DNA from: a virus | Length of the DNA: 42,239 nucleotides | Virus genome (UHGV): UHGV-0380056 | Reading direction: 5' to 3' (one strand) | Shown here: piece by piece, positions 1 through 42,239 of the stretch | Numbering within the stretch: the stretch's first letter is position 1 | How the letters are laid out: each line of letters opens with the position of its first letter | Program-made: the position numbers and the translations under genes | The notes under the pieces: model-generated | The model's database searches: none | Told to the model about the DNA's origin: nothing | Seen by the model: the letters and a program-made list of their open reading frames with translations, nothing else

Positions 1-81
1 CTTGAGTGCATAACCTTCCACTACATTACTCTCTAATTTCTCCACTGTATTTAAAGCTCTAATTTCCAAATTAGTTTTCAT
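1..81 (-). CDS. prohead protease (HK97 family), N-terminal 27 codons; the gene continues in frame at the other window end (42239..41769)
   Basis: ATG at 81..79 with ATGA overlap on the portal stop. Translation is MKTNLEIRALNTVEKLESNVVEGYALK, which reaches position 1 in phase. It joins the FNTESRNLGGF... segment from the other end, matching the prohead-protease N-terminal consensus. Confidence 0.6.
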   Translation of the reverse strand, partial: MKTNLEIRALNTVEKLESNVVEGYALK

Positions 82-1228
82 TCACATGCACTTCCGTTTC
101 TTCTTTATTGTTTTTTTCCGTTCCAATCAATTCATTTCCTTCATCAATTGAATCAAGACCAAGATATTTACGTGCATCGTTTACAGTTAGTGCCTTCGCA
201 AATTCGGAATTAACTTTACCGCTTGCTACGTGACGTAATCTATCTTCTTTAGTGTCTTGCATTAATTTTTCTAAGTCTAACTCAACCTCAACACCTAATT
301 TCATATTTATTTCATCGCAGATACTGGCTTCATACATTGCAATTGTACTTGTAATATAAATGTCGTTTTGTCCTTTATCAGATGAGTTAATAAGTTCTTG
401 CCCAAACCTGTTAACTGGAATTCCCAAAACTTTTGCGATTTGTTGTGTACTAAATTTATTTGCTTGAATGAGTTTTAATACTTCTGTATTGATGCTTGAT
501 GCAGTGTACTCTTGAGTTTCATCAAGAACAATTGTGCCTCCACCATTATTGGCTGTTTCAAAACCTTCTCTGATAGTTTTTTTAGTTGCATTATCTACTG
601 CACCATTTTTTAGTTTTAGAATACCACCTGAAAATACTCCACGCGAAAAGAAGTCATTAAGTACTTTTAAGCCGTTTGTTTGTAGCTCTACCTCACTTTT
701 GAGTGCCAGCAATGGACTGCGCCCAATCCAGCCATCCAGTGTTGCCATTTTGAAGTGTAAAATATCATCAGGTTCACAGTGATACATTATTGAACCGTAT
801 GGCATGGTTACATCATAACGGTAACTACCTGTATTCATATCTTGAATTACATTGACACATTCTGTTGGAACAAATTCTAATTCACTAACTGTACCATCAC
901 CTTCACGATGAATTAAAACATAGGCATTACCTGTTAAAATTAAATTACTTACAACAGCATACATCATTGTGTAATGTGATTGGTTTTTTCTTGGTACACG
1001 ATTCAATTTGTAAAGTAAATTTTCGTCAACTTCCTTTTCTTTTCGTCCTTTGAAAGGACTTTGGGCAATATCTCCTGCAATGATATTTACTCCTGTGAAA
1101 ACGTCAGAATTCTCTAATGCTCTAACTCCTGTATAATTTGTTCCGTAAAAAGTAGTATTACCGTTTACATAATCAATAAACTGTTGTTCATTGAGTGTTC
1201 TACCTTCATTCTGTACAAAAATTCCCAT
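71..1228 (-). CDS. portal protein (HK97-like)
   Basis: 385 aa. Lies between TerL and the protease in the canonical head-module order, and its size and composition are typical of HK97-family portals. Confidence 0.8.
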   Translation of the reverse strand: MGIFVQNEGRTLNEQQFIDYVNGNTTFYGTNYTGVRALENSDVFTGVNIIAGDIAQSPFKGRKEKEVDENLLYKLNRVPRKNQSHYTMMYAVVSNLILTGNAYVLIHREGDGTVSELEFVPTECVNVIQDMNTGSYRYDVTMPYGSIMYHCEPDDILHFKMATLDGWIGRSPLLALKSEVELQTNGLKVLNDFFSRGVFSGGILKLKNGAVDNATKKTIREGFETANNGGGTIVLDETQEYTASSINTEVLKLIQANKFSTQQIAKVLGIPVNRFGQELINSSDKGQNDIYITSTIAMYEASICDEINMKLGVEVELDLEKLMQDTKEDRLRHVASGKVNSEFAKALTVNDARKYLGLDSIDEGNELIGTEKNNKEETEVHVNEN

Positions 1229-1398
1229 TAATTTACACCACCTTTACTCGCTTCAACATATAACACTACAGTTGGTATGAAAAATAATACTCCTACTACT
1301 AGGAAACCAACTGGCATATTAATTAGAAATGCTGCTGTAGCCACGCTGATAGCTCCAATAGCATAGAAAATTGCTACAATTATCGCAATAATACTCAT
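1228..1398 (-). CDS. small hydrophobic protein (56 aa; MSIIAIIVAIFYAIGAISVATAAF...)
   Basis: AAGGAG ribosome-binding site 9 nt upstream; TAATG overlap with the portal start; two predicted transmembrane segments. Below the 60-aa cutoff of the ORF track. Confidence 0.35.
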   Translation of the reverse strand: MSIIAIIVAIFYAIGAISVATAAFLINMPVGFLVVGVLFFIPTVVLYVEASKGGVN

Positions 1399-1450
1399 TT
1401 TTACACGCTCCTTATAGTCTTTATACTATTATTTTAACATAGAATATAGT

Positions 1451-1473
1451 AAAAAAGTAGGGAATATCCCTAC
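1451..1473 (-). terminator. weak hairpin plus T6 just after TerL (attenuator-like)
   Basis: gtaggga-ata-tccctac stem, followed on the minus strand by TTTTTT, 5 nt after the TerL stop. Confidence 0.3.
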
Positions 1474-1477
1474 TTAA

Positions 1478-3277
1478 TCACAGACCAAATCCAAAACTAC
1501 CAGACTCAATCAGGTCATTTAATGATAAAGCATCGAAATCGTGATACTGTGCATCTACCATACAGTTAATTATAGCATCAAGTGCATCAATTTTGTTACG
1601 ATTTATAGCTTTATCTACAGCATATGCATCATTAAACTCTCTCAATTGAGCATTATATGCTGCTCTAGTTAATAGTGGATTGTTGTTGTGCATAATTTCT
1701 TTGCGTAGAATCAAATCTCTTAAGTTTTTAGTTGGTGCTGATAGGTAATTTATTCGTTGAGGTATCTCAATTAATTTATTAGGATAAACTTTTGACAACT
1801 CAGCTACAGCTCTGTTTGCTAAAGCAGGGTCATAGTAAATACCTAACAATTCTAACTCGTTTGTTTCCACAAAGTCTTCTACCCATTGGGTCATTTGTTC
1901 TACTTCTATGATACCTTCTGGATGTTCTGACAGATGTATTAATCCCATTTGTTCATATTGCCTGTATGGTATCTTATCTATGGATGTTTTGTAATCAATA
2001 CCACCCACTGTGCTTACGAACCCATGTGAGTCCATTAAAAGTTTCCTCTCTTCATCAATTGGAACAACCCACGACACCGCAGTCATATCTGAGGTTCTGG
2101 CAATATCTAAACCAATATACACTTTCCGTCCTTTAATGTCAAATTGTTTTGGTGCTTTAATGGCATCCCACTGTTCTTTACTAACAAAACTATCTTTTGA
2201 GGATTGTACCCAGAAATTTTCTTCTTTTGTTAGCCATCCTGATAAATCCATCTTACCTTTATATTCATCAAGTGAGTTGCGTTTGTGTTCCATCATTGAT
2301 TCATACGCTTCTGGTATTTCTAATAACGGGTTTGCTTTTATCCAGTTAGCTTCATCATCCACTTCTGAGAGACTATCCATCTCCCAACACAATGCTAGAT
2401 AGGCATCTGCGTTAATCTCTTCATTCAGTAGTTTTTCAACAAATGCATAATCTATAGTAAACATAGGACCATTTAGATTCTTTGTTGCTGTGGATATCAT
2501 TAGAATTAGACCTTCTACTTGTTGTGCTTGAGATGATTCTAATACTTGAATAATTGCATCATCTTTAGCTTCACCATATTCGTCTAGGATACCACATAAA
2601 ACATCTAATCCATCTAATGTATCTGCATCACTGGACAATGGTTTAACTGTTGACTCATCGCTTGCTTCGATATCATATCTACGAATAGTGGTTCTTTTCT
2701 TAACTTCTTTTGAAACGCTACGTAATGCCGTTAGTTGAGATTTAAGCATTCTAAACACAATACCAGCTTGTTCCTTAGTATTTGCGGCTGCTACAACTTG
2801 ACGACTAGCTGCTGGATTTTTACCGAATAAAAACTCATATAATGCTATGCCTGATACCAGTAGCGACTTACCGTTCTTACGCGCTAGTGATATATATGCT
2901 TTTCTAAAACGTCTAGTGTTATCTCTCTTTTTGCGCCATCCATAGAGTAAACCAATGATGAATTTTTGGAAGGTGGCTAACTTCATAGGTTTACGACTCT
3001 TAGGGTCAGGTAGCATCTCCATAAACCTAATAATGGGAAGTGCTTCTTCTGGTCTATAAATATATGGATAGTCTGATGTTTTAGATAATTCAACTTCTCG
3101 TTTGTGGCGTTCAATAGCCTTCTTAATTTTGCTTCCTACACGAATTTCCACTTTAATTGTCTTATATTTACCATCTTCAACAATGTATTTTTTACCTTTA
3201 ACATATCCTTTTTCAATTAATTCTATATAATCTTGCACTGGGTCAAACATGTATGTACCCTCCTTTATAGTATTCAC
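1478..3277 (-). CDS. terL: terminase large subunit
   Basis: 599 aa. Immediately downstream of TerS and upstream of portal. The ATPase-plus-nuclease architecture is typical of HK97/cos-type TerL. Confidence 0.85.
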   Translation of the reverse strand: MNTIKEGTYMFDPVQDYIELIEKGYVKGKKYIVEDGKYKTIKVEIRVGSKIKKAIERHKREVELSKTSDYPYIYRPEEALPIIRFMEMLPDPKSRKPMKLATFQKFIIGLLYGWRKKRDNTRRFRKAYISLARKNGKSLLVSGIALYEFLFGKNPAASRQVVAAANTKEQAGIVFRMLKSQLTALRSVSKEVKKRTTIRRYDIEASDESTVKPLSSDADTLDGLDVLCGILDEYGEAKDDAIIQVLESSQAQQVEGLILMISTATKNLNGPMFTIDYAFVEKLLNEEINADAYLALCWEMDSLSEVDDEANWIKANPLLEIPEAYESMMEHKRNSLDEYKGKMDLSGWLTKEENFWVQSSKDSFVSKEQWDAIKAPKQFDIKGRKVYIGLDIARTSDMTAVSWVVPIDEERKLLMDSHGFVSTVGGIDYKTSIDKIPYRQYEQMGLIHLSEHPEGIIEVEQMTQWVEDFVETNELELLGIYYDPALANRAVAELSKVYPNKLIEIPQRINYLSAPTKNLRDLILRKEIMHNNNPLLTRAAYNAQLREFNDAYAVDKAINRNKIDALDAIINCMVDAQYHDFDALSLNDLIESGSFGFGL

Positions 3278-3422
3278 TTATATTATAGCACAAAAAAAGA
3301 CCCACTAGTTAGCTAGACTAGTGGGATGTTGGTGTTTATTGTCATGATATAGTCCGCATTGTTAAGAGGCGCATCATGTTCGTGTAAGAGTATTATATCA
3401 TAAAGTTTTAGTTTTGTGTAGG

Positions 3423-3881
3423 CTATCCCTCAAACATTTTTGCAAATGGGTCAAGTACTTCTTTTTCTTTCTCTGCTGGAAGAATAATTTTCATTCTTGA
3501 ATTGATTGTTAACCCAAGGTCGTTGGTTGCCGTTTTAAGCTCTTTTGAGTAGGAGTTAACAATATCAACCAATGGATTCTTTTTACCGTCTGGAGTGATT
3601 GCACCTTCCATATCTAAACGTTCCACAGCCTCTGCATACAAATATGTGTAATTACAATAGCGGATCATAGTATTCATATCTAGCTCGCTGATTGGTAAGT
3701 CGCCAATATATGAGCCAATACGTTGCCATTCATTAAATGCACCCTTCAATAATCCTGGTGGGAAGTAGCTGAAGTCTAGCTTCTCATAGTTATAAAGTAC
3801 TTCTTCTTCTTTTTCTTTTGCTTCTTTTTCTTCAATTGTTAAGTGTTTGCTAGTTGCATTCAAGAGCTTACGTGGTCTCAT
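3423..3881 (-). CDS. terS: terminase small subunit (P27-like family)
   Basis: 152 aa, positioned directly before TerL. Sequence is P27-family-like (….NPLVDIVNSYSKELKTATNDLGLTINSRMKI). Confidence 0.7.
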   Translation of the reverse strand: MRPRKLLNATSKHLTIEEKEAKEKEEEVLYNYEKLDFSYFPPGLLKGAFNEWQRIGSYIGDLPISELDMNTMIRYCNYTYLYAEAVERLDMEGAITPDGKKNPLVDIVNSYSKELKTATNDLGLTINSRMKIILPAEKEKEVLDPFAKMFEG

Positions 3882-3886
3882 AGTGA

Positions 3887-4432
3887 TTACACCTCCTTAT
3901 ATTTGAATATGTAGCCTTTTGTTTGCTTATAATTTCCGAGTAGGACTTGCCGTATGCCAGAAGGGTTTATTTTTAATCTCCTACCGCATTCATTAATACT
4001 ACGATACTCATTATACTCACCGTTTGCAATATCTATTGCAATAATGCTATTACTATTTTGAGTTTTACGTTGTGTAATTGATCGTCTATATAATGACGTA
4101 CCGTGATTAATATTTTCCTTAGATGTGACCCATTCTAAATTATCTAATGAATTATTTGTTTTATCCTCGTCAACGTGGTTTACTTGTGGTTTGTTTTCAG
4201 GATTTGGGATAAATGCTTCTGCTACTAAGCGGTGGATAGGTCGTTTTCTTTTTACACCGTTATTTGATAAGTGTACTCTTAAGTACCCATCCTTAGTTGG
4301 TATGGGTTTAAGTATCCGTTCAACTCTTAAGTTTCCTCTGCTATCATATCGTAGAAGTGCTTTAACTCTCCCAGTATTACTCACCTGATAAAGTCATTCA
4401 TATCCTTTAATATCTTTCCAAATTTCTTCCAT
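3887..4432 (-). CDS. HNH homing endonuclease (NUMOD4 + HNH_3) with an in-frame TGA at 4394..4396; the 165-aa ORF restarts at GTG 4384
   Basis: A strong AGGAGG ribosome-binding site precedes ATG 4432, giving [12 protein letters not shown], then TGA, then [11 protein letters not shown].... Its paralogues here read [27 protein letters not shown]_3 motif: [41 protein letters not shown]. Confidence 0.75.
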
Positions 4433-4488
4433 AGATAAAACCTCCTCTTTTATACTATTATAATAGCACACATAAAGGAGGTTGTCAA

Positions 4489-4674
4489 CTATTTTTGTTC
4501 GTCCGTCAATTCGATGATCTCGTAGTGACGATTACGTCCACCTAATTTCGTTTTAACATCCTTAAAATATCCACGCTTCTTTCCATAAAACTCATCAGCT
4601 TGAAATTGTGATTTAAACTTACGTGTTTGTCCTGTTGCCAAATCTTTCACGTACACTGGTTTTGGTGCAGGCAT
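4489..4674 (-). CDS. hypothetical protein (61 aa)
   Basis: ORF with a GGGAGG ribosome-binding site, downstream of a TGATATAAT extended -10 at about 4727..4737 on the minus strand. Confidence 0.45.
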   Translation of the reverse strand: MPAPKPVYVKDLATGQTRKFKSQFQADEFYGKKRGYFKDVKTKLGGRNRHYEIIELTDEQK

Positions 4675-4744
4675 TTATTCTACCTCCCTTATTGTATTGT
4701 TGAGCTAAAAGCTAACTCCCTTATACTTATAATTATATCATATA

Positions 4745-4776
4745 AAAAGAACCCTGTGTACAGAAACCAGGGTTCA
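4745..4776 (-). terminator. rho-independent terminator (minus strand)
   Basis: gaaccctg-gtttctgtaca-cagggttc hairpin, followed on the minus strand by a T5 run. Confidence 0.5.
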
Positions 4777-5013
4777 ATCTTGGTTATAGGGGGAACAATC
4801 GTATAAGTGAAATAACATACTATATATAGTATGAATCCTTGATTTTCAACACAAGAAACCAGATTTAAATCACGTTTACGAGGGGAAAATGACGTTTTTA
4901 AAAGTTGGTTTTGGGACTTTCATGCTAAGAAGAGACCTCAGCGATCCTGCTCCATGAAAAAGGTACGCCCCGTTAAAATATTTTACGCTGGTTAGAAAAT
5001 ATTTCTGGCTGAC
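4777..5013. other. ORF-free region between the packaging HNH and the terminase genes; candidate cos / terminase-recognition region
   Basis: No ORF on either strand. Contains an 18-bp perfect palindrome (4816..4833) and an imperfect 20-nt direct repeat ACA(G)AAACCAG..TT.AAATC at about 4758 and 4849. Sits in the HNH-cos-TerS position typical of HK97-like phages. Confidence 0.35.
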
Positions 5014-5403
5014 CTAAAAATTCTTGCCTCCAGTTTTCCAGCTGTAGCGATGTTCTTCTTTGTTATGACAGCTGTAACAGATTGATTCTAAATTATTCAT
5101 ATCTAATCTGTGTTCCCATCCATTTGGACTTCTTAGTTCAATAATATGATGAACCATGTCTGCTCTGGTTAACCTACCTTCATTGGCACATACCTCACAT
5201 AGAGGTGACTGCATAAGCTTAGCCTTACGAGTCTTACTCCATTGTGTGGATTTATAGAACGCATTATACTTAGCATTGAAGTCGTTACTCCTTACATGTT
5301 TATTGTACTGCTTATCTGATAAGCCTGAGTGCTTAGCACAATAGGTAGCTGGTAACTGCACTCTCTCTCTACACATTGGCGCTCCACATATTCGTTGTGG
5401 CAT
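5014..5403 (-). CDS. packaging-associated HNH endonuclease (HK97-type, needed with terminase for cos cleavage)
   Basis: C..C plus an HNH core: CEVCANEGRLTRADMVHHIIELRSPNGWEHRLDMNNLESICYSCHNKEEH. Located next to the terminase module. Confidence 0.8.
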   Translation of the reverse strand: MPQRICGAPMCRERVQLPATYCAKHSGLSDKQYNKHVRSNDFNAKYNAFYKSTQWSKTRKAKLMQSPLCEVCANEGRLTRADMVHHIIELRSPNGWEHRLDMNNLESICYSCHNKEEHRYSWKTGGKNF

Positions 5404-5450
5404 TATACTTACTCCTTTCTTCTATTATATAGTATAAGAAAAGACTACTA

Positions 5451-5654
5451 TTATTTAGTAGTCTTCTTTGTTTTACCTTTAGGTTCAATGATGTCTAAGA
5501 GTCCTTTGTCTTCTAACACCTGACGAGCAACCTTACTTGTATCTACGTTAAGTGTTAGGTCTGATGCTTTCTTAGGTGTATGGTTAATACAATACTTATC
5601 TGGTAGCTTAACTGTTTCATTACAGCCAGTGTGATTGCAGTACATATATGCCAT
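5451..5654 (-). CDS. small zinc-finger protein, a paralogue of the N-terminus of the HNH at 5014..5403
   Basis: YCNHTGCNETVKLPDKYCINHT aligns with ICGAPMCRERVQLPATYCAKHS of the HNH. Confidence 0.5.
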   Translation of the reverse strand: MAYMYCNHTGCNETVKLPDKYCINHTPKKASDLTLNVDTSKVARQVLEDKGLLDIIEPKGKTKKTTK

Positions 5655-5719
5655 TTATAATCCAACCTCCTTTAGTTTAATAGTTATACCATATAATTCA
5701 GTCATGGATAGCATTCCGT

Positions 5720-5887
5720 CTAGAATAGATAAGATGTTTTCTGTTTAACCAGTAGATCATTTGCTTTGACAATCTCAATAGCTTCCTCAAGTGTAATCTC
5801 TTTATTCGTTTTAGATGCTTCTAATTTACGATACTCTTCTAATAATTCAGTCTTGGTTAAAGATAATAATTGTTTGTCAGTCTTCAT
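5720..5887 (-). CDS. hypothetical small protein (55 aa, MKTDKQLLSLTKTELLEEYRKLEASK...)
   Basis: GGTGGA ribosome-binding site; ATGAAGACTGA overlap with the upstream ORF. Not in the ORF track because it is shorter than 60 aa. Confidence 0.3.
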   Translation of the reverse strand: MKTDKQLLSLTKTELLEEYRKLEASKTNKEITLEEAIEIVKANDLLVKQKTSYLF

Positions 5888-6035
5888 AAGTTAATTCCAC
5901 CATTCTGTCTTTAAGATATAGTAAAGCTTCATCAATATCATACGTACGTAATCCTTGTTGATAATTATCATTACATTTTTTGTCAACACAATACATGCCA
6001 GTTTCTTCATCTAACGTGATTTCAATCTTTTTCAT
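5877..6035 (-). CDS. hypothetical small CxxC protein (52 aa, MKKIEITLDEETGMYCVDKKCN...)
   Basis: AGGAGG ribosome-binding site; ATGA overlap with the stop of the 6032..6220 ORF. Confidence 0.3.
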   Translation of the reverse strand: MKKIEITLDEETGMYCVDKKCNDNYQQGLRTYDIDEALLYLKDRMVELTYED

Positions 6036-6220
6036 CTACCCTTACCTCCTAATAACCATGTCCATACGATAACCAGTTGTGCAATTGCAAAGCCCCAATC
6101 ACCTTGCTGAAATAATTGATATGGTAACTTCATGCCTAAATAGATAGCAATGTAACCAGAACCAATGATGGATACTACAACTAAAATGGTGCTCAATACA
6201 GCAAATAGTGTTTCTTTCAT
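6032..6220 (-). CDS. small membrane protein (62 aa, two transmembrane segments)
   Basis: GAGGAGGAG ribosome-binding site. First gene downstream of the leftward promoter. Confidence 0.5.
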   Translation of the reverse strand: MKETLFAVLSTILVVVSIIGSGYIAIYLGMKLPYQLFQQGDWGFAIAQLVIVWTWLLGGKGR

Positions 6221-6243
6221 TATATCTCCTCCTCTTTGTTTCT

Positions 6244-6290
6244 ATTATATCATAGATAAGGGATTGTGTGTGAACTGATTAGACCAGTTA
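6244..6290 (-). promoter_or_regulatory. leftward promoter with extended -10 (TGATATAAT) preceded by TCACACACAA
   Basis: Minus strand reads ttcacacacaatcccttatctaTGaTATAATagaaac, lying 25 nt upstream of the RBS of the 6032..6220 ORF. Confidence 0.45.
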
Positions 6291-6640
6291 GTAATGACAA
6301 AAAATAAGCCTAAAATTGTCATTTTGTCATTAATTCGCTTGTTTTTGTCATTGTTTTGTCACTAATTTTGACACCTAAAAACGCTGTATCCCTTGATATA
6401 TCTACATTCTTATTTTTACAATGACAAAATGACAAAATATTTTATATATTGATTAAAAAATAGATGTATTACATTATAATGTAGTATATAGATATATATA
6501 AAGAGTATGGCACTTTTTTTGTCATTTTGTCATTAAACTGGTCTCTTTCCTAGAGTATCAAGGGTTACAGCAATTTTTGAAACGTCATTTTAGTGTCATA
6601 TAGTGACAAAAACGCAAAATTAGTGACATTTTTAATCTTT
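6290..6640. repeat. iteron cluster: at least 12 copies of TTGTCATT / AATGACAA in both orientations (several tandem pairs), flanking an AT-rich core with a 14-bp palindrome TACATTATAATGTA (6468..6481)
   Basis: Tandem pairs: ttgtcattttgtcatt (6324..6339 and 6509..6524) and aatgacaaaatgacaaaat (6420..6438). Single copies: gtcattgttttgtcac, gtgtcatatagtgacaaaaa, tagtgacattttt. Interleaved 9-bp inverted repeats: agaccagtt (6281) with aactggtct (6536), and cccttgata (6390) with tatcaaggg (6556). Confidence 0.6.
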
Positions 6641-6644
6641 TCTA

Positions 6645-6673
6645 TTGACAATGGTCTCTAAGCATGCTATACT
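6645..6673 (+). promoter_or_regulatory. consensus sigma-A early promoter TTGACA-17-TATACT
   Basis: TTGACA 6645..6650, 17-nt spacer, TATACT 6668..6673, followed by the conserved leader taattcataaagtaagaggagg. Confidence 0.6.
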
Positions 6674-6703
6674 TAATTCATAAAGTAAGAGGAGGAAACA
6701 ACA

Positions 6704-6940
6704 ATGACAACAATGACACATGAAAAATACAACGAACTACAAAAGAAAATGGACAAACTGGTTAGCGACTTCGTAGACGAAATGGCAGAAATTGAAAGCT
6801 ATGAAGATCTTGACATGACTTCAGAATGGTTAGACGAACAAATACATAACATTTTCAGATGGGCGAATACAAATGATGAAAAAGTTCTTGCTGAACTACA
6901 CGCTGACTATTCAAAACTAAATGAGATGTTAGAATGTTAA
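6704..6940 (+). CDS. hypothetical acidic early protein (78 aa)
   Basis: First early ORF after the promoter. Rich in D/E residues (MTTMTHEKYNELQKKMDKLVSDFVDEMAEIESYEDLDMTSEWLDEQ...). Confidence 0.5.
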   Translation: MTTMTHEKYNELQKKMDKLVSDFVDEMAEIESYEDLDMTSEWLDEQIHNIFRWANTNDEKVLAELHADYSKLNEMLEC

Positions 6941-7260
6941 GTAAGTACTACACGGAAATCATGAAAATACAGCTTAGAGAGTTCAAGCGACTCTCTAAGG
7001 CTCATGATAAGGCTACTGAACGGTTAATGAAGATGAACTATCCAGACAATATGCAAAGCCACACAACGCAACGTTACTGGCAGACACACAATAAAATAGA
7101 ACAATGTGAAAAAGAAATGCGTACCATAATTGAAGAGCTAAACGAGTTGAATAAGCGCTTTCACTGGTTAGATAATTTACACCAAGAACGCTTTCATTTT
7201 CTCACTAAAGATGACGATTTATTACAATGCATTGTCACATTGATGAATGTGTACAAATAA
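6934..7260 (+). CDS. hypothetical early protein (108 aa)
   Basis: ORF overlapping the stop of the previous gene (ATGTTAA). Confidence 0.45.
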   Translation: MLSKYYTEIMKIQLREFKRLSKAHDKATERLMKMNYPDNMQSHTTQRYWQTHNKIEQCEKEMRTIIEELNELNKRFHWLDNLHQERFHFLTKDDDLLQCIVTLMNVYK

Positions 7261-7273
7261 AGGAGAAAAAAGA

Positions 7274-7450
7274 ATGATAACGTATCTTGTAATAATTAAT
7301 CTATTGGCTATGGTAGGCATTCTAGCTATCATATACATTATTGATGAGATTAAGACAGATAGAAAAATTAAAAAAGAAAAGGCGCGAAAAGAACAAATGA
7401 GAAAAGAGTTATTGGAAATCATTGATGAGATTATGGAGGAAGAAGAATGA
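7274..7450 (+). CDS. small membrane protein (58 aa, MITYLVIINLLAMVGILAIIYII...)
   Basis: AAGGAG ribosome-binding site 8 nt before ATG 7274. The 7247 start in the ORF track lacks an RBS. Confidence 0.45.
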   Translation: MITYLVIINLLAMVGILAIIYIIDEIKTDRKIKKEKARKEQMRKELLEIIDEIMEEEE

Positions 7451-7746
7451 ATTTATTAATTAAACTAATAATACTAGTTGCAATCGCAATGATTTTACAA
7501 TTTATAGCAGTATTCGCCTCTAAACTAGGTGAACAGGTGAACCGTAAAAGTATTGAAAAATTAAAGAATACCATTGCATTTCTGAAAGATTGTAGAAAAG
7601 CGGACGCAAAAGACTATCGTGAAATGTATCAAAGAGTTTTAGAAGCAAATATGAAGCTTGAAGAGATTAAAAAAGAAAATGAAGAATTGAAAAAACAACT
7701 TGACAAGCAAGACAATGTGACTTACAATTATTATATAAACAAATAG
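7447..7746 (+). CDS. membrane-anchored coiled-coil protein (99 aa)
   Basis: N-terminal transmembrane segment; ATGA overlap with the previous gene. Confidence 0.45.
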   Translation: MNLLIKLIILVAIAMILQFIAVFASKLGEQVNRKSIEKLKNTIAFLKDCRKADAKDYREMYQRVLEANMKLEEIKKENEELKKQLDKQDNVTYNYYINK

Positions 7747-7757
7747 GAGGAAAAATA

Positions 7758-7931
7758 ATGATTGGTGACTTTATTCTCTGGTTTAGACGTGTTAAGAAGG
7801 AAATGTTCTGTATACATGATTATGAGTGGCGTGACTTAACGAACAAAGAGCGTAATCTAGAAGGTAACGAACATACACTCAGCAAGCTGGTTTGTAAAAA
7901 GTGTGGGAGAGGTGACGATCCATATCGTTAA
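7758..7931 (+). CDS. small Cys-rich (zinc-ribbon-like) protein, 57 aa
   Basis: AGGAGG ribosome-binding site. Contains C..HD...CKKCG. Confidence 0.35.
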   Translation: MIGDFILWFRRVKKEMFCIHDYEWRDLTNKERNLEGNEHTLSKLVCKKCGRGDDPYR

Positions 7932-8014
7932 CTTTTGTACTACTAACTAAGTGTAACAATCAAACTAACAAAAAGTAAGCTTAGTAGTGTAATCATAACA
8001 GATGAGGAAATAAA

Positions 8015-8329
8015 ATGTTAAACGTAAAAGAAGGACAAACATATGTTTGTACAAAATCAGATAGACCATGGTGGACTAAAGGTGAGGAGTATGAAGTAGT
8101 ATTAAACAAGTATGGAGAATTGTGTTTCGTTGATGATGATGGAGGTAAATGGGTGATTCAATTCTGGAAGGATATTGGCGATTACTTTAAATTAAAAGAG
8201 ACGCAATCAAACACTGTAGAACCCAAGGATACACCATTTGACGTTACTAAAGTAATTCTAAAATCTTATCAACGGTATGACAATGACGCACAACGCTTGG
8301 CATATATCAAAGGATACTTTGCAAAATAA
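8015..8329 (+). CDS. hypothetical protein (104 aa)
   Basis: ORF with a GAGGAA ribosome-binding site. Confidence 0.45.
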   Translation: MLNVKEGQTYVCTKSDRPWWTKGEEYEVVLNKYGELCFVDDDGGKWVIQFWKDIGDYFKLKETQSNTVEPKDTPFDVTKVILKSYQRYDNDAQRLAYIKGYFAK

Positions 8330-8348
8330 AGAGGAGGATGATAAAATA

Positions 8349-8525
8349 ATGTACACTATTATAGTAACCAAATACAACGGCGGCGATGGTATCACAGAAA
8401 CAGAATATAACTATATTGATAAATATAAGATTACAGACGATTTTCTAATTCTGGAAGATTCTAAAATGGGTGTTTTACACTATATCACAAAGGATCAAGT
8501 GTTAGAATTTGAAGTGAATTGGTAA
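8349..8525 (+). CDS. hypothetical protein (58 aa)
   Basis: GAGGAGG ribosome-binding site immediately before ATG 8349; the longer ORF-track form has no RBS. Confidence 0.4.
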   Translation: MYTIIVTKYNGGDGITETEYNYIDKYKITDDFLILEDSKMGVLHYITKDQVLEFEVNW

Positions 8526-8551
8526 ATATAAAACGATAGGATGACTAAATA

Positions 8552-8731
8552 ATGAACTCAAACCAACTAATTACATTAACTAGAATTGATGAAACTACAG
8601 TATATGTAAACATTAATCACATTGCTGCATTCTATCACAACAAAGCTTGGGAATACACTATTGTTATCCTGTCAGATGGTACTCAATTAGACATAAAGGA
8701 TTCAGTAGAATCAATTAATAAATATTTTTAA
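8552..8731 (+). CDS. hypothetical protein (59 aa)
   Basis: ORF with a weak ribosome-binding site. Confidence 0.3.
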   Translation: MNSNQLITLTRIDETTVYVNINHIAAFYHNKAWEYTIVILSDGTQLDIKDSVESINKYF

Positions 8732-8737
8732 TGAAAA

Positions 8738-8770
8738 AGTATAGCACAAATAAAAAGTTTGTGCTATACT
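8738..8770 (+). promoter_or_regulatory. 13-bp inverted repeat AGTATAGCACAAA-N7-TTTGTGCTATACT embedding an extended -10 (TGcTATACT) for the HNH gene
   Basis: Perfect complementarity of 8738..8750 with 8758..8770. TATACT at 8765..8770, followed by the conserved leader aggtacataaataagagagg. Confidence 0.45.
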
Positions 8771-8799
8771 AGGTACATAAATAAGAGAGGAAGATTGAA

Positions 8800-9309
8800 A
8801 TGGAAGAGATTTGGAAAGATATTAAAGAATATGAAGGACTATATCAAGTAAGTAACTTGGGGAGAGTTAAGAGAGTTACAACAGGTAGAATTTTGAAAGG
8901 TAGTAAAGATAGAGGTGGGTATCTAGTAGTTAATTTATCTAAAAACAATAGTGGTTCTATGAAGAAAATTCATCGCCTAGTAGCTCAAGCGTTCATACCA
9001 AACCCAGAAAACAAAGCAGAGATTAATCATATAGACGAAGATAAGACAAACAACATGCTTTCAAATTTAGACTGGATGACGAGAAAAGAAAATAATAATC
9101 ACGGAACTAGAACAGACAGAATGGCTAAAACGCGAAGTATTCCAATCATTGCAATCAATCTAAAAACGAATGAATCTACAGAGTTCTATGGAGCTAGTGA
9201 ATGCGCTAGAAAACTAGGGTTACATCAACCAAGCATTACACATGTACTAAACGGCAGACGTAAACAAACTGGTGGATACACGTTTAAATATAAGGAGGAG
9301 CGGAAATAA
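8800..9309 (+). CDS. HNH homing endonuclease (NUMOD4 + HNH_3 + C-terminal DNA-binding module)
   Basis: [25 protein letters not shown]; [42 protein letters not shown]; C-terminal [13 protein letters not shown]. Confidence 0.85.
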   Translation: MEEIWKDIKEYEGLYQVSNLGRVKRVTTGRILKGSKDRGGYLVVNLSKNNSGSMKKIHRLVAQAFIPNPENKAEINHIDEDKTNNMLSNLDWMTRKENNNHGTRTDRMAKTRSIPIIAINLKTNESTEFYGASECARKLGLHQPSITHVLNGRRKQTGGYTFKYKEERK

Positions 9310-10895
9310 TGAATGAACTAACGAAAATTGACTATTCAGCACCAGTTGAAGAGTTACTACCAGTTTCAAATAAAAACTTTCCAAGTGAGGAGTTTGTGGA
9401 TTTCAAATCAGAGCTAGGACGAATGTACTATGGAGGAAAAGACGGCACACAACCAAAATTTGAGATTCAACAGGAATTATTTATTGATAAATTTAACCAA
9501 CTAGCATATGTGTACGCTCACCCTAACTTAAACGCGCCATACGTATACAATGCAGACACACGTATCTGGTCTGAGGTAAATCTAGGTAGTTACAAATATT
9601 CAGATTGGTATTTTGAGAACATTTTATCACCAAAATTCACACCACAATTCAGAAACCCAGAGTTTGGGAATGAAATTCGTAAGGAAATGAAGAAATTAGC
9701 ACCTGAATTGGCTAATCGCTCTATGACACGTGGAGAACAGGCACCACTAGGTGACAACCCTAACCCTAACATTATCGCATTTGAGAATGGCACGTATGAC
9801 TTTAAAACAAATGACATTCGTGAAACAAGGTTGGAAGATTATCATACACTTCAACTACCATATCCTTTAATTAAGACAGATGAAACAGATGAATTACTAG
9901 CTAAACAATGGATTGATTATTTGCTGAAAGACCAAGCCCAGACATTATATGAGTATATTGGGTACATGTATTATAGAGAGTACAAATATCAATCTATTTT
10001 ATACCTATTAGGTAATGGTTCAAATGGTAAATCTTACGTTGGGGGGTTTATCATGAACAAATTAATTGGGTTCAAAAACAGTTCAGCAGTTGGCCTAGAC
10101 AATTTAGCAGATAAGAGCAACCGTTTTGATAAAGCTTCATTACACCATAAATTATTGAACTTTGAAGCTGATTCAAGTGCAAACTTTGTAAAAGGTACTG
10201 AGACACTGAAAAAACTTTCAGGTGGTCTTGATGCTGTTCACGCTGAGAAAAAAGGAAAAGATGCGTTTAGTTTTACCAATTATGCAAAACTAATGTTCTC
10301 AATGAATGAGCTGCCAGCCTTTAACGACCGCACAAATGGATGGTATAGACGTATTCTTATCCTAAACTTTAACACTAATCTTGATACACCAGAAGCACGT
10401 GAACGCATTAATGAGTTCAACAAACAACGTGAGGAACGTGAGTCAAAAGAGCAACTAGGTAAATTTGCATGGTTCTGTATTCAACAATTTAAAAAGATTT
10501 TAGACGCTGGTACAAATGGTGAAAACCCATTCACAGAGACAGAAGATATGATTGCCTTCAAGAAAGCTTACATTGAATCAAATGACCCATCTAAAGAGTT
10601 TTTGAGTGAAGTACCTGTCATTGTGGAAGATGAAGAAGGAACCGTTAACCTAACACTATTGAAGAATATTTTTAACGTGTACACGAAAGAGAATAATATT
10701 AATAAGTCAATGAACTGGCGCACCATGAAAGAATTATTATTGAAGCAAGGCTTTGAGGAAAAACGGACAAGTAAAGCACGAGTACTAACTGGTCTAAAGA
10801 TTGCACGTAATGGAGATGCTGACGCGGTTAAACCTTATCTAATGAACGCACTAGCAGGGACAGAGTATGTAAATATTTTCAATGATGTAGAATAG
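9309..10895 (+). CDS. DNA primase-helicase (D5 N-terminal / P4-type SF3 ATPase)
   Basis: Walker A YLLGNGSNGKSY, with a downstream Walker B / D5-like region. Confidence 0.7.
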   Translation: MNELTKIDYSAPVEELLPVSNKNFPSEEFVDFKSELGRMYYGGKDGTQPKFEIQQELFIDKFNQLAYVYAHPNLNAPYVYNADTRIWSEVNLGSYKYSDWYFENILSPKFTPQFRNPEFGNEIRKEMKKLAPELANRSMTRGEQAPLGDNPNPNIIAFENGTYDFKTNDIRETRLEDYHTLQLPYPLIKTDETDELLAKQWIDYLLKDQAQTLYEYIGYMYYREYKYQSILYLLGNGSNGKSYVGGFIMNKLIGFKNSSAVGLDNLADKSNRFDKASLHHKLLNFEADSSANFVKGTETLKKLSGGLDAVHAEKKGKDAFSFTNYAKLMFSMNELPAFNDRTNGWYRRILILNFNTNLDTPEARERINEFNKQREERESKEQLGKFAWFCIQQFKKILDAGTNGENPFTETEDMIAFKKAYIESNDPSKEFLSEVPVIVEDEEGTVNLTLLKNIFNVYTKENNINKSMNWRTMKELLLKQGFEEKRTSKARVLTGLKIARNGDADAVKPYLMNALAGTEYVNIFNDVE

Positions 10896-10907
10896 GAGAT
10901 TTTATTT

Positions 10908-11405
10908 ATGAAAGAAATTTGGAAAGATATTGAAGGATATGAAGGAGTTTATCATGTGAGTAACTTAGGACGAGTGAAGAGAGTTGCAACAAATAGAGTT
11001 TTACAACCATATAGAAACAAAGTTGGCTATTTACTAGTTTATTTATGTAAAAACGGTAAGCGTAAAACTCATAGAATCCACCGTTTAGTAGCACAATCTT
11101 TCATACCAAACCCAGAAAATAAACCAGAAGTTAATCACCTAGACGAAAATAAGATTAATAACATGGTTTCAAATCTAGAATGGTCAACTAGAAAAGAAAA
11201 CTGTAACTATGGAACACGTAATGAAAGACTTAGTATCCCAATTATAGCAACTAAGCTAAAGACTGGTGAATCTAGAGAGTTCTATGGAACTAATGAATGT
11301 GCTAGAAAACTAGCGTTAAATAATGCACACATTACAAGTGTTCTAAAAGGTAGATTGAAACAAACAGGTGGATACACATTCCAATATAAGGAGGAAGAAG
11401 GATGA
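10908..11405 (+). CDS. HNH homing endonuclease (NUMOD4 + HNH_3)
   Basis: MKEIWKDIEGYEGVYHVSNLGRVKRV; [28 protein letters not shown]; C-terminal KQTGGYTFQYKEEEG. Confidence 0.85.
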   Translation: MKEIWKDIEGYEGVYHVSNLGRVKRVATNRVLQPYRNKVGYLLVYLCKNGKRKTHRIHRLVAQSFIPNPENKPEVNHLDENKINNMVSNLEWSTRKENCNYGTRNERLSIPIIATKLKTGESREFYGTNECARKLALNNAHITSVLKGRLKQTGGYTFQYKEEEG

Positions 11406-11626
11406 ACAAATATTATGTATACACAGTAAATAGTGATGAACCATTTGTGGTAAGGACAACAAATGACTTACAACAAAACTATATATCTGCCATTGTTGAA
11501 ACAAACGGAGTAGGTACTTGGCGTTTTGAGTATGAAGGAGAGGAAAAACCAGGTAGAACACCAACCAGGTATGACAGTGTGTTTAGCTTAGAACATATTG
11601 TATCTATTGTAAAAATAATTGAATAA
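11402..11626 (+). CDS. hypothetical protein (74 aa)
   Basis: ORF whose Shine-Dalgarno is provided by the HNH 3' end (tataaggaggaagaaggATG). Confidence 0.45.
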   Translation: MNKYYVYTVNSDEPFVVRTTNDLQQNYISAIVETNGVGTWRFEYEGEEKPGRTPTRYDSVFSLEHIVSIVKIIE

Positions 11627-11640
11627 TTTTAAACTTTACC

Positions 11641-11669
11641 CTTGACTTATTGTTGAGGGTATTGTATTA
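11641..11669 (+). promoter_or_regulatory. consensus promoter TTGACT-17-TATTAT
   Basis: TTGACT at 11641..11646, TATTAT at 11664..11669. Confidence 0.5.
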
Positions 11670-11699
11670 TATAAATATAGAGATGAGGGAGGACTTAAA

Positions 11700-11897
11700 A
11701 TGAAATTACATGAATTAACAAAACAATATGAAGATTTAAGAACTGAAGCAGAAATGTTGGAATCATGGATAGTGTATGCAGATTCAATTGAATTAAATGC
11801 CTTGGGAAATGAATTAGAAGACAGACTTGACAAAGTTGAAAGTCTAATGTATGTTGTAAATACACAAATTAAGAAATTGGAGGTTCACAACCAATGA
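11700..11897 (+). CDS. hypothetical coiled-coil protein (65 aa)
   Basis: ORF with a GGGAGG ribosome-binding site. Confidence 0.45.
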   Translation: MKLHELTKQYEDLRTEAEMLESWIVYADSIELNALGNELEDRLDKVESLMYVVNTQIKKLEVHNQ

Positions 11898-11987
11898 CAG
11901 TTACAATTGCAAGTTTATTATTTATGGGTGCAGCACTAACAAGTATTGCAGTACTACTTAAATGGCTAGAAGAAGGAGGATATTAAA

Positions 11988-12170
11988 ATGTATACTGTTG
12001 GTAGAGATCCAGAGCACACTTATGCTATTGAAGTATTGAACGATAAAGGAGAATGGGTAAGGGATATGTATGATGTGCCTATAGATATATATAGCATACA
12101 GAAGCTGGCTCAACATTATAAATTACGAGGATACACACTAAAACAAATTAGAATAGTGAAGGTGATTTAA
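11988..12170 (+). CDS. hypothetical protein (60 aa)
   Basis: ORF with a GGAGGA ribosome-binding site. Confidence 0.4.
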   Translation: MYTVGRDPEHTYAIEVLNDKGEWVRDMYDVPIDIYSIQKLAQHYKLRGYTLKQIRIVKVI

Positions 12171-12171
12171 G

Positions 12172-12387
12172 ATGGATAAATTGAATTACAGAAAAGATCT
12201 AACAACAGAAACGAATGAGCACGTGAGTGTTGGAACGTATGACAACGATAGTGATATTTACATTAGATTACTAGACGATGAAGATGATTGTGCCCTTGTA
12301 ACACTAACTCTGAAAGAGGCACAACGTGTGAAGCGCTATTTATCAGAAGCTATTACAACTAATAAGATGAATTGGGAGGAAGAATGA
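12172..12387 (+). CDS. hypothetical protein (71 aa)
   Basis: ORF with a ribosome-binding site. Confidence 0.4.
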   Translation: MDKLNYRKDLTTETNEHVSVGTYDNDSDIYIRLLDDEDDCALVTLTLKEAQRVKRYLSEAITTNKMNWEEE

Positions 12388-12737
12388 TGAAGGAAGCACA
12401 GTTTTCAAGAGAAGTAACACAGTATTTAGAGAGTAAAGGAGCAATAGTTAATAACCAAACAGGTAGCATGTTTTCTAAAGTTGGTGTATCTGACTTGTTA
12501 GTTTGCTACAAAGGTTACTTTATTGCGTTAGAATTGAAAACTGGTAGATATACCGCAGATCCGTTGCAAATTAGTTACTTACAAAACGTAAGAGAAGCTG
12601 GAGGGTTTGGATTGATTCTGCGAGATACTATTCAAGAGTTAATGGTGTTATTATCTTGTATTGATAATGGAATTGAACGTCAGTACGAGCAACCAGAATT
12701 GCCAGAAATTGAGATTGATAAAATCATATTTGATTAA
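12384..12737 (+). CDS. VRR-NUC domain nuclease (PD-(D/E)xK fold)
   Basis: GVSDLLVCYKGYFIALELKT, i.e. the D...E.K catalytic motif. GGGAGG ribosome-binding site. Confidence 0.65.
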   Translation: MMKEAQFSREVTQYLESKGAIVNNQTGSMFSKVGVSDLLVCYKGYFIALELKTGRYTADPLQISYLQNVREAGGFGLILRDTIQELMVLLSCIDNGIERQYEQPELPEIEIDKIIFD

Positions 12738-12787
12738 TGTGTCAAGATGATAAAAGTTATGGTATACTATAATAAAGGAGTGATACA

Positions 12788-13477
12788 ATGTATATAGTAT
12801 ATTTACATGTTAACAGAGTAAACAATAAAAAATATTTTGGAATAACGTCACAAAATCCACTGAAGAGATGGAATAATGGAAAAAATTATAGTAGTAAGCA
12901 TTTTAAAAACTCAATATTAAAATATGGGTGGGAAAATTTCAATCACTTTATTATAAAATAAGGATTAACAAAAACGGAGGCGTGTCTACTAGAGATTAAG
13001 TTGATTAATAAATATAATACTACAGACCAGCAATATGGATATAACATATCTGTAGGAGGTGACTGTCCAGCAAGAGGTATGAAACATTCCAAAGAATTTA
13101 AAGAGCAACAGAGTGTACGTAGTAAAAATATAAATTGGACATTAGAAAAGAGGAGTAATATCAGTAAAGGTCTTAGAAATCACTATTTAATGCATGAGTC
13201 ACCATTAAAAGGTAGACCTCAGTCATCTGAACACATTAAGGCTAGAAGCGAGGCACTACGTGGTAGAAAAATATCAGTTGATACACGAGATAAAATATCT
13301 AAAACATTAGGTGGGAGATTATTCAAAGCTACTAATATTGAAACAGGAGAGGTGATATATAGTCACAATCAAACGGCAACAGCTAAAAAGCTTAATGTGC
13401 GTAGAACAGGGCTGAGAAGATGTTTAAACAACGAGCAAAAACAAACAGGGGGCTACACTTTTGAATATGCAAAATAA
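12788..13477 (+). pseudogene. GIY-YIG homing endonuclease interrupted by an in-frame TAA (12959..12961). The N-terminal GIY-YIG fragment is 12788..12961; the remainder is the TTG-start ORF 13001..13477
   Basis: The N-terminal fragment reads MYIVYLHVNRVNNKKYFGIT...KYGWENFNHFIIK, then a stop, then GLTKTEACLLEIKLINKYNTTDQQYGYNISVGG. This is colinear with the intact GIY-YIG at 38358..38915 (YGWDNFNHFIIVDKLTKDEADSLEIKLIQAYDTTTTGYNICHGG). The C-terminal module ends QKQTGGYTFEYAK, like the HNH family. Confidence 0.7.
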
Positions 13478-14771
13478 AATAGGTAAAGTAGAACTTCTTC
13501 CACATCAAGTTGAAGCTATTGAATTATCTGATAAAAAGAATTTTGACTTATCATCCGCTGGAACTGGAAAAACGTACTCAGCACTGGGTGCTTATTTGAA
13601 AAGTGGATGTAGTAAATTATTAGTGGTCTGCTTAGCCCCTAAAGTAGCTGATTTTGCAGAAGATGGTAACTTAATGGGAATTACCATTACCCCGTTAAAC
13701 AAAGGAACTGCTAAAAATAAAAAGTTATTATCAGAATCAGATAGAGTAGCCATTAGTTTTGAGAGTAGTTGGCGCTTAACTGATTTGTTGAAATGGGTTA
13801 ACAACGATACTTATATTTTAATTGATGAAAGCCATAAGGTCTCAGTACCAAAATCAAAAGTAACTAAATTCATGATGAGCTTATGTAAAAAGACCACTCA
13901 TGTTAGATTATTAACCGCAACCCCAGTAGCAAACGGAAAACTAGAAAACTACTATAGTCAATTATATATGTTAAATGTGTTCCGCAAGCCAAAAAAAGAG
14001 TTCTATGAGTTATTCGTAACTGAACGCATGCAACAAATGGGATCCGCTAGATTCATGCAGATTATTGGTTACCGCAACGAGCACTTATTGAAACAAATGA
14101 TTGATAAAGTAAGTGTTAGGTATGAACGTGATAAACCATATATGCCACAAGATTTTTATTATAAGACCAAAAAGCCTGCGTTTTATAATAAATTAAAGAA
14201 AGTCAGAATGTACAAAGACGACCTAGATAATATTATTGAGCTAGACAATAGTAGTAAATTATTTAACGCACTGCGTCAAGTATCACATGGTTTTCTTAAA
14301 GGTGTACACAAACAGGTGTCTAAAGAACCGTTTGAGCGTTTACAAGCAGTACTAGAAGAATACAGTGGTGAACGAGTGGTCATATTTTATAATTACAACG
14401 CAGAGTTTTATATGATTTCAGAACTGTTAAATAAACTAAAAAGACCGTACAGTAGTTATAATGGAAATAATAAAGATTTGACTAATTTCAAAGACTATGA
14501 TAATGGAGTGGTTTTAGCCCAATATAAAAGTGCGAGTACAGGTATCAATAGCTTGAAAATAGCTAGTGTATGCGTATTCAATTCTATGCCATTAAGTTCT
14601 ACAGACTATATTCAGGCAAAAGCTAGAGTTGATAGATTTGGTCAGGAGCGTACACCTAACTTTATCCACATTATTCCAGATACACCCATTGAGAAAAAGA
14701 TATTTGAAACAGTCACAAATGGAAAAGATTTTACAAATGAAATGATTGAAAGTGTTGACAAGTATAGCTAA
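13461..14771 (+). CDS. SF2 DNA helicase (DEAD/DEAH or SNF2-like)
   Basis: LPHQVEAIE; Walker A SAGTGKTY; DESH box LIDESHKV; motif VI QAKARVDRFGQ. Confidence 0.7.
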   Translation: MNMQNKIGKVELLPHQVEAIELSDKKNFDLSSAGTGKTYSALGAYLKSGCSKLLVVCLAPKVADFAEDGNLMGITITPLNKGTAKNKKLLSESDRVAISFESSWRLTDLLKWVNNDTYILIDESHKVSVPKSKVTKFMMSLCKKTTHVRLLTATPVANGKLENYYSQLYMLNVFRKPKKEFYELFVTERMQQMGSARFMQIIGYRNEHLLKQMIDKVSVRYERDKPYMPQDFYYKTKKPAFYNKLKKVRMYKDDLDNIIELDNSSKLFNALRQVSHGFLKGVHKQVSKEPFERLQAVLEEYSGERVVIFYNYNAEFYMISELLNKLKRPYSSYNGNNKDLTNFKDYDNGVVLAQYKSASTGINSLKIASVCVFNSMPLSSTDYIQAKARVDRFGQERTPNFIHIIPDTPIEKKIFETVTNGKDFTNEMIESVDKYS

Positions 14772-14784
14772 TCATGCTATACTT
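14755..14784 (+). promoter_or_regulatory. consensus promoter TTGACA-17-TATACT whose spacer and -10 form a 9-bp inverted repeat (AAGTATAGC-N7-GCTATACTT)
   Basis: TTGACA at 14755..14760 (inside the end of the helicase CDS). TATACT at 14778..14783, followed by the conserved leader ttgtacataaataagaggagg. Confidence 0.5.
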
Positions 14785-14815
14785 TGTACATAAATAAGAG
14801 GAGGTATTAAATACT

Positions 14816-15352
14816 ATGGAGGAACAGTGGAAAGATATACCGTTATTAAGTAGATATCAAATAAGTAGCTTGGGTAGAGTTAAATCAAAACAAAGAACTA
14901 CTAAATGCAACAAAGGGGTTATAAATAGAAAAGAAAGACTTATGACACCTCAATTAAGAGGTAAAAAAGGGTATGAATATGAGTGTATTAGATTGAAAAC
15001 AGATTTAGGATATACCAAATATTACAGTATCCATCGTCTAGTAGCTCAAGCATTCATACCAAATCCTGAAAACAAACCAACAGTAGACCATATCAATCGT
15101 GATAGGCTAGATAATAGGGTTAAAAATTTAAGATGGGCAACATATGAGGAACAGCAGTCTAATAAAATAGTTTCAACAGGACAAGCAAAGATACCTGTAA
15201 AAGCTATTGATAAATCAGGTAATGTATATTATTATGATGGTGTTATAGAAGCATCAAAAGCGTTGGATGTTGACACTGGAACAATATGTAAAGTACTATC
15301 TAATAAGTATATTAATAAAACAGGTGGAGGTTATTATTTTGAAAAAAATTAA
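14816..15352 (+). CDS. HNH homing endonuclease (HNH_3)
   Basis: [38 protein letters not shown]-terminus ...[10 protein letters not shown]. Confidence 0.8.
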   Translation: MEEQWKDIPLLSRYQISSLGRVKSKQRTTKCNKGVINRKERLMTPQLRGKKGYEYECIRLKTDLGYTKYYSIHRLVAQAFIPNPENKPTVDHINRDRLDNRVKNLRWATYEEQQSNKIVSTGQAKIPVKAIDKSGNVYYYDGVIEASKALDVDTGTICKVLSNKYINKTGGGYYFEKN

Positions 15353-16088
15353 ACGATTACGAATTAAGAAAAACGCAAAGTCACCACTGGTGGCAGGAGC
15401 ATTCCAAGGTGAAGATGATCAATTAGTTGATAAATGGATAGCAGAAGGAGGAAATGTAGCCTATGCTACTGGACAAACAAGTGGTATTGCGGTAATAGAC
15501 ATTGATAATCACAATGGAGTAGATGGGCTTAGTAACTTGAAAGAGTTCTTGGATACTTATGATATTGAGTTACCAAAAACTAAAGTTGTTAGGACACCAA
15601 GCGGAGGTTATCATTACCATTTTAAACTTGATGATAAATATAATGACGTACAATTCATTCAAAATCATTCTCAACTAGAAGGAGTTGATTTTCAAACACA
15701 TGGCAGAATAGTATTAGCACCACCTAGTCAAATTGACGGAAAGTATTATGAAGTAGTGCGTGACGTAGAACTCGCAGAACTACCTGAGAAATGGTTAGAA
15801 ATGTTCACAGATAAAACGATTACAAAAAAGAATAAGAAGCGCGAGAAGAAATGGACTGGTCAATTAATGGAAAGTATACTTACTGGTGCAGGCGCTGGGT
15901 CAAGAAATATATTTTTAGCCTCAACAATCGGTAAGCTATTCGCAACAGGAATGGATCATGACGCGGTTAGGGTATGGAGCTTATATGTAAACCAGATTTC
16001 ATTAAATCCACCACTACCAGAAGAGGAGGTGTTAAGAACATATGAATCAGTTAGAAAGCGTGAATTACGAAGAATGGCGGACGATTAA
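15337..16088 (+). CDS. primase-polymerase (PrimPol / archaeo-eukaryotic primase-like domain), probably TTG start
   Basis: [12 protein letters not shown]...[13 protein letters not shown]...[17 protein letters not shown]. The Shine-Dalgarno GGTGGAGG is provided by the HNH 3' end. Confidence 0.65.
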
Positions 16089-16578
16089 AGGATATGAAGG
16101 TAGATATGAGGTTAGTAACTTAGGTAGAGTTAGAAGTTTAAATTACAATAACCAAAAAGGAAATATAAAAGTTAGACCAAGTGTTCCTCATAAACATGGG
16201 TATAGACAAATTAAACTAGGTAATAAAAGCAAATTAATCCACCGTCTAGTAGCAGAAGCATTTATCCCAAACCATGAAAATAAACCTTGTGTTAATCATC
16301 TGGACGAGGATAAGACAAATAATAGAGTTGATAACTTAGAATGGGTAACAAAGAAAGAAAATAACAATTATGGTACTAAGAATATTAGAAGCGCATACAA
16401 GAATAAATACATTTCTGGAAACTTCAAATCCGTAAGTTGCTCAAATGGAGTAGAGTATTTTAGTGTGTCAGAAGCTTGTCGTCAATTAGATTTAGACCCA
16501 AGTACTGTCGTAAAAATTCTAAAAGGTACACGTAAAAGTACTAGAGGCTACACCTTTAAATATAAGGAGGAAGAGTGA
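16042..16578 (+). CDS. HNH homing endonuclease (NUMOD4 + HNH_3)
   Basis: [21 protein letters not shown]; [28 protein letters not shown]; C-terminal [12 protein letters not shown]. Confidence 0.85.
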
Positions 16579-16778
16579 TGGATAAACAATTATTTAACAC
16601 TGAGTTTAAAAATGGATATTGCGTAACAGTAGTCAGTCAATCAAGATTTGAGTTAAAATACCATGTAGAAGTTTTCCATGTTTCTGACCCACACGATATC
16701 CATAGGGTTGATTTTCATTCAGCACGTGAGGTTTTTGGATATTTATCAGATATTCAAAATTATAAACAAAAAGACTAG
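16575..16778 (+). CDS. hypothetical protein (67 aa)
   Basis: ORF whose Shine-Dalgarno comes from the HNH 3' end (tataaggaggaagagtgATG). Confidence 0.45.
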
Positions 16779-16793
16779 TCAATTGACTAGTCT
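16772..16793. promoter_or_regulatory. 22-bp perfect palindrome AGACTAGTCAATTGACTAGTCT overlapping the stop codon
   Basis: agactagtcaa | ttgactagtct. Followed by the tandem purine run agagaggaggaagaggagg, with no T tract. Confidence 0.4.
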
Positions 16794-16856
16794 AAGAGAG
16801 GAGGAAGAGGAGGAATTCTCCCTATAAATAATTATACCATAAAATAAAAGATTTGT

Positions 16857-16885
16857 GTTGACATTGAACCAAGAATATGTTAAGA
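16857..16885 (+). promoter_or_regulatory. promoter TTGACA-17-TAAGAT
   Basis: TTGACA at 16857..16862; TAAGAT at 16880..16885. Confidence 0.45.
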
Positions 16886-16918
16886 TTAAAATAGTTAAAA
16901 GAGAGAGGATATGATAAG

Positions 16919-17320
16919 ATGTTTAAAATTGGAGATAAAGTTACAGTAACGGAATACAGCAATAAGAGTTATATTGGACTGCAAGGTTTCATAACTGACA
17001 TAAATCACACCATTTATCCAATAAGAGTATACTTAGGTGAAGAAGGGTTTCACTCCTTTAATCCGCAACAGTTAACCCCTTACAATAAAAATAATGAAGA
17101 TGAAGAACTACAAAACACCAAACGTTACAGAACCAACTCAGGTAAACAACTCTTTGACATATTAGAAGATGATTTACTAACATATGAAGAATTACGTGGT
17201 TTCTACAAAGCGAACATTTACAAATATACACATAGATATAAACAAAAGAACGGCATTGAAGATTTGAAAAAAGTCAAGGTCTATGTAGACCAACTAATAA
17301 AATTGGAGGAAAAGAAATGA
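16919..17320 (+). CDS. hypothetical protein with an N-terminal KOW/SH3-like barrel and a C-terminal DUF3310-like region
   Basis: MFKIGDKVTV... and a C-terminal motif ...LTYEELRGFYKANIYKYTHRYKQKNGIEDLKKVKVYVDQL. Confidence 0.45.
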   Translation: MFKIGDKVTVTEYSNKSYIGLQGFITDINHTIYPIRVYLGEEGFHSFNPQQLTPYNKNNEDEELQNTKRYRTNSGKQLFDILEDDLLTYEELRGFYKANIYKYTHRYKQKNGIEDLKKVKVYVDQLIKLEEKK

Positions 17321-17790
17321 TTAACTTTGAACAACTGTCGCCCCCATATGACAAATACTCAGTAACAAATGAGGGGCATGTGATGGATATTGACACAGGC
17401 GTGTATGTGAAGGAAGAGATTGATTATAAATCAGGTAAACAATATGTTGTACTACATGGCTCACATACGAAATCACGTAAGTTTTTTATAGCGCCAATAG
17501 TTGCAGAAATGTTTGTACTGAACAAACACAACCTTGGTTACGTGTATTATAAAGATGGAAACGTTCAGAACAACCATGCTGATAACTTGGGGTATGCTAT
17601 CAATCCTAAAGAAGCGCAACAAAGAGTAGCACGTCCTCACAGATTAGAGGTAGAGGATGAACGACACGAACTCATTATAAAAATAAACAACGCTTGTGAT
17701 AAAAAGGACTATAGAGAAGCTAATCGCCTGGGTAAAATACTATGGGAATTGGAAGGAAGTTCATATAATGACAGACATGAAGAAGTTTGA
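17317..17790 (+). CDS. HNH_3-type endonuclease, divergent (157 aa)
   Basis: YYKDGNVQNNHADNLGYA resembles the H-N-N-L core of HNH_3. Confidence 0.5.
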   Translation: MINFEQLSPPYDKYSVTNEGHVMDIDTGVYVKEEIDYKSGKQYVVLHGSHTKSRKFFIAPIVAEMFVLNKHNLGYVYYKDGNVQNNHADNLGYAINPKEAQQRVARPHRLEVEDERHELIIKINNACDKKDYREANRLGKILWELEGSSYNDRHEEV

Positions 17791-18532
17791 TTTTGACATA
17801 CATTACACAGGAAGCAAAGGAAATTCAGTTTCAATCTATTATGGTAATTTAGGATTTTTAATTGACATTGGTAAACCATATAAATATATTGAACCACACT
17901 TATATGACAAACAATTTATTTTAATATCACACGTTCATGGTGACCATCTTGTCTATACAACATACAAGAAGATTAGAGAGAACTTTCCACATATCAAGAT
18001 TTTATCTAATAGTACAGTTAATGAAGCACTAATCAAACGTAAATTACCAGATGTAGATATTATCTTCAAAGATGACTTCCAATTTAAAATTGGAGATGTT
18101 AAATTTACAACTCTACAAAATTATCATGGATCAGGAGAAGACTTCACTGATACACATGGTTTCATACTAGAAAGTCCTTCACAGAATTTGATTTATGCAA
18201 CTGATTTAAGTCAATTGGTAGATTATGAAACATATCTATTGACAAACAACTTAAAACTTGATATAGTATTACTAGAAGCTAACTATGACCCTAAAGTCAT
18301 TGAATTCTATGAGGCAACAAAAACACATACAGGATATGATGTTTTCAGCAACGGAAGTTATAGACATTTAGATACTGAACAAAGAAAACTTTTTGTTGAC
18401 AAGTTTGGAAATATAGGGTATACTGATGTAGAGCTTCACCAATCAGCAACATACAGAACGTTTGATGGATTGATTAAAAAATCAAAAGGAAAAATATCTA
18501 AAAAAGATGTTGACAATTATTTAACTAGGTAA
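17768..18532 (+). CDS. metallo-beta-lactamase-fold hydrolase (nuclease-like)
   Basis: ILISHVHGDHLV, the HxHxDH motif. GGAAGGA ribosome-binding site before ATG 17768. Confidence 0.6.
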   Translation: MTDMKKFDFDIHYTGSKGNSVSIYYGNLGFLIDIGKPYKYIEPHLYDKQFILISHVHGDHLVYTTYKKIRENFPHIKILSNSTVNEALIKRKLPDVDIIFKDDFQFKIGDVKFTTLQNYHGSGEDFTDTHGFILESPSQNLIYATDLSQLVDYETYLLTNNLKLDIVLLEANYDPKVIEFYEATKTHTGYDVFSNGSYRHLDTEQRKLFVDKFGNIGYTDVELHQSATYRTFDGLIKKSKGKISKKDVDNYLTR

Positions 18533-18543
18533 TATACTTAGTT
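18510..18543 (+). promoter_or_regulatory. consensus promoter TTGACA-17-TATACT with a 21-bp near-palindrome (AACTAGGTAATATACTTAGTT) centred on the -10
   Basis: TTGACA at 18510..18515; TATACT at 18533..18538; conserved leader tagttcataagataaagaggagg. Confidence 0.5.
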
Positions 18544-18568
18544 CATAAGATAAAGAGGAGGAAGAATA

Positions 18569-18835
18569 ATGAAATATATTGGAAATGGATTATGTGAGAG
18601 CGGTCAGAGTGGATTGAATAAGTATTTTATTATAGGTATGGAAGTTAAGTCTAGCACTGAAGAAGTAAATGTTTGTTGGGGCAAAATACCTTACCTGTTA
18701 AAATATAGATTCAAACTTATCAATATTGTAACAGGCAAGATTTTAGAAGTAGATGCTAGTAGTTACGCAACACGTAAAGAACACAACGGTGTTGAAAATT
18801 ATATTGATATTAAATTTGAGGAGGAAACAAAATGA
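18569..18835 (+). CDS. hypothetical protein (88 aa)
   Basis: ORF with a GAGGAGG ribosome-binding site. Confidence 0.45.
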   Translation: MKYIGNGLCESGQSGLNKYFIIGMEVKSSTEEVNVCWGKIPYLLKYRFKLINIVTGKILEVDASSYATRKEHNGVENYIDIKFEEETK

Positions 18836-19059
18836 AATACCAATATGGAGATTTAGTAAAATTTACTAATAATTATGGGATGCACGCCCAACAAGGTGAT
18901 GAAGGTACTGTGCAGCACGTAGATAAGTTTGGAAACATTCTTGTATTAGTTGAAACTGGAGAGTTTGCAGCACGTTTTGAGGAAGTACGTGAAGAAGACA
19001 TTGAACTGATTGACCGTTTGAGTGATGAAGATTTAGATTTGTTGAAGGAGGAACTGTGA
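18832..19059 (+). CDS. small KOW/SH3-like protein (75 aa)
   Basis: MKYQYGDLVKF...GDEGTVQHVDKFGNILV. Confidence 0.45.
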   Translation: MKYQYGDLVKFTNNYGMHAQQGDEGTVQHVDKFGNILVLVETGEFAARFEEVREEDIELIDRLSDEDLDLLKEEL

Positions 19060-19280
19060 TGAAAAAATATACTGTAAAAGAATTAGCACATTTATTAGAT
19101 GAGTACTATATAGGTATCACATTTAGTGACGATTACAGCGCATGGTCAAGTCTTGAAATGTTTGTTACAATGCAAGAAGTAATTGATAAATATGGTGAAC
19201 ATACGATTAAATGGATTAGTTTTTATGGTTCAGAAGATGAGAATTATCAAGTAATTAGATTGGAAGGTGACAGGGAATGA
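19056..19280 (+). CDS. hypothetical protein (74 aa)
   Basis: ORF with GTGATGA overlap. Confidence 0.4.
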   Translation: MMKKYTVKELAHLLDEYYIGITFSDDYSAWSSLEMFVTMQEVIDKYGEHTIKWISFYGSEDENYQVIRLEGDRE

Positions 19281-19444
19281 ATTATAAAACACTTTTAAAA
19301 TTGGACTATGGATACACTGAAAACCAGTTGTTTGATGTGATTGAGAAATATGTGTGGCTTTTAAAAATAAATTATACAATTGCAGAACTCTTTGCAGTAG
19401 AGTATAAACGTCTTAAACTGAAGGATGAAGAGAATGGTATTTGA
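19277..19444 (+). CDS. hypothetical small protein (55 aa)
   Basis: ATGA overlap with the upstream stop. Below the ORF-track cutoff. Confidence 0.25.
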   Translation: MNYKTLLKLDYGYTENQLFDVIEKYVWLLKINYTIAELFAVEYKRLKLKDEENGI

Positions 19445-20240
19445 ATTATCAATTCAAACTAACGGAACACAAGAAATTCAATTTCTTGGCTATGAGAAAA
19501 CTTTGAATGATGTTAGGAGGTTGTCAGAACGTATGAAAACGCAAGAGGTTACAGAAGAAAATGCAATAGAAAATAAAAAACTTCTTGCTGAGGTACGTAA
19601 AGAAATTAAAAAATTAGATGCAGAACGTTTGGCAGTAAAGCGTGAGATTATGACACCTTATGATGAATTGAATGAAAAGATTAAGCTATTAAAAGAGGTG
19701 TTGTTTGAAGGTGAGGAACATATTAATGCACAAATTAAAGAGATTACCACAAGGCAACAAGAACAACGTAAGTTACAAATCAAAGACTTATTTAAAAAAT
19801 ATCAGAAGTCATATAACGCTCCACAATGGCTTACTTTTGATAAGTTTTTAGCAAAAAACCAAACTCTGATAACCAATAAAGCAACAAGTGCTAAAAAGAT
19901 ACGTGAATCAGTGGTTTCTTATTTTGAAACATTTAAACAGGATTATGATATGTTAAAAACACAATATCCTGATAAAGACGATCGTTCAGCTATTTTGATT
20001 GCCTACTCTAAAAATGGCTTTAATATGCAAGAAGCTATTTTAGACTATACAAGTATGATTGCTGAGAAAGAACGTCTTGAAAAAGAACAGGCTAGAGTAA
20101 AAGAAACCAAAGTACCTGACATTGTCATACTAACTGGAAACGAGCAAAAACAGGAAGCTCCCAAGCCAGTTGAATATGTGACAATTAAGATTAAGAAAGA
20201 AGACTTGAAGAAACTTAAAATTGATTATGAGATACTTTAA
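19425..20240 (+). CDS. hypothetical K/E-rich coiled-coil protein (271 aa). Start uncertain: 19425 or 19434
   Basis: Long ORF with a coiled-coil composition. Confidence 0.45.
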   Translation: MKRMVFELSIQTNGTQEIQFLGYEKTLNDVRRLSERMKTQEVTEENAIENKKLLAEVRKEIKKLDAERLAVKREIMTPYDELNEKIKLLKEVLFEGEEHINAQIKEITTRQQEQRKLQIKDLFKKYQKSYNAPQWLTFDKFLAKNQTLITNKATSAKKIRESVVSYFETFKQDYDMLKTQYPDKDDRSAILIAYSKNGFNMQEAILDYTSMIAEKERLEKEQARVKETKVPDIVILTGNEQKQEAPKPVEYVTIKIKKEDLKKLKIDYEIL

Positions 20241-20264
20241 TATCACACACAAGTAAGGGAATAT

Positions 20265-20277
20265 ATGATATAATAGA
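20265..20277 (+). promoter_or_regulatory. extended -10 promoter TGATATAATAGA preceded by TCACACACAA (same pair of elements as the leftward promoter at 6244..6290)
   Basis: tcacacacaagtaagggaatataTGaTATAATaga. Confidence 0.4.
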
Positions 20278-20321
20278 TTTTGTAAGAGAGAAAATAAAAC
20301 AAATTAATTGGAGGAATTAAA

Positions 20322-21014
20322 ATGTCAGAATTGAAAAAAGTAATTATTGTTAGCTCAGAGGAAGATGATATTAGTGTGAAATTACAGGTAGCCAGTGAGG
20401 ATTATAGTGCTATCTATGAAGCAGCAGTGTTTAAACAAACATATGATAAAGACTCTAAAACGTGGAAAGACTTTACAGATGAAGACACAAAAGGTAAAGA
20501 ACGCTTAGCTAAAGCCTTAGAACTTTTAGGTGGATCATTTGAAAATCTTGAAGATAAAGAGTTAGAAATGTATGTAGACGAAGTAACAGGCAAAGCCTAT
20601 TTTGAAGAAGGTACATCATTTAAGAAGATTGAGAAACCATTAGTCTCACTGAAACGCTTGAAGCAAGTACCGATTGTTGAAATTAAAGATTCAGCAAAAG
20701 GACGTGCTGTGATCGTAGAACATGACGGTAAGTATTACTCATTTAACTTCAACTCAGGAGTATATATTGAGAAATTAAATAAATTTATTCCTAATCAAGC
20801 GAAACTTGCAAAAGCTAAGGCACGATTTAATGAGTTGTTTGAAGATGTAAATATCACGTGGGATACAGCAGAAATGGCAGTTGGAATGGTGGTTGATTGT
20901 ACAGTTAATAAGAACATGTTGGATCCAAAATCACAATATGGATGGTTAGAGGCACAACCACTTGATCCAGACGATCAAAAAGAAGTCGTAACAGAAGATG
21001 AATTACCGTTTTAA
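20322..21014 (+). CDS. hypothetical acidic protein (230 aa)
   Basis: ORF with a GGAGGA ribosome-binding site. Confidence 0.45.
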   Translation: MSELKKVIIVSSEEDDISVKLQVASEDYSAIYEAAVFKQTYDKDSKTWKDFTDEDTKGKERLAKALELLGGSFENLEDKELEMYVDEVTGKAYFEEGTSFKKIEKPLVSLKRLKQVPIVEIKDSAKGRAVIVEHDGKYYSFNFNSGVYIEKLNKFIPNQAKLAKAKARFNELFEDVNITWDTAEMAVGMVVDCTVNKNMLDPKSQYGWLEAQPLDPDDQKEVVTEDELPF

Positions 21015-21018
21015 AATA

Positions 21019-21057
21019 AATGTAAAAGAAGTTGACTTAATGGTTGACTTCTTTTTT
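21019..21057 (+). terminator. imperfect hairpin plus T6 (weak terminator)
   Basis: aagaag...cttctttttt flanking a TTGAC-N7-GTTGAC direct repeat. Confidence 0.35.
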
Positions 21058-21062
21058 ATACA

Positions 21063-21071
21063 TGATATACT
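21063..21071 (+). promoter_or_regulatory. extended -10 TGATATACT with the conserved leader for the HNH gene
   Basis: catgaTATACTtagttcataagatgaag. Confidence 0.4.
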
Positions 21072-21105
21072 TAGTTCATAAGATGAAGAATAGGAGAAGA
21101 TAAAA

Positions 21106-21639
21106 ATGAATGAAATTTGGAAAGATATTGAAGGATATGAAGGGTTGTACCAGGTTAGTAATTTGGGGAGAGTTAAATCTTTTGATAGTATAGATAAGTT
21201 AGGTAGAATACGTAAAGGTAGAGTTTTGAAAGGTATTAAAGATGTAAAAGGGTATCTACTAGTTAACTTATATAAAAACAGTATTGTATACACTAAGAGA
21301 CTTCATCGTTTAGTAGCAGAGACATTTATCCCAAATTCAGAAAACAAACCGCAAGTTAATCATATTGACGAGAATAAGGCAAATAACATAGTTTCAAATC
21401 TTGAATGGATGACTGCTAAGGAAAATATTAATCATGGAACACGTAATGAAAGAATGAGTAGAACGCAAAGTATTCCAATCATTGCAACTAATATCAAAAC
21501 AGGTGAATCTCAAGAGTTCTATGGAACAGCTGAATGTGCTAGACAATTAGCTTTGCATCACGGAAATATCACATCAGTTCTAAAAGGTAATCGTAATCAC
21601 ACTGATGGTTACACATTCAAATATAAAGGAGTAGAGTAA
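21106..21639 (+). CDS. HNH homing endonuclease (NUMOD4 + HNH_3)
   Basis: MNEIWKDIEGYEGLYQVSNLGRVKS; [28 protein letters not shown]; C-terminal TDGYTFKYKGVE. Confidence 0.85.
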   Translation: MNEIWKDIEGYEGLYQVSNLGRVKSFDSIDKLGRIRKGRVLKGIKDVKGYLLVNLYKNSIVYTKRLHRLVAETFIPNSENKPQVNHIDENKANNIVSNLEWMTAKENINHGTRNERMSRTQSIPIIATNIKTGESQEFYGTAECARQLALHHGNITSVLKGNRNHTDGYTFKYKGVE

Positions 21640-21640
21640 T

Positions 21641-21859
21641 ATGACAATCAAGATTGGAAACGTAGTAGAACTTAAAGACGATAATCTAAACGGATTAGGC
21701 AATAAAGAAGATAAAGGTGTGCTGTTGTATAAGTTGTACAATCCAGTTGATGGTTGGGATTACATGATCCGTCTTTATTCTGGATCAACAGAAGCATTTC
21801 TAGAAAAAGATTTAAAATTAGGAGTAAAAACAATTGACAAAGTGAACCTAACATGGTAA
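21641..21859 (+). CDS. small KOW/SH3-like protein (72 aa)
   Basis: MTIKIGNVVELKD.... The Shine-Dalgarno comes from the HNH 3' end (tataaaggagtagagtaatATG). Confidence 0.45.
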   Translation: MTIKIGNVVELKDDNLNGLGNKEDKGVLLYKLYNPVDGWDYMIRLYSGSTEAFLEKDLKLGVKTIDKVNLTW

Positions 21860-21862
21860 TAT
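21834..21862 (+). promoter_or_regulatory. promoter TTGACA-17-TAATAT followed by the conserved leader
   Basis: TTGACA at 21834..21839; TAATAT at 21857..21862; leader taactcataagataaagagaggaag. Confidence 0.45.
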
Positions 21863-21893
21863 TAACTCATAAGATAAAGAGAGGAAGATTAAA

Positions 21894-22229
21894 ATGACTA
21901 AACCAAATCCAGTATTAGAAACATTGAATAAAATGAACACACCACAACATGAGGAGGAAAATAAAATGTCAAATGAACAATTACAAAATGAAATCTTGAA
22001 GGAACAATTAGCACAACTTAAAATTATGAAAGAGGATTCTAGCAAACCAAGTCTGATGGTCTATCTATTACTAGCATTGTTCTTAGGCGGAATTGGCGCT
22101 CATGATTTCTATGTTGGTAAAACAGGTACAGGACTTATTAAACTAGTTTTCTGTTGGACAGGTATTCCACTCATCATCTCAGTATTTAATATTATTGGCG
22201 CATTGATGAACAAACAAAACTTTAAATAA
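21894..22229 (+). CDS. TM2-domain membrane protein
   Basis: LALFLGGIGAHDFYVGKTGTGLIKLVFCWTGIPLI. The GxHxFYxG motif is the TM2 signature. Confidence 0.55.
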   Translation: MTKPNPVLETLNKMNTPQHEEENKMSNEQLQNEILKEQLAQLKIMKEDSSKPSLMVYLLLALFLGGIGAHDFYVGKTGTGLIKLVFCWTGIPLIISVFNIIGALMNKQNFK

Positions 22230-22245
22230 TAGGAGGAAGATTAAC

Positions 22246-22452
22246 ATGATGTTTTTAGATATATTAGTACTTACAGTGAAAGATGAAGATGGAGTAATCA
22301 TGAACAGACATTTTAATGAATTATATGTAAAGATTGATTCATCTACAATTACAATTAGTAACAAGAAGAAAACGATTGCTGTTTATAAATTAGATGATGT
22401 ATTATATATGCAAACACAAGCTCATCCACGTCAGTTCAAATGTTTCAGATGA
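22246..22452 (+). CDS. hypothetical protein (68 aa)
   Basis: ORF with a GGAGGA ribosome-binding site. Confidence 0.4.
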   Translation: MMFLDILVLTVKDEDGVIMNRHFNELYVKIDSSTITISNKKKTIAVYKLDDVLYMQTQAHPRQFKCFR

Positions 22453-22553
22453 GATATACGCTTGAAAGTTTCATAGAATTTATATTTTGCACTTGTGTAT
22501 TAGTAATAGATGTGGTATACTATATTATATTCAAACGAGAGAGGAAGTAAGGA

Positions 22554-24833
22554 ATGAAAAACATTGCAGAATTTAAAGGTGCTGAAACGTTAGCAAGTAA
22601 GCTGTTAGAAATATTCGCAGCACTTGCTGGCAATGGTAAAAGTTTTGACCCAATGATTGAAGGCGTCCATCAAGTGATAGTGATTAAAGCAGAGGAACGA
22701 CTAAGTGCTAAAGGTAAAGAAATGAAAGAGATTAAAGTACGTAGCACAAAAGATGGTCGTGATGCAACATTTTATATTATGAAGTTTCGTAAGCAAGATT
22801 GGAAAACTTGGGAAAATATAGAAGTTGGACAGCAGTTAATGATTACTCTAAAATACAACAATGGTTTTCCAAATGTAACCATTAATCAAAAAGGATCAGT
22901 AATTGATAATTTACCTGAGAAACCAAATGAGGCACTAACAAAACAAACAATCTATATTTATGACATTGAAGTATTTAAAAAAGATAATTTGTATATATTC
23001 AGAGATTATTTCACTAAAGAATGGACAGTTATTCATAATAATTTGGACGCTTTACGTAAGTTCTATCTAGCAAATAGAGATTCGTTGTTTGTAGGTTATA
23101 ACTCACATTCATATGACTCAAATGTCATGCGTGCTTATTTACAAGGCAAAAACCCATTTCATGTGTCAAAAGCAATCATTGAAAGTGATGATAGAGGTTT
23201 AGTATATAAAATGTTTGATACTAAAAAAACACCACTTTTTGGAATGGACTTGTATCAAGACAATAGAGGCTTCAGTTTGAAAGAGCATAGTGCTTTCTTA
23301 GGTATCAACATTAAAGAAACTGATGTAGACTTTGACTTAGATAGAGAACTAACAGAAGAAGAGCAAGTATTGAATGAACTGTACTGTAAGAATGATGTGT
23401 TAGCTACTGAAAAACGTTTTGAACAAAACATAGGTATGTTAGTAGCTAAGGCTGCAATTGCATTATACTTTGGTTTAGATAAAATGGCACTGTCAATGAC
23501 AAACGCAAACTTGACTGCTGAACTATTAGGGGCTGAAAAAACACCTGATAGAGGTGACGAGTTAGATAAGTATGAACTACCAGAAGGATTTGAAATTGAG
23601 TCAGAAACCATTCGTCAGGGGTTTATGACAGATGAATTTGAAGCTAATGATAAAGGACATGCTAGTATTTCATTAGATGTACCACGTAGAGACGTAACAG
23701 AAGTATTAGGAGTAGGTGGTATCCATGGTGCTAAAGAGTCATTTATTCATGTAGGTAACTTCCACGCACGTGATGTAGGTTCATTGTATCCAAACACAAT
23801 GGTGCTGTTTGACTATTTGTCAAGAAATATTCCAGAAGAAAAAAGACATATCTATCAAATGTTATTAGACGAACGTATGGAAGCTAAGTATTCTAATAAA
23901 GAATTTACTGAAATTAAAGGCGTTCAGATTCCAACCAAGTTGCTAATTAATGGGTATAAGCTACCTCTAAACACTAAATATGGAGCAATGGGAGCTGAGT
24001 TTAATAAACTGTATGACCCACGTATGCGGTTGTTAGTATGTATCACTGGTCAGATGGCAATGTGGGATTTACTAGAAAAGATTGAAAACCATGCTACTAT
24101 TATTCAATCAAACACAGACGCACATTATTATATTCCATTCAGTGAAGAAGATGAAAAAGCCATTGATGATATTGCAAATGATTGGATGAAACGGACAGGG
24201 TACACTTTAGATGATGATCCATTTAAAGCTATTTTCCAGAAGGACGTAAATAATTATTTGGCTGTTACATCAGATGGCAAAGTTAAGTTTAAAGGTGCTA
24301 TAGGACTAACTAATGGGTTGAAAGTATCTAAAGCAATTGTGTCAAATGCCTTTATTAACTATGTGGTTGCTGGTAAAGACTATAAAGAGTTTATTAATGA
24401 GTGTGACGAACTACGTCAGTTCCAAATGATTACGAAAACAGGCTATACTTTTGATGATACTGTGGTACGTGATAGTAAAGGTAATGAAATGAAAGCACAA
24501 AAAGTAAACCGTACCTTTGCAATAAAAGACCCTAATAAAGCTGTTGAAATATTCAAAGTTAAACATGGAGCGGTTATTGAAGAGGAAGGCACAACCATTG
24601 TTGGTGATGATTCATACACTAAAGGATTAGCTAATGCACCTGAGTATTATGCCATTGATAATGAAGCTATTGGTGAAGGATGGATAAATCTTGATGACAT
24701 TGATAAAGAGTACTATATAAACCAGGTAGAAGATTTACTAGTAATGTGGTTTGGCACAAATTGGAAAGAGAGAATTGAACAGGCTCATAGTCAAATAGAT
24801 GATTTTCCAGAAGTTAAAAATTATATTGATTAA
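22554..24833 (+). CDS. DNA polymerase, divergent family B (3'-5' exonuclease plus polymerase domains)
   Basis: Exo I: IYIYDIEVF. Exo II: FVGYNSHSYD. Motif-B-like: KLLINGYKLPLNTKYGAMG. Motif-C-like: IIQSNTDAHYY. Confidence 0.65.
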   Translation: MKNIAEFKGAETLASKLLEIFAALAGNGKSFDPMIEGVHQVIVIKAEERLSAKGKEMKEIKVRSTKDGRDATFYIMKFRKQDWKTWENIEVGQQLMITLKYNNGFPNVTINQKGSVIDNLPEKPNEALTKQTIYIYDIEVFKKDNLYIFRDYFTKEWTVIHNNLDALRKFYLANRDSLFVGYNSHSYDSNVMRAYLQGKNPFHVSKAIIESDDRGLVYKMFDTKKTPLFGMDLYQDNRGFSLKEHSAFLGINIKETDVDFDLDRELTEEEQVLNELYCKNDVLATEKRFEQNIGMLVAKAAIALYFGLDKMALSMTNANLTAELLGAEKTPDRGDELDKYELPEGFEIESETIRQGFMTDEFEANDKGHASISLDVPRRDVTEVLGVGGIHGAKESFIHVGNFHARDVGSLYPNTMVLFDYLSRNIPEEKRHIYQMLLDERMEAKYSNKEFTEIKGVQIPTKLLINGYKLPLNTKYGAMGAEFNKLYDPRMRLLVCITGQMAMWDLLEKIENHATIIQSNTDAHYYIPFSEEDEKAIDDIANDWMKRTGYTLDDDPFKAIFQKDVNNYLAVTSDGKVKFKGAIGLTNGLKVSKAIVSNAFINYVVAGKDYKEFINECDELRQFQMITKTGYTFDDTVVRDSKGNEMKAQKVNRTFAIKDPNKAVEIFKVKHGAVIEEEGTTIVGDDSYTKGLANAPEYYAIDNEAIGEGWINLDDIDKEYYINQVEDLLVMWFGTNWKERIEQAHSQIDDFPEVKNYID

Positions 24834-24837
24834 ACAC

Positions 24838-24866
24838 TTGACACCTCTTAAATGAGGTGTTATACT
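24838..24866 (+). promoter_or_regulatory. consensus promoter TTGACA-17-TATACT; the spacer is a hairpin (acacctc-ttaaat-gaggtgt)
   Basis: TTGACA at 24838..24843; TATACT at 24861..24866; leader taattcataagttaagaggagg. Confidence 0.55.
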
Positions 24867-24895
24867 TAATTCATAAGTTAAGAGGAGGAAAACAA

Positions 24896-25624
24896 ATGAG
24901 ATACGTAGGAAGTAAAAACAGACTTAGTAAAGAATTAGCACCAATTATTCAAAGTTACATTACAGAGGATACAGAAGCATATATTGAACCATTTGTGGGT
25001 GGGGCTAACATGATTGATAAAATTAACCATCATAATAAAATAGGTAGTGACTTACACAAGGAGTTAATTGCACTACTAAACTATACTAGAGATAATTACA
25101 GCCAGTTACCAGAAACATTCAGTGAAGAAGAGTATAATCATGTAAAAGCAAATAGAGATTGCTATGAATCATGGTATGTCGGTTTAGTTGGGTTCTGTGG
25201 TGCATTTGGTTCCGCATATATGAGGGGATTTGCTAGAGACAAAAAGACGGGAAGAGATATACCAGCTGAGAGTATTAGAAGTTTAGTGAAACAAGCACCA
25301 AACTTACAAAATATTAAATTTGAATGTAAATCGTTTTTAGAATATGACCCTAAGGAATATAAAAACTGTGTTTTTTACCTAGACCCGCCGTACAGAGCGA
25401 CATTTGGATATTCAACTGGCAAGTTTCCATATGAAGAATTTGATAAGTGGGCTGTAGAGTTATCAAAAAACAACACTGTGTTAATAAGTGAGTATGAAAT
25501 GCCAGAAGATAAATTTGAATGTATCTGGGGTAAAGAGCATTTGGTAAATGTTAAACACGATATCAAACATGATAAAAATAAAAAACGAATTGAAAAATTA
25601 TTTAAAGTAAAAGGAGGAAAATAA
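24896..25624 (+). CDS. DNA N6-adenine methyltransferase (Dam-like alpha class)
   Basis: Motif I EPFVGGANM lies upstream of motif IV FYLDPPY. GAGGAGG ribosome-binding site before ATG 24896. Confidence 0.75.
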   Translation: MRYVGSKNRLSKELAPIIQSYITEDTEAYIEPFVGGANMIDKINHHNKIGSDLHKELIALLNYTRDNYSQLPETFSEEEYNHVKANRDCYESWYVGLVGFCGAFGSAYMRGFARDKKTGRDIPAESIRSLVKQAPNLQNIKFECKSFLEYDPKEYKNCVFYLDPPYRATFGYSTGKFPYEEFDKWAVELSKNNTVLISEYEMPEDKFECIWGKEHLVNVKHDIKHDKNKKRIEKLFKVKGGK

Positions 25625-25625
25625 A

Positions 25626-25847
25626 ATGATTAAAATTTATACTAAAAACAATTGTGTTCAGTGCAAACAAAGCAAGTTATGGTTACAAAATCATTGGTTA
25701 AATTATAAGGAAATAAACGTAGATGACGAGTTAGATGCCTATAATTATTTAATGGCTAACAACTTACGAACATTACCAGTAGTTTTTAATGGCGGTGAGT
25801 TGATTGCAATGGGGTTTCAACCTCAAAACTTGAAGAATTTACTATAA
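25626..25847 (+). CDS. nrdH: NrdH-like glutaredoxin
   Basis: 73 aa with a CVQC redox motif and a C-terminal AMGFQP. Confidence 0.6.
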   Translation: MIKIYTKNNCVQCKQSKLWLQNHWLNYKEINVDDELDAYNYLMANNLRTLPVVFNGGELIAMGFQPQNLKNLL

Positions 25848-25848
25848 A

Positions 25849-25882
25849 CAAAAAAGACACTCAATTAAGAGTGTCTTTTTAT
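25849..25882. terminator. bidirectional rho-independent terminator between the converging early (plus) and late (minus) operons
   Basis: aaagacactc-aattaa-gagtgtcttt, flanked by A5 and T5 runs. Confidence 0.7.
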
Positions 25883-26907
25883 TATAAACTCAAATAGATT
25901 GAGTCAATTCGTACGTCATTTACTGCGCCTTCACCGTTAGATTTATTCGCTCTACGTAGAATCACATCTACTTTTTTACCCTTGAACTGGTTCTTATTGA
26001 CTGTTACATCAAAACCAAGTTCTTGTCCACCTTGATACCCATATGCTTTCTTGACATCTGGACGTTTAATTCCAGCAGACTGAATACGTGTTAATTCTTT
26101 GTTTGTTCCATGCTGCATGAAGATTACATATGCATATGTTCCAATAGCACCCTGAGGCTTGTCAGGAACTAACCAGCCAGCCACACGAATTTGGTCTTTA
26201 CCATGACCATTAAAGTAATCAAGTTTACCCCAAGCATTACCTTGGTGTTTTGCTGGACTTGCAGCTACTACTTTATCATGCTGACTTGGAGTGGATGGTG
26301 TTACGTTTGCTCCACTTGGAGGTGTAGTACCTCCACCAGTTGAGGCATTGCCGTCTGGTTTTAAGCTAGGGTTATTGTAATACTTAGACACTTTACCAAT
26401 AACATAGTCCTTCATAGCATTAGTTACATTAGCTGGCTGTGCCTGTGTTGAGTTGAACCCAGTGTGAATAATTAATGAACGTTTAGGACATTGTGTAGCT
26501 GAAAATTCATGATGTAAACGTACAGTGTTGCGATTGACAGGTAATCCGTAATATTTCAAATCCTGTGCAATTTGCCAGAATGTGTTTTCTTCTGCTTGCA
26601 AGAAATCTGCTAGTGGTGTTTGATCATTTCCGCAAACTTCATAACCAATGTAATTCATATTACCGTCACTGTTTGCTGTATGCCATGCCGCATTGAATGT
26701 GTCTTCAGTACGCCAAATTGTGTTTTTATCAATATAGTAATGCGCAAAGCCAGCAGCCAATTGATTATTATTCATTGCTGCTAAACGGTTAGCTTCTTGC
26801 TTGGCTGTAGAGTTACCCCATGTATTATGAAATACTACACCTTTCACTGCTCCGCCTCTACGTCCAGCAACACCACGTGTTACTGTTTGATTGATGATTT
26901 CTACCAT
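25882..26907 (-). CDS. endolysin: N-acetylmuramoyl-L-alanine amidase (amidase_2/PGRP) plus a C-terminal cell-wall-binding domain
   Basis: GVVFHNTWGNSTAKQEANRL...YYIDKNTIW..AWHTANSDGNMNYIGYEVCG. A G/T/P-rich linker precedes a roughly 130-aa C-terminal domain. Confidence 0.8.
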   Translation of the reverse strand: MVEIINQTVTRGVAGRRGGAVKGVVFHNTWGNSTAKQEANRLAAMNNNQLAAGFAHYYIDKNTIWRTEDTFNAAWHTANSDGNMNYIGYEVCGNDQTPLADFLQAEENTFWQIAQDLKYYGLPVNRNTVRLHHEFSATQCPKRSLIIHTGFNSTQAQPANVTNAMKDYVIGKVSKYYNNPSLKPDGNASTGGGTTPPSGANVTPSTPSQHDKVVAASPAKHQGNAWGKLDYFNGHGKDQIRVAGWLVPDKPQGAIGTYAYVIFMQHGTNKELTRIQSAGIKRPDVKKAYGYQGGQELGFDVTVNKNQFKGKKVDVILRRANKSNGEGAVNDVRIDSIYLSL

Positions 26908-26923
26908 ATTATCACTCTCTTTC

Positions 26924-27205
26924 TTATTTCTTTGGTTCTGTATAGTTCAATGCTTTTTCACTATCTGTAATACCTTTAGTTGTTGGGTCTGGGATCATGT
27001 TTAATGCATTAATTACAGTTAATCCTAAAACATAAGGGTTGCTTACTGCTCTTACTAATACATCCAATAATGTATCAAAGGATGTAATATCCTCAAACTT
27101 CAAACCAAAGTATGCTAAGATAGGTATTGCTAATGCGCCAATAAAACGCAAGATAAATGTTAGGTTGTCTTTGCTAAAACGAACTTTCCAGTTAATATTT
27201 TTCAT
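26924..27205 (-). CDS. holin (staphylococcal phage holin family)
   Basis: MKNINWKVRFSKDNLTFILRFIGALA...DPTTKGITDSEKALNYTEP resembles the phi11-type holin (MDINWKLRF...DPTSKGVSDS). Confidence 0.75.
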   Translation of the reverse strand: MKNINWKVRFSKDNLTFILRFIGALAIPILAYFGLKFEDITSFDTLLDVLVRAVSNPYVLGLTVINALNMIPDPTTKGITDSEKALNYTEPKK

Positions 27206-27217
27206 TCTACATCACTC

Positions 27218-27496
27218 CTAATTCATAAATAATGATAAACCAATACTAATTAATGCGCCAATAACTGCGCCAACAGTGGTACGTGTTAACCATGTATAGC
27301 TGTTTTTCAAGTCAGCCAACGCTTCTCTATTTTGCATGGACATGCTGTACGCCTTATCTGTTTTTTCAGATTGACGTTCTAAGCGACTTCCATACTCTTT
27401 TAAGTCAGCTTTAATCTCAGGTATGTCATCAAGCTTTACCTCAATTCTTGCTAACTGTTCTTTTAATGAAACAAACTCCTTATCGTTTAGGTTCAT
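27218..27496 (-). CDS. XhlA-like haemolysin/holin-associated protein
   Basis: N-terminal coiled coil with a single C-terminal transmembrane segment (TTVGAVIGALISIGLSLFMN). Confidence 0.6.
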   Translation of the reverse strand: MNLNDKEFVSLKEQLARIEVKLDDIPEIKADLKEYGSRLERQSEKTDKAYSMSMQNREALADLKNSYTWLTRTTVGAVIGALISIGLSLFMN

Positions 27497-27640
27497 AGCA
27501 AAACACTCCTATTCATTTATCACCTCGTTTCCTAGGTATGTAATCATTATAACACCTATATAAGCGAAATAGTGTGTCTCTCACGAGCATTCTAAGGTCA
27601 AGTACATTTATTAAACGGGTGATTACCCATTTAAAAGCAA

Positions 27641-27672
27641 ATAAAAACCCTCTATTTTGAGGGTTTTTATTT
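27641..27672 (-). terminator. rho-independent terminator after the tail-fibre gene
   Basis: aaaaccctc-tatttt-gagggtttt, flanked by A and T runs. Confidence 0.6.
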
Positions 27673-27673
27673 A

Positions 27674-28621
27674 TTATGCTAAATTCCAATCATCTATTGT
27701 AGTGTAGGTTAACGAACCTTGAAACGCTCCTTTTGTTGATTTTTGAGGAATCAATCTCCATCCGTTATTGTTACTATACACGGTACAGTTTACTCCTTGA
27801 TATGAAATGCTAGGTAGTATTCCCGTTCCCTGAATATAGTTTTTAGGTTTATATCCAATATGAAACGGTGATAGTCCTACCCAGCCAGTATCACTTAATA
27901 AATTGAAGTATATCTGAGCGTTAACCATATCACCTTGTCTTGTATATGTTATTTCAGCATCTTTGAAGTTTGAGGTGTCAGCTATCTTAAATGTCTTAGT
28001 TTTAAGTGTTAACATTTTATAAAGTGTCTGCGCGTCTAGTGTTGCATTAGCTGTAATACCTTTACCTGGCTCGTACCAGTTTAGTTCTAAATATCCACCA
28101 AACAATCTAGCTCCAGTTGTTCTAATAAGTGAGCCATCCGTTTCTGAATAAATACTGTTACTTGTTGTTAGAATGCCGTTAGACAGATTACTACTTGTTT
28201 GTTGTCTAGATTGTAGTGTTCCGCCAGTTAGAATTTTACGATTATTACTTGTTTGGGTAATTACACCATCAGCAATTACTACATTACCATCAAATTGTGT
28301 TGCTGTCTCTTCACTGATTGTTTTCCAAGTGTTTCTAAACTCACTAGCATTCATGGTAATACCATTGATAACTCCACCATTAATTTCAGCTGCGGTGAGT
28401 ATCTTACCAACTAACTCTTCTGCAATAATTTGACTAGCGAACGCTGTTTCTATCCATTCACCGTCTACACGATTGTAAGCATTTGTTGCTGTACCATTTA
28501 CTACTTTAAACCACGTGTCATTGTCTTTTGGATTTGTTGGTTCATCCTCTTGCCAGTACACTGTACCTGTACTGGTTTCAATCTGCATATTATTAATAAT
28601 TTTCATTCCTTGTGCTTGCAT
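27674..28621 (-). CDS. receptor-binding protein / tail fibre
   Basis: 315 aa. Last tail gene before the lysis cassette. Confidence 0.5.
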   Translation of the reverse strand: MQAQGMKIINNMQIETSTGTVYWQEDEPTNPKDNDTWFKVVNGTATNAYNRVDGEWIETAFASQIIAEELVGKILTAAEINGGVINGITMNASEFRNTWKTISEETATQFDGNVVIADGVITQTSNNRKILTGGTLQSRQQTSSNLSNGILTTSNSIYSETDGSLIRTTGARLFGGYLELNWYEPGKGITANATLDAQTLYKMLTLKTKTFKIADTSNFKDAEITYTRQGDMVNAQIYFNLLSDTGWVGLSPFHIGYKPKNYIQGTGILPSISYQGVNCTVYSNNNGWRLIPQKSTKGAFQGSLTYTTIDDWNLA

Positions 28622-28635
28622 TCATACCTCTCCTT

Positions 28636-30039
28636 TTAATCTTCTGCATTACAAATATAAGTATATCTAAGTTCAGTACCTGCTGTGACTTTTACGGATA
28701 AACCAGTGTCACTCCATTCAGTATCAAGTGTCCCATCTAGCTTTAGTCTACTCCATGTGAATGTTTTAAAAAAATTCGTTACATCTAAGGATCCTTTAAT
28801 CACTCTACATGTTAATGTTATTGTACCCTCGCCATTTACGAAAAATGGTGCTGACGAATCAATCTCAACTGTATAAGGTACTGCGTTGTTTATTTTATCG
28901 TTAAAATCATTAGCCATTTGCTGCAAACGTTCAGATAATCCACTCTCTAATCTAACGAATTCAGAAAGCTCACATACAACTTGTTCTGTTTCATAATTAA
29001 CTGTTAATTTCTGTACTCTACTAGATAAAAATAGATTTTCATTTTCATCTATGATATCTACAGTATTACCTACTGTTAATTGTGATGGAATGTTAGCAAT
29101 ATCTACAATATAGTTAACTAGAGGTACACTGTATTTTTTCAGCCAGTTAACCGTTGTATTAACCAATTCTTTCTGACTTGTCGTTGTCCAACTCTTGTGT
29201 TGTAGAAAATAATGTGAATTAGTATTTGTTCTACTCCATTGCTTTATGTTTTGTGTGTCATTTATTCTACCAGTAGTTTTATCTAGTATGAAACGCCCCT
29301 CAGGGTCTGTCCAAGTATACCCTTTTAAATTGATTGGCTCATCTTTACCTTCTGGAGTTCCTCCAGTTGGATAAATAGAGTTTACTAATTGATAGATATC
29401 CTCTTCTGTTTCTATAGAATTAATGTCTTTATTAACGTATAACTTTTTACGCTCATCAACTCCACGTTTTTTATAGATGTCTATTTTACGCTTGGCCAAC
29501 TGATTTCCAACAAATTCAAATGAAAACTCTAGTTCTGCATTATCAAATTGTGTGGCTACTGATTGAATTCGCTCTAAGGCAGTCATATTACTATCCCATT
29601 CTAGTGTACGTGTCAAGTTAGGTATTTCATTTTTACCAATAACGAAACCAGAATCATAGGTAAATTTTTCAATGTACCAAATAATATTATGATTCCCTTG
29701 TGCTGGAAACGGTGGTAAGTCCTCATTTAATAAGTCCATTCCAGCATCTTCACATTCTAGTGTGCGGATTTGAGTCAGAGGGTTATGTGTGACCTTGAGT
29801 ATTGTCATCCAAACAAATTTCTGATTCAAATCTTGATATAATACATAATTACCTACTGCTACATCCTTTTTAATTTTTGCAGTGTTATCTTTTGTAAACG
29901 CTAACTGTAGGGTCATTCTACGTGACGCTGTTTCTAGTGTACTTACATCACTTGCGCTTAATACAGGGTACTCTACATCAGCAGTTGTTGAAGTAATTGT
30001 TTTTAATTCAAACGTGCGATCCGTTATATAAAAATCCAA
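28636..30039 (-). CDS. tail tip protein Tal (prophage tail endopeptidase N-terminal-like)
   Basis: 467 aa, second gene after the tape measure protein. The N-terminus (MDFYITDRTFELKTITSTTADVEY...) is Tal/gp27-like. Confidence 0.5.
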   Translation of the reverse strand: MDFYITDRTFELKTITSTTADVEYPVLSASDVSTLETASRRMTLQLAFTKDNTAKIKKDVAVGNYVLYQDLNQKFVWMTILKVTHNPLTQIRTLECEDAGMDLLNEDLPPFPAQGNHNIIWYIEKFTYDSGFVIGKNEIPNLTRTLEWDSNMTALERIQSVATQFDNAELEFSFEFVGNQLAKRKIDIYKKRGVDERKKLYVNKDINSIETEEDIYQLVNSIYPTGGTPEGKDEPINLKGYTWTDPEGRFILDKTTGRINDTQNIKQWSRTNTNSHYFLQHKSWTTTSQKELVNTTVNWLKKYSVPLVNYIVDIANIPSQLTVGNTVDIIDENENLFLSSRVQKLTVNYETEQVVCELSEFVRLESGLSERLQQMANDFNDKINNAVPYTVEIDSSAPFFVNGEGTITLTCRVIKGSLDVTNFFKTFTWSRLKLDGTLDTEWSDTGLSVKVTAGTELRYTYICNAED

Positions 30040-30106
30040 TGATACTCACTCCTTTCTTATTCATTATAACATAAAGAGAGAGACTTTTGCAAATCTCTCT
30101 CTTGTT

Positions 30107-33100
30107 TTATAGATAGTTTTGTGTAATCTCTGCTGTTACCTCTGCCATGTTAGCCCAACCTGAAACAATTGGTTGAATAATTGTTTCACCAGTTTCAAGC
30201 TCAAATTTTTCCCACTGATTACCTACTACATTCAATTGATTGTTAACTACGCCATTGACAAAAAACTCTCTAGTTGATGTATCAATCTCAACGAGGTCAC
30301 CATCTTGGAAATAGTTCTTCAAGTCTTGATAATATGGTGTTCCTTCCCAACGTGCTTGTATGTCAGTCAGTCTCATGATCACATGATATTCTTTTGAGTA
30401 ACGCATAACCCAAGCTCCTGATTTTGTAAACTTACTTGTATCTGGTTCTGGTAATGTCCATGTAAACTTATATTCCTTGTCAATAGATGCCACAGACCAA
30501 CCGTTTGGATTCATACCTAATTGTTTAATTTGAACCATTCTCCATACTAGTTTATTACCTCGTCTATCCATGTTCATTTCATAGAAGGTATTCCAGAATA
30601 TCTTTCTATCTAATTTTTGCTGATGTAACTTCTTATTCTTATACCACGCTTCGAATATTAGTTCATTGGATGCGTGGTCACTATCCCTAATGATGGCTGT
30701 CATAATAGGGTTACCATTTTCATCAAAGGTGGCAAACTCAATTCGTCCACGCTGCCCCTTATTATAGTTATCAAATACAAAACGATAATGATTGGAAATT
30801 GGTAATGTTCTATCGTTATTAGATGGTGCTTGAATATTCGCCACAATGCTTGGTCCATGCCAGACGTTGATAGAACCAACCCCTGTAAATATTGGTGTAA
30901 CCGCATCCGGATCTGGTTTCATATCCCATGTACCTTGCACTAAGTTTGGTGTAGCTGAGTTATTATTCATATTTGGATATACTGATTTGAAACCACTATT
31001 TAACTGCAGTGTGGGAGTGAGTGTATTGCCCCAAAAGTTTTCATCAAGTCCTTGCTCTACTCTGGAAGAGGTTGTTCCGTCCACATCTTCAGGGTTACCA
31101 AACTGCAAGATAGCTCCATTTTGATTCAACAGAGCAATTAGTCCATTTTCTCCTTTCATTCTGAATGAAAAGCGTGGCTTCGTTCTGTAAGTCCCATTGT
31201 TTTCAATCTTAACCAAGTCACCAACAGAATCCCCACTTGGTACATATTCAACTGCGTTGATATAGGAAGGACTATAACCCCAGTGATAATCTTTTGGATT
31301 ATTTGATGGTGCTGGTGCGATTCCTTCATATTTGTAGTAAGGTATATTTGGTGTGCGTGTGTCACCTTTTTCAATTTTGAGCCATTCTATCATACAGGCT
31401 CCTACCGTTTCACGTGGTATTTGATAAATAGTAAGTAATTTTGGTGATGTGGTGGAAACTTTTGTAGGAGTAAAACTACAAATCCACACATCTGTTAACC
31501 CCTCAACTGGTGCAAAATATCCTAGTGGCGTGTTACCATCATTGTACAGTCTGAACGTTTGAGTTGATGGTTTAGTGGCTTTTATCGTGATAGTATACTT
31601 TTGACCTATCTTAAATTCTTCTAACATATTTGAACCATACAACTGATATGCACTGGTTTGTATTGGAAATTTTAATGTCTGATCAGCAATATTCTCACCC
31701 AACGGTATTTTACTTAAATAATAAGGATGCTCAAGTAAGTTTGGCTGGTACGGTGTGGCTGTAGTTCCTTCTTCTAATTTGATATTAGGTTTAATGTAAA
31801 TTTTAGAAGCTGTAACATCAGTTTTAGTTACATATATTTGTAATGCTTGTACTTCAGAATTTACTTTAACTTCTGTTAATGGGTTAGTTACTAGATTATA
31901 TCGTCTGTTTGTGGTTGTTAATGAAGTTATTGAAGATGTGGTTACAACACTTAATGATGTACCAACATATACCACTGGGCTGATGGCAATGCCACCTGTA
32001 TCTACATCAGACCTCGCCTCAATGGAATATGTGTATCGTTTACCCACCATTCCTCTTGGGATATTTATAAAGTAGTATCCTTGATTACCTGTTAAAGTGG
32101 CTGTATCTATCACATATTCTCCGTTAACAAACGACACATTTGATGGTTTTGTATATTTTTTGAAATCAAGCGACAATTCATCTGAACCAATATTTCTGAA
32201 TAAATTCGGATTTCCCGAATAATCATAGTTCCCAAAATCAATGCTATCACTATACGCCTTTGCTCCCACAGTTGGCGCTGTCACTACTGACCCAAGTGGT
32301 GGTAGAAAACTAACCATTGGTTTACTCCAGTTAATAAGAGTGCTTCCTCTGAAACCATACTGTAAGTTAAGAGCATTTGTTTTTTCGTTTTCAATCTTAA
32401 CTACTGACCCATACTCCGTAAACTCAGTATTCACTTTTTTAGGGATAGTAACAAAGTGTCTATTAAGTCTTGCACCCTTCACTGTATCCCACTCTTCTAG
32501 TACTACTTGTCCAGCATATGTTTTGTCGTTTGATTCATCAATGGATAATACTTTTGCAAATACGCTAAAATTGACCTCGTCTCCAACTTTCAAGTCTGCT
32601 CTATGAATCAGTGTGCTAGAGTTTAAGTTTAGCCAACGCTCATCTGAATTTTTGTCATGCTCAAAATTTAACGGAACACCATTTGTGAAATCACCTTGAA
32701 CAATACTAGAGTTATTGAACTTCTCATCTAACTTCTTGACCCAAGGTTTCATATATTTATTAATAGCATTATACTCACTATCTAGCATAAGATTGGTGGT
32801 GGTTGAGTAGGTGTTGGAAAAACCAATTGACTCAATAGCATGTGACATTCCGTCTGGAACGTCAAACGTTAATGTGAGTGGTGTGTACTTCAAATCTGTT
32901 GCATCATATTCTTCAGCTCCTGTAAAGATAGCATTGAAATATCTATCTGGAAAAATGTCAAACACTAACTTCTGAGGTTCGTCACTATTGACTAACGCTT
33001 TTAGTTCATCCATCACTTGCGGAACTGTTTTACCTGTATTGTCTTTGATAATAAATCCATCAATACTTAATGTGTAATCTCCTAATCTTGTATTTCTAAA

Positions 33101-33244
33101 ATGTTTTCCATCTGTATTACCTACCTGGAAAAACTCATTTTCTTTTGATAAAAATGGTATGTTTAATTTTGCAATTTGAAATAAGTGTTTTGTGTCTTTT
33201 CCGTCAATCGTAAAGGATCGTAGAAAATCATAATTTTGTGTCAT
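30107..33244 (-). CDS. distal tail protein Dit, 'evolved' form with a large C-terminal extension
   Basis: 1045 aa, directly downstream of the tape measure protein. The N-terminus (MTQNYDFLRSFTIDGKDTKHLFQIAKLNIPFLSKENEF...) resembles the siphovirus tail family PF05709. Confidence 0.55.
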   Translation of the reverse strand: MTQNYDFLRSFTIDGKDTKHLFQIAKLNIPFLSKENEFFQVGNTDGKHFRNTRLGDYTLSIDGFIIKDNTGKTVPQVMDELKALVNSDEPQKLVFDIFPDRYFNAIFTGAEEYDATDLKYTPLTLTFDVPDGMSHAIESIGFSNTYSTTTNLMLDSEYNAINKYMKPWVKKLDEKFNNSSIVQGDFTNGVPLNFEHDKNSDERWLNLNSSTLIHRADLKVGDEVNFSVFAKVLSIDESNDKTYAGQVVLEEWDTVKGARLNRHFVTIPKKVNTEFTEYGSVVKIENEKTNALNLQYGFRGSTLINWSKPMVSFLPPLGSVVTAPTVGAKAYSDSIDFGNYDYSGNPNLFRNIGSDELSLDFKKYTKPSNVSFVNGEYVIDTATLTGNQGYYFINIPRGMVGKRYTYSIEARSDVDTGGIAISPVVYVGTSLSVVTTSSITSLTTTNRRYNLVTNPLTEVKVNSEVQALQIYVTKTDVTASKIYIKPNIKLEEGTTATPYQPNLLEHPYYLSKIPLGENIADQTLKFPIQTSAYQLYGSNMLEEFKIGQKYTITIKATKPSTQTFRLYNDGNTPLGYFAPVEGLTDVWICSFTPTKVSTTSPKLLTIYQIPRETVGACMIEWLKIEKGDTRTPNIPYYKYEGIAPAPSNNPKDYHWGYSPSYINAVEYVPSGDSVGDLVKIENNGTYRTKPRFSFRMKGENGLIALLNQNGAILQFGNPEDVDGTTSSRVEQGLDENFWGNTLTPTLQLNSGFKSVYPNMNNNSATPNLVQGTWDMKPDPDAVTPIFTGVGSINVWHGPSIVANIQAPSNNDRTLPISNHYRFVFDNYNKGQRGRIEFATFDENGNPIMTAIIRDSDHASNELIFEAWYKNKKLHQQKLDRKIFWNTFYEMNMDRRGNKLVWRMVQIKQLGMNPNGWSVASIDKEYKFTWTLPEPDTSKFTKSGAWVMRYSKEYHVIMRLTDIQARWEGTPYYQDLKNYFQDGDLVEIDTSTREFFVNGVVNNQLNVVGNQWEKFELETGETIIQPIVSGWANMAEVTAEITQNYL

Positions 33245-33277
33245 ATTTATTATCTCCTTTATTATTTTATGTATTAA

Positions 33278-33301
33278 TTATAACACAAAAAAGGAGCTTA
33301 T
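33278..33301 (-). terminator. weak hairpin plus T6 after the tape measure gene
   Basis: Minus strand ggggctt-gtat-aagctcc followed by tttttt. Confidence 0.3.
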
Positions 33302-33317
33302 ACAAGCCCCTCATTTG

Positions 33318-36300
33318 CTAAACTAATCCCAAATCACGATTAGCATTTAGTTGATTCCTTGATTGAATCTTTTGCAGTTTGCTATTTAACTTCTCACCAT
33401 CCAGTAATACATTAGTGTCTTTAGCTAAAATAGCCATCAATAGCTCATTCTGTTGTTTTAACAGTAGAAGTATTTGCGCCATATCAGAGTTTGTGCTTGA
33501 AGTCGTACCAGATACTGGTGTTGACTGGCTACGATTTAGCTTCTCATTAGCATATGCTAGTAGTTGCATAGCTCTTGAACGCTTAAGTCCTGAACCAGTG
33601 AGCGGAATTACAACTTCTTCTTTATTGCCTTCGCCAACCATTGCCATGTGTTGCTTAGTAATTATGCCACCATTTTCATAACCAACTCCACGATATGCTG
33701 CTCCTAGACTACCATATCTTGAAAGTGCATATCTGATTGAAGCTAAGATATTAGATAATGGATCATATATATTACTGTTGTGTCCTGGCATTGCATACTG
33801 TCTAAATGTTGGATCAATTACTTGTAGTAGACCTTTTGAAGGTGTACCATTCTTGGCATTGATATCCCAGTTGTTTATTGCGTTAGGATTACCATTTGAC
33901 TCTGTTCGCATTTGGTTAAGTAATGCATTTAGATTGCTTGCTGAGTATTGACCCGTCATTCTAAGAGCTTGTGTTGCGATACCTCTCCAACGGTCTACAC
34001 CACTTCCCCCTACGCTATCACCTGAAATTTGAGTGTTTTGTGGGTCTTTCACACCGTTTAAATGGACATGATCATAATGATCTCCATCAGGCCACGGTCT
34101 CCAATCATTATGAATACCTGTACCTGATTGTCCTGAACGGTCACGAACTTTACCATTAGTGATTACGTAACCAATCTTAGATGCAAATTTATCAAACGCA
34201 TAGTTTGCAGCTTCTGTGTATTTACTTGACCCACCAGTAACTCCTGGTAAAGCAATATCAATTGCGTTACGTTTACCATGTGAATATGGGTCGCCTGGTC
34301 TATAACCACTAGTTGCCACAAAACCTGGGAATTTCTTCATTACTGATTTAGCAACATCTGCTAAATATTTATAGACACCATTGGTTCCTATAGAGGTATC
34401 TAAGTTACCAGATGAGAACAAATCAGTAATCTTTTCAGTCAGAGCGCTTGTTGCTTTAGATAGAATACCTTTACCTACTTCTAATGGATATTTTGTCAAC
34501 CCACCTAATACATCTAAGCCACCTATTACTTTTCTAGCCAATGCCGCTGGGTCTGAAATGAAGTCCCACACATCACCTACTACGTTTTTAAGTGTGTTTC
34601 CTACATTACCAGCAACATTTTTCACACTGTTCCACATATTACCAAAGAAGTTAGTACCTTTTTTGTAACGGTATTTAGGCGCTTTTGAACCTTGAAGTTG
34701 GGCTGTTTCTTCAGCTGTCAAGACATGTGTGCCTTTTGGTGCATTCAATACTACGTTACGTCCTTTAGGTATGAATGCTCTACCATCTGGTGTGATAACT
34801 GTTTCTGCTCCACGTCCATCATTGACCATCATTGGTCCATTAATTGGGTGTCCGCCTGCGGGTGTACCTGTAGCGTATTGTGGTACATCCCATTCGGTTA
34901 GAGGTTCTGCGCCTAATTTTTCAAGAACCCATGATGCGCCTTTGATGATACCATTCACTGGTTTACCAATGGCTTTTAGTGCGCCGTTAAATACACCTTT
35001 GAATGCGTTTGTAACTGCATTTTTACCATTTGAAATAGCTGTTCCTATTTTGGTAGGCAAGTCTTTCATCCAGTTCACAACGGTGTCAATGCCGTCGCTG
35101 AATGACTTCTTGATTCCTGTCCATGTTTCTGTCACTGCTCGTGATACATTAGTTTTTATTTCTCCAAATTTGTTCCACACGTTGACCGCCCACCCTGAGA
35201 TTTTACCCCAAAGCCATGACATTACGGCCCACCAATCTTTAAAACCTTGAACTAGTCCATCTATGATTGGTTTAACAATAAACCATACTGTCTGAAATGC
35301 TGCATTGACTATTCTTCTAAAAGTTTCAGATTTTGTATAAGCTACTACTAACGCTCCAACCAATGCGCCTAATGCTACAACTAATCCTCCTACTGTGAGA
35401 GATATAGTCGTAAATACAATTGAGGCTATACCTAGCGCTTTAATCGCAAGTGTTATCCCACCTATGATACCTACAAGCCATGTTAGTGGCTCTCTGTTAT
35501 CTGCAATCCATTTGGCAAATTCTCCTAATTTACCCATGAAATCTGCCATTTTTGGAATTGCTTCTTCTATTTTTGTACTTAATGTATTGATAAACCCAGT
35601 GATGTTTTCAACGCCTATTTTTTCTATAATGCCTTGAATTGCGGTGACTACTGTAGACTTCAATCTATCCCATGAGCCACCTAAAGTATCTGTTGATTTA
35701 GCGGCTTCAATCGCTCCAGGATTCATACCTAATTCAGTAATGGCTGCATTGAATTCATCAGCAGATATTTCGCCTTTTTCCATTGCTTCACGGAAGTTCC
35801 CAGTGTATGCTCCATTTGTTAACATAGCTTCTTGTAGTAGTCCTGAAGCCCCTGGGATTGCGTCTGCTAACTGATTCCAGTTTTCAGTCGTTAGTTTACC
35901 CGCTCCTGCTGTTTGCGTTAACATCATAGCCACAGACTTAAATGTTTCCTCTGATCCACCTGCTACCGCATTCAAGTTACCTGCTGCTTCTGTTAGTTGC
36001 ATGTAGTTTGGAATACCGTTTGAAGCTAACTGCGCTGAGGTATTCAGAATATCTTCTAATCCATAGACAGTAACATCTGCGTATCCTTTCATCTGTGCGG
36101 TGGCTTTTTCTATTTCTTCTCCACCAAATCCTGCAAAATCCATGCTCTTTTTAAACTTAGAAACAGAGTCTGTAGCAGTGATTGCCTCACGTGTCATGTC
36201 GCCTATGAAACCAGTGACTCTAGATATGGCGCCACTGGCTAAATTACCTAGCGTTGTACCAATAGCATGTCCAACTGTTGAAAAACCTTTCATTGATTTT

Positions 36301-36995
36301 TCCGCTTTATCTACTCCTGATGATAATGCATCCAACTGTGAATCTACTATTTTTGACTGTCTACCAAATTCTTGAAGTTTATTTTCTGCCTTTTCCACCT
36401 GAGGTGAAGCTTGTCCAAACTCTTTACTCATTAAATCTACGGCTGTTTTCTGAGCTACAATTGCTTTTTCAGTTAATTCAGATTGTGTTTTTAATCCACG
36501 CTGTTTAGCGTTAAATGCGCCTACTTTATCTCCAACACTATTGAATGCTTTAATTTCATCATTCATAGCTTTTTCATTATCTTTTAATGCTTGGGTATAT
36601 TTGTCTACACCAGACTCTGCTAAAATGTAAGCTTGCTTAGTAGATGTTAACTCTTTTGAATATTTATTATATTTTGCACTTGCATCATTGATTTGTTTGG
36701 TTACATTTGATACTTGCTTAGATTCTTTTCCATAAGTGTTAATGTAATCTTCTCTACGTTGTTCAAGTATTTGCACTTTTTTTGCTTGAAGTTCTGTAGT
36801 AGTTGTCAAGTCTCTTTGCTTCTGTGCAAGATCACTCATACTGTTAGAGCCTTTTTCCATTGCTGAAATATTGGTCTTCATTGCTGATTCTGTTTGTTTA
36901 ATTGCTCTGTTCAGCTTATCCAATGTGTTTATAGATTCGTCTAGTCCGTCAAATCCAATACCAAACTTCATATTACCAACGGGTCTATCTGCCAT
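33318..36995 (-). CDS. tape measure protein with C-terminal M15 peptidase and lytic transglycosylase (SLT) domains
   Basis: 1225 aa with long coiled coils and transmembrane segments. M15-like SGYRPGDPYSHGKRNAIDIA...DHYDHVHLNG. SLT TESNGNPNAINNWDINAKNGTPSKGLLQV. Confidence 0.85.
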   Translation of the reverse strand: MADRPVGNMKFGIGFDGLDESINTLDKLNRAIKQTESAMKTNISAMEKGSNSMSDLAQKQRDLTTTTELQAKKVQILEQRREDYINTYGKESKQVSNVTKQINDASAKYNKYSKELTSTKQAYILAESGVDKYTQALKDNEKAMNDEIKAFNSVGDKVGAFNAKQRGLKTQSELTEKAIVAQKTAVDLMSKEFGQASPQVEKAENKLQEFGRQSKIVDSQLDALSSGVDKAEKSMKGFSTVGHAIGTTLGNLASGAISRVTGFIGDMTREAITATDSVSKFKKSMDFAGFGGEEIEKATAQMKGYADVTVYGLEDILNTSAQLASNGIPNYMQLTEAAGNLNAVAGGSEETFKSVAMMLTQTAGAGKLTTENWNQLADAIPGASGLLQEAMLTNGAYTGNFREAMEKGEISADEFNAAITELGMNPGAIEAAKSTDTLGGSWDRLKSTVVTAIQGIIEKIGVENITGFINTLSTKIEEAIPKMADFMGKLGEFAKWIADNREPLTWLVGIIGGITLAIKALGIASIVFTTISLTVGGLVVALGALVGALVVAYTKSETFRRIVNAAFQTVWFIVKPIIDGLVQGFKDWWAVMSWLWGKISGWAVNVWNKFGEIKTNVSRAVTETWTGIKKSFSDGIDTVVNWMKDLPTKIGTAISNGKNAVTNAFKGVFNGALKAIGKPVNGIIKGASWVLEKLGAEPLTEWDVPQYATGTPAGGHPINGPMMVNDGRGAETVITPDGRAFIPKGRNVVLNAPKGTHVLTAEETAQLQGSKAPKYRYKKGTNFFGNMWNSVKNVAGNVGNTLKNVVGDVWDFISDPAALARKVIGGLDVLGGLTKYPLEVGKGILSKATSALTEKITDLFSSGNLDTSIGTNGVYKYLADVAKSVMKKFPGFVATSGYRPGDPYSHGKRNAIDIALPGVTGGSSKYTEAANYAFDKFASKIGYVITNGKVRDRSGQSGTGIHNDWRPWPDGDHYDHVHLNGVKDPQNTQISGDSVGGSGVDRWRGIATQALRMTGQYSASNLNALLNQMRTESNGNPNAINNWDINAKNGTPSKGLLQVIDPTFRQYAMPGHNSNIYDPLSNILASIRYALSRYGSLGAAYRGVGYENGGIITKQHMAMVGEGNKEEVVIPLTGSGLKRSRAMQLLAYANEKLNRSQSTPVSGTTSSTNSDMAQILLLLKQQNELLMAILAKDTNVLLDGEKLNSKLQKIQSRNQLNANRDLGLV

Positions 36996-37062
36996 TAATC
37001 ATTCACTCCTTTGTGTACTTTATGTATCTATTATAACATAAAAAAAGACACCTTAGGATTCC

Positions 37063-37622
37063 CTAAAGTGCTTCTCCCTTAGCTTTGGCAAGCTCTGCTG
37101 GATTCATAAATGTACCAAAGAAGTCCATTGCATCTTGCTTCTTCTCTTTCTTTGGTTTGCTGTCTTTCGTAAACAGCTCCATTAATAAATTATAATCTGC
37201 GTTGTTAATCTCTGATAGAGACCATACTCCTGACTCGCTGGATAGAAGGTCAGTATACATTTTATCCAGTGCTTCAAGGTGTTCCTCCCAGCTTATTTCT
37301 GAGAGGTCTTTTTCTCCTTTTTTGCTTGTGCTGCTTCTCCACCGCCAATTGCATTAAATACTCCACCAAGCACTTCTTCTAACTTATCTGCATCAACGCC
37401 ATCAATGATTGTGTCAAAGTTTACTTCTGGATTGTCAAATACATCAGCCACTAACATAATCATTGTGTCAATTTGTTCTAATTCTGTCATTTGTTCTTCG
37501 CCAGATTGTACTTTTTCCATGCGTGCTTGGAATTTTAACATTTCTCGCATTGATCGCACTTTAATTGATTTTTGTTTAAATTCCTTTTGTTTTCCATCAA
37601 TTTCTAATTTTAATGTAATCAT
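37063..37622 (-). CDS. tail assembly chaperone G-T fusion, made by -1 programmed frameshift at A_AAA_AAG (37327..37333)
   Basis: G ends ...GGEAAQAKKEKKTSQK*. The slippery heptamer gcA AAA AAG lies in the zero frame. The -1 frame reads ...KRRKRPLRNKLGGTP*SPG... into MYTDLLSSESGV. Confidence 0.6.
37293..37622 (-). CDS. tail assembly chaperone G
   Basis: 109 aa, between the major tail and tape measure genes. Confidence 0.65.
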   Translation of the reverse strand: MITLKLEIDGKQKEFKQKSIKVRSMREMLKFQARMEKVQSGEEQMTELEQIDTMIMLVADVFDNPEVNFDTIIDGVDADKLEEVLGGVFNAIGGGEAAQAKKEKKTSQK

Positions 37623-37690
37623 CTTAAATCCTCCAATAGTTTTATTTGTCTACTAATTTAGTATAGCATATAATCCCTTATTTGTGGATA

Positions 37691-37720
37691 ATAAAAAACC
37701 TAACCAATTAAGGTTAGGTT
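37691..37720 (-). terminator. rho-independent terminator after the major tail protein gene
   Basis: Minus strand aacctaacc-ttaatt-ggttaggtt followed by tttttt. Confidence 0.65.
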
Positions 37721-37726
37721 AATTCA

Positions 37727-38296
37727 TCAACCGCTAACAACGTTATTTACTTTGTCAACGAATTTATCCAACGTAACTGTATCTGATTCTACAGCATGCA
37801 TGAATGCAATACCACGTGAGTCTGTTACAAATGAACCTTCAATAGATTCAGTGCCTGGCTCTGTTCCGCCTGATTCAGTTGTTGCAAGGTTCATTTCTGG
37901 ATGACTGAAACGTCCTTTTGTTAGACCTAGAAATACATCTTTACCTTCTGGATTACTTGAAACAAACACCACTGACACATATGGTGCTTCTGTGTCTTCT
38001 CCAACTGAGGCAATCCCATCAGGATCACGAGTAATACCTAAAACCTTTTCATAAACACCATTTTTGTAAAGGTCAAACACGTTAAGTGTTGCTTGAACTT
38101 CACCAACACCTTTAGCTGACACCCAAATTGGTACATTAGATGCATACACTGTTGTTTGTTCTGGTGAAATACCTGTAATACTTGACTCAATAGTACCTCC
38201 ACCTGTTTTATCAATTGTTAACTTTTCAATTACGCCCTCAGCGTTTTTTACACTGATGATTGCTTTTTCGAATCCGATTAAAGCGATAATAATCAC
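37727..38296 (-). CDS. major tail protein
   Basis: 189 aa, upstream of G/GT, followed by a terminator. Confidence 0.7.
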   Translation of the reverse strand: MIIIALIGFEKAIISVKNAEGVIEKLTIDKTGGGTIESSITGISPEQTTVYASNVPIWVSAKGVGEVQATLNVFDLYKNGVYEKVLGITRDPDGIASVGEDTEAPYVSVVFVSSNPEGKDVFLGLTKGRFSHPEMNLATTESGGTEPGTESIEGSFVTDSRGIAFMHAVESDTVTLDKFVDKVNNVVSG

Positions 38297-38357
38297 GTCC
38301 TTTGATTTATTTTTATTACTAAAGTAATTATATCATAAATAAGCCACGGTGTGTTGA

Positions 38358-38915
38358 CTAACAAATATAGTTAAAGGTACATTTGTTATGTGTCTTTCGC
38401 TGACCGTTTAGACATTTGTTAATATGTCCTTTATCAAAACCAAGCTCGTTTGAAATGTCTGATACTAGCTGATAATTACGTGTATTACCATCATAAAATG
38501 TGACGCCAATATGTTTGTATTTAAACCCTAACATTGTCTCTGCTTTTATTTTCTGAATTTCTTTTGAGAAAACTTGGCTTTTTCTGCATTCACGTATTTT
38601 TTGCTTTGCTTCTACACTATGTCTTCTACCCCGCATAACACCTGCTCCTCCGTGACAAATATTATATCCTGTTGTTGTAGTATCGTACGCTTGGATTAGT
38701 TTTATTTCTAATGAGTCAGCCTCGTCTTTGGTTAGTTTATCTACTATAATAAAATGATTAAAGTTATCCCATCCGTATTTCTTGATTGCTCTATAAAAAT
38801 GTTTTGAGTTTGAATATGTTGAGCCATTACCCCATCTATCAGAAACTTTTTGACATGTTTGTCCAACATATTTTTTACCATTAATTTTATTTACATGTAA
38901 ATATACTGTATACAT
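38358..38915 (-). CDS. GIY-YIG homing endonuclease (I-TevI-like, with NUMOD3-like linker) inserted in the tail module
   Basis: MYTVYLHVNKINGKKYVGQT...; ...GRRHSVEAKQKIRE. AAGGAGGG ribosome-binding site 6 nt before ATG 38915. The N-terminal extension in the ORF track is the RBS region. Confidence 0.75.
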   Translation of the reverse strand: MYTVYLHVNKINGKKYVGQTCQKVSDRWGNGSTYSNSKHFYRAIKKYGWDNFNHFIIVDKLTKDEADSLEIKLIQAYDTTTTGYNICHGGAGVMRGRRHSVEAKQKIRECRKSQVFSKEIQKIKAETMLGFKYKHIGVTFYDGNTRNYQLVSDISNELGFDKGHINKCLNGQRKTHNKCTFNYIC

Positions 38916-38963
38916 TGAATCCCTCCTTAGTATACAGTATATCATAGTTTTGGCTCTAGTTGG

Positions 38964-39329
38964 TTAAATAATTCTTTGTGATATAGTATAACGTTTGATT
39001 ATTCTACGTCCACGCTTCAAGTCTAAATCTTGTGTTTCTTCTGTGTAGTCACATTGAACATTATCAGCTCTCATTACTTCATCTAGTTTGAAATAATATT
39101 TACTAGCCTCTTCCACATCTCTAACCCATACATCTACTTGAATAGAAGTATTTAGATAGTTAGGATTCTGTGAAGCGTATGAACCATACTCACCATTTAT
39201 TTGAACAATACGTCCTAAAGGGTATTGTGGATTGGTTTGTTGTTCTTCTTCCACTTGGTTAACAAACCAGTTGATTTCAGGTAGTGCTTGTTCTAATGTT
39301 TCTGCAACTAATAAAATAGGTAGTTTCAT
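38964..39329 (-). CDS. tail terminator-like protein (121 aa)
   Basis: Assigned by position between the gp10-like gene and the major tail gene. Confidence 0.4.
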   Translation of the reverse strand: MKLPILLVAETLEQALPEINWFVNQVEEEQQTNPQYPLGRIVQINGEYGSYASQNPNYLNTSIQVDVWVRDVEEASKYYFKLDEVMRADNVQCDYTEETQDLDLKRGRRIIKRYTISQRII

Positions 39330-39751
39330 CTGCTTAATCTCCTTCTCATCTCATTTTGAATTATTGAGGTTACCTTATTCTCAATGTCTTTCATTGTTTG
39401 TTGCATAAATGGTTGTGGATCGTGTTTAATTGTACCATATTCTACAAAATGCACTCGCCATGCAACTTCCTTGTCAAATCCAACTTCTGACATTGGATTA
39501 CCTTTGTTTGGTTTACTGTAGACAATGTGTTCCTTAGCATGGTCACTGTTTATGTCTGAAACAGGTGTCTTAGACTTCAAATGTTTAGCAGCATAGTCTG
39601 TAGCTAATTCTGTGGATTTCAATTGTGCTTCAACGATTCGTTTATCTACATTATTCAAATATTTATATGCTGATTTAAAATCTACGTAGTTTTTTTTACT
39701 CATATGATTCCTCCACTTCTTGGCAAACCAGTGTGGTGAAATCTCTATCAA
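39326..39751 (-). CDS. HK97 gp10-family tail-completion protein
   Basis: ...EVAWRVHFVEYGTIKHDPQPFMQ. Confidence 0.55.
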   Translation of the reverse strand: MIEISPHWFAKKWRNHMSKKNYVDFKSAYKYLNNVDKRIVEAQLKSTELATDYAAKHLKSKTPVSDINSDHAKEHIVYSKPNKGNPMSEVGFDKEVAWRVHFVEYGTIKHDPQPFMQQTMKDIENKVTSIIQNEMRRRLSR

Positions 39752-40040
39752 ATGACCCTTCTAAAATATTAATAATTCTATACATACGTTTATTAAACAT
39801 AATTCTGTTGCCTACCTCTACAAATTGCCCTGTATCATATCTGATGATAAAGTTTGTTGTGTTCTCAAGCGTAGTACCAAATGTTTGTTGATAGTCTTTG
39901 AAATATTGCTGTTTGACTGAACACCATATCGTTTTAATTGGCATCCACTCCATTACAACTTCAAAGAACTCGTTTCTAGTTTTCTCTTGTTTCATAATTT
40001 GGATACGTCTGTCTAATCGTTGGACTTTAATGTTTGCCAT
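39696..40040 (-). CDS. head closure protein (start probably downstream of 40040)
   Basis: Assigned by position after the gp6-like connector. Confidence 0.45.
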   Translation of the reverse strand: MANIKVQRLDRRIQIMKQEKTRNEFFEVVMEWMPIKTIWCSVKQQYFKDYQQTFGTTLENTTNFIIRYDTGQFVEVGNRIMFNKRMYRIINILEGSFDRDFTTLVCQEVEESYE

Positions 40041-40309
40041 TATACAAGCCCCCTCAATTGATGAATCATAGCGGTGATAGTGAATGGAACTTCTGTAGTG
40101 CCCTGAGCGGCTGATACAACCCGTGTTTCATACCATAGTGCTACTAACATGAATACTACTGTATCCACTCTAGTATCAACTGGTAGCGTTTCAAGATCAA
40201 TTGTACCCAAGATAAACATCTTAGCACCCTCTAGTAACATTTCAATATATTGGTCATCTTCGTCATAATCAATACGTAAGTTGTTTTTGATTTGGTCTAC
40301 TGTTAACAT
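40040..40309 (-). CDS. gp6-like head-tail connector
   Basis: MLTVDQIKNNLRIDYDEDDQYIEMLLEGAKMFI. Confidence 0.6.
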   Translation of the reverse strand: MLTVDQIKNNLRIDYDEDDQYIEMLLEGAKMFILGTIDLETLPVDTRVDTVVFMLVALWYETRVVSAAQGTTEVPFTITAMIHQLRGLV

Positions 40310-40334
40310 TAGTTAACCTCCTTATTTTATTGAT

Positions 40335-40366
40335 AAAAAAAGAGATAAGGCAAGTGCCTTACCTCT
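40335..40366 (-). terminator. rho-independent terminator after the major capsid gene
   Basis: Minus strand agaggtaaggc-actt-gccttatctct followed by ttttttt. Confidence 0.65.
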
Positions 40367-40377
40367 TAAGGTTTAAT

Positions 40378-41703
40378 CTACTCTCCTGGAACTACGGTAG
40401 GTGTGAATGTGATATATTTACCTGCTGCAGGGTCAACTACTTGAGTATCAAAGCGCATAGCCACTGCTAACACTTGACCATAGTACATGTTTTCTACCCA
40501 ACGTACAGATGTGTCAACACGGTCAAAGAATACTGCATACGCACTTGGTTCGCCTAGGAAAGCAACTTTATCACCTTTAGTACCGCCCAACAATTCGTCA
40601 GATACGATTGTTACTGGTAAACCAAGGAATGATTTTCCTGATTTAGCTGTTACGTCTGGTTGTAACAAGTATGTTCCATCACCATTTTTCAATTTATCAA
40701 CTGAGTTATAGAATGATTGAGATACGATAAACTCTAAACGATACGCAGGGTCAAATCCAGTGTTGATAACATCTTTAATATCATCAATTCCTTTTGCTGC
40801 AACTGCTGTTGCTTTACGTAATTCAACTGCGATAGCATCGTTAGCGGTATTAAGTGCTTGACGTTGGATATGACGTGCAATAATTCCGCCTAAATCATCA
40901 TCTGAATCGTCTAAAGCTTCTTGGGCTACAGCTAGTTGTCCACGGTACGTTTCTACATTATATTGGACTTCTGTGAATTGAGGGTTTTCCAAATCTGGAT
41001 TTTTAAGTAATTCTGCAACTGATGCTAGTTTTGCTTGGTTAGATTTCAAGATTGGGTATTTACCAACCGCATGCGAAACTTTTTGAACTGTTACGTGACG
41101 ACGTAAGTCATAAACTGTTTCTGGTAATGTACGTGCTTTGGTAATGATTTCTTCTGGAATGATTGCTGAGCCGTCAACTGATTTCATCCCAGCTAAGTCT
41201 GCAGGTAATGCACGAGTTTCTGGAAGTGAACCTGTTTGTCGTCCGCGTAAGTAATTTAAGAACCCACGTACTTCTGATTTTTCATTATTTGCTACTTCGT
41301 TTCCATCTAATACAACTTTTTCCATATTGATTTCTTCTCCTTCTGGCTCAAATGAGCGCTTCTCTTTTTTATTTTTTTTCAATTCATCTAAATCATCTTT
41401 TAAATCTTGGATGTCATCAATATCTTCGTTAACATCCTCCTGTAGATTTTCCTCATGTTTGCGGTCATCATTTTCAACTTCTTTGTTGCCTTTTTCGATT
41501 TTTTCGTCTGCACCCAGATTATCTTTGTGATCAAGGTCGTTTTCAACGTTTTTTACTTCGTTATCTTCTGATGTTTCAAGTGTTTTTTCTTTTTTTTCTT
41601 GATCATCTTCACCTTTGATGTCAGCGATTAAAGTTTTGGCTTCATCTATGTGACCTTCGTCAATAAGCTGTTGTGCTTTTGCTAACTTTTCTTCACGGTT
41701 CAA
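40378..41703 (-). CDS. major capsid protein (HK97 fold) with an acidic N-terminal delta/scaffold domain
   Basis: The first 130 aa are D/E/K-rich and low-complexity. The C-terminal 300 aa are capsid-like (...AVAQEALDDSDDDLGGIIARHIQRQ...). Confidence 0.8.
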   Translation of the reverse strand: MNREEKLAKAQQLIDEGHIDEAKTLIADIKGEDDQEKKEKTLETSEDNEVKNVENDLDHKDNLGADEKIEKGNKEVENDDRKHEENLQEDVNEDIDDIQDLKDDLDELKKNKKEKRSFEPEGEEINMEKVVLDGNEVANNEKSEVRGFLNYLRGRQTGSLPETRALPADLAGMKSVDGSAIIPEEIITKARTLPETVYDLRRHVTVQKVSHAVGKYPILKSNQAKLASVAELLKNPDLENPQFTEVQYNVETYRGQLAVAQEALDDSDDDLGGIIARHIQRQALNTANDAIAVELRKATAVAAKGIDDIKDVINTGFDPAYRLEFIVSQSFYNSVDKLKNGDGTYLLQPDVTAKSGKSFLGLPVTIVSDELLGGTKGDKVAFLGEPSAYAVFFDRVDTSVRWVENMYYGQVLAVAMRFDTQVVDPAAGKYITFTPTVVPGE

Positions 41704-41768
41704 ATGTTATCACTCCTTTATTTTCTTTCTGAATTAATTATAACATATAACTTAGAAGTTGTGGGGAA

Positions 41769-42239
41769 CTACATTCCCATCAAGTCAAGTGTCAATTGTA
41801 GTTTTTGTTTTTCTAATTCGTTAGAAGCTGACTCCATTGAACGAGTAGCCACACGCACGTCTGTGTCATCATAGGCAGGAATTGAAACTAGTGAAATTTC
41901 AAACAATGAACCAATCTTATTGATTGAACGTGTCATTATGTCTTTACCTTTAGTCCATTTATCTTTTTCTACTGTGAAACCAAACGAGCACTGGTTTAAA
42001 TCTCCACGTTGTACCAACTCCATTGCATCACGTCCAACTGACGTGTTTGGGAGAACACAACGGAAATGTAATCCAATATCATCTATTGTTAATTTCAACG
42101 TTCCACTTGAGGTACGTCCTAATAATTTGCTTGAATCATGGTCTAAAAAGCAACGTACATCACTCAAGTCCACACCATTTAAGGCATCTTTACTAATTGT
42201 TTCTGTGAATCCTCCTAAGTTACGTGACTCAGTATTGAA
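41769..42239 (-). CDS. prohead protease (HK97 family); the frame is open at the window end and continues at 81..1
   Basis: FNTESRNLGGFTETISKDALNGVDLSDVRCFLDHD...SFGFTV...SLVSIPAYDDTDV, with no stop between 42239 and 42171. Confidence 0.7.
   Translation of the reverse strand, partial: FNTESRNLGGFTETISKDALNGVDLSDVRCFLDHDSSKLLGRTSSGTLKLTIDDIGLHFRCVLPNTSVGRDAMELVQRGDLNQCSFGFTVEKDKWTKGKDIMTRSINKIGSLFEISLVSIPAYDDTDVRVATRSMESASNELEKQKLQLTLDLMGM

Follow-up and report, generated by a model that had tools for sequence, protein, structure and literature searches.

Shine-Dalgarno sequences within the 3' ends of free-standing homing endonuclease genes of an Enterococcus faecium siphophage

The window analyzed in this study, a stretch of DNA of 42,239 nucleotides, comes from an Enterococcus faecium siphophage, in which six HNH homing endonuclease genes (HEGs) of the I-HmuI type and one decayed GIY-YIG HEG lie upstream of phage genes. 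I-HmuI itself is encoded by an intron. The NUMOD4, HNH_3, and I-HmuI_NUMOD-like architecture was found in six ORFs with Pfam, and HNH1 matched I-HmuI (PDB 1U3E; E = 8e-26) in an alignment that stops at ...GYTFKYK. The clear similarity to 1U3E and the same order of NUMOD4, HNH_3, and a C-terminal NUMOD-like helix-turn-helix liken these genes to the I-HmuI family, and their activity is predicted. At five sites, here called tail-type, the Shine-Dalgarno sequence (SD) of the downstream gene lies in the tail of an HEG, as follows (protein tails are written up to the stop codon):

3879..3898, minus strand: TerS initiation region; SD AAGGAGGTG at 3890-3898, giving K-E-V in the HNH0 frame; HNH0 stop TAA at 3887-3889; ATG at 3881-3879
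3887..4432, minus strand: HNH0, decayed I-HmuI-type HEG upstream of TerS (Pfam); 3' end TAT AAG GAG GTG TAA tcact ATG
8765..8799, plus strand: host promoter -10 and leader with SD (TATACT aggtaCATAAATAAGAGAGGAAgattgaa), driving HNH1 here
8800..9309, plus strand: HNH1, intact I-HmuI-type HEG, tail YKEERK; 3' end TAT AAG GAG GAG CGG AAA TAATG
9292..9311, plus strand: primase initiation region in the HNH1 tail; SD AAGGAGGAG at 9292-9300; TAATG stop/start overlap at 9307-9311; ATG at 9309
10908..11405, plus strand: HNH2, intact HEG between primase and orf11402; 3' end TAT AAG GAG GAA GAA GGATGA
11388..11405, plus strand: orf11402 initiation region in the HNH2 tail; SD AAGGAGGAA at 11388-11396; ATGA overlap at 11402-11405; ATG at 11402
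16042..16578, plus strand: HNH4, intact HEG, tail YKEEE; 3' end TAT AAG GAG GAA GAG TGATG
16564..16580, plus strand: orf16578 initiation region in the HNH4 tail; SD AAGGAGGAA at 16564-16572; TGATG overlap at 16576-16580; ATG at 16578
21106..21639, plus strand: HNH5, intact HEG, tail YKGVE; 3' end TAT AAA GGA GTA GAG TAA T ATG
21625..21643, plus strand: orf21641 initiation region; SD AAAGGAG at 21625-21631; stop TAA at 21637-21639; ATG at 21641

The 3' ends of the six HNH HEGs and the decayed GIY-YIG HEG were located between -17 and +5 nt relative to the start of the next gene. Because the HEG ORF reaches or enters the next start codon, the SD of that gene necessarily lies in the last codons of the HEG, and direct reading of the junctions confirmed this part of the original prediction at all six sites that it had named. 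The downstream start codons are backed by conservation, the N-termini being identical in nine relatives. The predicted PrimPol start, a TTG at 15337, was corrected to 15339-15341, and the ORF previously placed at 16575 more likely starts, in the same frame, at ATG 16578, before which relatives have CTG, ATA, or GTG.

Based on rough gene calls, a 3'-side gap of 5 nt or less was found for 7/8 HEGs versus 17/55 other same-strand pairs (Fisher p = 0.004). The 5'-side gaps of the HEGs were 12-104 nt, with the sole exception of one 47-nt overlap, in which the beginning of HNH4 overlaps the 3' end of PrimPol; the SD of HNH2 itself is TAGGAG and re-uses the primase stop codon. One GIY-YIG HEG is a counter-example to the abutment:

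38358..38945, minus strand: GIY-YIG HEG in the tail module (Pfam), separated from the next gene by a 61-nt gap containing TATAAT

The feature enriched at HEGs is thus the tight 3' abutment rather than the presence of an SD. AAGGAGG was observed 13 times in the window versus 2.8 expected, yet an SD stands before nearly every phage gene, and SD accessibility at the HEG junctions (0.45-0.68) did not differ from that at other initiation regions (mean 0.56).

The original prediction further held that the endonuclease supplies the initiation signal of the downstream gene. In a comparison with nine related genomes, HEG-free relatives exhibited an SD at the same distance from the start at every site, often with the same spacer, and its context was a promoter leader or the tail of an ordinary gene; the original prediction had itself named such a finding as counter-evidence. 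In these relatives, the 8765..8799 promoter-leader module stands directly before primase, orf11402 is preceded by TAGGAGGAAGTAGAATG, and TerS is preceded by AAGGAGGAG-TGATAAC-ATG within a small ORF ending in APKEE; in HEG-free RG1, GGAGGAAGAATGATGG lies before orf16578 within the PrimPol tail RRMEEE. The ordinary tails burying an SD in HEG-free genomes are those of primase (...caaTAGGAGGAA), PrimPol (RRMEEE or RRMEED), and the small ORF before TerS (APKEE or APKED). Between HEG-containing and HEG-free alleles, the SD-to-start spacer agreed at 6.7/9 positions for the same site versus 4.9/9 for other sites, and three same-site comparisons revealed 9/9 identity. The stop codon and spacer TGATAACATG serve an HEG in Aramis and a small ORF in the HEG-free IME-EFm5. 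Because the SD is present without an HEG, the five tail-type sites resemble initiation regions native to the recipient genes, and the predicted supply by the HEG is not supported there. Nor is the arrangement special to HEGs: 15/17 tight non-HEG gene pairs in the window bury the SD core in the upstream gene's final codons, and most read it in the same E-E frame (tails IMEEEE, MNWEEE, KLEEKK, FEEETK, and LLKEEL).

A stronger form of the predicted arrangement is that the HEG cassette carries a dedicated SD module at its end (...FKY-K-E-E), an adaptation restoring translation of whichever gene it lands before, so that the HEG brings an SD replacing or duplicating that of the host. The context TTY AAA TAT AAG GAG G recurs in the same frame at four sites and is shifted by 1 nt at orf21641, which is consistent with an SD inherited as part of the HEG 3' end. 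L090, a homologue of these HEGs, keeps TAT AAG GAG GAA TCA AAC TAA (KEESN) with no adjacent start, its next gene lying 72 nt away with a promoter and SD of its own, and the KEESN tail occurred in 19/120 of the closest homologues. HEG-containing alleles have two SDs versus one in HEG-free alleles, and at promoter-type sites the upstream SD is part of the conserved host promoter-leader module, so the downstream SD would be the extra copy. The abutment is also tight on the 3' side only. However, the same-position SD and spacer in HEG-free relatives include identical SD-spacer-start blocks behind non-HEG genes, E-E tails also occur on non-HEG genes, the HEG tails differ by site, and no K-E-E tail was found in the wider family (36-50% identity, 68 loci). 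The L092 HEG has its own stop after FKYK and is followed by a 15-nt spacer that holds the SD. Moreover, the HEGs' own 5' SD and spacer (GGAGGTTTTATTT-ATG) are conserved across sites, so the extra SD could equally be the 5' copy; with an SD at both borders of the insert, the host's copy is indistinguishable by sequence. We therefore regard the dedicated module as a possible but doubtful explanation. As an answer to the polarity problem, for which it had been proposed, the arrangement is still a reasonable functional reading; at the five tail-type sites, a dedicated HEG-borne module is doubtful.

The claim that K-E-E is conserved as a protein C-terminus was not sustained, whereas its reading as AAG GAG G in frame, K-E-(E), was. 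Close homologues end in KEV, KE, K, KGVE, LNEGVD, KEESN, or NGGYN; these tails vary by site and always contain an SD. All four K-E tails use AAG GAG, although AAG encodes 25% of Lys and GAG 28% of Glu in this genome. The use of these minority codons points to selection at the RNA level. The alternative that K-E-E is an acidic C-terminal extension for endonuclease folding, DNA binding, or regulation, with an incidental resemblance to an SD, is very improbable. I-HmuI shares Lys165 of the YK pair, and part of the motif is therefore constrained by the protein. Nevertheless, the Pfam domain and the I-HmuI alignment stop at ...FKY(K), and the residues beyond vary freely (K, KE, KEV, KGVE, LNEGVD, and NGGYN). 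A 1-nt shift in HNH5 changed the amino acids and kept the SD. Minority codons in the tail and the same tails on unrelated genes also count against a protein feature.

The remaining two sites, PrimPol and helicase, are of an overlap type, in which the initiation region comprises codons of an HEG domain:

12788..13477, plus strand: decayed GIY-YIG HEG, interrupted by a stop at 12959-12961; NUMOD-like 3' module ...QTGGYTFEYAK kept (Pfam)
13448..13472, plus strand: helicase initiation region from HEG domain codons; G-G codons GGGGGC at 13448-13453; TTG at 13461 (F-E codons) or ATG at 13467
14755..14815, plus strand: host promoter, leader, and SD (TTGACA-17-TATACT ... CATAAATAAGAGGAGG), driving HNH3 here
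14816..15352, plus strand: HNH3, intact HEG (Pfam); 3' end GGTGGAGGT, then TTG
15323..15341, plus strand: PrimPol initiation region from HEG domain codons; GGTGGAGGT (G-G-G codons), SD at 15323-15331; TTG at 15339

The helicase site, where the GIY-YIG HEG overlaps the helicase start, is a seventh junction absent from the original prediction. This HEG is intact in Bp29 and BUCT630, and EF36P1 and IME-EFm1 have in its place an HEG of HNH type that shares this 3' end; variants of the helicase start that lack the ATG retain the TTG and the reading frame. At PrimPol, the 14755..14815 module drives the gene directly in HEG-free relatives, ATT at 15348-15350 has replaced the ancestral ATG, and the whole HNH3 clade natively ends in GGGYYFE(K/R)N. 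In EF36P1, the leader of the HEG-free PrimPol allele is GGA GGA TAT TAT TTT GAA AGA AAT TAA (GGYYFERN) with the same TTG start, and the HEG-derived start persists there as a fossil. The pattern GGAGGNTAYRYNTTTGAATA had 16 matches in IMG/VR, and in 10/16 the match was an HEG 3' end, with the embedded TTG opening a long downstream ORF (a helicase in seven cases, an MBL hydrolase in one, and a DNA polymerase in one). In Leuconostoc phage phiLN12, the annotated start of the DNA polymerase is the embedded TTG. Judged from these comparisons, it seems beyond reasonable doubt that the 3' end of an HEG is able to provide an initiation region, a point in favor of the dedicated module. Supply by the HEG thus stands for PrimPol, as predicted, and for helicase, and initiation would occur at the embedded codons.

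We also considered whether the SDs at both HEG ends are primarily microhomologies, with HEG copies that carry one SD being gained at and lost from any gene start by crossover in the GGAGG-rich SD and translation being secondary. At orf11402, the left border follows TAGGAG and the right border precedes AGGAGG; a 13-nt direct repeat (AAGGAGGAATCAA) flanks the L090 HEG; and the HEG-free PrimPol allele of EF36P1 is the remnant expected from a deletion between AGAGGAGG (upstream) and GGTGGAGG (HEG). However, an SD is functionally required at both positions, so selection alone explains its presence at both ends. The resemblance between cognate 5' and 3' initiation regions did not exceed that between non-cognate ones (permutation p = 0.83), the left border of the TerS-site insert lies inside a coding region, off any SD, and the scar junction at orf16578 lies at TTAAA, likewise off any SD. 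HEG spread is known to proceed via double-strand-break repair with long flanking homology (Edgell et al. 2010, PMC2988022). A primarily recombinational origin is thus unlikely.

We consider it probable that the tail-type sites retain the recipient genes' own SDs and that HEGs supplied the starts of PrimPol and helicase. The motifs would then be working SDs of phage genes directly after free-standing I-HmuI-type or GIY-YIG HEGs, read in the HEG frame as K-E-E, K-E-V, or K-G-V. At tail-type sites, the SD and spacer would belong to the recipient gene and are present in relatives whatever gene is upstream; the HEG ORF would read through the SD to the first stop overlapping or abutting the start (TAATG, ATGA, or TGATG), as is the rule for gene packing in this SD-dependent, gene-dense phage. 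The excess abutment of HEGs is unpredicted by plain packing and counts against this part of the explanation, as do the shared TAT AAG GAG G context, the orphan L090 tail, and the second SD of HEG-containing alleles. At overlap-type sites, the conserved G-G-Y-x-F-E of the C-terminal DNA-binding module is encoded by GGA GGN TAY NNN TTT GAA, which contains GGAGG and, 8 nt on in another frame, the TTG at which the host gene would start.

It is a widespread and well-described property of compact genomes, in prokaryotes and phages alike, that the SD lies within the 3' end of the upstream gene or in its stop codon, with ATGA or TGATG overlaps and translational coupling (PMC2784483; Huber et al. 2019, PMC6728339; review PMC12548453). 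The geometry is identical here, the SD lying within the preceding ORF at 5-10 nt from the start and the stop and start overlapping, and the mechanism does not differ; what is particular is that the ORF upstream belongs to a mobile selfish gene, and the arrangement therefore has consequences for HEG gain, decay, and loss. Translational coupling may likewise occur at these junctions. The free-standing seg/mob HEGs of T4 are also located between host genes and contain signals of the downstream essential gene, the middle and late promoters of gene 32 lying inside segG (Edgell, Gibb and Belfort 2010, PMC2988022). Such embedded signals were argued to favor HEG retention, and stop/start overlaps and possible translational coupling were also discussed (PMC2988022). 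The T4 signals described there are promoters, and the T4 overlaps discussed occur at the HEG's own start (nrdA/mobE, UAAUGA) (PMC2988022); in contrast, the embedded signal in this phage is the downstream SD and, at two sites, also the start codon and first codons, within conserved codons of the DNA-binding domain. The HEG-embedded SDs may thus be viewed as the translational counterpart of the T4 promoters. Free-standing I-HmuI-like HNH genes of lactococcal Skunavirus are comparable in that their number and position vary among close phages and copies cluster by insertion site; the paper describing them makes no mention of ribosome-binding sites or of coupling to the downstream gene (Yu et al. 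2025, PMC12724721).

The 3' ends of these HEGs could probably not be deleted without harm to an essential gene, which would explain why decayed HEGs and HEG-loss alleles keep them. HNH0 has an in-frame TGA at 4394-4396 after 12 codons, the ORF lister restarting at GTG 4384, and the GIY-YIG gene is split; both junctions are still intact. In EF36P1 and IME-EFm1, a 21-codon mini-ORF before orf16578 comprises the first 16 and the last 5 codons of the HEG. HNH0 also has a promoter-like site of its own, TTGACA-17-TATTAT at 4488-4460, in a promoter scan.

The window DNA was patchwise 81-90% identical to approximately 42-kb siphophages of Enterococcus faecium and E. faecalis, including IME-EFm1, IME-EFm5, KEN20, Bp29, Aramis, and EF36P1. 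Pfam searches identified NUMOD4, HNH_3, and a C-terminal I-HmuI_NUMOD-like DNA-binding domain in all six HNH open reading frames (HNH0 to HNH5); all matches passed the gathering threshold apart from that of NUMOD4 in HNH0, which is truncated. HNH1 aligned with I-HmuI (1U3E chain M; E = 8.4e-26; residues 5-165 on 3-171) as far as ...GYTFKYK. The domain architecture and, for HNH1, the whole-length similarity indicate that the six ORFs are I-HmuI-like HNH homing endonuclease genes (HEGs). Two GIY-YIG genes carry the same C-terminal module; a stop codon splits the one at 12788-13477. Each of the six HNH sites was occupied in some and empty in others of nine related Enterococcus phage genomes; this polymorphism between collinear relatives, with flanking homology, indicates that the HNH HEGs are free-standing rather than intron- or intein-borne. 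Selfish endonuclease genes occurred at a density of about one per 5 kb. Two more HNH-like genes of other types (5014-5403, minus strand; 17317-17790, plus strand) were present in all or most relatives, and when they are counted, endonuclease-like genes make up about 10 of the roughly 70 genes in the window.

Direct reading of the 3' junctions bore out the original prediction that the Shine-Dalgarno sequence (SD) of the next gene lies within the last codons of the HEG, and this was the case for seven of the eight HEGs. Five HNH genes ended in TAT AAG GAG G..., one of them as TAT AAA GGA G..., and 7-10 nt separated the purine run from the next start codon.

Junctions between HEGs and downstream genes
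Minus strand, HNH0/TerS: TAA-tcact-ATG, gap of +5 nt
9307-9311, plus strand, HNH1/primase: stop/start overlap TAATG
11402-11405, plus strand, HNH2/orf11402: stop/start overlap ATGA
Plus strand, HNH3/PrimPol: overlap of 14 nt, SD GGTGGAGGT
16576-16580, plus strand, HNH4/orf16578: stop/start overlap TGATG
Plus strand, HNH5/orf21641: TAA-t-ATG, gap of +1 nt
Plus strand, split GIY-YIG gene/helicase: overlap of 17 nt, GIY-YIG end GGYTFEYAK*, helicase TTG at 13461

The decayed GIY-YIG gene running into the helicase start is a seventh case beyond the six previously described, and the exception is the GIY-YIG gene at 38358-38945, which is followed by a 61-nt gap. For PrimPol and helicase (overlap-type sites), the start codon, and not the SD alone, lies inside the HEG; the other five are referred to as tail-type sites. 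The downstream start codons were backed by conserved N-termini in the nine relatives. The PrimPol start, earlier placed at 15337, is the TTG at 15339, and for the gene predicted to start at 16575 the conserved start is ATG 16578. The HEG/next-gene pairs fit the geometry of translationally coupled pairs, with stop-start overlap or abutment and an SD in the upstream ORF. The interrupted HNH0 and GIY-YIG ORFs with their junctions kept, together with ordinary SD accessibility, argue indirectly against a strict need of HEG translation for downstream translation.

The SD-in-tail layout is not particular to endonucleases; ordinary tight gene pairs displayed it as well. Among 17 non-HEG same-strand pairs with a gap of 5 nt or less, as defined by rough gene calls over the whole window, 15 had the SD core in the last codons of the upstream gene, mostly in the same frame (tails IMEEEE*, MNWEEE*, KLEEKK*, FEEETK*, LLKEEL*, and VEESYE*). 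The enriched feature of the HEGs is the abutment itself: by the same gene calls, seven of eight HEGs had a tight 3' junction versus 17 of 55 other pairs (Fisher p = 0.004). On their 5' side, the gaps were 12-104 nt, save for one 47-nt overlap. These observations suggest a mechanism of ordinary SD-dependent initiation in a tightly packed genome, possibly aided by termination-reinitiation. Two more elaborate designs were considered. A weak SD for the HEG and a strong one for the host gene was rejected on the energies of the duplexes with the 16S tail (-12.1 kcal/mol for the HEGs' own SDs versus -11.0 for those of the downstream genes; n = 28). Masking of the tail SD by RNA structure until the HEG is translated found no support in the predicted unpaired probability of the SD zone (0.45-0.68 versus 0.56 +/- 0.18 for 45 other genes).

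To determine the origin of these SDs, the orthologue of each downstream gene was located in nine complete relatives. The expectation that the SD would be missing where the endonuclease is missing failed, and every empty allele contained an SD at the same distance. In the empty primase, PrimPol, and orf21641 alleles, the SD lay within a conserved promoter-leader module, which in the window occurs 5' of several early or middle genes.

Copies of the module TTGACA-17-TATACT-(tagt)-CATAA(a/g)(t)AAGAGGAGGA-spacer-ATG
6645-6706: repeated copy
8765-8799: repeated copy
14755-14818: repeated copy
18510-18571: repeated copy
24861-24898: repeated copy
21044-21105: more diverged copy, 5' of HNH5

At the remaining tail-type sites, the SD of the empty allele was in the tail of another gene: the last primase codons for orf11402 (...caaTAGGAGGAAacagaATG), the PrimPol tail for orf16578 (RRMEEE* in RG1 and RRMEED* in IME-EFm5), and the tail of a 60-codon ORF for TerS (APKEE*/APKED*). 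The SD-start spacer was site-specific and common to HEG-containing and HEG-free alleles, with a best same-site identity of 6.7/9 versus 4.9/9 for other sites, and it was 9/9 in three same-site comparisons. The sequence AAGGAG(GAG)TGATAACATG, with the same stop and spacer, formed a HEG end in Aramis and a small-ORF end in HEG-free IME-EFm5. We took the SD at the tail-type sites as the recipient gene's own because the empty alleles already have it, a finding that the original prediction had itself named as meaning that the SD predates insertion. The SD at these five sites thus looks like part of the downstream gene's initiation region, into which any upstream ORF may read.

The borders of the inserts were then compared. 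Occupied alleles contained two SDs and empty alleles one. At primase, PrimPol, and, more diverged, orf21641, the upstream SD belonged to the repeated host module (TTGACA-17-TATACT...CATAA..AAGAGGAGG), now placed to drive the HEG; the insertions of HNH1 and HNH3 separate the module from the gene that it serves in HEG-free relatives. At orf11402, the insert borders fell within an SD on both sides (left TAGGAG|attttatttATG, right TATA|AGGAGGAAG), and the HEGs themselves carried a 5' SD and spacer conserved across sites (GGAGGTTTTATTT-ATG). Because host and HEG share the same SD consensus at both borders, either copy may, on sequence, have come with the element. In one homologue, in record L090, the AAGGAGG tail (KEESN*) persists although no start codon follows it, and therefore the SD tail can travel with the HEG. 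A 13-nt direct repeat (AAGGAGGAATCAA; 1480-1503 and 1993-2010) flanks this close HNH1 homologue: one copy is the SD and spacer of the homologue itself, and its KEESN* tail is the second. An IME-EFm1-type primase follows at a distance of 72 nt, with a promoter and SD of its own. As a general rule, duplication of the host gene's initiation region when a HEG inserts was rejected (cognate 5'/3' SD and spacer 5.7/12 versus non-cognate 5.9/12; permutation p = 0.83), and the L090 repeat is an isolated case.

The K-E-E terminus had been considered a conserved protein feature, but the tails varied and reflect SD-driven codon choice. Both the Pfam domain and the I-HmuI alignment ended at ...FKY(K). Beyond this point, the 120 closest homologues carried KEESN, KEV, KGVE, K, KEEIK, KE, KEERK, LNEGVD, NGGYN, and other endings, which followed the insertion site. 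One extra A in HNH5 turned K-E-E-E into K-G-V-E and kept AAAGGAG; AAG (25%) and GAG (28%), minority codons in this genome, were used in all four K-E tails. The homologue in record L092 had its own stop after FKYK*, with the SD within the next 15-nt spacer. A family-wide K-E-E tail was rejected: it was not found among 68 non-redundant, more distant viral loci (36-76% identity), the endings of which were diverse and mostly without an SD. Only SD-dependent, tightly packed Firmicute phages have the tail, and not all of them do. For annotation, the residues past ...FKY in these endonucleases should be read as an RNA signal and not as protein.

The claim that the endonuclease supplies the initiation signal, doubtful at best for the five tail-type sites, was supported for PrimPol and helicase, where HEG codons form both the SD and the TTG. 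HNH3 ends in ACA GGT GGA GGT TAT TAT TTT GAA AAA AAT TAA, of which the G-G-G codons form the PrimPol SD, with the TTG lying within TTT GAA. The ATG used by PrimPol in eight of the nine relatives is ATT in the window (15348-15350, overlapping the HNH3 stop, AAT TAA); therefore, PrimPol must start at TTG 15339. GGGYYFE(K/R)N is the native ending of the HNH3 clade. In HEG-free EF36P1, the PrimPol leader (record L003, approximately 24044-24075, minus strand of the record) reads ...AGA GGA GGA TAT TAT TTT GAA AGA AAT TAA, equivalent to GGYYFERN*, with the same TTG start as in the window. This leader is a fossil of an HNH3-type HEG 3' end turned into a permanent PrimPol initiation region, and it is consistent with loss of the HEG through a deletion running from the upstream SD to the GGTGGAGG of the HEG.

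At the helicase site, GIY-YIG-type and HNH-type HEGs both ended in ...GGYTFEYAK*, and helicase started at the embedded TTG; helicase variants without a nearby ATG retained the TTG and reading frame (MNTQNKIGK... and MNIPNKIGK...). The occupant was a GIY-YIG HEG in Bp29, BUCT630, and the window (stop at 12959-12961) and an HNH HEG in EF36P1 and IME-EFm1, all sharing one 3' module (...GGY(T/V)FEYAK*) and one junction. The pattern resembles an exchange of nuclease domains on a DNA-binding/junction module that stays fixed.

HEGs at the helicase site
12788-13477, plus strand: window
26960-27649: record L002
38438-39127: record L005
25415-25903: EF36P1 (record L003)
33978-34463: IME-EFm1 (record L008)

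A search of IMG/VR with the pattern GGAGGNTAYRYNTTTGAATA returned 16 matches, in 10 of which a HEG 3' end preceded a long ORF beginning at the embedded TTG (helicase in seven, MBL-fold hydrolase in one, and DNA polymerase in one). In Leuconostoc phage phiLN12, the RefSeq start of DNA polymerase is the embedded TTG, with a 17-nt overlap with the HEG. In records L097 (phiLN12, 670-706), L110, and L116, the G-G-Y-x-F-E-Y/TTG junction serves DNA polymerase in Leuconostoc-type phages and, in another contig of Enterococcus type, an MBL-fold hydrolase; four different host genes in all used the embedded start. The G-G-Y-x-F-E motif sets the SD-TTG spacing to an ideal 8 nt and is therefore a latent initiation region whenever its codons are GGA GGN and TTT GAA. 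TTG starts inside ...GGYTFEY codons should be accepted when downstream helicase, PrimPol, polymerase, and hydrolase genes are annotated.

HEG ends were also retained in decayed copies. HNH0 has an in-frame TGA after 12 codons (GGA to TGA, 4394-4396; region 4384-4432, minus strand), and its promoter, SD, and TerS junction are intact despite this nonsense codon; the gene would be either dead or re-initiated at GTG 4384. The split GIY-YIG gene kept its 3' junction with helicase, and truncated HEGs in KEN22 and BUCT630 still had the SD at their end. In EF36P1 (L003, approximately 23276-23340) and IME-EFm1 (L008, approximately 31707-31770), a 21-codon mini-ORF (MKVCVSVNYVEWRTIKYKEDN* in EF36P1) lies between PrimPol and orf16578; in it, the first 16 codons of the HEG (...EWRTIK, overlapping the PrimPol 3' end) are joined in frame to the last five (YKEDN*). 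This internal deletion kept both constrained junctions and was joined at a TTAAA microhomology. The retention observed here parallels an argument made for T4 (PMC2988022), in which downstream-gene promoters lying within seg/mob genes favor keeping the element. HNH deletions from therapeutic Enterococcus phages must leave the last 20-30 nt of each gene.

A broader reading, tentative and rather unlikely, is that the C-terminal NUMOD-like module of I-HmuI-type HNH and GIY-YIG endonucleases would be a dual-coding, portable translation-initiation cassette. Landing before essential genes without polarity would be made possible by a short K-E-E tail or by the conserved G-G-Y-x-F-E codons (GGAGG, 8 nt, TTG); the element ends would become non-deletable and hence be kept in decayed copies and "scar" alleles; and ectopic gain and loss would be helped by the SD repeated at the two borders. 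If selected and not accidental, the overlap-type design would be a clean dual coding that ties a mobile element to a host gene, a translational counterpart of the T4 seg/mob embedded promoters. The dual-coding G-G-Y-x-F-E/TTG junction and the HEG fossils are the parts that deserve follow-up.

The HEG/SD junction arrangement was common, but not universal, in Firmicute phages.

HEG ends in other phages
Lactococcus JG8: W-R codons (TGG AGA), then an ATGA overlap with sak
Staphylococcus Zeno: HEG end KLEEK*, with GGAGGA and TAATG
Lactobacillus T25: 8-nt overlap, weak SD
Listeria LP-110: HEG not abutting the next gene
Streptococcus thermophilus CHPC1027: HEG not abutting the next gene

A literature search found no paper describing an SD in the HEG end for homing endonucleases; it yielded a review of T4 that treats embedded promoters, together with general papers about SDs located in upstream genes, and nothing closer. 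These are the nearest precedents. SDs inside upstream genes are presented as a known general feature in PMC2784483 and PMC6728339. As in T4-type HEGs, the HEG coding region contains a signal required by the host gene that follows (seven of eight HEGs); unlike the T4 seg/mob promoters, the embedded signal here is translational. The arrangement, with the HEG placed between the host promoter/leader and the start codon and the host ribosome-binding site then written in the last HEG codons, shows a way in which a phage with many HEGs keeps its replication and packaging genes expressed.

A promoter-like TTGACA-18-TACTAT was identified inside HNH3 (15270-15299, approximately 40 nt 5' of the PrimPol start), a weak match (10/12) in an AT-rich window where such matches barely exceeded the shuffle expectation (109 versus 86); if real, it would be a T4-style embedded promoter. 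At 8738-8770, a 13-bp inverted repeat (AGTATAGCACAAA...TTTGTGCTATACT) holds the -10 element of the promoter 5' of HNH1/primase. The repeat, which HEG-free relatives also conserve, is scored as a terminator-like hairpin on the minus strand and could be a bidirectional terminator/promoter or an operator.

Follow-up and report, generated by a model that had tools for sequence, protein, structure and literature searches.

Eight putative homing-endonuclease cassettes at different stages of their cycle in a 42-kb Enterococcus siphophage genome

Several phage systems resemble the set of loci described here. The I-HmuI enzyme of Bacillus phage SPO1 (PDB 1U3E) consists of a NUMOD4 module, an HNH_3 module, and a C-terminal helix-turn-helix. 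In phage T4, homing endonucleases make up 11% of the genome (PMC2988022). The lactococcal Skunavirus genomes of 27.5-34 kb contain 1-8 HNH genes, and 56 of 268 such genes are truncated (PMC12724721). Essential genes bracketed by homing-endonuclease genes (HEGs) have been described as HEG islands (Barth, Dunham & Seed 2023, PMC10448857).

The window analysed here, the whole 42,239-nt stretch of UHGV-0380056, represents all or nearly all of the genome of a siphophage of Enterococcus (faecium-type). Nine endonuclease-like loci were found, all at the positions given by an earlier sequence-only reading. Together they cover 4884 nt, or 11.56% of the window, close to the 11% estimated in that reading. 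The window was compared with 11 relatives, whole genomes drawn from about 95 matching records; its nine loci are the highest number among these 12 genomes, the relatives having 1-6. The load is high for this phage group and of a kind already well known. It is very probable that eight of the loci are free-standing homing-endonuclease cassettes (six I-HmuI-like and two GIY-YIG), and that together they represent a homing-endonuclease life cycle.

Domains and catalytic residues

The NUMOD4, HNH_3, and I-HmuI_NUMOD-like models all scored above the Pfam gathering thresholds in six ORFs: H1 (with its stop codon masked), H2, H3, H4, H5, and H7. H7 matches PDB 1U3E along its whole length (residues 5-174, E=2.9e-25). 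The GIY-YIG model (PF01541, cut-off 22.6 bits) scored 33.1 and 33.3 bits for the two genes G1 and G2, and the Tyr, Tyr, Arg, Glu, and Asn motif residues could be read in the G2 sequence (TVY…YVG…DRW…LE…GYN). A search of PDB sequences with the GIY-YIG genes returned nothing at E<=1. Both GIY-YIG enzymes carry a C-terminal helix-turn-helix of the same type as the HNH set. The remaining locus, H6 (17317..17790, + strand), gave no Pfam match above threshold (NUMOD4 E=0.29, HNH_3 none). The sequence-only reading had counted seven HNH and two GIY-YIG genes. Eight of these nine are of homing-endonuclease type, but H6 is a degenerate core gene and two others (the HNH gene at 3887-4432 and the GIY-YIG gene at 12788-13477) are real loci whose spans run across in-frame stop codons; the earlier count thus overstates the functional load. 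Five I-HmuI-like HNH genes (starting at 8800, 10908, 14816, 16042, and 21106) and one GIY-YIG gene (38358-38915) are intact.

All six HNH copies retain the catalytic His that corresponds to I-HmuI H75. At the D74 position, five copies have Asn and H4 has Asp; at the N96 position, five have Asn and H4 has Gln. Because Gln replaces this metal-binding Asn, H4 may be impaired.

H6 matches only the PHROG "HNH endonuclease" families (phrog_959, 1.5e-14), and lacks the C-terminal helix-turn-helix. The D74/H75/N96 positions are Y, Y, and A in the window, and Y, Y/F, and A/G/S across the window and all 10 orthologues aligned (KEN18 left out). H6 is present in 11/11 relatives with a dN/dS of 0.04-0.13, indicative of purifying selection. 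A homing endonuclease at this locus was ruled out by the subthreshold Pfam scores, the replacement of three catalytic residues, and the universal presence. From its distribution and the selection on it, H6 is read as a domesticated core gene rather than a mobile element. It would be an ancient HNH-like gene that lost catalysis, and is maintained by selection for a core role in the replication module. H6 is conserved next to a gene of the metallo-beta-lactamase fold; that it is no relic but a domesticated partner that binds DNA, or else a factor for immunity, is conceivable but rather improbable.

A tenth nuclease gene, absent from the sequence-only reading, was found in the packaging region (5014..5403, - strand). 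It is a classic HNH gene (PF01844; Pfam HNH 4e-10), which stands outside the mobile set; in the relatives inspected, annotated HNH genes are found at the corresponding position.

Insertion sites and expression signals

All eight cassettes are present or absent, site by site, at identical intergenic sites among the 11 relatives, and IME-EFm5 has none of the eight. The inserts are ORF-sized, so there is no space for intron RNA; the window-only blocks measure 471-605 nt at the six sites that were mapped, which do not include site D, the one before the helicase. The Rfam search for group I introns gave no hits, and the genes flanking the inserts are full length when set against insert-less relatives. 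The cassettes are thus free-standing, outside introns and inteins, as had been proposed. The neighbouring genes named before were also recovered: TerS, the D5-type primase/helicase, the SNF2 helicase, PrimPol, the tail terminator, and the major tail protein.

H2 (8800..9309, + strand) lies between a host promoter/Shine-Dalgarno (SD) sequence and the primase start. Its window-only block spans 8799-9303, and six relatives have 67-75 nt at the site. H3 (10908..11405, +) directly follows the primase gene, with 14-15 nt at its site in six relatives. H4 (14816..15352, +; window-only block 14806-15340) has an intact ORF between the helicase and PrimPol genes, and its site is empty in 11/11 relatives. 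The 5' end of H5 (16042..16578, +) overlaps the last 47 nt of PrimPol; a deletion scar marks this site in EF36P2 and IME-EFm1. H7 (21106..21639, +; window-only block 21086-21624) is downstream of a phrog_6479 gene, with 85-92 nt at its site in five relatives and an occupied site in four. The intact GIY-YIG cassette G2 (38358..38915, - strand; GIY-YIG 7e-08, I-HmuI_NUMOD-like 2e-07) lies at the junction of the tail terminator and major tail protein genes, where 11/11 relatives have 64-66 nt; its window-only block is 38360-38964.

The HNH cassettes (six sites) sit between a host SD sequence and the next gene's start codon, often directly behind the displaced gene's own promoter. Being slotted there, they borrow the host transcription and translation signals. 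One such host promoter-like site (TTGACA-17-TGcTATACT; 14755..14783, +) now precedes H4, and is the best promoter match within 8000-22500 (11/12 with TG). It serves PrimPol in insert-less relatives, and the same sequence is found in the HEG-less dArtagnan, KEN21, and BUCT630. The last codons of the HNH cassettes (…F-K-Y-K-E-E, AAATATAAGGAGG) rebuild an SD sequence for the displaced downstream gene; for example, AAGGAGG at 9292-9298, in the 3' end of H2, precedes the primase ATG at 9309. Of 30 HNH genes, 24 have an SD motif in their final 33 nt, vs 13 of 57 other genes (p=3e-7), with AAG (22%) and GAG (27%) both being minority codons. The rebuilt SD is expected to minimise polar damage on the downstream gene. 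Genes are tightly packed throughout this genome, which accounts in part for the SD within HNH 3' ends. G2 has its own promoter-like element and SD; the extended -10-like element TGATATACT (38936..38944, -) is inside the cassette and within the window-only block.

The two interrupted cassettes are H1 and G1. H1 (3887..4432, - strand), transcriptionally upstream of TerS, matches NUMOD4 (4e-15), HNH_3 (1.5e-10), and I-HmuI_NUMOD-like (2e-13) once the stop is masked. It contains an in-frame TGA at 4394-4396, which is a GGA>TGA change relative to the BUCT630 orthologue (83% amino-acid identity), and its site is just 13 nt in IME-EFm5 and IME-EFm1. H1 is likely a recent pseudogene. G1 (12788..13477, + strand; Pfam GIY-YIG 6e-08, stop masked), which precedes the SNF2 helicase gene, is interrupted by an in-frame TAA at 12959-12961. 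The TAA divides the gene into 57 + 158 codons and falls between the Arg and Glu motifs, which splits the GIY-YIG domain; the intact 229-aa orthologues of Bp29, DELF1, and BUCT630 have GAA at this codon. A suppressor tRNA was looked for, and none was found. Either nonsense codon could be a sequencing error, although both are substitutions, not homopolymer indels.

Transfer, decay, and origin of the copies

The histories of five of the eight cassettes (H3, H4, H5, G1, and G2) are decoupled from those of their flanks. H3 and H5 share 97-98% and 95% amino-acid identity, respectively, with the KEN20/KEN18 copies; the dS is 0.115 for H3 vs 0.68 for the adjacent primase, and 0.138 for H5 vs 0.74 for PrimPol. 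For G1, the dS relative to Bp29 is 0.053, vs 0.325 for the helicase. The range is therefore 0.05-0.14 in these cassettes vs 0.33-0.74 in the flanking genes, that is, 3-6 times lower. Since dS is so far below that of the flanks, recent transfer of H3, H5, and G1 is indicated by the sequence comparison. Codon or structural constraint inside the cassettes could in principle lower dS, but fails to explain why identity across PrimPol climbs toward H5. For H4 and G2, the decoupling is seen in the closest homologues, which are at the same site in another genus: H4 is 62.6% identical (aa) to a gene directly upstream of PrimPol in Efquatrovirus LY0322, and G2 is 54-56% identical to genes at the tail terminator/major tail protein site of Efquatrovirus KEN02 and KEN07. 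Both are read as site-specific lineages common to another genus. Site D is occupied by either a GIY-YIG or an HNH gene, depending on the phage.

By analogy with the families concerned, co-infection with a cassette-less relative would allow the enzyme to nick or cut the cassette-free allele close to the site, and repair by recombination would then copy the cassette, together with flanking DNA, from the carrier genome. Read as a temporal sequence, the observed states would cover all stages of the homing-endonuclease cycle: H3, H5, and G1 as recent arrivals, H4 and G2 as site-specific lineages, H1 and G1 with fresh nonsense codons, and remnants plus a deletion scar in the relatives.

The set might also consist mostly of decaying debris, relic ORFs with little or no activity and a load that is historical. 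Nonsense codons in 2/8 cassettes, the Gln at the N96 position of H4, the catalytically dead H6, broken copies in BUCT630 and KEN07, and the truncated Skunavirus genes (PMC12724721) would agree with this. However, six full-length ORFs keep the catalytic His, and all of their DNA-binding modules score above the Pfam thresholds; the long-range dN/dS of the cassettes is 0.10-0.24; and the very recent transfer of H3, H5, and G1 requires activity in the recent past. Decay of most of the set is decidedly improbable.

The same dN/dS values, showing that the proteins are kept functional, could be ascribed to a role as phage weapons or helpers, through marker exclusion against competing phages, "HEG islands" mobilising essential genes, or packaging, so that the endonucleases would not be purely selfish. 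HEGs do stand on both sides of the primase (H2/H3), of the helicase (G1/H4), and of PrimPol (H4/H5). Moreover, the best-match donor changes across H4 (helicase 95% to Bp29, PrimPol 85% to KEN20) and across H1 (TerS 97% to BUCT630, the neighbouring gene 73%), and the literature on HEG islands and marker exclusion favours helper roles. Yet IME-EFm5 does without the cassettes, two copies here carry nonsense codons, the relatives contain remnants and scars, and the packaging-type HNH is a separate conserved gene (5014-5403). Maintenance mainly by such roles is possible but unlikely, and it overlaps with homing rather than excluding it.

Internal duplication was also considered as the origin of the paralogues, with homogenisation or rearrangement by intragenomic recombination. 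H2, H3, and H7 form one subfamily (65-77% amino-acid identity), and have exact runs of 20-32 nt in common. The sequence-only reading had described long nucleotide-identical stretches as potential recombination substrates. These were not borne out: the 24-mer it quoted occurs once in the window, at 8992, and no two paralogues have an exact run longer than 32 nt in common (H3-H7), the remaining pairs having 8-25 nt at an overall nucleotide identity of 60-77%. Nor is there a footprint of such recombination, as gene order is collinear with all relatives and similarity among the paralogues of this genome (66-69% aa) does not exceed that between copies from different genomes. There is no trace of gene conversion among the paralogues. 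The closest relative, among those compared, of H1, H3, H4, H5, and H7 (5/8 mobile copies) is at the same site in another phage; for H2, same-site and other-site copies match about equally (73-74%). Recombination between direct copies would also remove the primase, helicase, or PrimPol. An origin by internal duplication is highly improbable.

The H2/H3/H7 subfamily is found at six or more different SD-to-start-codon junctions in the phage group, with similar divergence within and between sites (65-77% aa), and its copies are ORF-only units flanked by SD sequences. It might spread and be lost in a less site-bound way than classical homing, for example by recombination or repair at the short, conserved promoter/SD sequences found in front of many genes; this is rather improbable.

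Significance and comparison with known systems

Under the homing-cycle reading, this phage would illustrate, compactly and with good resolution, an entire natural homing-endonuclease life cycle within 42 kb: invasion and recent transfer, displacement by a different nuclease class, decay through nonsense mutation, scars left by deletion, and domestication. IME-EFm5 offers the empty version of every site, and the pair would be a practical system for target mapping and for measurement of homing in Enterococcus phages. These phages are under development for therapy; such elements drive their mosaicism, and can carry flanking essential-gene alleles between phages in co-infection. The current understanding of homing endonucleases is unchanged by this genome.

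The HNH genes share the three modules of I-HmuI, but I-HmuI is intron-encoded and these genes are outside introns; I-HmuI has Asp at position 74, whereas five of the six copies here have Asn. The set resembles the Skunavirus HNH genes, which are free-standing, variable in copy number, concentrated in the replication module, inserted at several defined locations, and sometimes truncated. The Skunavirus enzymes cluster by insertion location (PMC12724721), whereas the H2/H3/H7 subfamily shows little site structure over its six sites.

As in the Seg/Mob enzymes of T4, GIY-YIG and HNH genes are intergenic between conserved genes, and missing from relatives (PMC2988022). The "extreme" load of the sequence-only reading holds among the 12 genomes, but the share of 11.6% is near the 11% of T4, and the number of loci is inside published ranges, with comparable densities in Skunavirus and six I-HmuI-like places in phiNASRA1. 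The density is higher than in T4, one per 4.7 kb vs one per about 11 kb, since this genome is four times smaller. The T4 HNH enzymes are Mob-like with their own regulated promoters, whereas those here are I-HmuI-like and mostly use the promoter and SD of the host gene. The bracketing of essential replication genes is shared with HEG islands, as are cognate sites that hold homologous, unrelated same-class, or other-class HEGs, as at site D (PMC10448857). However, each island here consists of one gene and measures 0.7-1.6 kb vs >10 kb, and the primase island, with 88% nucleotide identity to KEN20, shows a slight excess over the genome average of 84%.

Homing-endonuclease genes of the phage genome

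The window, 42,239 nt long, is an Enterococcus siphophage genome, in which leftward structural and packaging genes flank a replication module read rightward. The nearest GenBank records are the E. faecium phages vB_Efm3_KEN20, KEN18, EF36P2, Bp29, DELF1, BUCT630, and IME-EFm5, with ~81-86% nucleotide identity across 30-65% of the length; the window is thus a new member, at the species level, of a group that is known but unclassified. It starts just beyond the 3' end of the portal gene (1-80) and ends inside the prohead-protease gene (42170-42239). Since these two genes overlap in relatives, the window appears to be a complete genome, circularly permuted and opened between them.

The sequence-only reading had counted seven NUMOD4/HNH_3 and two GIY-YIG genes. 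Six of the seven were confirmed: H1 (3887-4432, minus strand), H2 (8800-9309), H3 (10908-11405), H4 (14816-15352), H5 (16042-16578), and H7 (21106-21639) all match NUMOD4, HNH_3, and the I-HmuI NUMOD-like helix-turn-helix above the Pfam gathering thresholds. H7 also aligns end to end with the I-HmuI crystal-structure sequence 1U3E (E=2.9e-25). The GIY-YIG genes G1 (12788-13477) and G2 (38358-38915, minus strand) match their family above the Pfam threshold; a GIY-YIG protein search against PDB sequences gave no match. The seventh HNH candidate, H6 (17317-17790), reaches no Pfam threshold (NUMOD4, E=0.29) and matches only the PHROG 'HNH endonuclease' families. The neighbouring genes had been named correctly; they encode TerS, TerL, a D5-type primase/helicase, an SNF2 helicase, PrimPol, an MBL-fold hydrolase, the major tail protein (MTP), and the tail terminator. 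A six-frame HMM scan of the window with paralogue-built profiles found no copies or remnants beyond the nine loci. A separate, classic HNH gene (PF01844) in the packaging region (5014-5403, minus strand) is conserved in relatives, and is likely a terminase-associated HNH rather than a homing enzyme.

The loci are free-standing, as had been proposed. A group I intron or intein as host was ruled out, because there were no Rfam matches at the gathering threshold and the junctions are ORF-sized. Two of the genes are interrupted, which the sequence-only reading had missed: H1 and G1 have a single in-frame stop each, at 4394-4396 (GGA>TGA, relative to the BUCT630 orthologue) and 12959-12961 (GAA>TAA, relative to the Bp29, DELF1, and BUCT630 orthologues), respectively. 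These reference orthologues read through at the same positions. A suppressor tRNA able to read through the stops was sought in the phage and none was found; the phage carries no tRNA.

H6 aligns to the HNH fold, with Asp74-His75 of I-HmuI replaced by Tyr-Tyr (Tyr-Phe in some relatives) and Asn96 by Ala/Gly/Ser. Its C-terminal region is conserved and differs from the helix-turn-helix. All 11 relatives have H6 in the same place, where it overlaps the MBL-fold gene (start near 17768 in the window). The dN/dS of H6 is 0.04-0.13, compared with 0.03 for the primase and 0.10 for the helicase. H6 is probably a catalytically dead, domesticated derivative, outside the mobile load. Efquatrovirus annotations show a normal NUMOD4/HNH gene beside the beta-lactamase-fold gene.

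Occupancy and anatomy of the insertion sites

Mobility of the other eight loci (the cassettes) was examined by fetching 11 related genomes and locating the two conserved flanking genes of each locus in every genome. Site A (TerS/phrog_10805 gene; H1) is occupied in seven relatives; it holds 13 nt in IME-EFm5 and IME-EFm1 and 307 nt with another ORF in Bp29/DELF1. The sites before and after the primase, B (H2) and C (H3), are occupied in KEN20/18 only; six relatives have 67-75 nt at B and six have 14-15 nt at C, site B being not scorable in dArtagnan, LG62, and IME-EFm1. Site D, before the helicase (G1), holds a GIY-YIG gene in Bp29, DELF1, and BUCT630, an HNH gene instead in EF36P2, dArtagnan, KEN21, LG62, and IME-EFm1, and neither in KEN20/18 and IME-EFm5. 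Site F, after PrimPol (H5), is occupied in KEN20/18, holds a different HNH gene in Bp29/DELF1 and a remnant in BUCT630, and is otherwise 2-21 nt in three relatives or 175-212 nt with a small ORF in IME-EFm5 and KEN21 (dArtagnan not scorable). Site H, after the phrog_6479 gene (H7), is occupied in four relatives, with 85-92 nt in five and 339 nt with another ORF in Bp29/DELF1. All eight cassettes are absent from IME-EFm5.

Two loci are unique to the window: H4 at site E (helicase/PrimPol) and G2 at site I (tail terminator/MTP). Site E holds no endonuclease gene in 11/11 relatives, and site I is 64-66 nt in 11/11. Their closest homologues belong to the genus Efquatrovirus and share the syntenic position: for H4 in LY0322, directly upstream of PrimPol (62.6% aa), and for G2 in KEN02 and KEN07, between tail terminator and MTP (54-56% aa; the KEN07 copy is split). 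Other parts of the genome also vary within the group. LG62 (L010 36070-37749) and IME-EFm1 (L011 38650-40329) have a different primase type, 29% identical to the D5-like protein of the window and encoded at a different position, so the entire gene has been replaced within the replication module. Behind the DNA polymerase lies a DNA methyltransferase gene (phrog_56, 24857-25624); it is found in DELF1 and KEN21 and missing from several close relatives, which suggests another variable cassette.

Junction alignments against empty-site genomes gave window-only blocks of 505, 494, 535, 471, 539, 603, and 605 nt, about the length of the ORF and nothing more. The host intergenic regions of sites B, E, and H contain a strong promoter-like element together with the Shine-Dalgarno (SD) sequence of the downstream essential gene; no promoter match in the replication module is better than the element at site E (TTGACA-17-TGcTATACT). 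The HNH ORF lies 3' of this SD and would therefore be read from host signals, and the displaced gene is predicted to be served by an SD within the last codons of the endonuclease. The 3' ends of H1, H2, H3, and H5 contain …AAATATAAGGAGG…, coding F/Q-K-Y-K-E; those of H7 and H4 contain AAAGGAG and GGTGGAGG, respectively. With H4 in place, PrimPol appears to start at a TTG (15339), versus ATG in relatives. Of 30 HNH genes from the 12 genomes, 24 have GGAGG or AGGAG within their final 33 nt, compared with 13/57 other window genes (p=3e-7); AAG and GAG are minority codons here (22% and 27%).

It was considered whether every cassette brings its own promoter. TGNTATACT is enriched (10 copies vs 3 expected) and five copies precede endonuclease genes, but junction alignments identify the elements of sites B, E, and H as host promoters, also found in empty genomes, and the proposal is only partly true. 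A putative promoter of its own is clearly brought by G2 only, which immediately follows the stop codon of the tail terminator, precedes the MTP promoter, and carries a TGATATACT element and an SD. The extended -10 elements upstream of H2 (8738-8770) and H4 (14764-14783) lie within inverted repeats (AGTATAGC…GCTATACT), also found in relatives without inserts. The repeat upstream of H2, whose stem is 13 bp long, scored as a terminator-like minus-strand hairpin. These palindromes could be operators or combined terminator/promoter elements.

At site D, G1 (13440-13477) and the unrelated HNH genes of relatives end with near-identical codons, …GGY(T/V)FEYAK*. The two classes were compared for a common C-terminal DNA-binding domain, and the signal is weak: the best match was 39% over 64 aa, barely above HNH genes elsewhere. 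The terminal codons contain the helicase start, and this overlap better explains the identical …FEYAK tail. The 3' junction is fixed at the nucleotide level, whichever nuclease class resides there.

Transfer, decay, and relationships of the copies

The dS of H3 and H5 relative to KEN20 is 0.115 and 0.138, compared with 0.68 and 0.74 for the adjacent primase and PrimPol; relative to Bp29, G1 has 0.053 and the adjacent helicase 0.325. Cassette dS below that of the flanking genes indicates that these three have probably moved recently. PrimPol identity to KEN20 rises from 64% to 95% approaching H5, as co-conversion would produce. Over longer comparisons, cassette dN/dS is 0.10-0.24, suggesting that the proteins are normally kept functional.

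Decay was also observed. At "empty" site F of EF36P2 (L005 ~16786-16803) and IME-EFm1 (L011 ~31711-31731), the first codons of an HNH cassette (…EEWRT) are fused to the last (FKYKEE…), with …GAATGGCGGACG joined to (A/T)TTAAATATAAGGAGGA…; this is a deletion scar, left by a cassette that formerly occupied the site. In all these phages, the cassette 5' end overlaps the final 15 codons of PrimPol. The H1 orthologue in BUCT630 (L004 30561-31103) and the G2 orthologue in KEN07 (L014 1798-2353) have their own independent in-frame stop or split, which suggests that decay recurs across the group.

H1, H4, and H5 each represent a distinct lineage bound to its own site. H2, H3, and H7 form one subfamily, which occupies six sites in relatives (A, B, C, D, H, and TMP/Dit) with 65-77% aa identity, site shared or not. 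The window copies are mutually 66-69% identical in amino acids, no closer than to copies in other phages, which argues against recent intragenomic duplication or gene conversion. No signal of gene conversion was found among the window paralogues. The long nucleotide-identical stretches that had been suggested as recombination substrates were not borne out: the quoted 24-mer is present at a single place in the window, exact matches between two paralogues reach 32 nt at most, and nucleotide identity between pairs is 60-77%.

Comparison with known systems

The architecture, polymorphism, junctions, and divergence pattern of the cassettes are direct observations. Mechanistically, the enzyme would nick or cut the allele that lacks the cassette in a co-infecting relative, and repair would then copy the cassette together with neighbouring DNA. 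This model is based on the established I-HmuI and Seg/Mob precedents (PMC2988022, PMC12724721), and cleavage, target sites, and biased inheritance of the cassettes are presumed by analogy.

The sequence-only reading, whose observation was partly confirmed and whose interpretation was partly supported, had called the load "extreme". The window has nine endonuclease-like loci, the highest of 12 genomes (1-6 in the 11 relatives). By one common criterion, it has six I-HmuI-like places, equal to phiNASRA1, and the other 59 closest Enterococcus records have 1-5. The nine loci cover 4884 nt, or 11.56% of the window, in agreement with the proposed share of about 11%; the share (11.6%) becomes 10.4% without H6 and 7.5% for intact genes only. 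This share matches the often-quoted 11% of T4 (PMC2988022), and in Skunavirus, genomes of 27.5-34 kb contain 1-8 HNH genes at 11 insertion locations, 21% of them truncated (PMC12724721). Therefore, the load is high but not unprecedented.

Every feature of this set has a published counterpart. Modestly new are the insertion of cassettes that consist of the ORF alone, lodged between an SD and its start codon and restoring the SD through their own terminal codons; the H2/H3/H7 subfamily with its multiple sites; the deletion scar at site F; and the constrained, putatively dead H6. The primase is bracketed by H2/H3, the helicase by G1/H4, and PrimPol by H4/H5, which fits the picture of HEG islands (Barth et al.), as does the change of best-matching donor from one side of H4 and of H1 to the other. 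In Skunavirus, clustering by site has been reported, in contrast to the H2/H3/H7 subfamily, whose members occupy multiple sites.

Follow-up and report, generated by a model that had tools for sequence, protein, structure and literature searches.

The DNA analysed here, a stretch of 42,239 nucleotides that we call the window (virus genome UHGV-0380056), is a nearly complete ~42-kb genome of a lytic, cos-type Enterococcus faecium siphophage of the IME-EFm1/IME-EFm5/dArtagnan group, and its longest non-coding stretch is a 483-bp gap (6221-6703) filled with short repeats between divergent late (leftward) and early (rightward) units. The question raised by this locus is what the repeats are for and which protein reads them. 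The closest DNA records to the window are 80-87% identical to it, none of them spanning most of the query. From 6220, the leftward block encodes small ORFs, an HNH endonuclease (5014-5403), the small and large terminase subunits and the portal, and it continues across the end of the window with genes for head, tail and lysis proteins. The rightward block, from 6704, is the early/replication operon, in which many small ORFs without known function accompany an SNF2-type helicase, a Prim-Pol, a DNA polymerase and the product of 9309-10895, annotated as "DNA primase" in relatives; the predicted polymerase completes a phage-encoded replisome. The initial annotation had described the gap as the only long non-coding stretch in the genome, which is wrong, as a second one of 339 bp lies at 4675-5013. 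This second gap is probably the cos region, because the record ends of IME-EFm1, dArtagnan and Aramis map to approximately position 4935 of the window, beyond the HNH gene. The termini of the dArtagnan and Aramis genomes were themselves predicted with PhageTerm (PMC11210271).

As developed below, we consider it likely that the 6221-6703 gap is a bidirectional replication origin of the type found in staphylococcal pathogenicity islands (SaPI), read by the phage's own self-loading helicase; this bears out the initial suggestion of a candidate origin made up of iterons around an AT-rich unwinding element. The literature searched on this phage group makes no mention of an origin. The cumulative GC-skew minimum of the window falls in the gap, but it carries little weight, as the genes change strand at the same place. 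A scan of the whole window against Rfam returned zero known RNA families, and therefore nothing indicates a described RNA in the gap.

The repeat unit is the 8-mer TTGTCATT, appearing as AATGACAA in the opposite orientation. Eight exact copies were found within 6244-6700, five on the plus strand (6316, 6324, 6345, 6519 and 6527) and three on the minus strand (6293, 6420 and 6428), with a ninth at 6703 and a single other copy, at 23495, in the whole window; about 0.05 copies of TTGTCATT would be expected per 483 bp (Poisson P ~8e-16). When one mismatch was allowed, 10 sites were detected in the gap, not counting one at 6644 that overlaps the -35 box by chance, and two weaker variants (6582-6589 and 6593-6600) bring the array to ~13 sites. 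An AT-rich core (6436-6518) divides them into a left set of seven and a right set of six. The figure of at least 12 copies given by the initial annotation is therefore too high for exact copies. Outside the gap, the motif TTTGTCAYT occurs once in the whole window. Three tandem pairs had been reported, and these were all recovered, with an 8-bp period, at 6316-6331, 6420-6435 and 6519-6534.

The array possesses a large dyad symmetry with its centre at 6476.5, and its inner pairs constitute a perfect 18-nt inverted repeat (6420-6437 with 6517-6534, 100% complementary) around the AT-rich core (Table 1). The segment 6428-6507 has a GC content of 14% and a nearest-neighbour dG of -77.9 kcal/mol, compared to a window mean of -98.7 (sd 5.1), which makes it the least stable 80-mer in the 42 kb, approximately 4 sd off the mean. 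The AT-rich core pointed out initially is therefore the weakest 80-bp duplex of the window, and the 14-bp palindrome TACATTATAATGTA described within it is also present. Both of the 9-bp inverted repeats that had been noted were located, agaccagtt (6281-6289) with aactggtct (6536-6544), and cccttgata (6390-6398) with tatcaaggg (6556-6564). The second of them extends to 22 nt with 86% complementarity (6377-6398 with 6556-6577), and as a single strand the segment 6370-6585 is predicted to fold into one long hairpin (dG -32.8 kcal/mol; z = -6.0). A hairpin element of the form GCTGTATCCTT-ACTCTCCC-AAGGGATACAGC is kept in every lineage regardless of helicase type; in the window it survives as two halves, arms X and X', that bracket the core, X being the left half.

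Table 1. Features of the 6221-6703 gap and of the associated replication genes, in window coordinates.
Feature	Position	Strand	Remarks
Late-operon promoter, extended -10 TGATATAAT, no -35 box	6244-6252	-	~25 nt upstream of start codon 6220
AGACCAGTT element	6281-6289		Inverted partner of AACTGGTCT at 6536-6544
Outermost left iteron AATGACAA	6293-6300	-	TGTCAY site here in 8/8 group A phages
Left outer cluster: TTGTCATTTTGTCATT (6316-6331), TTGTCATT (6345-6352), TTGTCACT (6356-6363)	6316-6363	+	
Arm X, AAAAACGCTGTATCCCTTGATA, of the 22-nt inverted repeat bracketing the core	6377-6398	+	
Inner left tandem pair AATGACAAAATGACAA	6420-6435	-	Directed away from right pair; invariant in 8 phages
AT-rich core, proposed DNA-unwinding element	6436-6518		83 bp
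Central palindrome TACATTATAATGTA	6470-6483		14 bp, at dyad centre 6476.5
Inner right tandem pair TTGTCATTTTGTCATT	6519-6534	+	
Arm X', TATCAAGGGTTACAGCAATTTT	6556-6577	-	Partner of 6377-6398
Right outer cluster: ACGTCATT (6582-6589, +), GTGTCATA (6593-6600, +), TTGTCACT (6602-6609, -), ATGTCACT (6622-6629, -)	6582-6629		
Early promoter TTGACA-17-TGcTATACT	6645-6673	+	11/12 consensus positions, upstream TG
Two extra motif copies, AATGACAA and AATGACAC, in opening codons of first early gene	6703-6719	-	Uncertain as binding sites
SF3 self-loading helicase ("DNA primase" in relatives' annotation)	9309-10895	+	528 aa; proposed initiator
Prim-Pol/PriCT_1 primase	15267-16088	+	Pfam; separate gene, presumed primer at opened origin
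DNA polymerase	22554-24833	+	94% identical to annotated dArtagnan and Aramis polymerases (B-family there)

Comparison with relatives revealed that the repeats are under stronger constraint than the DNA around them. Among the eight phages of group A, eleven TGTCAY sites were found at fixed positions, even where the right half of the gap could not be aligned, and invariant columns made up 92% of the iterons compared to 71% of the rest of the gap (Fisher p = 4e-6). The sites at 6324, 6345 and 6356 are kept in all group A phages, the one at 6316 is intact in the window and KEN22 only, and the right outer cluster is conserved in the five closest relatives. In group C (IME-EFm5, Aramis, KEN18 and KEN21) the TGTCAY core is retained, but the sites are arranged differently. 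TGTCAY is almost absent from group B (IME-EFm1 and LG62), where the conserved late and early promoters enclose about six copies of TTTTGTGTMCC instead. In metagenomic contigs encoding homologs of the helicase, a late and an early promoter always enclosed inverted iteron pairs, which in turn flanked an AT-rich core centred on a palindrome. The AATGTA repeats near the helicase gene of phage Max (Efquatrovirus) were discarded as a comparable iteron locus, being coding and all in one orientation.

The central palindrome differs in sequence between lineages. The form TACAY-N4-ATGTA is retained in subgroups of group A and in group C, whereas other palindromes occupy the centre in dArtagnan/BUCT630/RG1, in group B and in lineage L029, so that every lineage has some central palindrome. 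No protein co-varying with the palindrome type was found in the ORF identity table described below (68 ORFs, nine genomes). We also considered the palindrome as a promoter, given a possible face-to-face pair of -10 boxes; this role is unlikely because TATAAT is lost in relatives that keep TACAY-N4-ATGTA.

Both promoters bounding the array are conserved. At the leftward one, the initial annotation had paired TCACACACAA with TGATATAAT; the extended -10 sequence TGATATAAT holds and is conserved in all relatives, but TCACACACAA is not a -35 box and a consensus promoter scan made no call at the 6252 site. The block around this promoter (alignment A1, columns 20-45) shows no variation among 8 phages and is retained in groups B and C. 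The late gene blocks contain 11 TGNTATAAT sites on the minus strand, TGATATAAT among them, and most of these sites fall in the gaps that precede late genes. The rightward TTGACA-17-TATACT promoter was found as originally described, and the block that contains it (6645-6703) is conserved across many Enterococcus siphophages, with an annotated promoter in phage Max. The outer iterons lie 15-45 bp from both promoters.

The statement that no Rep/initiator gene is adjacent to the repeats turned out to be misleading, as a gene for an initiator-type SF3 helicase lies 2.6 kb downstream of the gap within the same early operon, and in two related lineages (IME-EFm1 and LG62; L028) the gap is upstream of and close to the helicase gene. 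Its 528-aa product harbors the Pfam domains D5_N and DUF5906 and scored 127.6 with the P4-family model TIGR01613, for which the cutoff is 108.7. The sole sequence match in the PDB was PriRep5 of SaPI5 (7OLA; E = 3e-10), and the best Foldseek matches were 7OM0 and 7OLA (E ~1e-11 to 2e-11; 417-457 aligned columns), the sequence identity with PriRep5 being 16-18%. No primase domain was found in the protein with Pfam, and by its predicted domain content it is a helicase and not a primase. In AF2 models, residues 412-498 adopt a helix-helix-beta-hairpin-helix-helix-wing topology that includes a helix-turn-helix with a beta-hairpin wing at approximately 448-498, and we propose this winged-helix-like C-terminal domain (residues ~433-500) as the putative reader of the iterons. 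A fold search with the isolated domain (model pLDDT 71) returned nearly exclusively winged-helix DNA binders, the best of them with a non-significant E value of 0.05.

To ask which protein changes together with the repeats, we compiled a tblastn identity table of the 68 ORFs of the window against nine genomes, seven with TGTCAY repeats and two of group B. The ORF at 9309-10895 was the sole one of the 68 with at least 95% identity in 7/7 TGTCAY phages and 29% in IME-EFm1 and LG62. Over groups A, B and C, no other ORF in this table changed along with the iteron, and the other replication proteins did not show this pattern; the SNF2 helicase of the window, for instance, has its nearest counterpart in group B. 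The binder had been guessed to be either the primase-helicase or one of the small early proteins, and this comparison singled out the former, whereas the small early proteins that are conserved in group B fail to explain the change of repeats. As the variant helicase gene of group B adjoins the gap, these data suggest that the origin core and the helicase gene may be exchanged as one module.

The correspondence extends to more distant lineages. The iteron is TTGTCAYT in the window and in groups A and C, whose helicases are 95-98% identical to that of the window; TTGTCTAAATGTCAY in L029 and L030 (80-82% identity); CTACAY, with the pair ACTACATTTTCTACAC, in L028 (75%); AAAGTAACA, in 11-12 copies, in L025 (58%); and TTTTGTGTMCC in group B (29%). 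On this comparative evidence, drawn from a sample of about five lineages, five helicase lineages carry five iteron types within a common architecture, and the iteron sequence appears to be matched to the helicase variant; the helicase is singled out only by the comparison of groups A and C with group B, because the distant lineages differ in many other genes. In the lineage with 75% identity, the ATPase core of the helicase is 97% identical to that of the window, in contrast to 57% for the N-terminal domain and 67% for the C-terminal one. Residues 466-498, which span the predicted recognition helix and wing, are identical at 33/33 positions in 7/7 TGTCAY phages, which carry 1-10 substitutions elsewhere in the C-terminal region, whereas in the lineages with altered iterons 26, 23, 14, 12 and 11 of these 33 residues are identical.

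We infer binding, melting, loading of a double hexamer and firing of the origin to proceed as follows. After injection, the host RNA polymerase would fire the early promoter at 6645, from which the SF3 helicase, the Prim-Pol and the DNA polymerase would be made. The winged-helix-like C-terminal domain of the helicase would then recognize the TTGTCAYT iterons, with the opposed tandem pairs (6420-6435 and 6519-6534) and the outer clusters placing helicase assemblies on both flanks of the core. The 83-bp core would melt, one hexamer could be loaded per side, and the two hexamers would travel apart, the Prim-Pol priming and the polymerase extending behind them. Concatemers would later be cut at cos, ~1.5 kb leftward.

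An origin of this kind is already known. The SaPI origin has 6-12 short iterons and a central AT-rich region, with at least two iterons per side in opposite orientation, and the SaPI Rep helicase reads them through a C-terminal winged helix and self-loads, probably as two hexamers (PMC9371898). The window resembles it in its helicase, which belongs to the same SF3 family and has PriRep5 as its best sequence and fold match; in two opposed iteron sets with at least two sites per side round an AT-rich centre, formed by the inner pairs of the perfect 18-nt repeat; in an iteron specific to the helicase variant, which in the window group is suggested by the lineage comparison; and in the presence of a primase partner, separate or fused. 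It differs in that the putative origin belongs to a lytic siphophage and not to a satellite, and is placed between divergent early and late promoters, with the helicase gene 2.6 kb downstream of it, while the SaPI origin is located just 3' of rep. In addition, its iterons are 8-mers in tandem pairs with an 8-bp period, and its ~13 sites, slightly above the 6-12 of SaPI, are accompanied by two extra conserved elements, the palindrome at the centre and the 22-nt inverted repeat around the core. What the analysis usefully adds to this known scheme is the co-variation between helicase and iteron, together with the segment of 33 residues proposed to confer specificity.

Within the enterococcal phages, a 2026 report on Abitsa, a siphophage of the genus Efquatrovirus, independently puts forward a SaPI5-like origin predicted by computation only, with seven 10-bp iterons round an AT-rich region and a PriRep5-like self-loading helicase (PMC13517437). 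Abitsa is thus an Enterococcus siphophage with a likewise computationally predicted origin; it belongs to another genus and has 10-bp iterons compared to the 8-mers of the window, and the passages of that report considered here do not mention a co-variation analysis (PMC13517437). The helicase of another Efquatrovirus phage, Max, is 31% identical to that of the window.

Further parallels are found outside this host. The satellite phage P4 has octamer iterons in both orientations, which are read by the C-terminus of its primase-helicase. The P4-family domain of the window helicase likens it to the P4 alpha protein, which differs in having a fused primase, whereas the Prim-Pol of the window is encoded by a separate gene. 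P4 also has a second cis element, crr; the window has no crr-like element, because outside the gap there is one stray motif copy only. Among lactococcal phages, c2 and sk1 and the "Per" origin fragments offer another parallel: in these lytic siphophages, whose host is likewise of the lactic-acid type, the origin occupies a non-coding intergenic region, rich in direct and inverted repeats, from which early and late units diverge. Their replication proteins differ, and the c2 origin probably requires transcription and not a helicase that binds iterons.

The location of the gap also invites explanations that give the repeats no part in replication. They might be the operators of an early/late transcription switch, bound by a phage or host regulator that would silence the early promoter and activate the late one: the early promoter (6645) and the first late promoter (6252) delimit the array on its two sides, its outer sites are at a short distance from both, and the late promoter may need an activator because it has no -35 box. 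We consider this reading improbable, as it leaves the inverted pairs round the least stable segment of the genome unexplained, the other late promoters of the TGNTATAAT class have no TTGTCAYT nearby, and the small early ORFs conserved in group B cannot account for a change of repeats with which the helicase alone co-varies. Moreover, none of the early ORFs could be recognised as a regulator, a repressor or an HTH protein. Searches of the flanking and early ORFs with PHROGs and Pfam found no repressor, integrase or HTH regulator, and the annotated relatives likewise have none. A temperate switch of the CI/Cro type was discarded, since neither a repressor nor a Cro-like gene nor an integrase was found. 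The initial suggestion of a genetic switch without a recognisable repressor was not sustained either: none of the early proteins was recognised as an integrase, repressor or other transcription regulator, and dArtagnan and Aramis, phages of the window's cluster, are described as virulent (PMC11210271). A packaging signal (cos/pac) or a non-functional recombination scar is very improbable indeed. The gap does lie upstream of the packaging genes, and one public assembly, vB_EhiS_268, begins inside it, but in the records of IME-EFm1, dArtagnan and Aramis both ends fall in the other gap, at ~4935, which led us to reject a cos/pac site in 6221-6703; the repeats are also more constrained than their surroundings.

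A different objection accepts the origin and assigns the iterons to another reader, either a separate small initiator in the style of lambda O or of a plasmid Rep, or a host factor that recruits the helicase. By inspection, the known host DnaA, CtsR and Spo0A boxes show no fit to TTGTCAYT. The many early ORFs without known function leave room for a separate initiator, and the C-terminus of the helicase cannot be assigned to the winged-helix fold with statistical confidence. However, when groups A, B and C are compared, the helicase is the one ORF that changes with the iteron, its predicted recognition segment varies in step with the iteron sequence, and the homologous SaPI Rep proteins need no loader (PMC9371898). 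A host factor would not account for five different iterons, given that the named phages all have Enterococcus hosts (mostly E. faecium). On balance we regard a separate reader as quite unlikely.

Returning to the preferred reading, a SaPI-type origin read by the phage helicase, the number of sites (~13) and the outer clusters abutting the promoters are more than a minimal SaPI origin has, and may have a function in transcription as well. In an extended version, which we put forward tentatively and think unlikely, the origin would double as the early-to-late switch: the helicase bound to the outer iterons, or the first forks, might silence the early promoter and license the late promoter without a -35 box. 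The lineage-independent hairpin element would in this version be a separate signal on melted DNA, addressed to a third reader and exposed, for example, for priming by the Prim-Pol.

The proposed pair of origin and initiator would be a concrete one for lytic phages under development against vancomycin-resistant E. faecium. Helicase and iterons, apparently swapped as a unit, may define replicon specificity groups, with a bearing on recombination and on compatibility in phage cocktails, as well as on phage engineering and on interference by a cloned origin that would titrate replication factors. The relation between residues 466-498 and the iteron sequence offers a lead on DNA recognition by self-loading SF3 helicases. 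The accepted view of the mechanism of such origins is left unchanged by this analysis.

Beside the iterons, an ACCAGTT/ACTGGTCT element was observed near both promoters. At the late side, (A)ACCAGTT is conserved in all lineages at the position corresponding to 6281-6289, and at the early side ATGGTCTC, a sequence related to AGACCAGTT, comes after the -35 box of the early promoter.

A hairpin element, GCTGTATCC(C)TT-ACTCTCCC-AAGGGATACAGC, was found to be kept in the origin gap, the non-coding stretch that holds the proposed iteron origin, of all the helicase lineages compared. [quoted passage not shown] The centre of the core is occupied in every case by a palindrome (window and equivalents in loci L002, L003, L004, L008 and L029), the sequence of which varies among loci: TACATTATAATGTA, ATATGC-N6-GCATAT, TGGTATATACCA or TATATGTATATATACATATA. 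No protein co-varying with the type of central palindrome was found in the tblastn comparison of the 68 window ORFs with nine genomes.

In the public assembly of vB_EhiS_268, a related phage, the contig (L015, CAJDKB010000002.1) begins at the equivalent of window position ~6433, within the proposed origin and at the border of the inner iteron pair. The inverted repeat probably broke the assembly here, and the contig start would then not be a physical end. Furthermore, two extra copies of the iteron motif (ATGACAACAATGACA), with a 9-bp period, cover the start codon of the first early gene and the codons that follow it (6703-6719), and may represent either chance occurrences or an additional putative helicase site across the translation start.

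Features of the window and of related loci
Feature	Positions	Strand
Early-class promoters, TTGACA-17-TATACT	6645, 14755, 18396, 18510, 24838	plus
Late-class sites, extended -10 TGNTATAAT	1577, 3290, 3400, 4740, 6252, 27554, 30071, 33285, 37038, 38335, 41745	minus
Hairpin element, window (halves)	6377-6398, 6556-6577	
Hairpin element, L008	2628-2660	
Hairpin element, L028	~9268-9300, ~9418-9445	
Hairpin element, L029	~2514-2545, ~2696-2722	
Central palindrome, window	6470-6483	
HNH/homing-endonuclease ORFs	3887-4384, 5014-5403, 8800-9309, 10908-11405, 17317-17790	
HNH/homing-endonuclease ORFs, probable	14816-15352, 16042-16578, 21106-21639	

Promoters of the window fall into two classes, early and late, split by strand. 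The late-class sites, the majority of which lie in gaps 5' of late genes, are devoid of a -35 box. This strand-specific division suggests that late transcription works in a separate mode; no activator gene for it was recognisable in the window phage.

A second long non-coding gap (4675-5013, 339 bp) separates an HNH gene from the gene upstream of terS. Because the alignment of the IME-EFm1 record start runs downward from window position 4934, and the records of dArtagnan and Aramis each stop 80-90 bp beyond their own HNH gene, this gap is probably the cohesive-end site, with a predicted cos at ~4935-4950.

The density of HNH or homing-endonuclease ORFs in the window is unusually high, and the helicase gene is flanked by one at either end. 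Phages otherwise alike differ in whether they carry these ORFs, a variability consistent with active homing and mosaicism. Regarding the helicase (9309-10895), wherever a related GenBank record gives the product a name, that name is "DNA primase"; one record lists it as hypothetical. The domains recognised in the ORF, D5_N and DUF5906, are all of helicase type, and the true primase, as predicted from sequence, is a Prim-Pol encoded apart from it by its own gene at 15267-16088.

Follow-up and report, generated by a model that had tools for sequence, protein, structure and literature searches.

Seven genes of an Enterococcus phage are preceded by a common upstream stretch whose conservation continues past the −10 hexamer into the transcribed leader, which raises the question of what is conserved there and why. 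The window, 42,239 nt of DNA, is the whole 42-kb genome of a virulent Enterococcus siphophage. Hexamers of the −10 type start on its + strand at positions 6668, 8765, 14778, 18533, 21066, 21857, and 24861, and all seven sites are thereby present where a sequence-only reading had named them. An ATG follows 29–34 nt downstream of the −10, after a purine-rich Shine-Dalgarno (SD) sequence, in 7/7 cassettes (start codons at 6704, 8800, 14816, 18569, 21106, 21894, and 24896). Pfam searches identify three of the cassette-fronted genes as I-HmuI-like HNH genes (NUMOD4 + HNH_3), gene 21894 as TM2, and gene 24896 as D12 adenine methylase; the 78-aa ORF at 6704 corresponds to phrog_36002, and the 88-aa ORF at 18569 has no family match. 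The seven units probably serve as operon-start modules in the early and replication block of the phage. In all likelihood, these near-identical 60-base units each join an early promoter of the host type, and a very strong one, to a minimal ribosome-binding leader.

We read the layout as a near-consensus sigma-A promoter, with TTGACA, 17 nt with a '−16' element (c)ATGn, TATACT, and an AT-rich discriminator of 6 nt whose last base is C; by this geometry, the A of CATAA is the predicted transcription start. In a sigma-A test, six of the seven cassettes score 10–11 of 12 with a spacer of 16–17 nt, and TGn, the Gram-positive '−16' or extended −10 element, adjoins the −10 in six of them. Enterococcal promoters follow tgnTAtaaT and carry a canonical −35 in only ~4% of cases (PMC7724050), which would place the cassette promoters at the strong extreme. 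The exact string TATACT-N5-CATAA occurs at 6/7 + strand cassettes, a count matched by none of 100 shuffles, and a search allowing one mismatch returns nine matches versus 2.6 expected (0/100 shuffles reach nine). A gapless 17-nt weight matrix ranks the seven cassettes together with three late-type − strand sites at the top, and all other sites score far below those ten. The columns invariant past the −10 are C-A-T-A-A, then one T and one A further downstream; upstream, the (c)ATGn adjoining the hexamer and TTGACA are also conserved. The sequence-only reading needs correction at 21857, which has TAATAT in place of TATACT, and at 8765, which lacks a −35. The consensus printed with it is only approximate, because indels of 1–2 nt between CATAA and the SD distinguish the copies; its core pattern fits with one mismatch or less at just 2/7 sites.

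Cassette 1 (6645..6703, + strand, as for all seven) comprises TTGACA 6645-6650, a 17-nt spacer ending in cATGc, TATACT 6668-6673, discriminator TAATTC, predicted +1 A 6680, and the leader AUAAAGUAAGAGGAGGAAACAACA before ATG 6704; this leader is unstructured and its SD pairing amounts to −12.3 kcal/mol. The same order recurs in cassette 3 (14755..14815; TTGACA 14755-14760, TATACT 14778-14783, TTGTA, CATAA, AUAAGAGGAGG, ATG 14816 of an HNH gene), cassette 4 (18510..18568; TTGACA 18510-18515, TATACT 18533-18538, TAGTT, CATAAGAUAAAGAGGAGG, ATG 18569), and cassette 7 (24838..24895; TTGACA 24838-24843, TATACT 24861-24866, TAATT, CATAAGUUAAGAGGAGG, ATG 24896 of the D12 adenine methylase gene), where the spacer is an inverted repeat, ACACCTC/GAGGTGT, with compensatory stem changes in relatives. 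Cassette 5 (21044..21105) has TTGACT 21044-21049, a 16-nt spacer, TATACT 21066-21071, TAGTT, and CATAAGAUGAAGAAUAGGAG before ATG 21106 (HNH), and a T-run-bearing hairpin upstream overlaps its −35. Cassette 6 (21834..21893), which has an orthologous site in all relatives, consists of TTGACA 21834-21839, TGg followed by TAATAT 21857-21862, TAACT, CATAAGAUAAAGAGAGGAAG, and ATG 21894 (TM2). Cassette 2 (8738..8799) is without a −35 and has only an extended −10: a 13-bp palindrome at 8738-8770 holds TGcTATACT (−10 8765-8770), with TATAC as part of its 3′ arm, followed by AGGTA, CATAA, AUAAGAGAGGAAG, and ATG 8800 (I-HmuI-like HNH). This site may not equal the others in promoter strength.

The conservation profile was derived from eight related genomes, in which 82 sites look like promoters and have a spacer of 17 nt. 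Over these sites, the −35/−10 spacer holds ~0 bits, ATAA after the discriminator 0.6–0.9 bits per position, GGAGG 0.9–1.2 bits, and the ATG 0.7–1.1 bits. ATAA lies exactly 6 nt from the −10 in 55/91 sites (1.4% expected per site), at 5 nt in 0/91, and at 7 nt in 1/91. The CATAA block is thus fixed relative to the −10 while the spacer drifts, a pattern that favours selection acting at the start region over recent copying. The alignment check confirms that conservation does not stop at the −10 hexamer; it runs ~20 nt beyond, as had been proposed, and appears to be selected. Neutral similarity through recent duplication or gene conversion of promoter copies, with no selection beyond the −10, is already disfavoured and in our estimate highly improbable. 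Copying does occur in some genomes, as the ~20 copies with a common spacer in EFLK1 show, and sites 6668 and 14778 are identical at 11/17 spacer bases in a by-eye alignment; however, the spacer is almost free of information across the eight genomes whereas start region and SD are conserved, and orthologous promoters at ~80–86% phage identity retain the leader and lose the spacer.

A near-consensus sigma-A promoter with a dual-use start and ribosome-binding leader is the probable explanation of the cassettes. The bases past the −10 would be read by two machines at once, RNA polymerase and the ribosome, and may be conserved for that reason. Tight RNA polymerase binding would render the promoter escape-limited, so that start context and initial transcribed sequence (ITS) come under selection. 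Depending on the ITS, the output of a promoter can vary by as much as about three orders of magnitude (PMC5961368). Where a promoter is near consensus and limited by escape, the ITS is critical, and it strongly modulates one such promoter, T5 N25 (PMC12464699). The same bases would double as the ribosome-binding site. The predicted transcript starts with a ~24-nt purine-rich unstructured leader, 5′-AUAAG(A/U)UAAAGAGGAGGAA..AUG, that would be divided into a ~7-nt 5′ tail, an 8–10-nt extended SD beginning at about +9 by predicted-start geometry, and a 7–9-nt spacer. The rest of the conserved stretch is this extended SD, which could pair with almost the entire 16S rRNA 3′ tail; cassette SDs pair at −11.2 to −13.7 kcal/mol, compared with an average of −8.6 at internal genes (P = 0.008). 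The phrase "more than a promoter needs" had thus taken the promoter too narrowly, leaving out the ITS.

With the SD almost at the 5′ end, little naked RNA would be exposed to 5′-end-dependent decay, a stability role suggested by what is known of Bacillus subtilis. 5′ stabilisers such as the stabiliser of B. subtilis phage SP82 and cryIIIA STAB-SD place an SD-like polypurine near the mRNA 5′ end. The cassettes are similar in holding a strong polypurine SD inside the first 10–18 nt of the predicted transcript; those stabilisers act independently of any nearby start codon, whereas the cassette SD is itself the functional ribosome-binding site.

The leader had also been proposed as a common binding site for a translational regulator or RNase. 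Minimum free energies are 0 to −1.8 kcal/mol in 6/7 leaders with z-scores near 0, and an Rfam search at the gathering threshold returned no match for the leaders; the features of a structured cis-regulatory leader of the riboswitch, attenuator, or T-box kind were not found. It is very unlikely that the leader acts as an operator through which a phage- or host-encoded repressor of translation, or an endoribonuclease, would shut off all early operons together as T4 RegA or RegB might, although the motif is restricted to the early class, with late-type promoters matching only in CATAA and having SDs of the AAAGGAG(T/A)G type. Pfam and PHROG scans of ~40 early proteins found no regulator, RNase, or RNA-binding family, and many of these proteins have no assigned function, so a regulatory factor could hide among them. 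The leader motif was not found at internal ribosome-binding sites of this genome, and a −10 hexamer lies 6 nt upstream of the 17-nt leader in 38/53 cases in viral contigs. An RNA 5′-end motif would also keep a fixed distance from the −10, which makes the spacing compatible with 5′-end-dependent recognition. Since the string occurs in phage families with almost no genes in common, however, the factor would have to be host-encoded. With a block locked to the −10, unstructured leaders, and no candidate family in the scans, the regulator proposal is left unsupported.

Three cassettes front HNH genes, and the units had been suspected of moving with these homing endonucleases. Comparison with HNH-less relatives refutes this: at 3/3 HNH loci they carry the same promoter directly ahead of the resident gene, and the promoter is not confined to alleles with an endonuclease gene. 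The HNH gene at 8800 is inserted upstream of the primase gene (9309), and in IME-EFm5, a phage without this HNH gene, the primase gene directly follows the same palindrome with its −10. At cassette 3, the resident primase-polymerase gene now begins with TTG 15338, within the end of the HNH gene, and in HNH-less phage dArtagnan the same promoter adjoins the primase-polymerase gene. The cassette 5 promoter adjoins the orthologue of gene 21641 in HNH-less IME-EFm5 and IME-EFm1. The HNH genes have thus entered the leaders, at a point ~+4 to +17 from the predicted start on one side and at the start codon of the resident gene on the other. They borrow the resident promoter, and their conserved C-terminal codons (KYKEE = AAATATAAGGAGGAG) provide the displaced gene with a new SD.

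A broader version, which treats the cassette as a module that moves or recombines, either HNH-borne or a PeSL-like homology linker shuffling genes within and between Enterococcus phages, is unlikely. Several observations are in its favour: downstream of the DNA polymerase gene, one promoter precedes Dam here and thioredoxin or unknown ORFs in relatives, two promoter alleles that are unrelated but have the same leader occur at the primase-polymerase locus, and the spacer hairpin of site 24861 is found at a second locus in relatives. Homology-block ends number 6.7 per site at cassette gene starts versus 3.1 at internal gene starts, an approximately two-fold enrichment that is modest and inflated by HNH paralogue cross-hits. 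Some exchange or copying of promoter-leader units between phages may occur. Myophage EFP01 carries a cassette ahead of a 61%-identical homologue of ORF 8015, with a spacer resembling the first early promoter of the siphophage, and a derived GGGAGGAATTAA variant is common to podophage Ef6.3 and Efquatrovirus LY0322. Against these stand the HNH-less alleles, the HNH paralogues that are only 37–69% identical to one another, a weak association between HNH genes and cassettes (hypergeometric P = 0.03–0.09), and spacers that vary among copies, contrary to whole-unit copying.

At least four further lineages of Enterococcus phages carry the same −10-plus-leader string, and this recurrence is the less expected result. 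The string was not found in Enterococcus species-representative genomes or plasmids. Among phage records matching the 39-mer, 132/141 are from Enterococcus phages, which points to a host-specific or historical component that the promoter and SD reading leaves unexplained. At occurrences of the core TTGACW-N13-ATGnTATACTTA in unrelated viral contigs, ATAA is found at the cassette offset in only 5/123 sites, although about 35 of the 123 are copies of one conserved coding-sequence motif; judged by sequence, the exact string would not obviously be required by generic promoter and ribosome-site needs.

The design itself is known from coliphage T5, so that the finding is genuine yet largely ordinary. 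T5 N25 (P_N25 = T5P33) reads TATAAT-AGATT-CATAA-ATTTGAGAGAGGAG, and T5P31, P33, P35, P37, and P25 are all cassette-like, with −10, 5–6 nt, (C/T)ATAAAT, SD, and a start codon ~30 nt on; the T5 record AY587007 annotates promoter stretches as 'repeat b' and 'repeat c'. Both systems have a near-consensus −10, an A/T-rich and then purine-rich transcribed region that already holds the SD (GAGAGAGGAG or GAGGAGG), a start codon ~29–31 nt from the −10, and a −10-plus-leader that is near-identical at several promoters per genome. The cassettes thus have the features of the T5 type, namely a (C/T)ATAA block, an SD within +8 to +20, and an ATG at ~30 nt, in repeated copies, and their predicted start geometry agrees with the published N25 +1. 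The two differ in polymerase (E. coli sigma-70 host polymerase in T5, enterococcal sigma-A for the cassettes) and in promoter elements, T5 having TTGCTT-type −35 sequences, an A-rich upstream block, and TATAAT in contrast to TTGACA, ATGn, and TATACT. The leaders diverge after CATAA, and design alone, not sequence homology, is common to both.

Starts mapped by ONT-cappable-seq in the P100-like Listeria phage CKA15 define an early motif, ATGxTATACTTAA, that spans −16 to −5 and is accompanied by TTGACTT at −35, and a late motif TGYTATAWTA without −35 (PMC12282133). Both motif classes are found here with the same spacing. CKA15, a large myovirus, has sigma and anti-sigma candidates of its own, and the motif search in that phage reported no conserved element past the −10 (PMC12282133), whereas the cassettes are conserved through +1 to the SD. 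Promoters and ribosome-binding sites of the SPO1 host-takeover module are treated in Stewart et al. 1998, as cited within PMC12282133. Inspection of the SPO1 sequence shows a similar early operon array in which each operon repeats the same house style of promoter and a ribosome-binding stretch that hardly varies, GTAAAAGGAGAGGTT. In contrast to the cassettes, the SPO1 leaders are ~50 nt long and include a hairpin, and their ATG does not lie at a constant ~30 nt from the −10; in sequence the two are unrelated. The PeSL (promoter-early stem-loop) units of T4-type phages, reportedly described by Arbiol et al. in 2010, are said to be short repeated intergenic units of early promoter and stem-loop. 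Hairpins likewise overlap cassettes 8765, 21066, and 24861 (3/7) and a related promoter at 11665, but the conserved part of the cassettes lies downstream of the −10, and most copies are without a conserved stem-loop. We found no evidence of excision, circles, or PeSL-mediated shuffling for the cassettes.

Further promoters of the same genome resemble the cassettes in part. Two − strand late-type sites lack a −35 and consist of a terminator T-run, TGtTATAAT, a pentamer, CATAA, and an SD: 33240..33290 (TAATA; ATG 33244, Dit), which has only the start context in common with the cassette, and 36996..37045 (AGATA; ATG 36995, tape measure). The related early promoter at 7700..7757 (+ strand; TTGACA-17-TACAAT, TATTAT, ATAA, AAUAGGAGG, ATG 7758) is outside the cassette subclass and has the same geometry as the cassettes. 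Another, at 11637..11699 (+ strand; TTGACT-17-TATTAT, ATG 11700), has its −35 within a terminator-like hairpin at 11637-11661. The related promoter on the − strand at 4433..4488 (TTGACA-17-(TGc)TATTAT, AATAGT, ATAAAAGAGGAGG, ATG 4432) precedes a fourth I-HmuI-like HNH gene, whose codon 13 is an in-frame TGA.

Nucleotide matches of the window were to Enterococcus phages only: about 60–65% of the block between 6 and 26 kb aligns at 83–86% identity to the E. faecium siphophages KEN20, dArtagnan and Aramis, and Efquatrovirus genomes are more distant matches. Gene order and GC skew place an early/replication block on the + strand at ~6.2–25.9 kb, flanked on both sides by structural and lysis genes on the − strand, and the 42,239-bp window is in effect an entire phage genome.

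All seven reused promoter-leader sites proposed by a sequence-only reading are present on the + strand, with −10 elements at 6668, 8765, 14778, 18533, 21066, 21857 and 24861. The −10 had been called near-identical, and TATACT-N5-CATAA is indeed exact at six sites, whereas site 21857 has TAATAT. With one mismatch allowed, this motif gives 9 matches against 2.6 expected, a number reached in none of 100 shuffles, and a gapless 17-nt weight matrix sets the seven sites, together with three late-type sites on the − strand, apart from all other positions. Conservation past the −10 is likewise real, but the ungapped leader core printed for it fits only two of the seven sites, because indels of 1–2 nt separate the copies between CATAA and the Shine-Dalgarno sequence (SD). 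TTGACA or TTGACT lies 16–17 nt upstream of the −10 at six of seven sites, and TGn precedes the −10 at six; site 8765 is without a −35, and there a 13-bp palindrome has the −10 as its 3′ arm. Between the end of the −10 and the ATG lie 29–34 nt. Behind the cassettes are genes for three I-HmuI-like HNH endonucleases, as had been noted, for a TM2 protein and for a D12 methylase, besides two small unknown ORFs.

From standard promoter geometry, transcription is predicted to start at the seventh base after the −10, the A of CATAA, which puts the predicted +1 at 6680, 8777, 14790, 18545, 21078, 21869 and 24873. This agrees with early promoters mapped in Listeria phage CKA15 and with the published +1 of T5 N25. 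The transcript would open with 5′-AUAAG, followed by a polypurine SD of 8–10 nt at ~+9 and the AUG at ~+25. The leaders are unstructured, with minimum free energies of 0 to −1.8 kcal/mol in six of the seven and z-scores near 0. Pairing of the SD with the 16S 3′ tail, which we take to be the textbook Firmicutes sequence, amounts to −11.2 to −13.7 kcal/mol for the cassettes versus a mean of −8.6 kcal/mol for internal genes (P = 0.008). The best explanation, and one that we hold with some confidence, is that the seven units form a family of strong early promoters, each joined to a minimal leader that binds ribosomes strongly.

The observation itself is real, and the design is of a kind long known from T5. 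The T5 promoter P_N25, TATAAT-AGATT-CATAA-ATTTGAGAGAGGAG, has the layout of the window cassettes, and T5P31, P33 (= N25), P35, P37 and P25 have in common a −10, 5–6 nt and (C/T)ATAAAT, with the SD inside the early transcribed region and the start codon ~30 nt past the −10; the T5 record labels this stretch 'repeat b' or 'repeat c'. The mapped CKA15 early promoters carry ATGxTATACTTAA at −16 to −5 (PMC12282133). The host-takeover module of SPO1, whose upstream regions we read directly, its leaders being too long for the short-leader filter, also reuses a house-style ribosome-binding stretch, but there the leaders are long and structured. Literature searches with the cassette strings returned nothing relevant, and a literature search found no Enterococcus phage transcription-start maps for the phage group of the window.

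With a different initial transcribed sequence (ITS), the output of a promoter can shift by as much as about three orders of magnitude (PMC5961368), and the ITS strongly modulates the escape-limited N25 promoter (PMC12464699). Slow-escaping ITS are T-rich and rich in TG steps within the first 7 bp (PMC5961368); read from the sequence, positions +2 to +10 are free of TG steps in six of the seven window ITS, the exception being copy 21066 with one at +7/+8. Most host enterococcal promoters are of the extended −10 type only, ~4% having a canonical −35 (PMC7724050). The window promoters unite every strength element, so they are likely limited at escape, and under escape limitation selection on the transcribed region is expected rather than surprising.

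Promoter-like sites were gathered from the window and seven related genomes, with a −35, TAnnnT and an SD plus start codon within range as the only criteria. Across these eight genomes the spacer columns between −35 and −10 hold ~0 bits and the ATG ahead of the −10 0.7–1.1 bits, and conservation continues beyond the −10 hexamer, with 0.6–0.9 bits for ATAA at +1 to +4 and 0.9–1.2 bits for GGAGG. ATAA stands exactly 6 nt past the hexamer in 55 of 91 unique sites (chance ~1.4% per site), never at 5 nt and once at 7 nt. At orthologous promoters the leader is kept while the spacers have wholly diverged, a pattern that argues against recent copying and for a constraint anchored at the start point. 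When viral contigs were searched with just the 17-nt leader ATAAGATAAAGAGRGGA, 38 of its 53 occurrences had TAnnnT 6 nt upstream, and it was found at no internal ribosome-binding site of this genome. An RNA 5′-end motif would give the same spacing, so that roles in the DNA start region and in the 5′-terminal RNA both fit the data. A sigma-dependent pause element, with TAAGAT at +2 to +7 as a −10-like sequence, was considered and set aside, since the T at +7 carries only 0.27 bits.

The leader had also been suggested as the site of a translational regulator or RNase. Among ~40 early proteins we found no sigma factor, anti-sigma factor, repressor, RNase or RNA-binding family, which is weak negative evidence only, because many of these proteins are of unknown function; taken together with the coupling to the −10 and the occurrence across phage families, it makes such a regulator unlikely. 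A structured RNA was rejected: an Rfam scan of the whole window gave no match, and folding of the seven predicted leaders yielded no structure.

A second suggestion, that the cassette moves as a unit with homing endonuclease genes, is refuted by comparison of HNH-containing and HNH-less alleles, the latter keeping the promoter at all three loci (ATG at 8800, 14816 and 21106). The same promoter stands directly before the primase in IME-EFm5, before the primase-polymerase in dArtagnan, and before the orthologue of gene 21641 in IME-EFm5 and IME-EFm1, all HNH-less there; the HNH paralogues, moreover, are only 37–69% identical to one another. The left HNH junctions fall at ~+4 (locus 8800), ~+10 (locus 21106) and just past the SD (locus 14816), that is, inside the leaders, so the endonuclease genes sit in resident leaders and borrow their promoter. 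The SD of the displaced gene is encoded by the conserved HNH C-terminus, G-Y-T-F-K-Y-K-E-E, in which KYKEE is AAATATAAGGAGGAG, at 9280–9311, 11375–11404, 16550–16577 and 21610–21643 and, on the − strand, at 3881–3900; the displaced gene at 15338 has a TTG start with GGTGGAGG ahead. Leader insertion, a borrowed promoter and a C-terminal SD handed to the displaced gene explain how free-standing HNH genes are expressed here. The association of HNH genes with cassettes is weak (hypergeometric P = 0.03–0.09, depending on the endonuclease gene count used), and HNH genes 10908, 16042 and 17317 lie inside operons without a cassette. For the cassettes as candidate mosaic junctions, homology blocks end 6.7 times per cassette start versus 3.1 times per internal start, a figure inflated by HNH cross-hits.

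The stop codon of the I-HmuI-like HNH genes overlaps or abuts the ATG of the displaced gene. A fourth I-HmuI-like HNH gene (3887–4432, − strand) precedes the small terminase gene; its codon 13 is an in-frame TGA, past which the frame stays intact for ~165 codons. It may have become a pseudogene recently, or translation may restart at GTG 4384. A 57-aa ORF (12788–12961) matches homing endonuclease families in their N-terminal part only, and ORF 13001–13477 only the C-terminal I-HmuI NUMOD-like domain; the pair, which has its own promoter-like site TGgTATACT at 12763, looks like one endonuclease that has been split or has decayed.

We found the exact 21-mer TATACTTARTTCATAAGWTAA in 59 stretches of viral contigs; of 50,697 phage records, 141 match the 39-mer cassette, and 132 of these are Enterococcus phages. 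Carriers of the −10-plus-leader string are the 42-kb siphophages of this clade together with Efquatrovirus, Kochikohdavirus (EFLK1, with ~20 early promoters of the form TATnnT-aggtt-TATAAGATAAAGAGAGGAAG), Schiekvirus (EFP01), Copernicusvirus (the 18-kb podophage Ef6.3) and Saphexavirus (EF1c55), the last four being among the lineages matched by the 39-mer; the string was not carried by the phages of other hosts compared, nor by Enterococcus species-representative genomes or plasmids. In a sample of 123 TTGACW-N13-ATGnTATACTTA sites from other viral contigs, which includes ~35 copies of one conserved coding-sequence motif, ATAA stands at the cassette offset in only 5. The 19-mer TYATAAGATAAAGARRGGA gave 77 scattered matches among genomes taken one per species, none in Enterococcus, and the 39-mer none in 72,556 plasmids; as an exact string, then, it is a motif of neither host chromosomes nor plasmids, and a host origin of that string was rejected.

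That unrelated Enterococcus phages have the exact leader in common could be due to an optimum specific to the host or to exchange of promoters between phages. Gene transfer fails as an account of it: a tblastn search of segments of EFLK1 and EFP01 with the early proteins of the window returned only two small homologues, too few to explain the ~20 EFLK1 copies. The spacers differ between phage families, so whole promoters were not transferred. One EFP01 copy does precede a 61%-identical homologue of window ORF 8015, and a derived GGGAGGAATTAA variant is common to Ef6.3 and LY0322, which hints at some exchange between phages. Far more speculatively, and in our judgement improbably, the +1 to +10 block (5′-AUAAGAUAAAG) would act as an element specific to the host genus, located at the DNA start site or RNA 5′ end, that an Enterococcus-specific component recognises or fails to recognise (candidates are a polymerase accessory subunit, a 5′-end-dependent RNase or pyrophosphohydrolase, or a defence system), or else a shared linker through which early genes are exchanged; if true, this would account for the same string in at least five phage groups. 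The host-genus-wide house style common to unrelated Enterococcus phages is itself of modest interest. TTGACAaatttcaaaacttatggTATACTtaattCATAAgttaaggaaaggaag also occurs on IMG/VR contigs L025, L057 and L024 (117, 56 and 19 kb); a 4.6-kb stretch of L025 had no megablast match in the phage collection, and these contigs may represent another uncharacterised phage group with the same cassette.

For annotation, the cassettes mark operon starts and tell early sites (TTGACA, TATACT and a CATAAG leader) from late ones (TGnTATAAT only) across a large group of Enterococcus phages that are candidates for therapy and have no transcript maps, and the 60-bp unit is a candidate strong expression cassette for Enterococcus. 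The second promoter class, (T)aTGnTATAAT without a −35, is found on the − strand at 41742, 38332, 37665, 37035, 33282, 30068, 27551, 4737, 3287 and 1436 and matches the mapped late motif of CKA15; these promoters usually lie directly after a terminator hairpin and T-run, ahead of structural, lysis and terminase genes.

The perfect 13-bp palindrome at 8738–8770 (AGTATAGCACAAA / TTTGTGCTATACT), which includes the −10 of site 8765, is conserved among relatives whether or not they carry the HNH gene. Its terminator score holds for the − strand only, on which no gene there calls for a terminator. At the promoter after the DNA polymerase gene, an inverted repeat, ACACCTC/GAGGTGT (24841–24860), fills the spacer between −35 and −10; in relatives (L001 at 30227, L005 at 3264, L007 at 33237) it reads ACACCCC/GGGGTGT around loops that vary, a compensatory change that the primase-polymerase promoter shows too, and the repeat may be a weak terminator nested in the promoter or an operator. 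Within the metal-dependent hydrolase gene, 114 nt upstream of the cassette at 18533, a perfect TTGACA-17-TATACT (18396–18424) without a cassette-type leader may represent either a tandem promoter or a coincidence. The divergent intergenic region 6221–6703, beside the first early promoter, holds at least 10 copies of (A/T)ATGACAAAA in both orientations, with tandem pairs at 6316–6331, 6343–6360, 6420–6437 and 6517–6534, which look like iterons or operator sites.

Follow-up and report, generated by a model that had tools for sequence, protein, structure and literature searches.

Homing endonuclease genes must be expressed without harm to the operon that they have invaded, and the only worked-out solution, a hairpin combined with an internal promoter, comes from the T-even phages of Gram-negative hosts. 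An inverted repeat at the 5' end of a GIY-YIG endonuclease gene in UHGV virus genome UHGV-0380056 raises the question of whether the same kind of switch exists there. In a first-pass annotation of this genome (42,239 nucleotides, referred to below as the window), it was proposed that read-through transcripts fold at this repeat and occlude translation initiation, and that transcripts from the gene's own promoter lack the 5' arm of the repeat and can be translated. Our analysis partly supports this interpretation. We estimate a probability of about 60% that the repeat is an eroded form of a conserved expression module belonging to one family of free-standing GIY-YIG cassettes, which occur in siphophages of Enterococcus and in related phages of Firmicutes. 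The features discussed below are collected in Table 1.

Table 1. Features of the early endonuclease locus and of its late paralogue in the window
Feature	Position	Strand	Details	Basis
Extended -10 promoter (putative), TATGgTATACT (TRTG-n-TATACT)	12758..12768	+	Hexamer TATACT at 12763-12768	Promoter scan, enrichment, alignment
Predicted transcription start	12775	+	7th base after the -10 hexamer	Geometry only
5' arm of hairpin	12761..12771	+	9-bp core at 12763-12771 plus G.U pairs from G12761/G12762	Repeat finder, RNAalifold
3' arm of hairpin	12793..12803	+	Codons 2-5 (TAT ATA GTA TAT), Y-I-V-Y motif	Repeat finder, RNAalifold
Shine-Dalgarno AAGGAG	12775..12780	+	In loop	Sequence
ATG start codon	12788..12790	+	In loop; U and G can enter a 3-bp inner stem extension	
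GIY-YIG homing endonuclease gene	12788..13477	+	690 nt, broken by in-frame TAA	ORF list, alignment
Premature stop TAA	12959..12961	+	Codon 58; GAA in every relative compared	
Late paralogue, GIY-YIG homing endonuclease gene, intact	38358..38915	-	185 aa; PF01541, 33.3 bits; I-HmuI NUMOD-like, 30.9 bits	
Late paralogue, extended -10 promoter (putative), TATGaTATACT	38936..38946	-	Hexamer at 38941..38936	
Late paralogue, strong hairpin (predicted)	38900..38943	-	5' arm ATATACTGTATAC at 38942..38930; 3' arm GTATACAGTATAT at 38913..38901	
Late paralogue, mobile insert	38358..38963	-	Begins immediately behind the upstream gene's stop codon; both arms and the promoter box lie within it	

An inverted repeat encloses the start region of the early endonuclease gene

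The arms of the repeat, TATACTATA (12763-12771) and TATAGTATA (12793-12801), are exactly complementary, as had been claimed; the repeat finder reported two arms of 9 nt each, 100% complementary and 21 nt apart. The Shine-Dalgarno sequence and the ATG do lie within the 21-nt loop. The 3' arm had been assigned to codons 2-4, which is roughly right; it begins at base 3 of codon 2 and ends at base 2 of codon 5 in the reading context ATG TAT ATA GTA TAT. In addition, the stem could gain two G.U pairs, formed by G12761 and G12762 with T12803 and T12802, respectively. Both arms are TATA-rich and nearly self-complementary. Chance pairing is easy for arms of this kind, and the G+C content of the window is 34.5%.

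Counting perfect inverted repeats with arms of 9 bp or more and loops of 3-40 nt, we found 25 in the window, compared with 10.3 +/- 3.4 in first-order Markov simulations, and the 9-bp repeat at 12763-12801, taken alone, is not beyond chance. It becomes non-random only through its homology with the 13-15-bp repeats that occupy the same position in paralogues.

The 5' arm coincides with a putative extended -10 promoter

The 5' arm had also been read as a TATACT -10 hexamer, and the behavior of this motif in the window makes that reading credible. More specifically, TGGTATACT (12760-12768) carries a TG followed, after one further base, by a -10 hexamer with a match of at least 5/6, and the T-A that precedes it completes TATG. 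This tetranucleotide is recognized as the TRTG form of extended -10 promoters, for which a -35 element is dispensable. TGNTATAMT was found at 25 sites in the window, as opposed to 7.5 +/- 2.7 expected, a count reached by none of 100 shuffles (0/100). Most of these sites are co-stranded with nearby ORFs and lie in gaps, 19-57 nt upstream of a predicted start, and the motif class thus behaves like real promoters across the genome. An alignment of eight homologous cassettes revealed that T, T, and G of TRTG are invariant and that R varies between A and G, a conservation that is seen despite the position of this element outside the stem.

The -35 element TGTCAA assigned at first pass has to be abandoned. 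It matches TTGACA at only 2/6 positions, being its reverse complement, and the promoter scan chose GTGTCA-18-TATACT instead (9/12, with the TG). The TGTCAA region is not conserved among homologous cassettes and is mutated even in L188, which is 98% identical. An alternative -10 hexamer, TATAAT at 12768-12773, has no TG and would set the start at ~12780, inside the Shine-Dalgarno sequence; it was judged less likely than TGgTATACT.

A transcript from the predicted start at ~12775 would not contain the 5' arm, since the extended -10 box itself is that arm, and the Shine-Dalgarno sequence is predicted to stand at the extreme 5' end of a 13-nt leader. At the 12788 gene, 19 nt separate the -10 box from the ATG; the corresponding gap is 18-20 nt in 13 of the 17 homologous endonuclease cassettes and 21-57 nt in 36 of 37 non-endonuclease pairs (12 nt in the remaining one). 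Both the box and the 18-20-nt spacing are retained in the homologues L131, L028, and LG62, which have no repeat. The annotated start of LG62, an ATG inside cTATGaTATACT, was rejected as almost certainly being the promoter box; translation likely begins 30 nt further downstream, where no significant repeat was found.

The early copy is predicted to fold weakly and sits on a broken gene

Read-through into the early gene is plausible, since its upstream neighbors (11700-12737) share its strand with little space between them, and a scan found no terminator-like site between 11661 and 13574. The 9-bp A-U-rich stem is predicted at -4.2 kcal/mol, or at most -8.1 kcal/mol with extensions, and it is missing from the minimum-energy fold in some longer contexts. 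Opening the start region of the read-through RNA at 12788 would cost 5.1 kcal/mol, which is below the median of 5.5 kcal/mol for 55 window genes. Folding of RNAs with the two alternative 5' ends had been suggested as a check on the idea, and the read-through RNA is indeed the costlier one to open, but by only 1.7 kcal/mol, a value within the control range of -0.4 to 3.4 kcal/mol for 16 other promoter-gene pairs of the window. In other words, we found no stable read-through structure that would hide the start at 12788 far beyond what is usual. With a weak stem and an ordinary opening cost, the proposed occlusion of initiation is not supported at this locus; it is predicted to be much stronger in the paralogues described below. 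The Shine-Dalgarno sequence lies in the loop rather than the stem in all copies, and the early copy pairs only codons 2-5.

In addition, the first-pass annotation overlooked the in-frame stop at codon 58, which means that there is no intact endonuclease here to regulate. The codon at this position is GAA in DELF1, Bp29, BUCT630, L005, and L188, and the stop precedes the codons for the conserved E and N residues. At a length of 229 aa, the orthologues in DELF1, Bp29, BUCT630, and L188 are intact; the one in DELF1 scores 36.4 bits for the GIY-YIG domain PF01541 (Pfam cut-off, 22.6), and the window copy aligns with it codon for codon. The stretch at 12788..13477 itself does not encode catalytic and DNA-binding domains in an intact frame. 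In relatives, the interval bounded by the same flanking genes is occupied by HNH genes or other content; an early site that is truly empty was not found in any of those compared.

The intact orthologues in DELF1 and L188 retain 9-11 bp of the stem. In BUCT630, a C->A change in the 5' arm eliminates the only G-C pair of the core, the central one. We initially took this change as an uncompensated disruption, a view that was dropped when a wider alignment revealed two G-C pairs gained at the stem base. The predicted opening-cost difference of BUCT630 is still only 1.0 kcal/mol, and its changes are neither clean support nor clean refutation.

The upper 5-6 bp of the ancestral stem have been lost from the early copy in the window, where the predicted effect of ~2 kcal/mol would be no more than that of ordinary genes. 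Given this weak predicted effect and the broken frame, a switch at 12763-12801 would at best be leaky and is probably a relic.

A strong copy lies at the late paralogue

The version in the window that the folding predictions present as fully developed is at 38900-38946 on the minus strand. Its 16-nt loop contains AAGGAGG (38928..38922) plus the A and U of the ATG (38915..38913), its 3' arm begins at the G of the same codon, and a G.U pair closes the base. The local fold is predicted at -17.6 kcal/mol. Opening the start region would cost 15.2 kcal/mol in the read-through RNA versus 4.2 kcal/mol in the promoter-initiated RNA, the former being the highest value among the 55 window genes.

The paralogues show 42-59% protein identity and lie in a different operon, with the same layout and perfect repeats of 13-15 bp. 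Their site follows the annotated tail terminator gene (KEN07/TwoStep) and precedes the major tail gene. The strong layout was found in the window (38942..38901), in KEN02/KEN07/TwoStep, and in L105, L027, L103, and L184, metagenome contigs included. The gap between the -10 box and the ATG is fixed at 17-20 nt in these relatives (mostly 19-20 nt), the stems of the strong copies are predicted at about -18 kcal/mol, and the start codon, or at least its G, is paired together with codons 2-5.

The late insertion site is empty in DELF1, Bp29, and vB_EhiS_268, and the boundaries of the insert were set by comparing the empty-site sequence with the window by eye. The late paralogue is therefore polymorphic in its presence between conserved host genes. 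We also compared the promoter region with the empty homing site of DELF1, looking for an operator of the I-TevI type; the similarity was loose, TATACT-rich only, and was not counted as evidence.

Covariation and predicted energies set certain endonuclease cassettes apart

RNAalifold, applied to eight distinct 5' regions, independently produced the helix that had been proposed, with a consensus of 11 pairs. In the 16-pair helix, 86.7% of the cells can pair, versus no more than 63% after sliding of the partners. Two pairs show double-sided changes. One is a G-C<->A-U exchange at 12769/12795; the other, at 12762/12802 (alignment columns 20/61), goes from A-U via G.U to G-C in BUCT630, where the change on the 3' side is synonymous (TAT->TAC). 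A second synonymous change in BUCT630 (TTA->CTA) converts the G.U pair 12761/12803 to G-C. The G.U intermediates indicate sense RNA rather than DNA. This covariation concerns two pairs in eight related sequences, with a shuffle control of 11/500.

We also compared the predicted cost of opening positions -14 to +12 between read-through and promoter-initiated RNAs. The difference was 10.5-13.3 kcal/mol in the strong copies versus 1.0-4.3 kcal/mol in the early-site group and L111, with read-through costs of 17-19 kcal/mol in KEN07, L105, L027, and L184. Differences of at least 9 kcal/mol were found in 8 of 17 distinct endonuclease promoter-gene pairs versus 0 of 32 non-endonuclease pairs, and the largest difference within the 32-pair set (6.1 kcal/mol) came from what is itself an endonuclease gene. 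The two groups differ in a Mann-Whitney comparison of sequences that are not independent (p = 4e-4).

The -10 region is complementary to the start region over 8-13 nt in 8 of the 17 endonuclease pairs and over at most 6 nt in 37 controls. The register is not the same throughout: in L056 and L107, the TATAAT box pairs with ATTATA in D-Y-I codons, and in L257 the box pairs with I-I-Y codons. Start occlusion as a general trait of the endonuclease family was rejected, with a median opening cost of 6.5 for 120 diverse homologues versus 7.6 for 167 control genes (p = 0.84). The occlusion signal is confined to lineages with a TGnTATAMT box 18-20 nt from the ATG, rather than spread over the whole enzyme family. 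An Rfam scan of the whole window matched no known RNA family.

A proposed promoter-in-hairpin module and its alternatives

The anatomy of the copies, their homology, the place of the strong one inside a mobile insert, the promoter-motif enrichment, the predicted energies, and the covariation are the observations from which we derive a model. The module would comprise a host-type extended -10 (TRTG-n-TATACT), with no need for a -35, placed 17-20 nt upstream of the ATG, and its -10 box and following bases would be complementary to the ATG-proximal codons (M-Y-[T/I]-V-Y). A read-through RNA with both arms would fold, burying the start codon and codons 2-5 with the Shine-Dalgarno sequence in the loop. 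An RNA from the cassette promoter would start right at the Shine-Dalgarno sequence, without the 5' arm, and be translatable. The likely effect would be that endonuclease translation is uncoupled from the polycistronic RNA that the invaded operon produces in abundance. For this model, we infer where transcription starts, that the promoter is active, that the RNA folds in the cell, and any effect on translation.

A broader version of the model is more tentative, and we give it somewhat less than even odds. It holds that a portable, -35-independent promoter-in-hairpin cassette is recurrent, possibly convergent, in free-standing GIY-YIG endonucleases of Firmicutes phages. In such a cassette, the -10 box would pair with the codons for the enzyme's own Y-I-V-Y catalytic motif. 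Whichever operon it entered, early or late, the element could then be translated solely from a weak transcript of its own, shielded from the RNA of the host operon. The different pairing registers, two or three at minimum (TATACT:AGTATA, TATAAT:ATTATA, and the L257 type), would represent independent solutions, and the early copy in the window would be decaying or deliberately loosened.

The repeat at 12763-12801 could instead be a relic or a coincidence without present function, the box and the codons pairing by default in a genome of 34.5% G+C, the stem being too weak and the gene dead. This alternative, which we consider rather unlikely, overlaps with the preferred explanation and disputes only residual function at the early locus. 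It draws on the ~10 of the 25 window repeats of at least 9 bp that are expected by chance, the below-median opening cost at 12788, the difference of 1.7 kcal/mol that does not exceed the controls, the in-frame TAA, and the broken central pair of BUCT630. However, the arms are positionally homologous to the 13-15-bp repeats of the paralogues, the intact orthologues in DELF1 and L188 have kept 9-11 bp, and the two synonymous T->C changes of BUCT630 run against the A+T bias and add G-C pairs at the stem base. It is improbable, in our view, that the hairpin is a constitutive translational attenuator present on every transcript, with the "-10 box" merely the complement of V-Y codons (..A GTA TA.). 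TATACT is the exact complement of AGTATA within ACA GTA TAT, and a leader of 13 nt, beginning with the Shine-Dalgarno sequence, would be unusually short, but TRTG is conserved outside the stem with R varying between A and G, and repeat-less homologues (L131, L028, and LG62) have the box at the 18-20-nt spacing. Moreover, the motif class is enriched ~3-fold, mostly on the local gene strand, and in L056 and L107 the box is TATAAT and pairs with other codons.

The least probable of the alternatives, to which we assign very little weight, is that the stem-loop acts in RNA processing or stability, for example as an endoribonuclease target that splits the endonuclease message from the operon RNA, with no gating of initiation. 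The strong copies do place perfect stems of 13-15 bp at a gene boundary, yet typical RNase III substrates have longer stems, no Rfam family was matched, and the 3' arm always coincides with the region of the start codon, a placement that RNA processing would not require. A DNA operator over the -10 box, bound by the endonuclease (autorepression) or by another phage or host protein, is as improbable as the attenuator, although it could coexist with an RNA hairpin. The operator idea has a precedent in I-TevI, which binds an operator overlapping its own promoter (PMC2988022), and the repeat does overlap the -10 box. In all copies, about 31-34 nt separate TATACT from AGTATA, with little variation, and palindromes over -10 boxes are also present at HNH endonuclease genes of the window; this constancy is equally explained by the geometry of promoter, Shine-Dalgarno sequence, and ATG. 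The G.U (G:T) positions and the G.U intermediates of the covarying pairs fit a sense-strand RNA and not a DNA palindrome, and the C-terminal NUMOD-like module would give no reason to expect a dimeric palindrome binder.

Relation to known systems

The module favored here would be a predicted addition to the type of control known for I-TevI, segB, and mobE, vestigial at the early locus. The first-pass comparison with I-TevI of T4 agrees with the published description, in which control by a hairpin and an internal promoter is experimentally proven (PMC2988022), but it has to be qualified for an early copy that is weak and has its Shine-Dalgarno sequence in the loop, not the stem. In both systems, the GIY-YIG endonuclease genes lie within a co-oriented host transcription unit, and a promoter inside or beside the 5' part of an inhibitory hairpin yields, or here would yield, two RNA classes that differ in translatability. 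The T4 promoters are late (gp55-type) or middle and the control is temporal, whereas the phage boxes described here are of the host sigma-A-type extended -10 class. In T4, the Shine-Dalgarno sequence is part of the stem; here it is in the loop, with the ATG and codons 2-5 paired (codons 2-5 only in the early copy), and the -10 hexamer itself pairs with catalytic-motif codons. Furthermore, the T4 genes are intron-encoded and the Enterococcus phage genes are free-standing, and the control that is proven in T4 is predicted here, weakly so for the early copy. I-TevI autorepression is similar in that a sequence element, the operator at the late promoter, overlaps the endonuclease's own promoter (PMC2988022); that operator resembles the homing site and is not a palindrome spanning the start codon, whereas the comparison with the empty site here gave only a loose similarity.

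Closer in genomic setting are segB of T4 and mobE of Aeromonas phage Aeh1, free-standing cassettes that are flanked by host genes and combine an internal late promoter with a hairpin covering the initiation region (PMC2988022). They differ in having Gram-negative hosts, T4-type late promoters, and stems that sequester the ribosome-binding site itself, and mobE encodes an HNH enzyme. The T4 genes soc, e, 39, 25, and 26 are late genes on long polycistronic transcripts in which a structure sequesters the ribosome-binding site, and a review groups them with the hairpin-regulated endonuclease genes (PMC2988022). Like the module, they have a ribosome-binding region hidden on long polycistronic RNA; unlike it, they are not mobile elements and are tied to the temporal promoter classes of T4. 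A literature search for hairpin-plus-promoter control in Enterococcus or Efquatrovirus phages retrieved nothing relevant.

If the module works as predicted, small siphophages of Enterococcus would have arrived at the same logic with extended -10 promoters of the host type, in a form that travels with the mobile cassette. It would then bear on the annotation and engineering of therapeutic Enterococcus phages and could supply a small natural element with which to shield translation from read-through. For the early locus, a pseudogene with a marginal stem, the practical message is modest.

The 42-kb window holds at least eight endonuclease genes, and HNH endonuclease genes among them also have palindromes over their -10 boxes (8800 and 14816), located upstream of the Shine-Dalgarno sequence. 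These differ from the arrangement at 12761-12803 and resemble seg43(25) of Aeromonas phage 25, in which a stable hairpin lies just upstream of the ribosome-binding site without sequestering it (PMC2988022).

A proposed promoter-in-hairpin module at the late GIY-YIG gene and its relatives

Among 55 gene starts of this Enterococcus siphophage genome (~42 kb, 34.5% G+C), the top opening cost, i.e., the ensemble free energy needed to open positions -14 to +12 in read-through RNA spanning -100 to +60, was obtained for the late GIY-YIG endonuclease gene (15.2 kcal/mol), which directly precedes the tail tube gene. The 5' region of this endonuclease gene, CTATGATATACTGTATAC-TAAGGAGGGATTCAAT-GTATACAGTATAT, contains a perfect 13-bp repeat, with the G of the ATG as the first base of the 3' arm, together with the same TRTG-n-TATACT box as the early GIY-YIG gene, 20 nt from the ATG. 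The local fold is predicted at -17.6 kcal/mol, and the opening cost of read-through RNA exceeds that of promoter-initiated RNA by 11.0 kcal/mol.

This late cassette is common to the Efquatrovirus phages KEN02, KEN07, and TwoStep, in which the repeat spans 15 bp, the 3' arm starts with the ATG, and the 11-nt loop contains GAGGTG. The module is also present in four IMG/VR loci (L105, L027, L103, and L111) and one metagenomic locus (L184). These other copies have local folds of -12.7 to -18.7 kcal/mol and differences of 4.3-13.3 kcal/mol, and the proteins encoded by these cassettes are 42-59% identical to the early-site protein. The late site is empty in the phages DELF1, Bp29, and vB_EhiS_268. 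Since the insert in the window (38963..38358) extends from directly past the upstream gene's stop codon to the endonuclease stop, the promoter box and both arms belong to the mobile DNA. Nucleotide similarity between the early and late cassette types begins ~10-20 nt upstream of TRTG.

RNAalifold analysis of eight 5' regions independently recovered the helix of the first-pass annotation (11 pairs, columns 19-29 with 52-62). The 16-pair helix of the strong copies has standard pairs in 86.7% of cells, versus at most 63% with slid partners; 7 pairs are invariant and 2 have changed on both sides. At pair 12769/12795, early copies have A-U and late copies G-C, with codon 3 reading ATA (Ile) or ACA (Thr), and L111 (A/C) is an intermediate. 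The covariation is only suggestive in this small sample of related sequences (shuffle control, 11/500). The pair next to the stem base passes from A-U (DELF1) through G.U (window) to G-C (BUCT630), and both base-of-stem G-C pairs of phage BUCT630 stem from synonymous changes (TAT to TAC and TTA to CTA). In the same phage, a C-to-A change removes the central C-G pair and makes the -10 box a consensus TATAAT. Such G.U intermediates speak for sense-RNA pairing rather than for a palindrome acting as DNA.

The early copy is degenerate

At the early site, the repeat at 12761-12803 is exactly as had been claimed: the arms TATACTATA (12763-12771) and TATAGTATA (12793-12801), 9 nt long and 100% complementary, enclose a 21-nt loop holding AAGGAG (12775-12780) and the ATG (12788), and two G.U pairs can extend the stem base. 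The repeat by itself is statistically unremarkable, given that the whole window has 25 perfect repeats with arms of 9 bp or longer and loops of 3-40 nt (~10 expected from composition). Three 5'-arm substitutions (GTATAC to ATAATA) set the early group apart from the late group and have cost its stem the upper 5-6 bp. The stem and loop are predicted at -4.2 kcal/mol, at -6.1 kcal/mol with the two G.U pairs, and at a maximum of ~-8 kcal/mol with a short inner extension touching two start-codon bases, U and G. In some longer contexts, the stem is absent from the minimum-energy fold and the 5' arm pairs locally instead.

The first-pass annotation had proposed that this stem occludes initiation, which the folding models do not bear out: the opening cost in read-through RNA is 5.1 kcal/mol, below the median of the 55 starts (5.5 kcal/mol; 90th percentile, 8.5 kcal/mol). 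Folding with the two alternative 5' ends did make read-through RNA costlier than promoter-initiated RNA (3.0-3.4 kcal/mol), but the difference (1.7 kcal/mol) falls within the range of 16 other promoter-gene pairs of the window (-0.4 to 3.4 kcal/mol), and by these modelled measures the locus is ordinary.

Frame 12788-13477 specifies a GIY-YIG endonuclease whose C-terminal module is NUMOD-like, as called by Pfam on the intact DELF1 orthologue. In the window, codon 58 is an in-frame TAA (12959-12961) located before the conserved Glu and Asn. GAA occupies this position in DELF1, Bp29, BUCT630, the IMG/VR contig L005, and L188, a metagenome contig of 98% identity, so the TAA would be either very recent, leaving a pseudogene in this genome, or a sequencing error. 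Initiation at a TTG at 13001 could in principle still yield the DNA-binding half by itself. Because the module at 12761-12803 is degenerate and sits on a putative pseudogene, little or no regulation is expected there.

Other family members carry inactivating lesions that arose independently: a +1 frameshift within an A-run in L005 (2090-2100), an in-frame stop at about position 650 in L184, a 5' deletion in L104 (1160-1230) that took the promoter and hairpin along with the first 20 codons, and endonucleases annotated as split ORFs in KEN07 and TwoStep (L017/L018, 1869-1896). These lesions match the decay expected of homing endonuclease genes.

The extended -10 box as a putative promoter

The 5' arm had also been read as the -10 element of a promoter, of which the box stands and the -35 does not. 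TGGTATACT (12760-12768) is an extended -10 box, which becomes TATG-g-TATACT when the two preceding bases are added. The claimed -35, TGTCAA, was rejected, as it matches TTGACA at 2/6 positions and is its reverse complement; a consensus promoter scan favours GTGTCA with an 18-nt spacer, and alignment of homologous cassettes revealed no conservation in the -35 region.

The box at 12760 belongs to the TGNTATAMT class, which occurs at 25 sites in the window (e.g., 6665, 8762, 20266, 22513, 33285, 37038, and 41745, with structural genes among those preceded), versus 7.5 +/- 2.7 in shuffles, none of which reached 25. In the plus-strand arm (about 6.6-25.9 kb), 9/12 sites are on the plus strand, and the two minus-strand arms have 12/13 of their sites on the minus strand; the majority lie 19-57 nt before a predicted start having a Shine-Dalgarno sequence. 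This ~3-fold enrichment and strand bias suggest many host-type promoters across both arms. In addition, T, T, and G of TRTG, located outside the stem, are invariant in eight distinct aligned 5' regions (R = A/G). Collectively, motif enrichment, strand, and position, together with the conserved TRTG, make the promoter reading of the box at 12760 credible.

The distance from the end of the -10 box to the ATG is unusual, at 18-20 nt in 13/17 endonuclease cassettes, versus 21-57 nt in 36/37 other promoter-gene pairs (12 nt in the remaining pair). Given this short geometry, transcription is predicted to start at 12775, the first Shine-Dalgarno base. In phage LG62 (L019, 956-990), the annotated start of the 'intron associated endonuclease' is an ATG within the promoter box cTATGaTATACT; the true start is likely the ATG at 986, 20 nt past the -10 box and 8 nt past AAGGGGGA.

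Proposed mechanism and alternative explanations

The module is best read as a promoter in a hairpin. Read-through RNA of the invaded operon would fold and hide the start codon and first codons, whereas RNA initiated at the extended -10 promoter that the cassette itself carries would begin at the Shine-Dalgarno sequence, lack the 5' arm, and be translatable. We infer the start site, promoter activity, in-cell fold, and translational effect of the module. Read-through is plausible because the upstream genes are co-oriented, with no terminator-like site between. Upstream stop codons lie 21-25 nt ahead of the 5' arms, so a terminating ribosome would probably not reach far enough to melt these arms. 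The switch originally proposed is right in kind for the family, yet its -35 was wrong and it was overstated for the early copy.

Four other explanations still stand. The repeat at 12761-12803 may be a functionless relic, which is compatible with all observations. The palindrome may be a DNA operator for autorepression, for which I-TevI provides a precedent (PMC2988022), with the G.U evidence mildly against it. The stem might also act as a constitutive attenuator, the '-10 box' merely complementing V-Y codons; this is opposed by the conservation of TRTG, by the retention of box and spacing in homologues that lack a repeat, and by how TGNTATAMT behaves across the genome. Alternatively, the stem-loop could be an RNA processing site.

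Interpretation of the module as the known kind of control described for T4 I-TevI (PMC2988022) is partly supported. T4-type control uses a T4 late or middle promoter, whereas the putative promoter here is host-type, so a temporal switch cannot be assumed. Here, moreover, the loop holds the Shine-Dalgarno sequence and the stem takes in the ATG and early codons, catalytic-motif codons are the pairing partner of the -10 hexamer itself, and the whole unit is demonstrably within a free-standing mobile insert. Our literature search found no description of promoter-in-hairpin control for Enterococcus phages, and no Rfam family matched.

Reach of the feature among distant homologues

In distant homologues, the -10 boxes pair with their own early codons in differing registers: AATGATATAAT with ATTATATCATT in L056 (11 bp, D-Y-I-I codons; difference, 9.6 kcal/mol), GATATAAT with ATTATATC in L107 (12.9 kcal/mol), and a bulged 9-bp pairing with I-I-Y codons in L257 (7.9 kcal/mol). 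The longest complementarity between -10 region and start region is 8-13 nt in 8/17 distinct endonuclease pairs and at most 6 nt in 37 non-endonuclease pairs. Differences of at least 9 kcal/mol occurred in 8/17 endonuclease pairs versus 0/32 controls (Mann-Whitney p = 4e-4, the sequences being non-independent). The feature is not universal among homologues: start-region occlusion in 120 diverse homologues was not above that of control genes, and L131, L028, and LG62 have the promoter geometry but no repeat. Outside the GIY-YIG genes, a sizeable difference (6.1 kcal/mol) occurred for a single promoter-gene pair, at 1989 in L021 (Str-PAP-1), where the gene is annotated as another endonuclease.

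Genomic setting and other endonuclease genes

Partial relatives of the window phage include DELF1, Bp29, BUCT630, LG62, and IME-EFm1. The repeat locus sits within the plus-strand replication arm. The helicase gene begins (TTG 13461 or ATG 13467) within the final codons of the GIY-YIG gene (13461-13477), so the cassette 3' end supplies the helicase initiation region. Similarity of 94% to DELF1 and Bp29 begins abruptly at 12467, in the middle of the neighbour gene, spans the endonuclease gene, and continues into the helicase gene, reaching at least 14499; upstream of 12467, neither phage matches at this level. This mosaic boundary would fit a co-conversion tract that surrounds the endonuclease gene.

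Features of the window other than the early GIY-YIG gene
Feature	Position	Strand	Details
Late GIY-YIG paralogue	38915..38358	minus	Intact, 185 aa; Pfam GIY-YIG and NUMOD-like
Neighbour gene, one side of early cassette	12372-12737		117-121 aa; called 'endonuclease' in relatives
SNF2-type helicase gene, other side	start 13461/13467		
NUMOD4-HNH_3-NUMOD-like gene	3887-4384	minus	
NUMOD4-HNH_3-NUMOD-like gene	8800		
NUMOD4-HNH_3-NUMOD-like gene	10908		
NUMOD4-HNH_3-NUMOD-like gene	14816		
NUMOD4-HNH_3-NUMOD-like gene	16042		
NUMOD4-HNH_3-NUMOD-like gene	21106		
Palindrome before HNH gene 8800	8741-8772		AGTATAGCACAAA-N7-TTTGTGCTATACT; 13-bp arms
Palindrome before HNH gene 14816	14760-14784		AAGTATAGC-N7-GCTATACTT; 9-bp arms

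The 42 kb host at least 8 homing endonuclease genes, 6 of the NUMOD4-HNH_3-NUMOD-like type and 2 GIY-YIG. Genes 8800, 14816, and 21106 have their own TGnTATAMT box; genes 10908 and 16042 either lack such a box in the ~40 nt before them or overlap the gene ahead. A different 5' module is common to HNH genes 8800 and 14816: the -10 box TGCTATACT is the 3' arm of a palindrome followed by a similar leader (GTACATAAATAAGAG..GGA), and the module could act as an upstream hairpin in read-through RNA or as an operator. The palindrome before gene 8800 also yields a full TGCTATACT box on the opposite strand.

Follow-up and report, generated by a model that had tools for sequence, protein, structure and literature searches.

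Homing endonuclease genes need enough expression to spread, without harming the phage genes that surround them. How one such gene might achieve this is the question raised by a GIY-YIG gene among the tail genes of an Enterococcus siphophage, at whose start an inverted repeat overlaps both a promoter-like element and the initiation codon. The window (the whole stretch of DNA analysed, 42,239 nucleotides) has phages vB_EhiS_268, Bp29 and DELF1 as its closest database relatives, at about 84% nucleotide identity. In the literature library searched, no paper describes this inverted-repeat hairpin in Enterococcus phages. The gene, its neighbours and the elements at its start are as follows.

38964..39329, minus strand: tail terminator gene (PHROG 78), upstream of the endonuclease and the likely source of read-through RNA; 21 nt separate its stop codon from the 5' arm
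38356..38963, minus strand: inserted cassette, approximate limits from alignment with vB_EhiS_268; a 48-nt leader (promoter, arms, Shine-Dalgarno sequence) followed by the ORF
38936..38944, minus strand: extended -10 promoter-like element TGATATACT, a sequence motif with the hexamer TATACT at 38941-38936
38930..38942, minus strand: hairpin 5' arm AUAUACUGUAUAC (RNA), overlapping the -10 box and the 6 nt after it
38914..38929, minus strand: hairpin loop UAAGGAGGGAUUCAAU, 16 nt, containing the Shine-Dalgarno sequence and the A and U of AUG
38928-38921, minus strand: Shine-Dalgarno sequence AAGGAGGG, in the loop
38901..38913, minus strand: hairpin 3' arm GUAUACAGUAUAU, comprising the G of AUG and codons 2-5
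38358..38915, minus strand: GIY-YIG homing endonuclease gene (Pfam and PHROG), 185 aa, stop codon TAG at 38360-38358
37727-38296, minus strand: major tail gene (PHROG 88), downstream of the endonuclease

The gene was assigned to PHROG 314, homing endonuclease (1.6e-28), and showed two Pfam domains, PF01541 GIY-YIG (6e-8) and PF22083 I-HmuI NUMOD-like (2e-7). It thus possesses both the catalytic domain and the DNA-binding module of a free-standing homing endonuclease, and it is intact. Its true start is the ATG at 38915, preceded by AAGGAGGG; the ATG at 38945 chosen by the ORF tool is wrong, lying 30 nt too far upstream. The promoter, both arms and the Shine-Dalgarno sequence all fall within an insertion of about 600 bp, which phage vB_EhiS_268 lacks; in the alignment with that phage, the cassette begins directly 3' of the tail-terminator gene's TAA and ends at the stop codon of the endonuclease. 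At this tail site the endonuclease is missing from vB_EhiS_268, Bp29 and DELF1, while KEN02 and TwoStep have a copy there, and decayed copies were found in L003 and TwoStep. Such presence/absence polymorphism at a fixed site between conserved phage genes is what is expected of a homing endonuclease.

The original prediction, made from the letters of the window, had noticed a perfect 13-bp inverted repeat, and we confirmed it: 38901-38913 (ATATACTGTATAC) and 38930-38942 (GTATACAGTATAT) are complementary at 13/13 positions, with 16 nt between them. The start codon occupies 38915-38913 and codons 2-5 encode Tyr-Thr-Val-Tyr of the GIY motif region, so that the 3' arm indeed begins with the G of AUG and covers these codons. 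The extended -10 element assigned to the 5' arm was likewise found on the minus strand, at 38944-38936; of TGATATACT, the arm includes TATACT but stops just short of the TG (38944-38943). The description of the repeat as sequestering the ribosome-binding site, in contrast, was not borne out. The Shine-Dalgarno sequence is in the loop, unpaired by the main stem, and in the RNA fold is contacted only via a weak 3-bp inner helix (GGA/UUC). Instead, the stem occludes the G of AUG together with positions +4 to +15. Of its 13 pairs 3 are G-C, which makes it AU-rich, and the tail after the hairpin reads UUUACAUG, with no U-run. A search of 38300-39400 on both strands with Rfam 15 covariance models gave no match at E <= 1.

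In the 42-kb, AT-rich window we counted 9 axes of perfect inverted repeats of at least 13 bp, against 4.25 +/- 2.1 expected from dinucleotide shuffles. The mere presence of such a repeat is therefore mildly unusual; it is its placement that is remarkable. RNA folding, which had been proposed as a check, gave a local structure of -17.6 kcal/mol (z = -3.3). The best duplex between the upstream part (-45..-4) and the start region (-3..+27) reached -17.9 kcal/mol, ranking 1 among 44 window genes. Opening the region from -13 to +16 within 150 nt of upstream context was predicted to cost 17.3 kcal/mol, the highest value among 36 window genes, most of which require 3-8 kcal/mol. A stable structure over the translation initiation region is thus predicted on long transcripts. 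For RNAs begun at 38931-38928, the predicted opening cost was an ordinary 5.6-6.1 kcal/mol, which leaves a predicted gap of about 11 kcal/mol between read-through RNA and RNA from the gene's own promoter.

The motif TGNTATAMT occurs in 25 copies in the window, compared with 7.5 expected, mostly just upstream of genes and in the sense orientation. Based on this enrichment and placement, the extended -10 boxes are very likely the working promoters of the phage. The motif is also kept in homologous cassettes, and the distance from the -10 box to the ATG is 17-21 nt in 14/18 of those examined. Assuming the usual distance of 7 nt past the -10 box, transcription of the endonuclease gene is predicted to start at about 38929-38927. 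RNA from its own promoter should then begin at the Shine-Dalgarno sequence, with a leader of about 13 nt, and miss 11 or more of the 13 nt in the 5' arm.

On balance, and with some reserve, we favour the reading that the hairpin is a translational gate that responds to the origin of the transcript and travels with the endonuclease cassette. Read-through RNA from the upstream head-tail genes would hold both arms, and the 13-bp stem would form, burying the G of AUG and +4 to +15 in a helix while keeping the Shine-Dalgarno sequence in the 16-nt loop. Because a 30S subunit would be unable to seat the start region, translation of the endonuclease would be strongly reduced on such RNA. Repression would operate by blocked accommodation of the start region, not through Shine-Dalgarno recognition, and may be leakier for that; the exposed, strong AAGGAGGG could serve as a standby site, softening it. 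From the host-type (sigma-A) extended -10 promoter within the 5' arm, in turn, RNA would begin about 13 nt before the AUG, and its start site would be open since the 5' arm is missing. The output of endonuclease would then be set by its own promoter and be largely independent of the transcription of the surrounding structural genes. The earlier proposal that read-through mRNA hides the start fits the predicted opening costs (17.3 versus about 5.6 kcal/mol). The analysis shows the anatomy of the sequence, its predicted energetics, its place in the cassette and its recurrence, with compensating changes, among relatives; from these we infer where transcription starts, whether and how much read-through occurs, what the stem does to translation, and the timing.

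The amount of read-through depends on the surrounding transcription signals, three of which, all on the minus strand, are as follows.

41745-41737, minus strand: capsid promoter, extended -10, the nearest upstream minus-strand extended -10 box
40340..40367, minus strand: terminator-like hairpin after the capsid gene, from the terminator scan
38327..38335, minus strand: extended -10 element TGATATAAT, native to the major tail gene and located just past the cassette; vB_EhiS_268 has this element too

Transcripts from the capsid promoter must cross the terminator-like site at 40340-40367 to reach the endonuclease gene, and read-through RNA into the gene may therefore be modest. The scan called no terminator-like site between 38964 and the hairpin; it called one after the major tail gene as well. 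With a terminator-like site upstream and the major-tail promoter downstream, the endonuclease gene would lie at the tail end of an attenuated head-tail transcription unit. Of the suggestion that it sits inside a highly transcribed late tail operon, the location between the tail-terminator and major tail genes stands, but the high transcription is not supported by these signals.

We gathered about 195 loci encoding relatives of the endonuclease. KEN02, TwoStep, L004, L188 and L195 form a tail-module clade with the same insertion site and the same module. Four of these, KEN02, TwoStep, L004 and L195, have a 15-bp stem (ATATACTGTATACAT/ATGTATACAGTATAT) and an 11-nt loop with GAGGTG or GGGGTG. In L188 a T replaces the C at the end of the 5' arm, so that the terminal pair is G.U. 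Although the proteins of L004 and KEN02 share only 56-59% identity with that of the window in the best-matching segment, the arms have not changed, even at the synonymous sites in codons 2-5. Identity along the locus is highest for nucleotides 0..29 (87-100%), compared with 38-67% in mid-gene, the closest relative L188 excepted. A second clade, made up of the window copy at 12788, DELF1 and BUCT630, has a homologous, weaker stem in which A-U replaces a G-C pair of the first clade; BUCT630 has extra G-C pairs via synonymous TAC and CTA codons facing TGG.

In an alignment of nine sequences, 91% of cells were paired, compared with 13-69% when the partner was slid. Double changes occurred at 2 pairs. 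At pair 14/41, 5 sequences have G-C and 3 have A-U, and pair 7/48 is A-U, G-C or G.U. Covariation in these nine sequences gives modest support to the stem pairing; as the arms are invariant within the tail-module clade, it rests on few between-clade events. We built a covariance model from the nine Enterococcus-phage sequences and searched it over 136 sources. The matches were the training set and close copies, with weak matches in L163, L186, L097 and L108, and no usable depth was added from these 136 sources. The search also returned reverse-strand matches on the same palindromes.

Stronger support comes from lineages whose arms are unrelated in sequence and whose layout is nevertheless identical, with the 5' arm over the -10 box, the Shine-Dalgarno sequence in the loop and the 3' arm over Y-x-[VIL]-Y codons. 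The arms of L084/L197 are ATATATGATATAATT/GATTATATCGTATAT, 15 bp with two G.U pairs. Those of L199 are AATGATATAATTC/GGATTATATCATT and differ from L084 by a swap of U-A to A-U and a change of G.U to A-U. L134/L198 have TATAATATATAA/TTATATATTATA and L163 has CAATATACAA/TTGTATATTG; L072 also combines unrelated arms with this layout. The placement of the Shine-Dalgarno sequence in the loop was seen in L004, KEN02, L084, L134 and L163. In the unrelated-arm lineages the predicted opening cost for read-through RNA exceeded that for own-start RNA by 7-14 kcal/mol.

The window contains a second GIY-YIG gene, on the opposite strand, for which the same hairpin had been claimed.

12760..12802, plus strand: paralogous module TGGTATACT, with arm GTATACTATA (12762-12771) pairing with TATAGTATAT (12793-12802) over about 10 bp, including one G.U pair
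12788-13477, plus strand: the other GIY-YIG gene, with a GAA to TAA nonsense codon at 12959-12961

In the window this paralogue is a nonsense pseudogene. The modules upstream of the two genes are homologous, and one pair shows a compensatory difference: it is G-C in the tail-module clade and A-U in the second clade. The hairpin of the paralogue, however, is not the same but a weak one, folding at about -8.6 kcal/mol with a duplex z of -0.65 and an ordinary opening cost of 6.0 kcal/mol. The idea that the hairpin is part of the mobile cassette held for the tail module, which is absent as a whole from vB_EhiS_268, and is favoured by the homologous upstream modules.

Could the pairing be a by-product without function, in which an extended -10 box (TGnTATAcT or TATAAT) and AT-rich Tyr-x-Val/Ile-Tyr codons are reverse complements by chance? 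Part of the complementarity does come free, since the ATATAC box is the reverse complement of the Val-Tyr codons GTATAT and each is independently constrained; reverse-complementing ATTATATCA (x-Tyr-Ile) likewise gives nearly TGATATAAT. With the endonuclease start region, other TATACT-type promoter regions in the window reached -9 to -13 kcal/mol, and the best of the other extended -10 regions reached -13.2 kcal/mol, versus -17.9 for the real partner. The 69% of cells still paired in the nine-sequence alignment was obtained with the partner slid by -2 columns and is owing to TA periodicity, and the perfect repeats of the window are only about twice as frequent as expected. Most homologues have no significant hairpin: a family-wide hairpin was rejected, with a mean duplex z of -0.17 over 124 distinct homologue starts, and so was a hairpin common to all endonuclease genes of the phage, the five HNH genes tested opening at 2.5-10.2 kcal/mol. 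Given this free partial pairing, the case for selection rests on extensions of 5-8 nt, swap specificity, compensatory changes and frozen synonymous sites. In several independent clades that differ in sequence, complementarity continues in exact register for 5-8 nt past the hexamer. Each strong upstream region prefers its own start region over 97-100% of the start regions of other homologues. Compensatory changes exist, and the synonymous sites of codons 2-5 are invariant while the proteins drop to 56% identity. Only 3/3000 shuffles of the upstream part matched the observed duplex energy. Among the 21 starts with an extended -10 element within 45 nt, 43% had a duplex z < -2 (mean z -1.71), versus 4% of the 103 starts without one nearby (mean z +0.10; Mann-Whitney p = 3.5e-4), counts that are inflated by relatedness, with about 5/15 promoter-bearing clades strong in our own clade grouping. 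Taken with these findings, a functionless by-product appears unlikely.

A DNA-level operator over the promoter, bound by a regulator or by the endonuclease itself, would also explain why the palindrome overlaps the -10 box, and T4 I-TevI does repress its own late promoter via an operator that resembles its homing site (PMC2988022). The endonuclease promoter TATGATATACT is like the major-tail promoter TATGATATAAT, which adjoins the insertion site. Judged by eye, though, this likeness to the target region stops at the promoter consensus, and an operator/homing-site similarity of the I-TevI type was rejected on that ground. A distance of 29 bp between the arm centres is unusual in a dimeric operator, and GIY-YIG homing enzymes work as monomers. 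A repeated operator was rejected as well: besides the paralogue, with one mismatch, the matches to the arm elsewhere in the window carry 2 mismatches. The half-sites TACTGTATA/TATACAGTA resemble an E. coli LexA box; a LexA box was rejected, as the CTG-CAG spacing is 26 nt instead of 10 and the host is a Firmicute. Above all, the arm sequences change across clades while staying mutually complementary, which is expected of RNA pairing and not of a protein-binding site. We regard an operator as very improbable. Equally hard to credit is another role in RNA, as a 3' stabiliser or processing site of the head-tail message or as a weak attenuator limiting transcription into the cassette. The hairpin does lie 21 nt past the stop codon of the tail-terminator gene, where two transcription units join. 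An intrinsic (rho-independent) terminator was nonetheless rejected, because a G+C-rich stem, a short loop and a U-run are all missing and the terminator scan called nothing here; the stem is AU-rich, with three G-C pairs, and the loop has 16 nt. A 13-bp stem is short for RNase III, which counts against a processing site. The phage that has no endonuclease gene has no hairpin, and its upstream operon works. In every clade the 3' arm is inside the endonuclease coding sequence, which ties the structure to the endonuclease start and not to the end of the upstream gene.

The translational gate that we favour has counterparts in known phages. In T4 I-TevI/II/III, segB, Aeh1 mobE and the T4 genes e and soc, transcripts that come from upstream promoters form a hairpin that prevents their translation, and RNA made from a promoter directly before the gene lacks the length to fold (PMC2988022). 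We file the endonuclease hairpin with this T4 class because its layout matches the scheme of a hairpin with a bypassing promoter; the base pairing of the Shine-Dalgarno sequence itself, a mark of the class, is missing from it. In the T4 hairpins the Shine-Dalgarno sequence is paired, whereas here the loop displays it and the stem pairing falls on the G of AUG and codons 2-5. Unlike in the T4 class, the 3' arm is the coding sequence of the catalytic motif itself.

I-TevI and the window gene are both GIY-YIG endonuclease genes embedded in a host transcription unit, and both have a stable hairpin confined to upstream-promoter transcripts, the RNA of the adjacent promoter being too short (PMC2988022 for I-TevI; predicted here). 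They differ in that the I-TevI promoter is a phage late, gp55-dependent one (TATAAATA), as opposed to a host sigma-A-type extended -10 element, and in that I-TevI is inside an intron, whereas the window gene is free-standing between tail genes of a Gram-positive siphophage. The autorepression operator of I-TevI and the window hairpin each overlap the endonuclease's own promoter; the former resembles the homing site and has no inverted repeat spanning the start codon, whereas the likeness of the latter to its target is promoter consensus only. Aeh1 mobE and T4 segB, like the window gene, are free-standing endonuclease genes in polycistronic units under hairpin control (PMC2988022; predicted for the window gene). 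mobE encodes an HNH enzyme, has no promoter of its own and has a hairpin that sequesters the ribosome-binding site, whereas the window gene encodes a GIY-YIG enzyme, has a promoter element and keeps its Shine-Dalgarno sequence in the loop. Control of mobE and segB is supported by experiment and that of the window gene is predicted from sequence. Early read-through RNA of T4 e (lysozyme) and soc cannot be translated, whereas RNA from their late promoters can (cited in PMC2988022). In these two genes, as would be so in the window gene, transcripts are told apart by origin via a promoter-containing hairpin (cited in PMC2988022), but e and soc are ordinary phage genes with a paired Shine-Dalgarno sequence and another promoter class, whereas the window gene is mobile.

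With the unrelated-arm lineages in mind, we tentatively raise a broader possibility, to which we give less than even weight: the pairing of a -10 box with GIY codons may be a portable, self-insulating expression module of many free-standing GIY-YIG genes of Gram-positive and gut phages, in part convergent. Given that the loop displays the Shine-Dalgarno sequence and the 5' arm contains the promoter, such a cassette could depend on its own promoter alone for expression, whatever operon it entered and however heavily that operon was transcribed. Under this reading, the promoter sequence would co-evolve with the initial codons of the catalytic motif as a single unit.

The practical consequence is limited for now, as start sites and translation are predicted only. 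Even so, the module has a simple signature: a -10 box, placed 17-21 nt upstream of the ATG, with pairing to Y-x-V-Y codons. This signature could let annotators place true starts and should help to predict autonomous endonuclease cassettes. The finding credibly extends a known regulatory design to another group of phages. The T4-type layout is now seen in Enterococcus siphophages and several metagenomic phage lineages, assembled from a host-type -10 box and GIY codons, which suggests that placing the promoter within the hairpin may be a general solution and not a peculiarity of the T-even phages.

Six genes in the 42-kb phage window encode homing endonucleases of the HNH type (NUMOD4 / HNH_3 / NUMOD-like):

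3887-4384, minus strand, HNH-type homing endonuclease gene
8800-9309, plus strand, HNH-type homing endonuclease gene
10908-11405, plus strand, HNH-type homing endonuclease gene
14816-15352, plus strand, HNH-type homing endonuclease gene
16042-16578, plus strand, HNH-type homing endonuclease gene
21106-21639, plus strand, HNH-type homing endonuclease gene

A start-site hairpin was found in none of the five HNH genes tested (predicted opening energy 2.5-10.2 kcal/mol).

Across the whole window, the hexamer of extended -10 boxes (TGNTATAMT) differed by strand: TATACT predominated at plus-strand sites, which serve replication and early-looking genes, and TATAAT at minus-strand sites, which serve structural genes. 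The hexamer of the tail-module GIY-YIG endonuclease gene is of the TATACT type, although this gene is located amid structural genes. A promoter-leader module is repeated before several plus-strand genes, HNH endonuclease genes among them:

Upstream of 8800, 14816, 18569, 21106 and 21894, plus strand, TGnTATACT-tAGTtCATAAgaTAAAGAGG module

A second perfect 13-bp inverted repeat in the window, AGTATAGCACAAA / TTTGTGCTATACT (8738-8770), is formed by a pair of TGCTATACT extended -10 boxes in divergent orientation, located directly upstream of HNH gene 8800-9309, and may represent a back-to-back promoter arrangement. A perfect 16-bp palindrome, TATTTACATGTAAATA (38888-38903), spans codons 5-10 of the tail-module endonuclease gene and abuts the 3' arm of its start-site hairpin. 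Because it is conserved neither in L004, one of the collected loci encoding endonuclease relatives, nor in the window paralogue (the GIY-YIG gene at 12788), this palindrome is probably a chance product of AT-rich codons.

Judged from sequence, the major tail gene looks to have a non-canonical start in the window (region 38285-38310, minus strand). Sequence comparison, which also covered L182, placed the ATG of this gene 8 nt 3' of AAGGAG in phage 268 and L190; at the aligned position, the window, L188 and L192 carry ATC, and KEN02, L195 and L194 carry ATA. For the window gene, the sole canonical in-frame start is GTG at 38296, which lies within the SD-like AAAGGAcGTGAT.

The extended -10 box of the major tail promoter (TGCTATAAT / TGATATAAT) includes the TAA stop codon of the endonuclease gene in L188 and L192, and in L194 the box (TGTTATAAT) lies no more than 10 nt 3' of the stop codon. 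The end of the selfish gene thus contains or adjoins a host promoter, as in the seg and mob genes of T4, where such an arrangement is thought to favour retention (PMC2988022).

The other GIY-YIG gene of the window (12788-13477, plus strand) carries a nonsense mutation at codon 58 (GAA to TAA, 12959-12961); its copies in DELF1 and BUCT630 are intact, and its counterpart in L196 is frameshifted. The tail-module endonuclease copy of TwoStep is broken into two ORFs, and L003/L082 retains a remnant with the promoter, the hairpin and the first ~23 codons deleted. As read from these nonsense, frameshifted, split and remnant copies, endonuclease cassettes show repeated decay.
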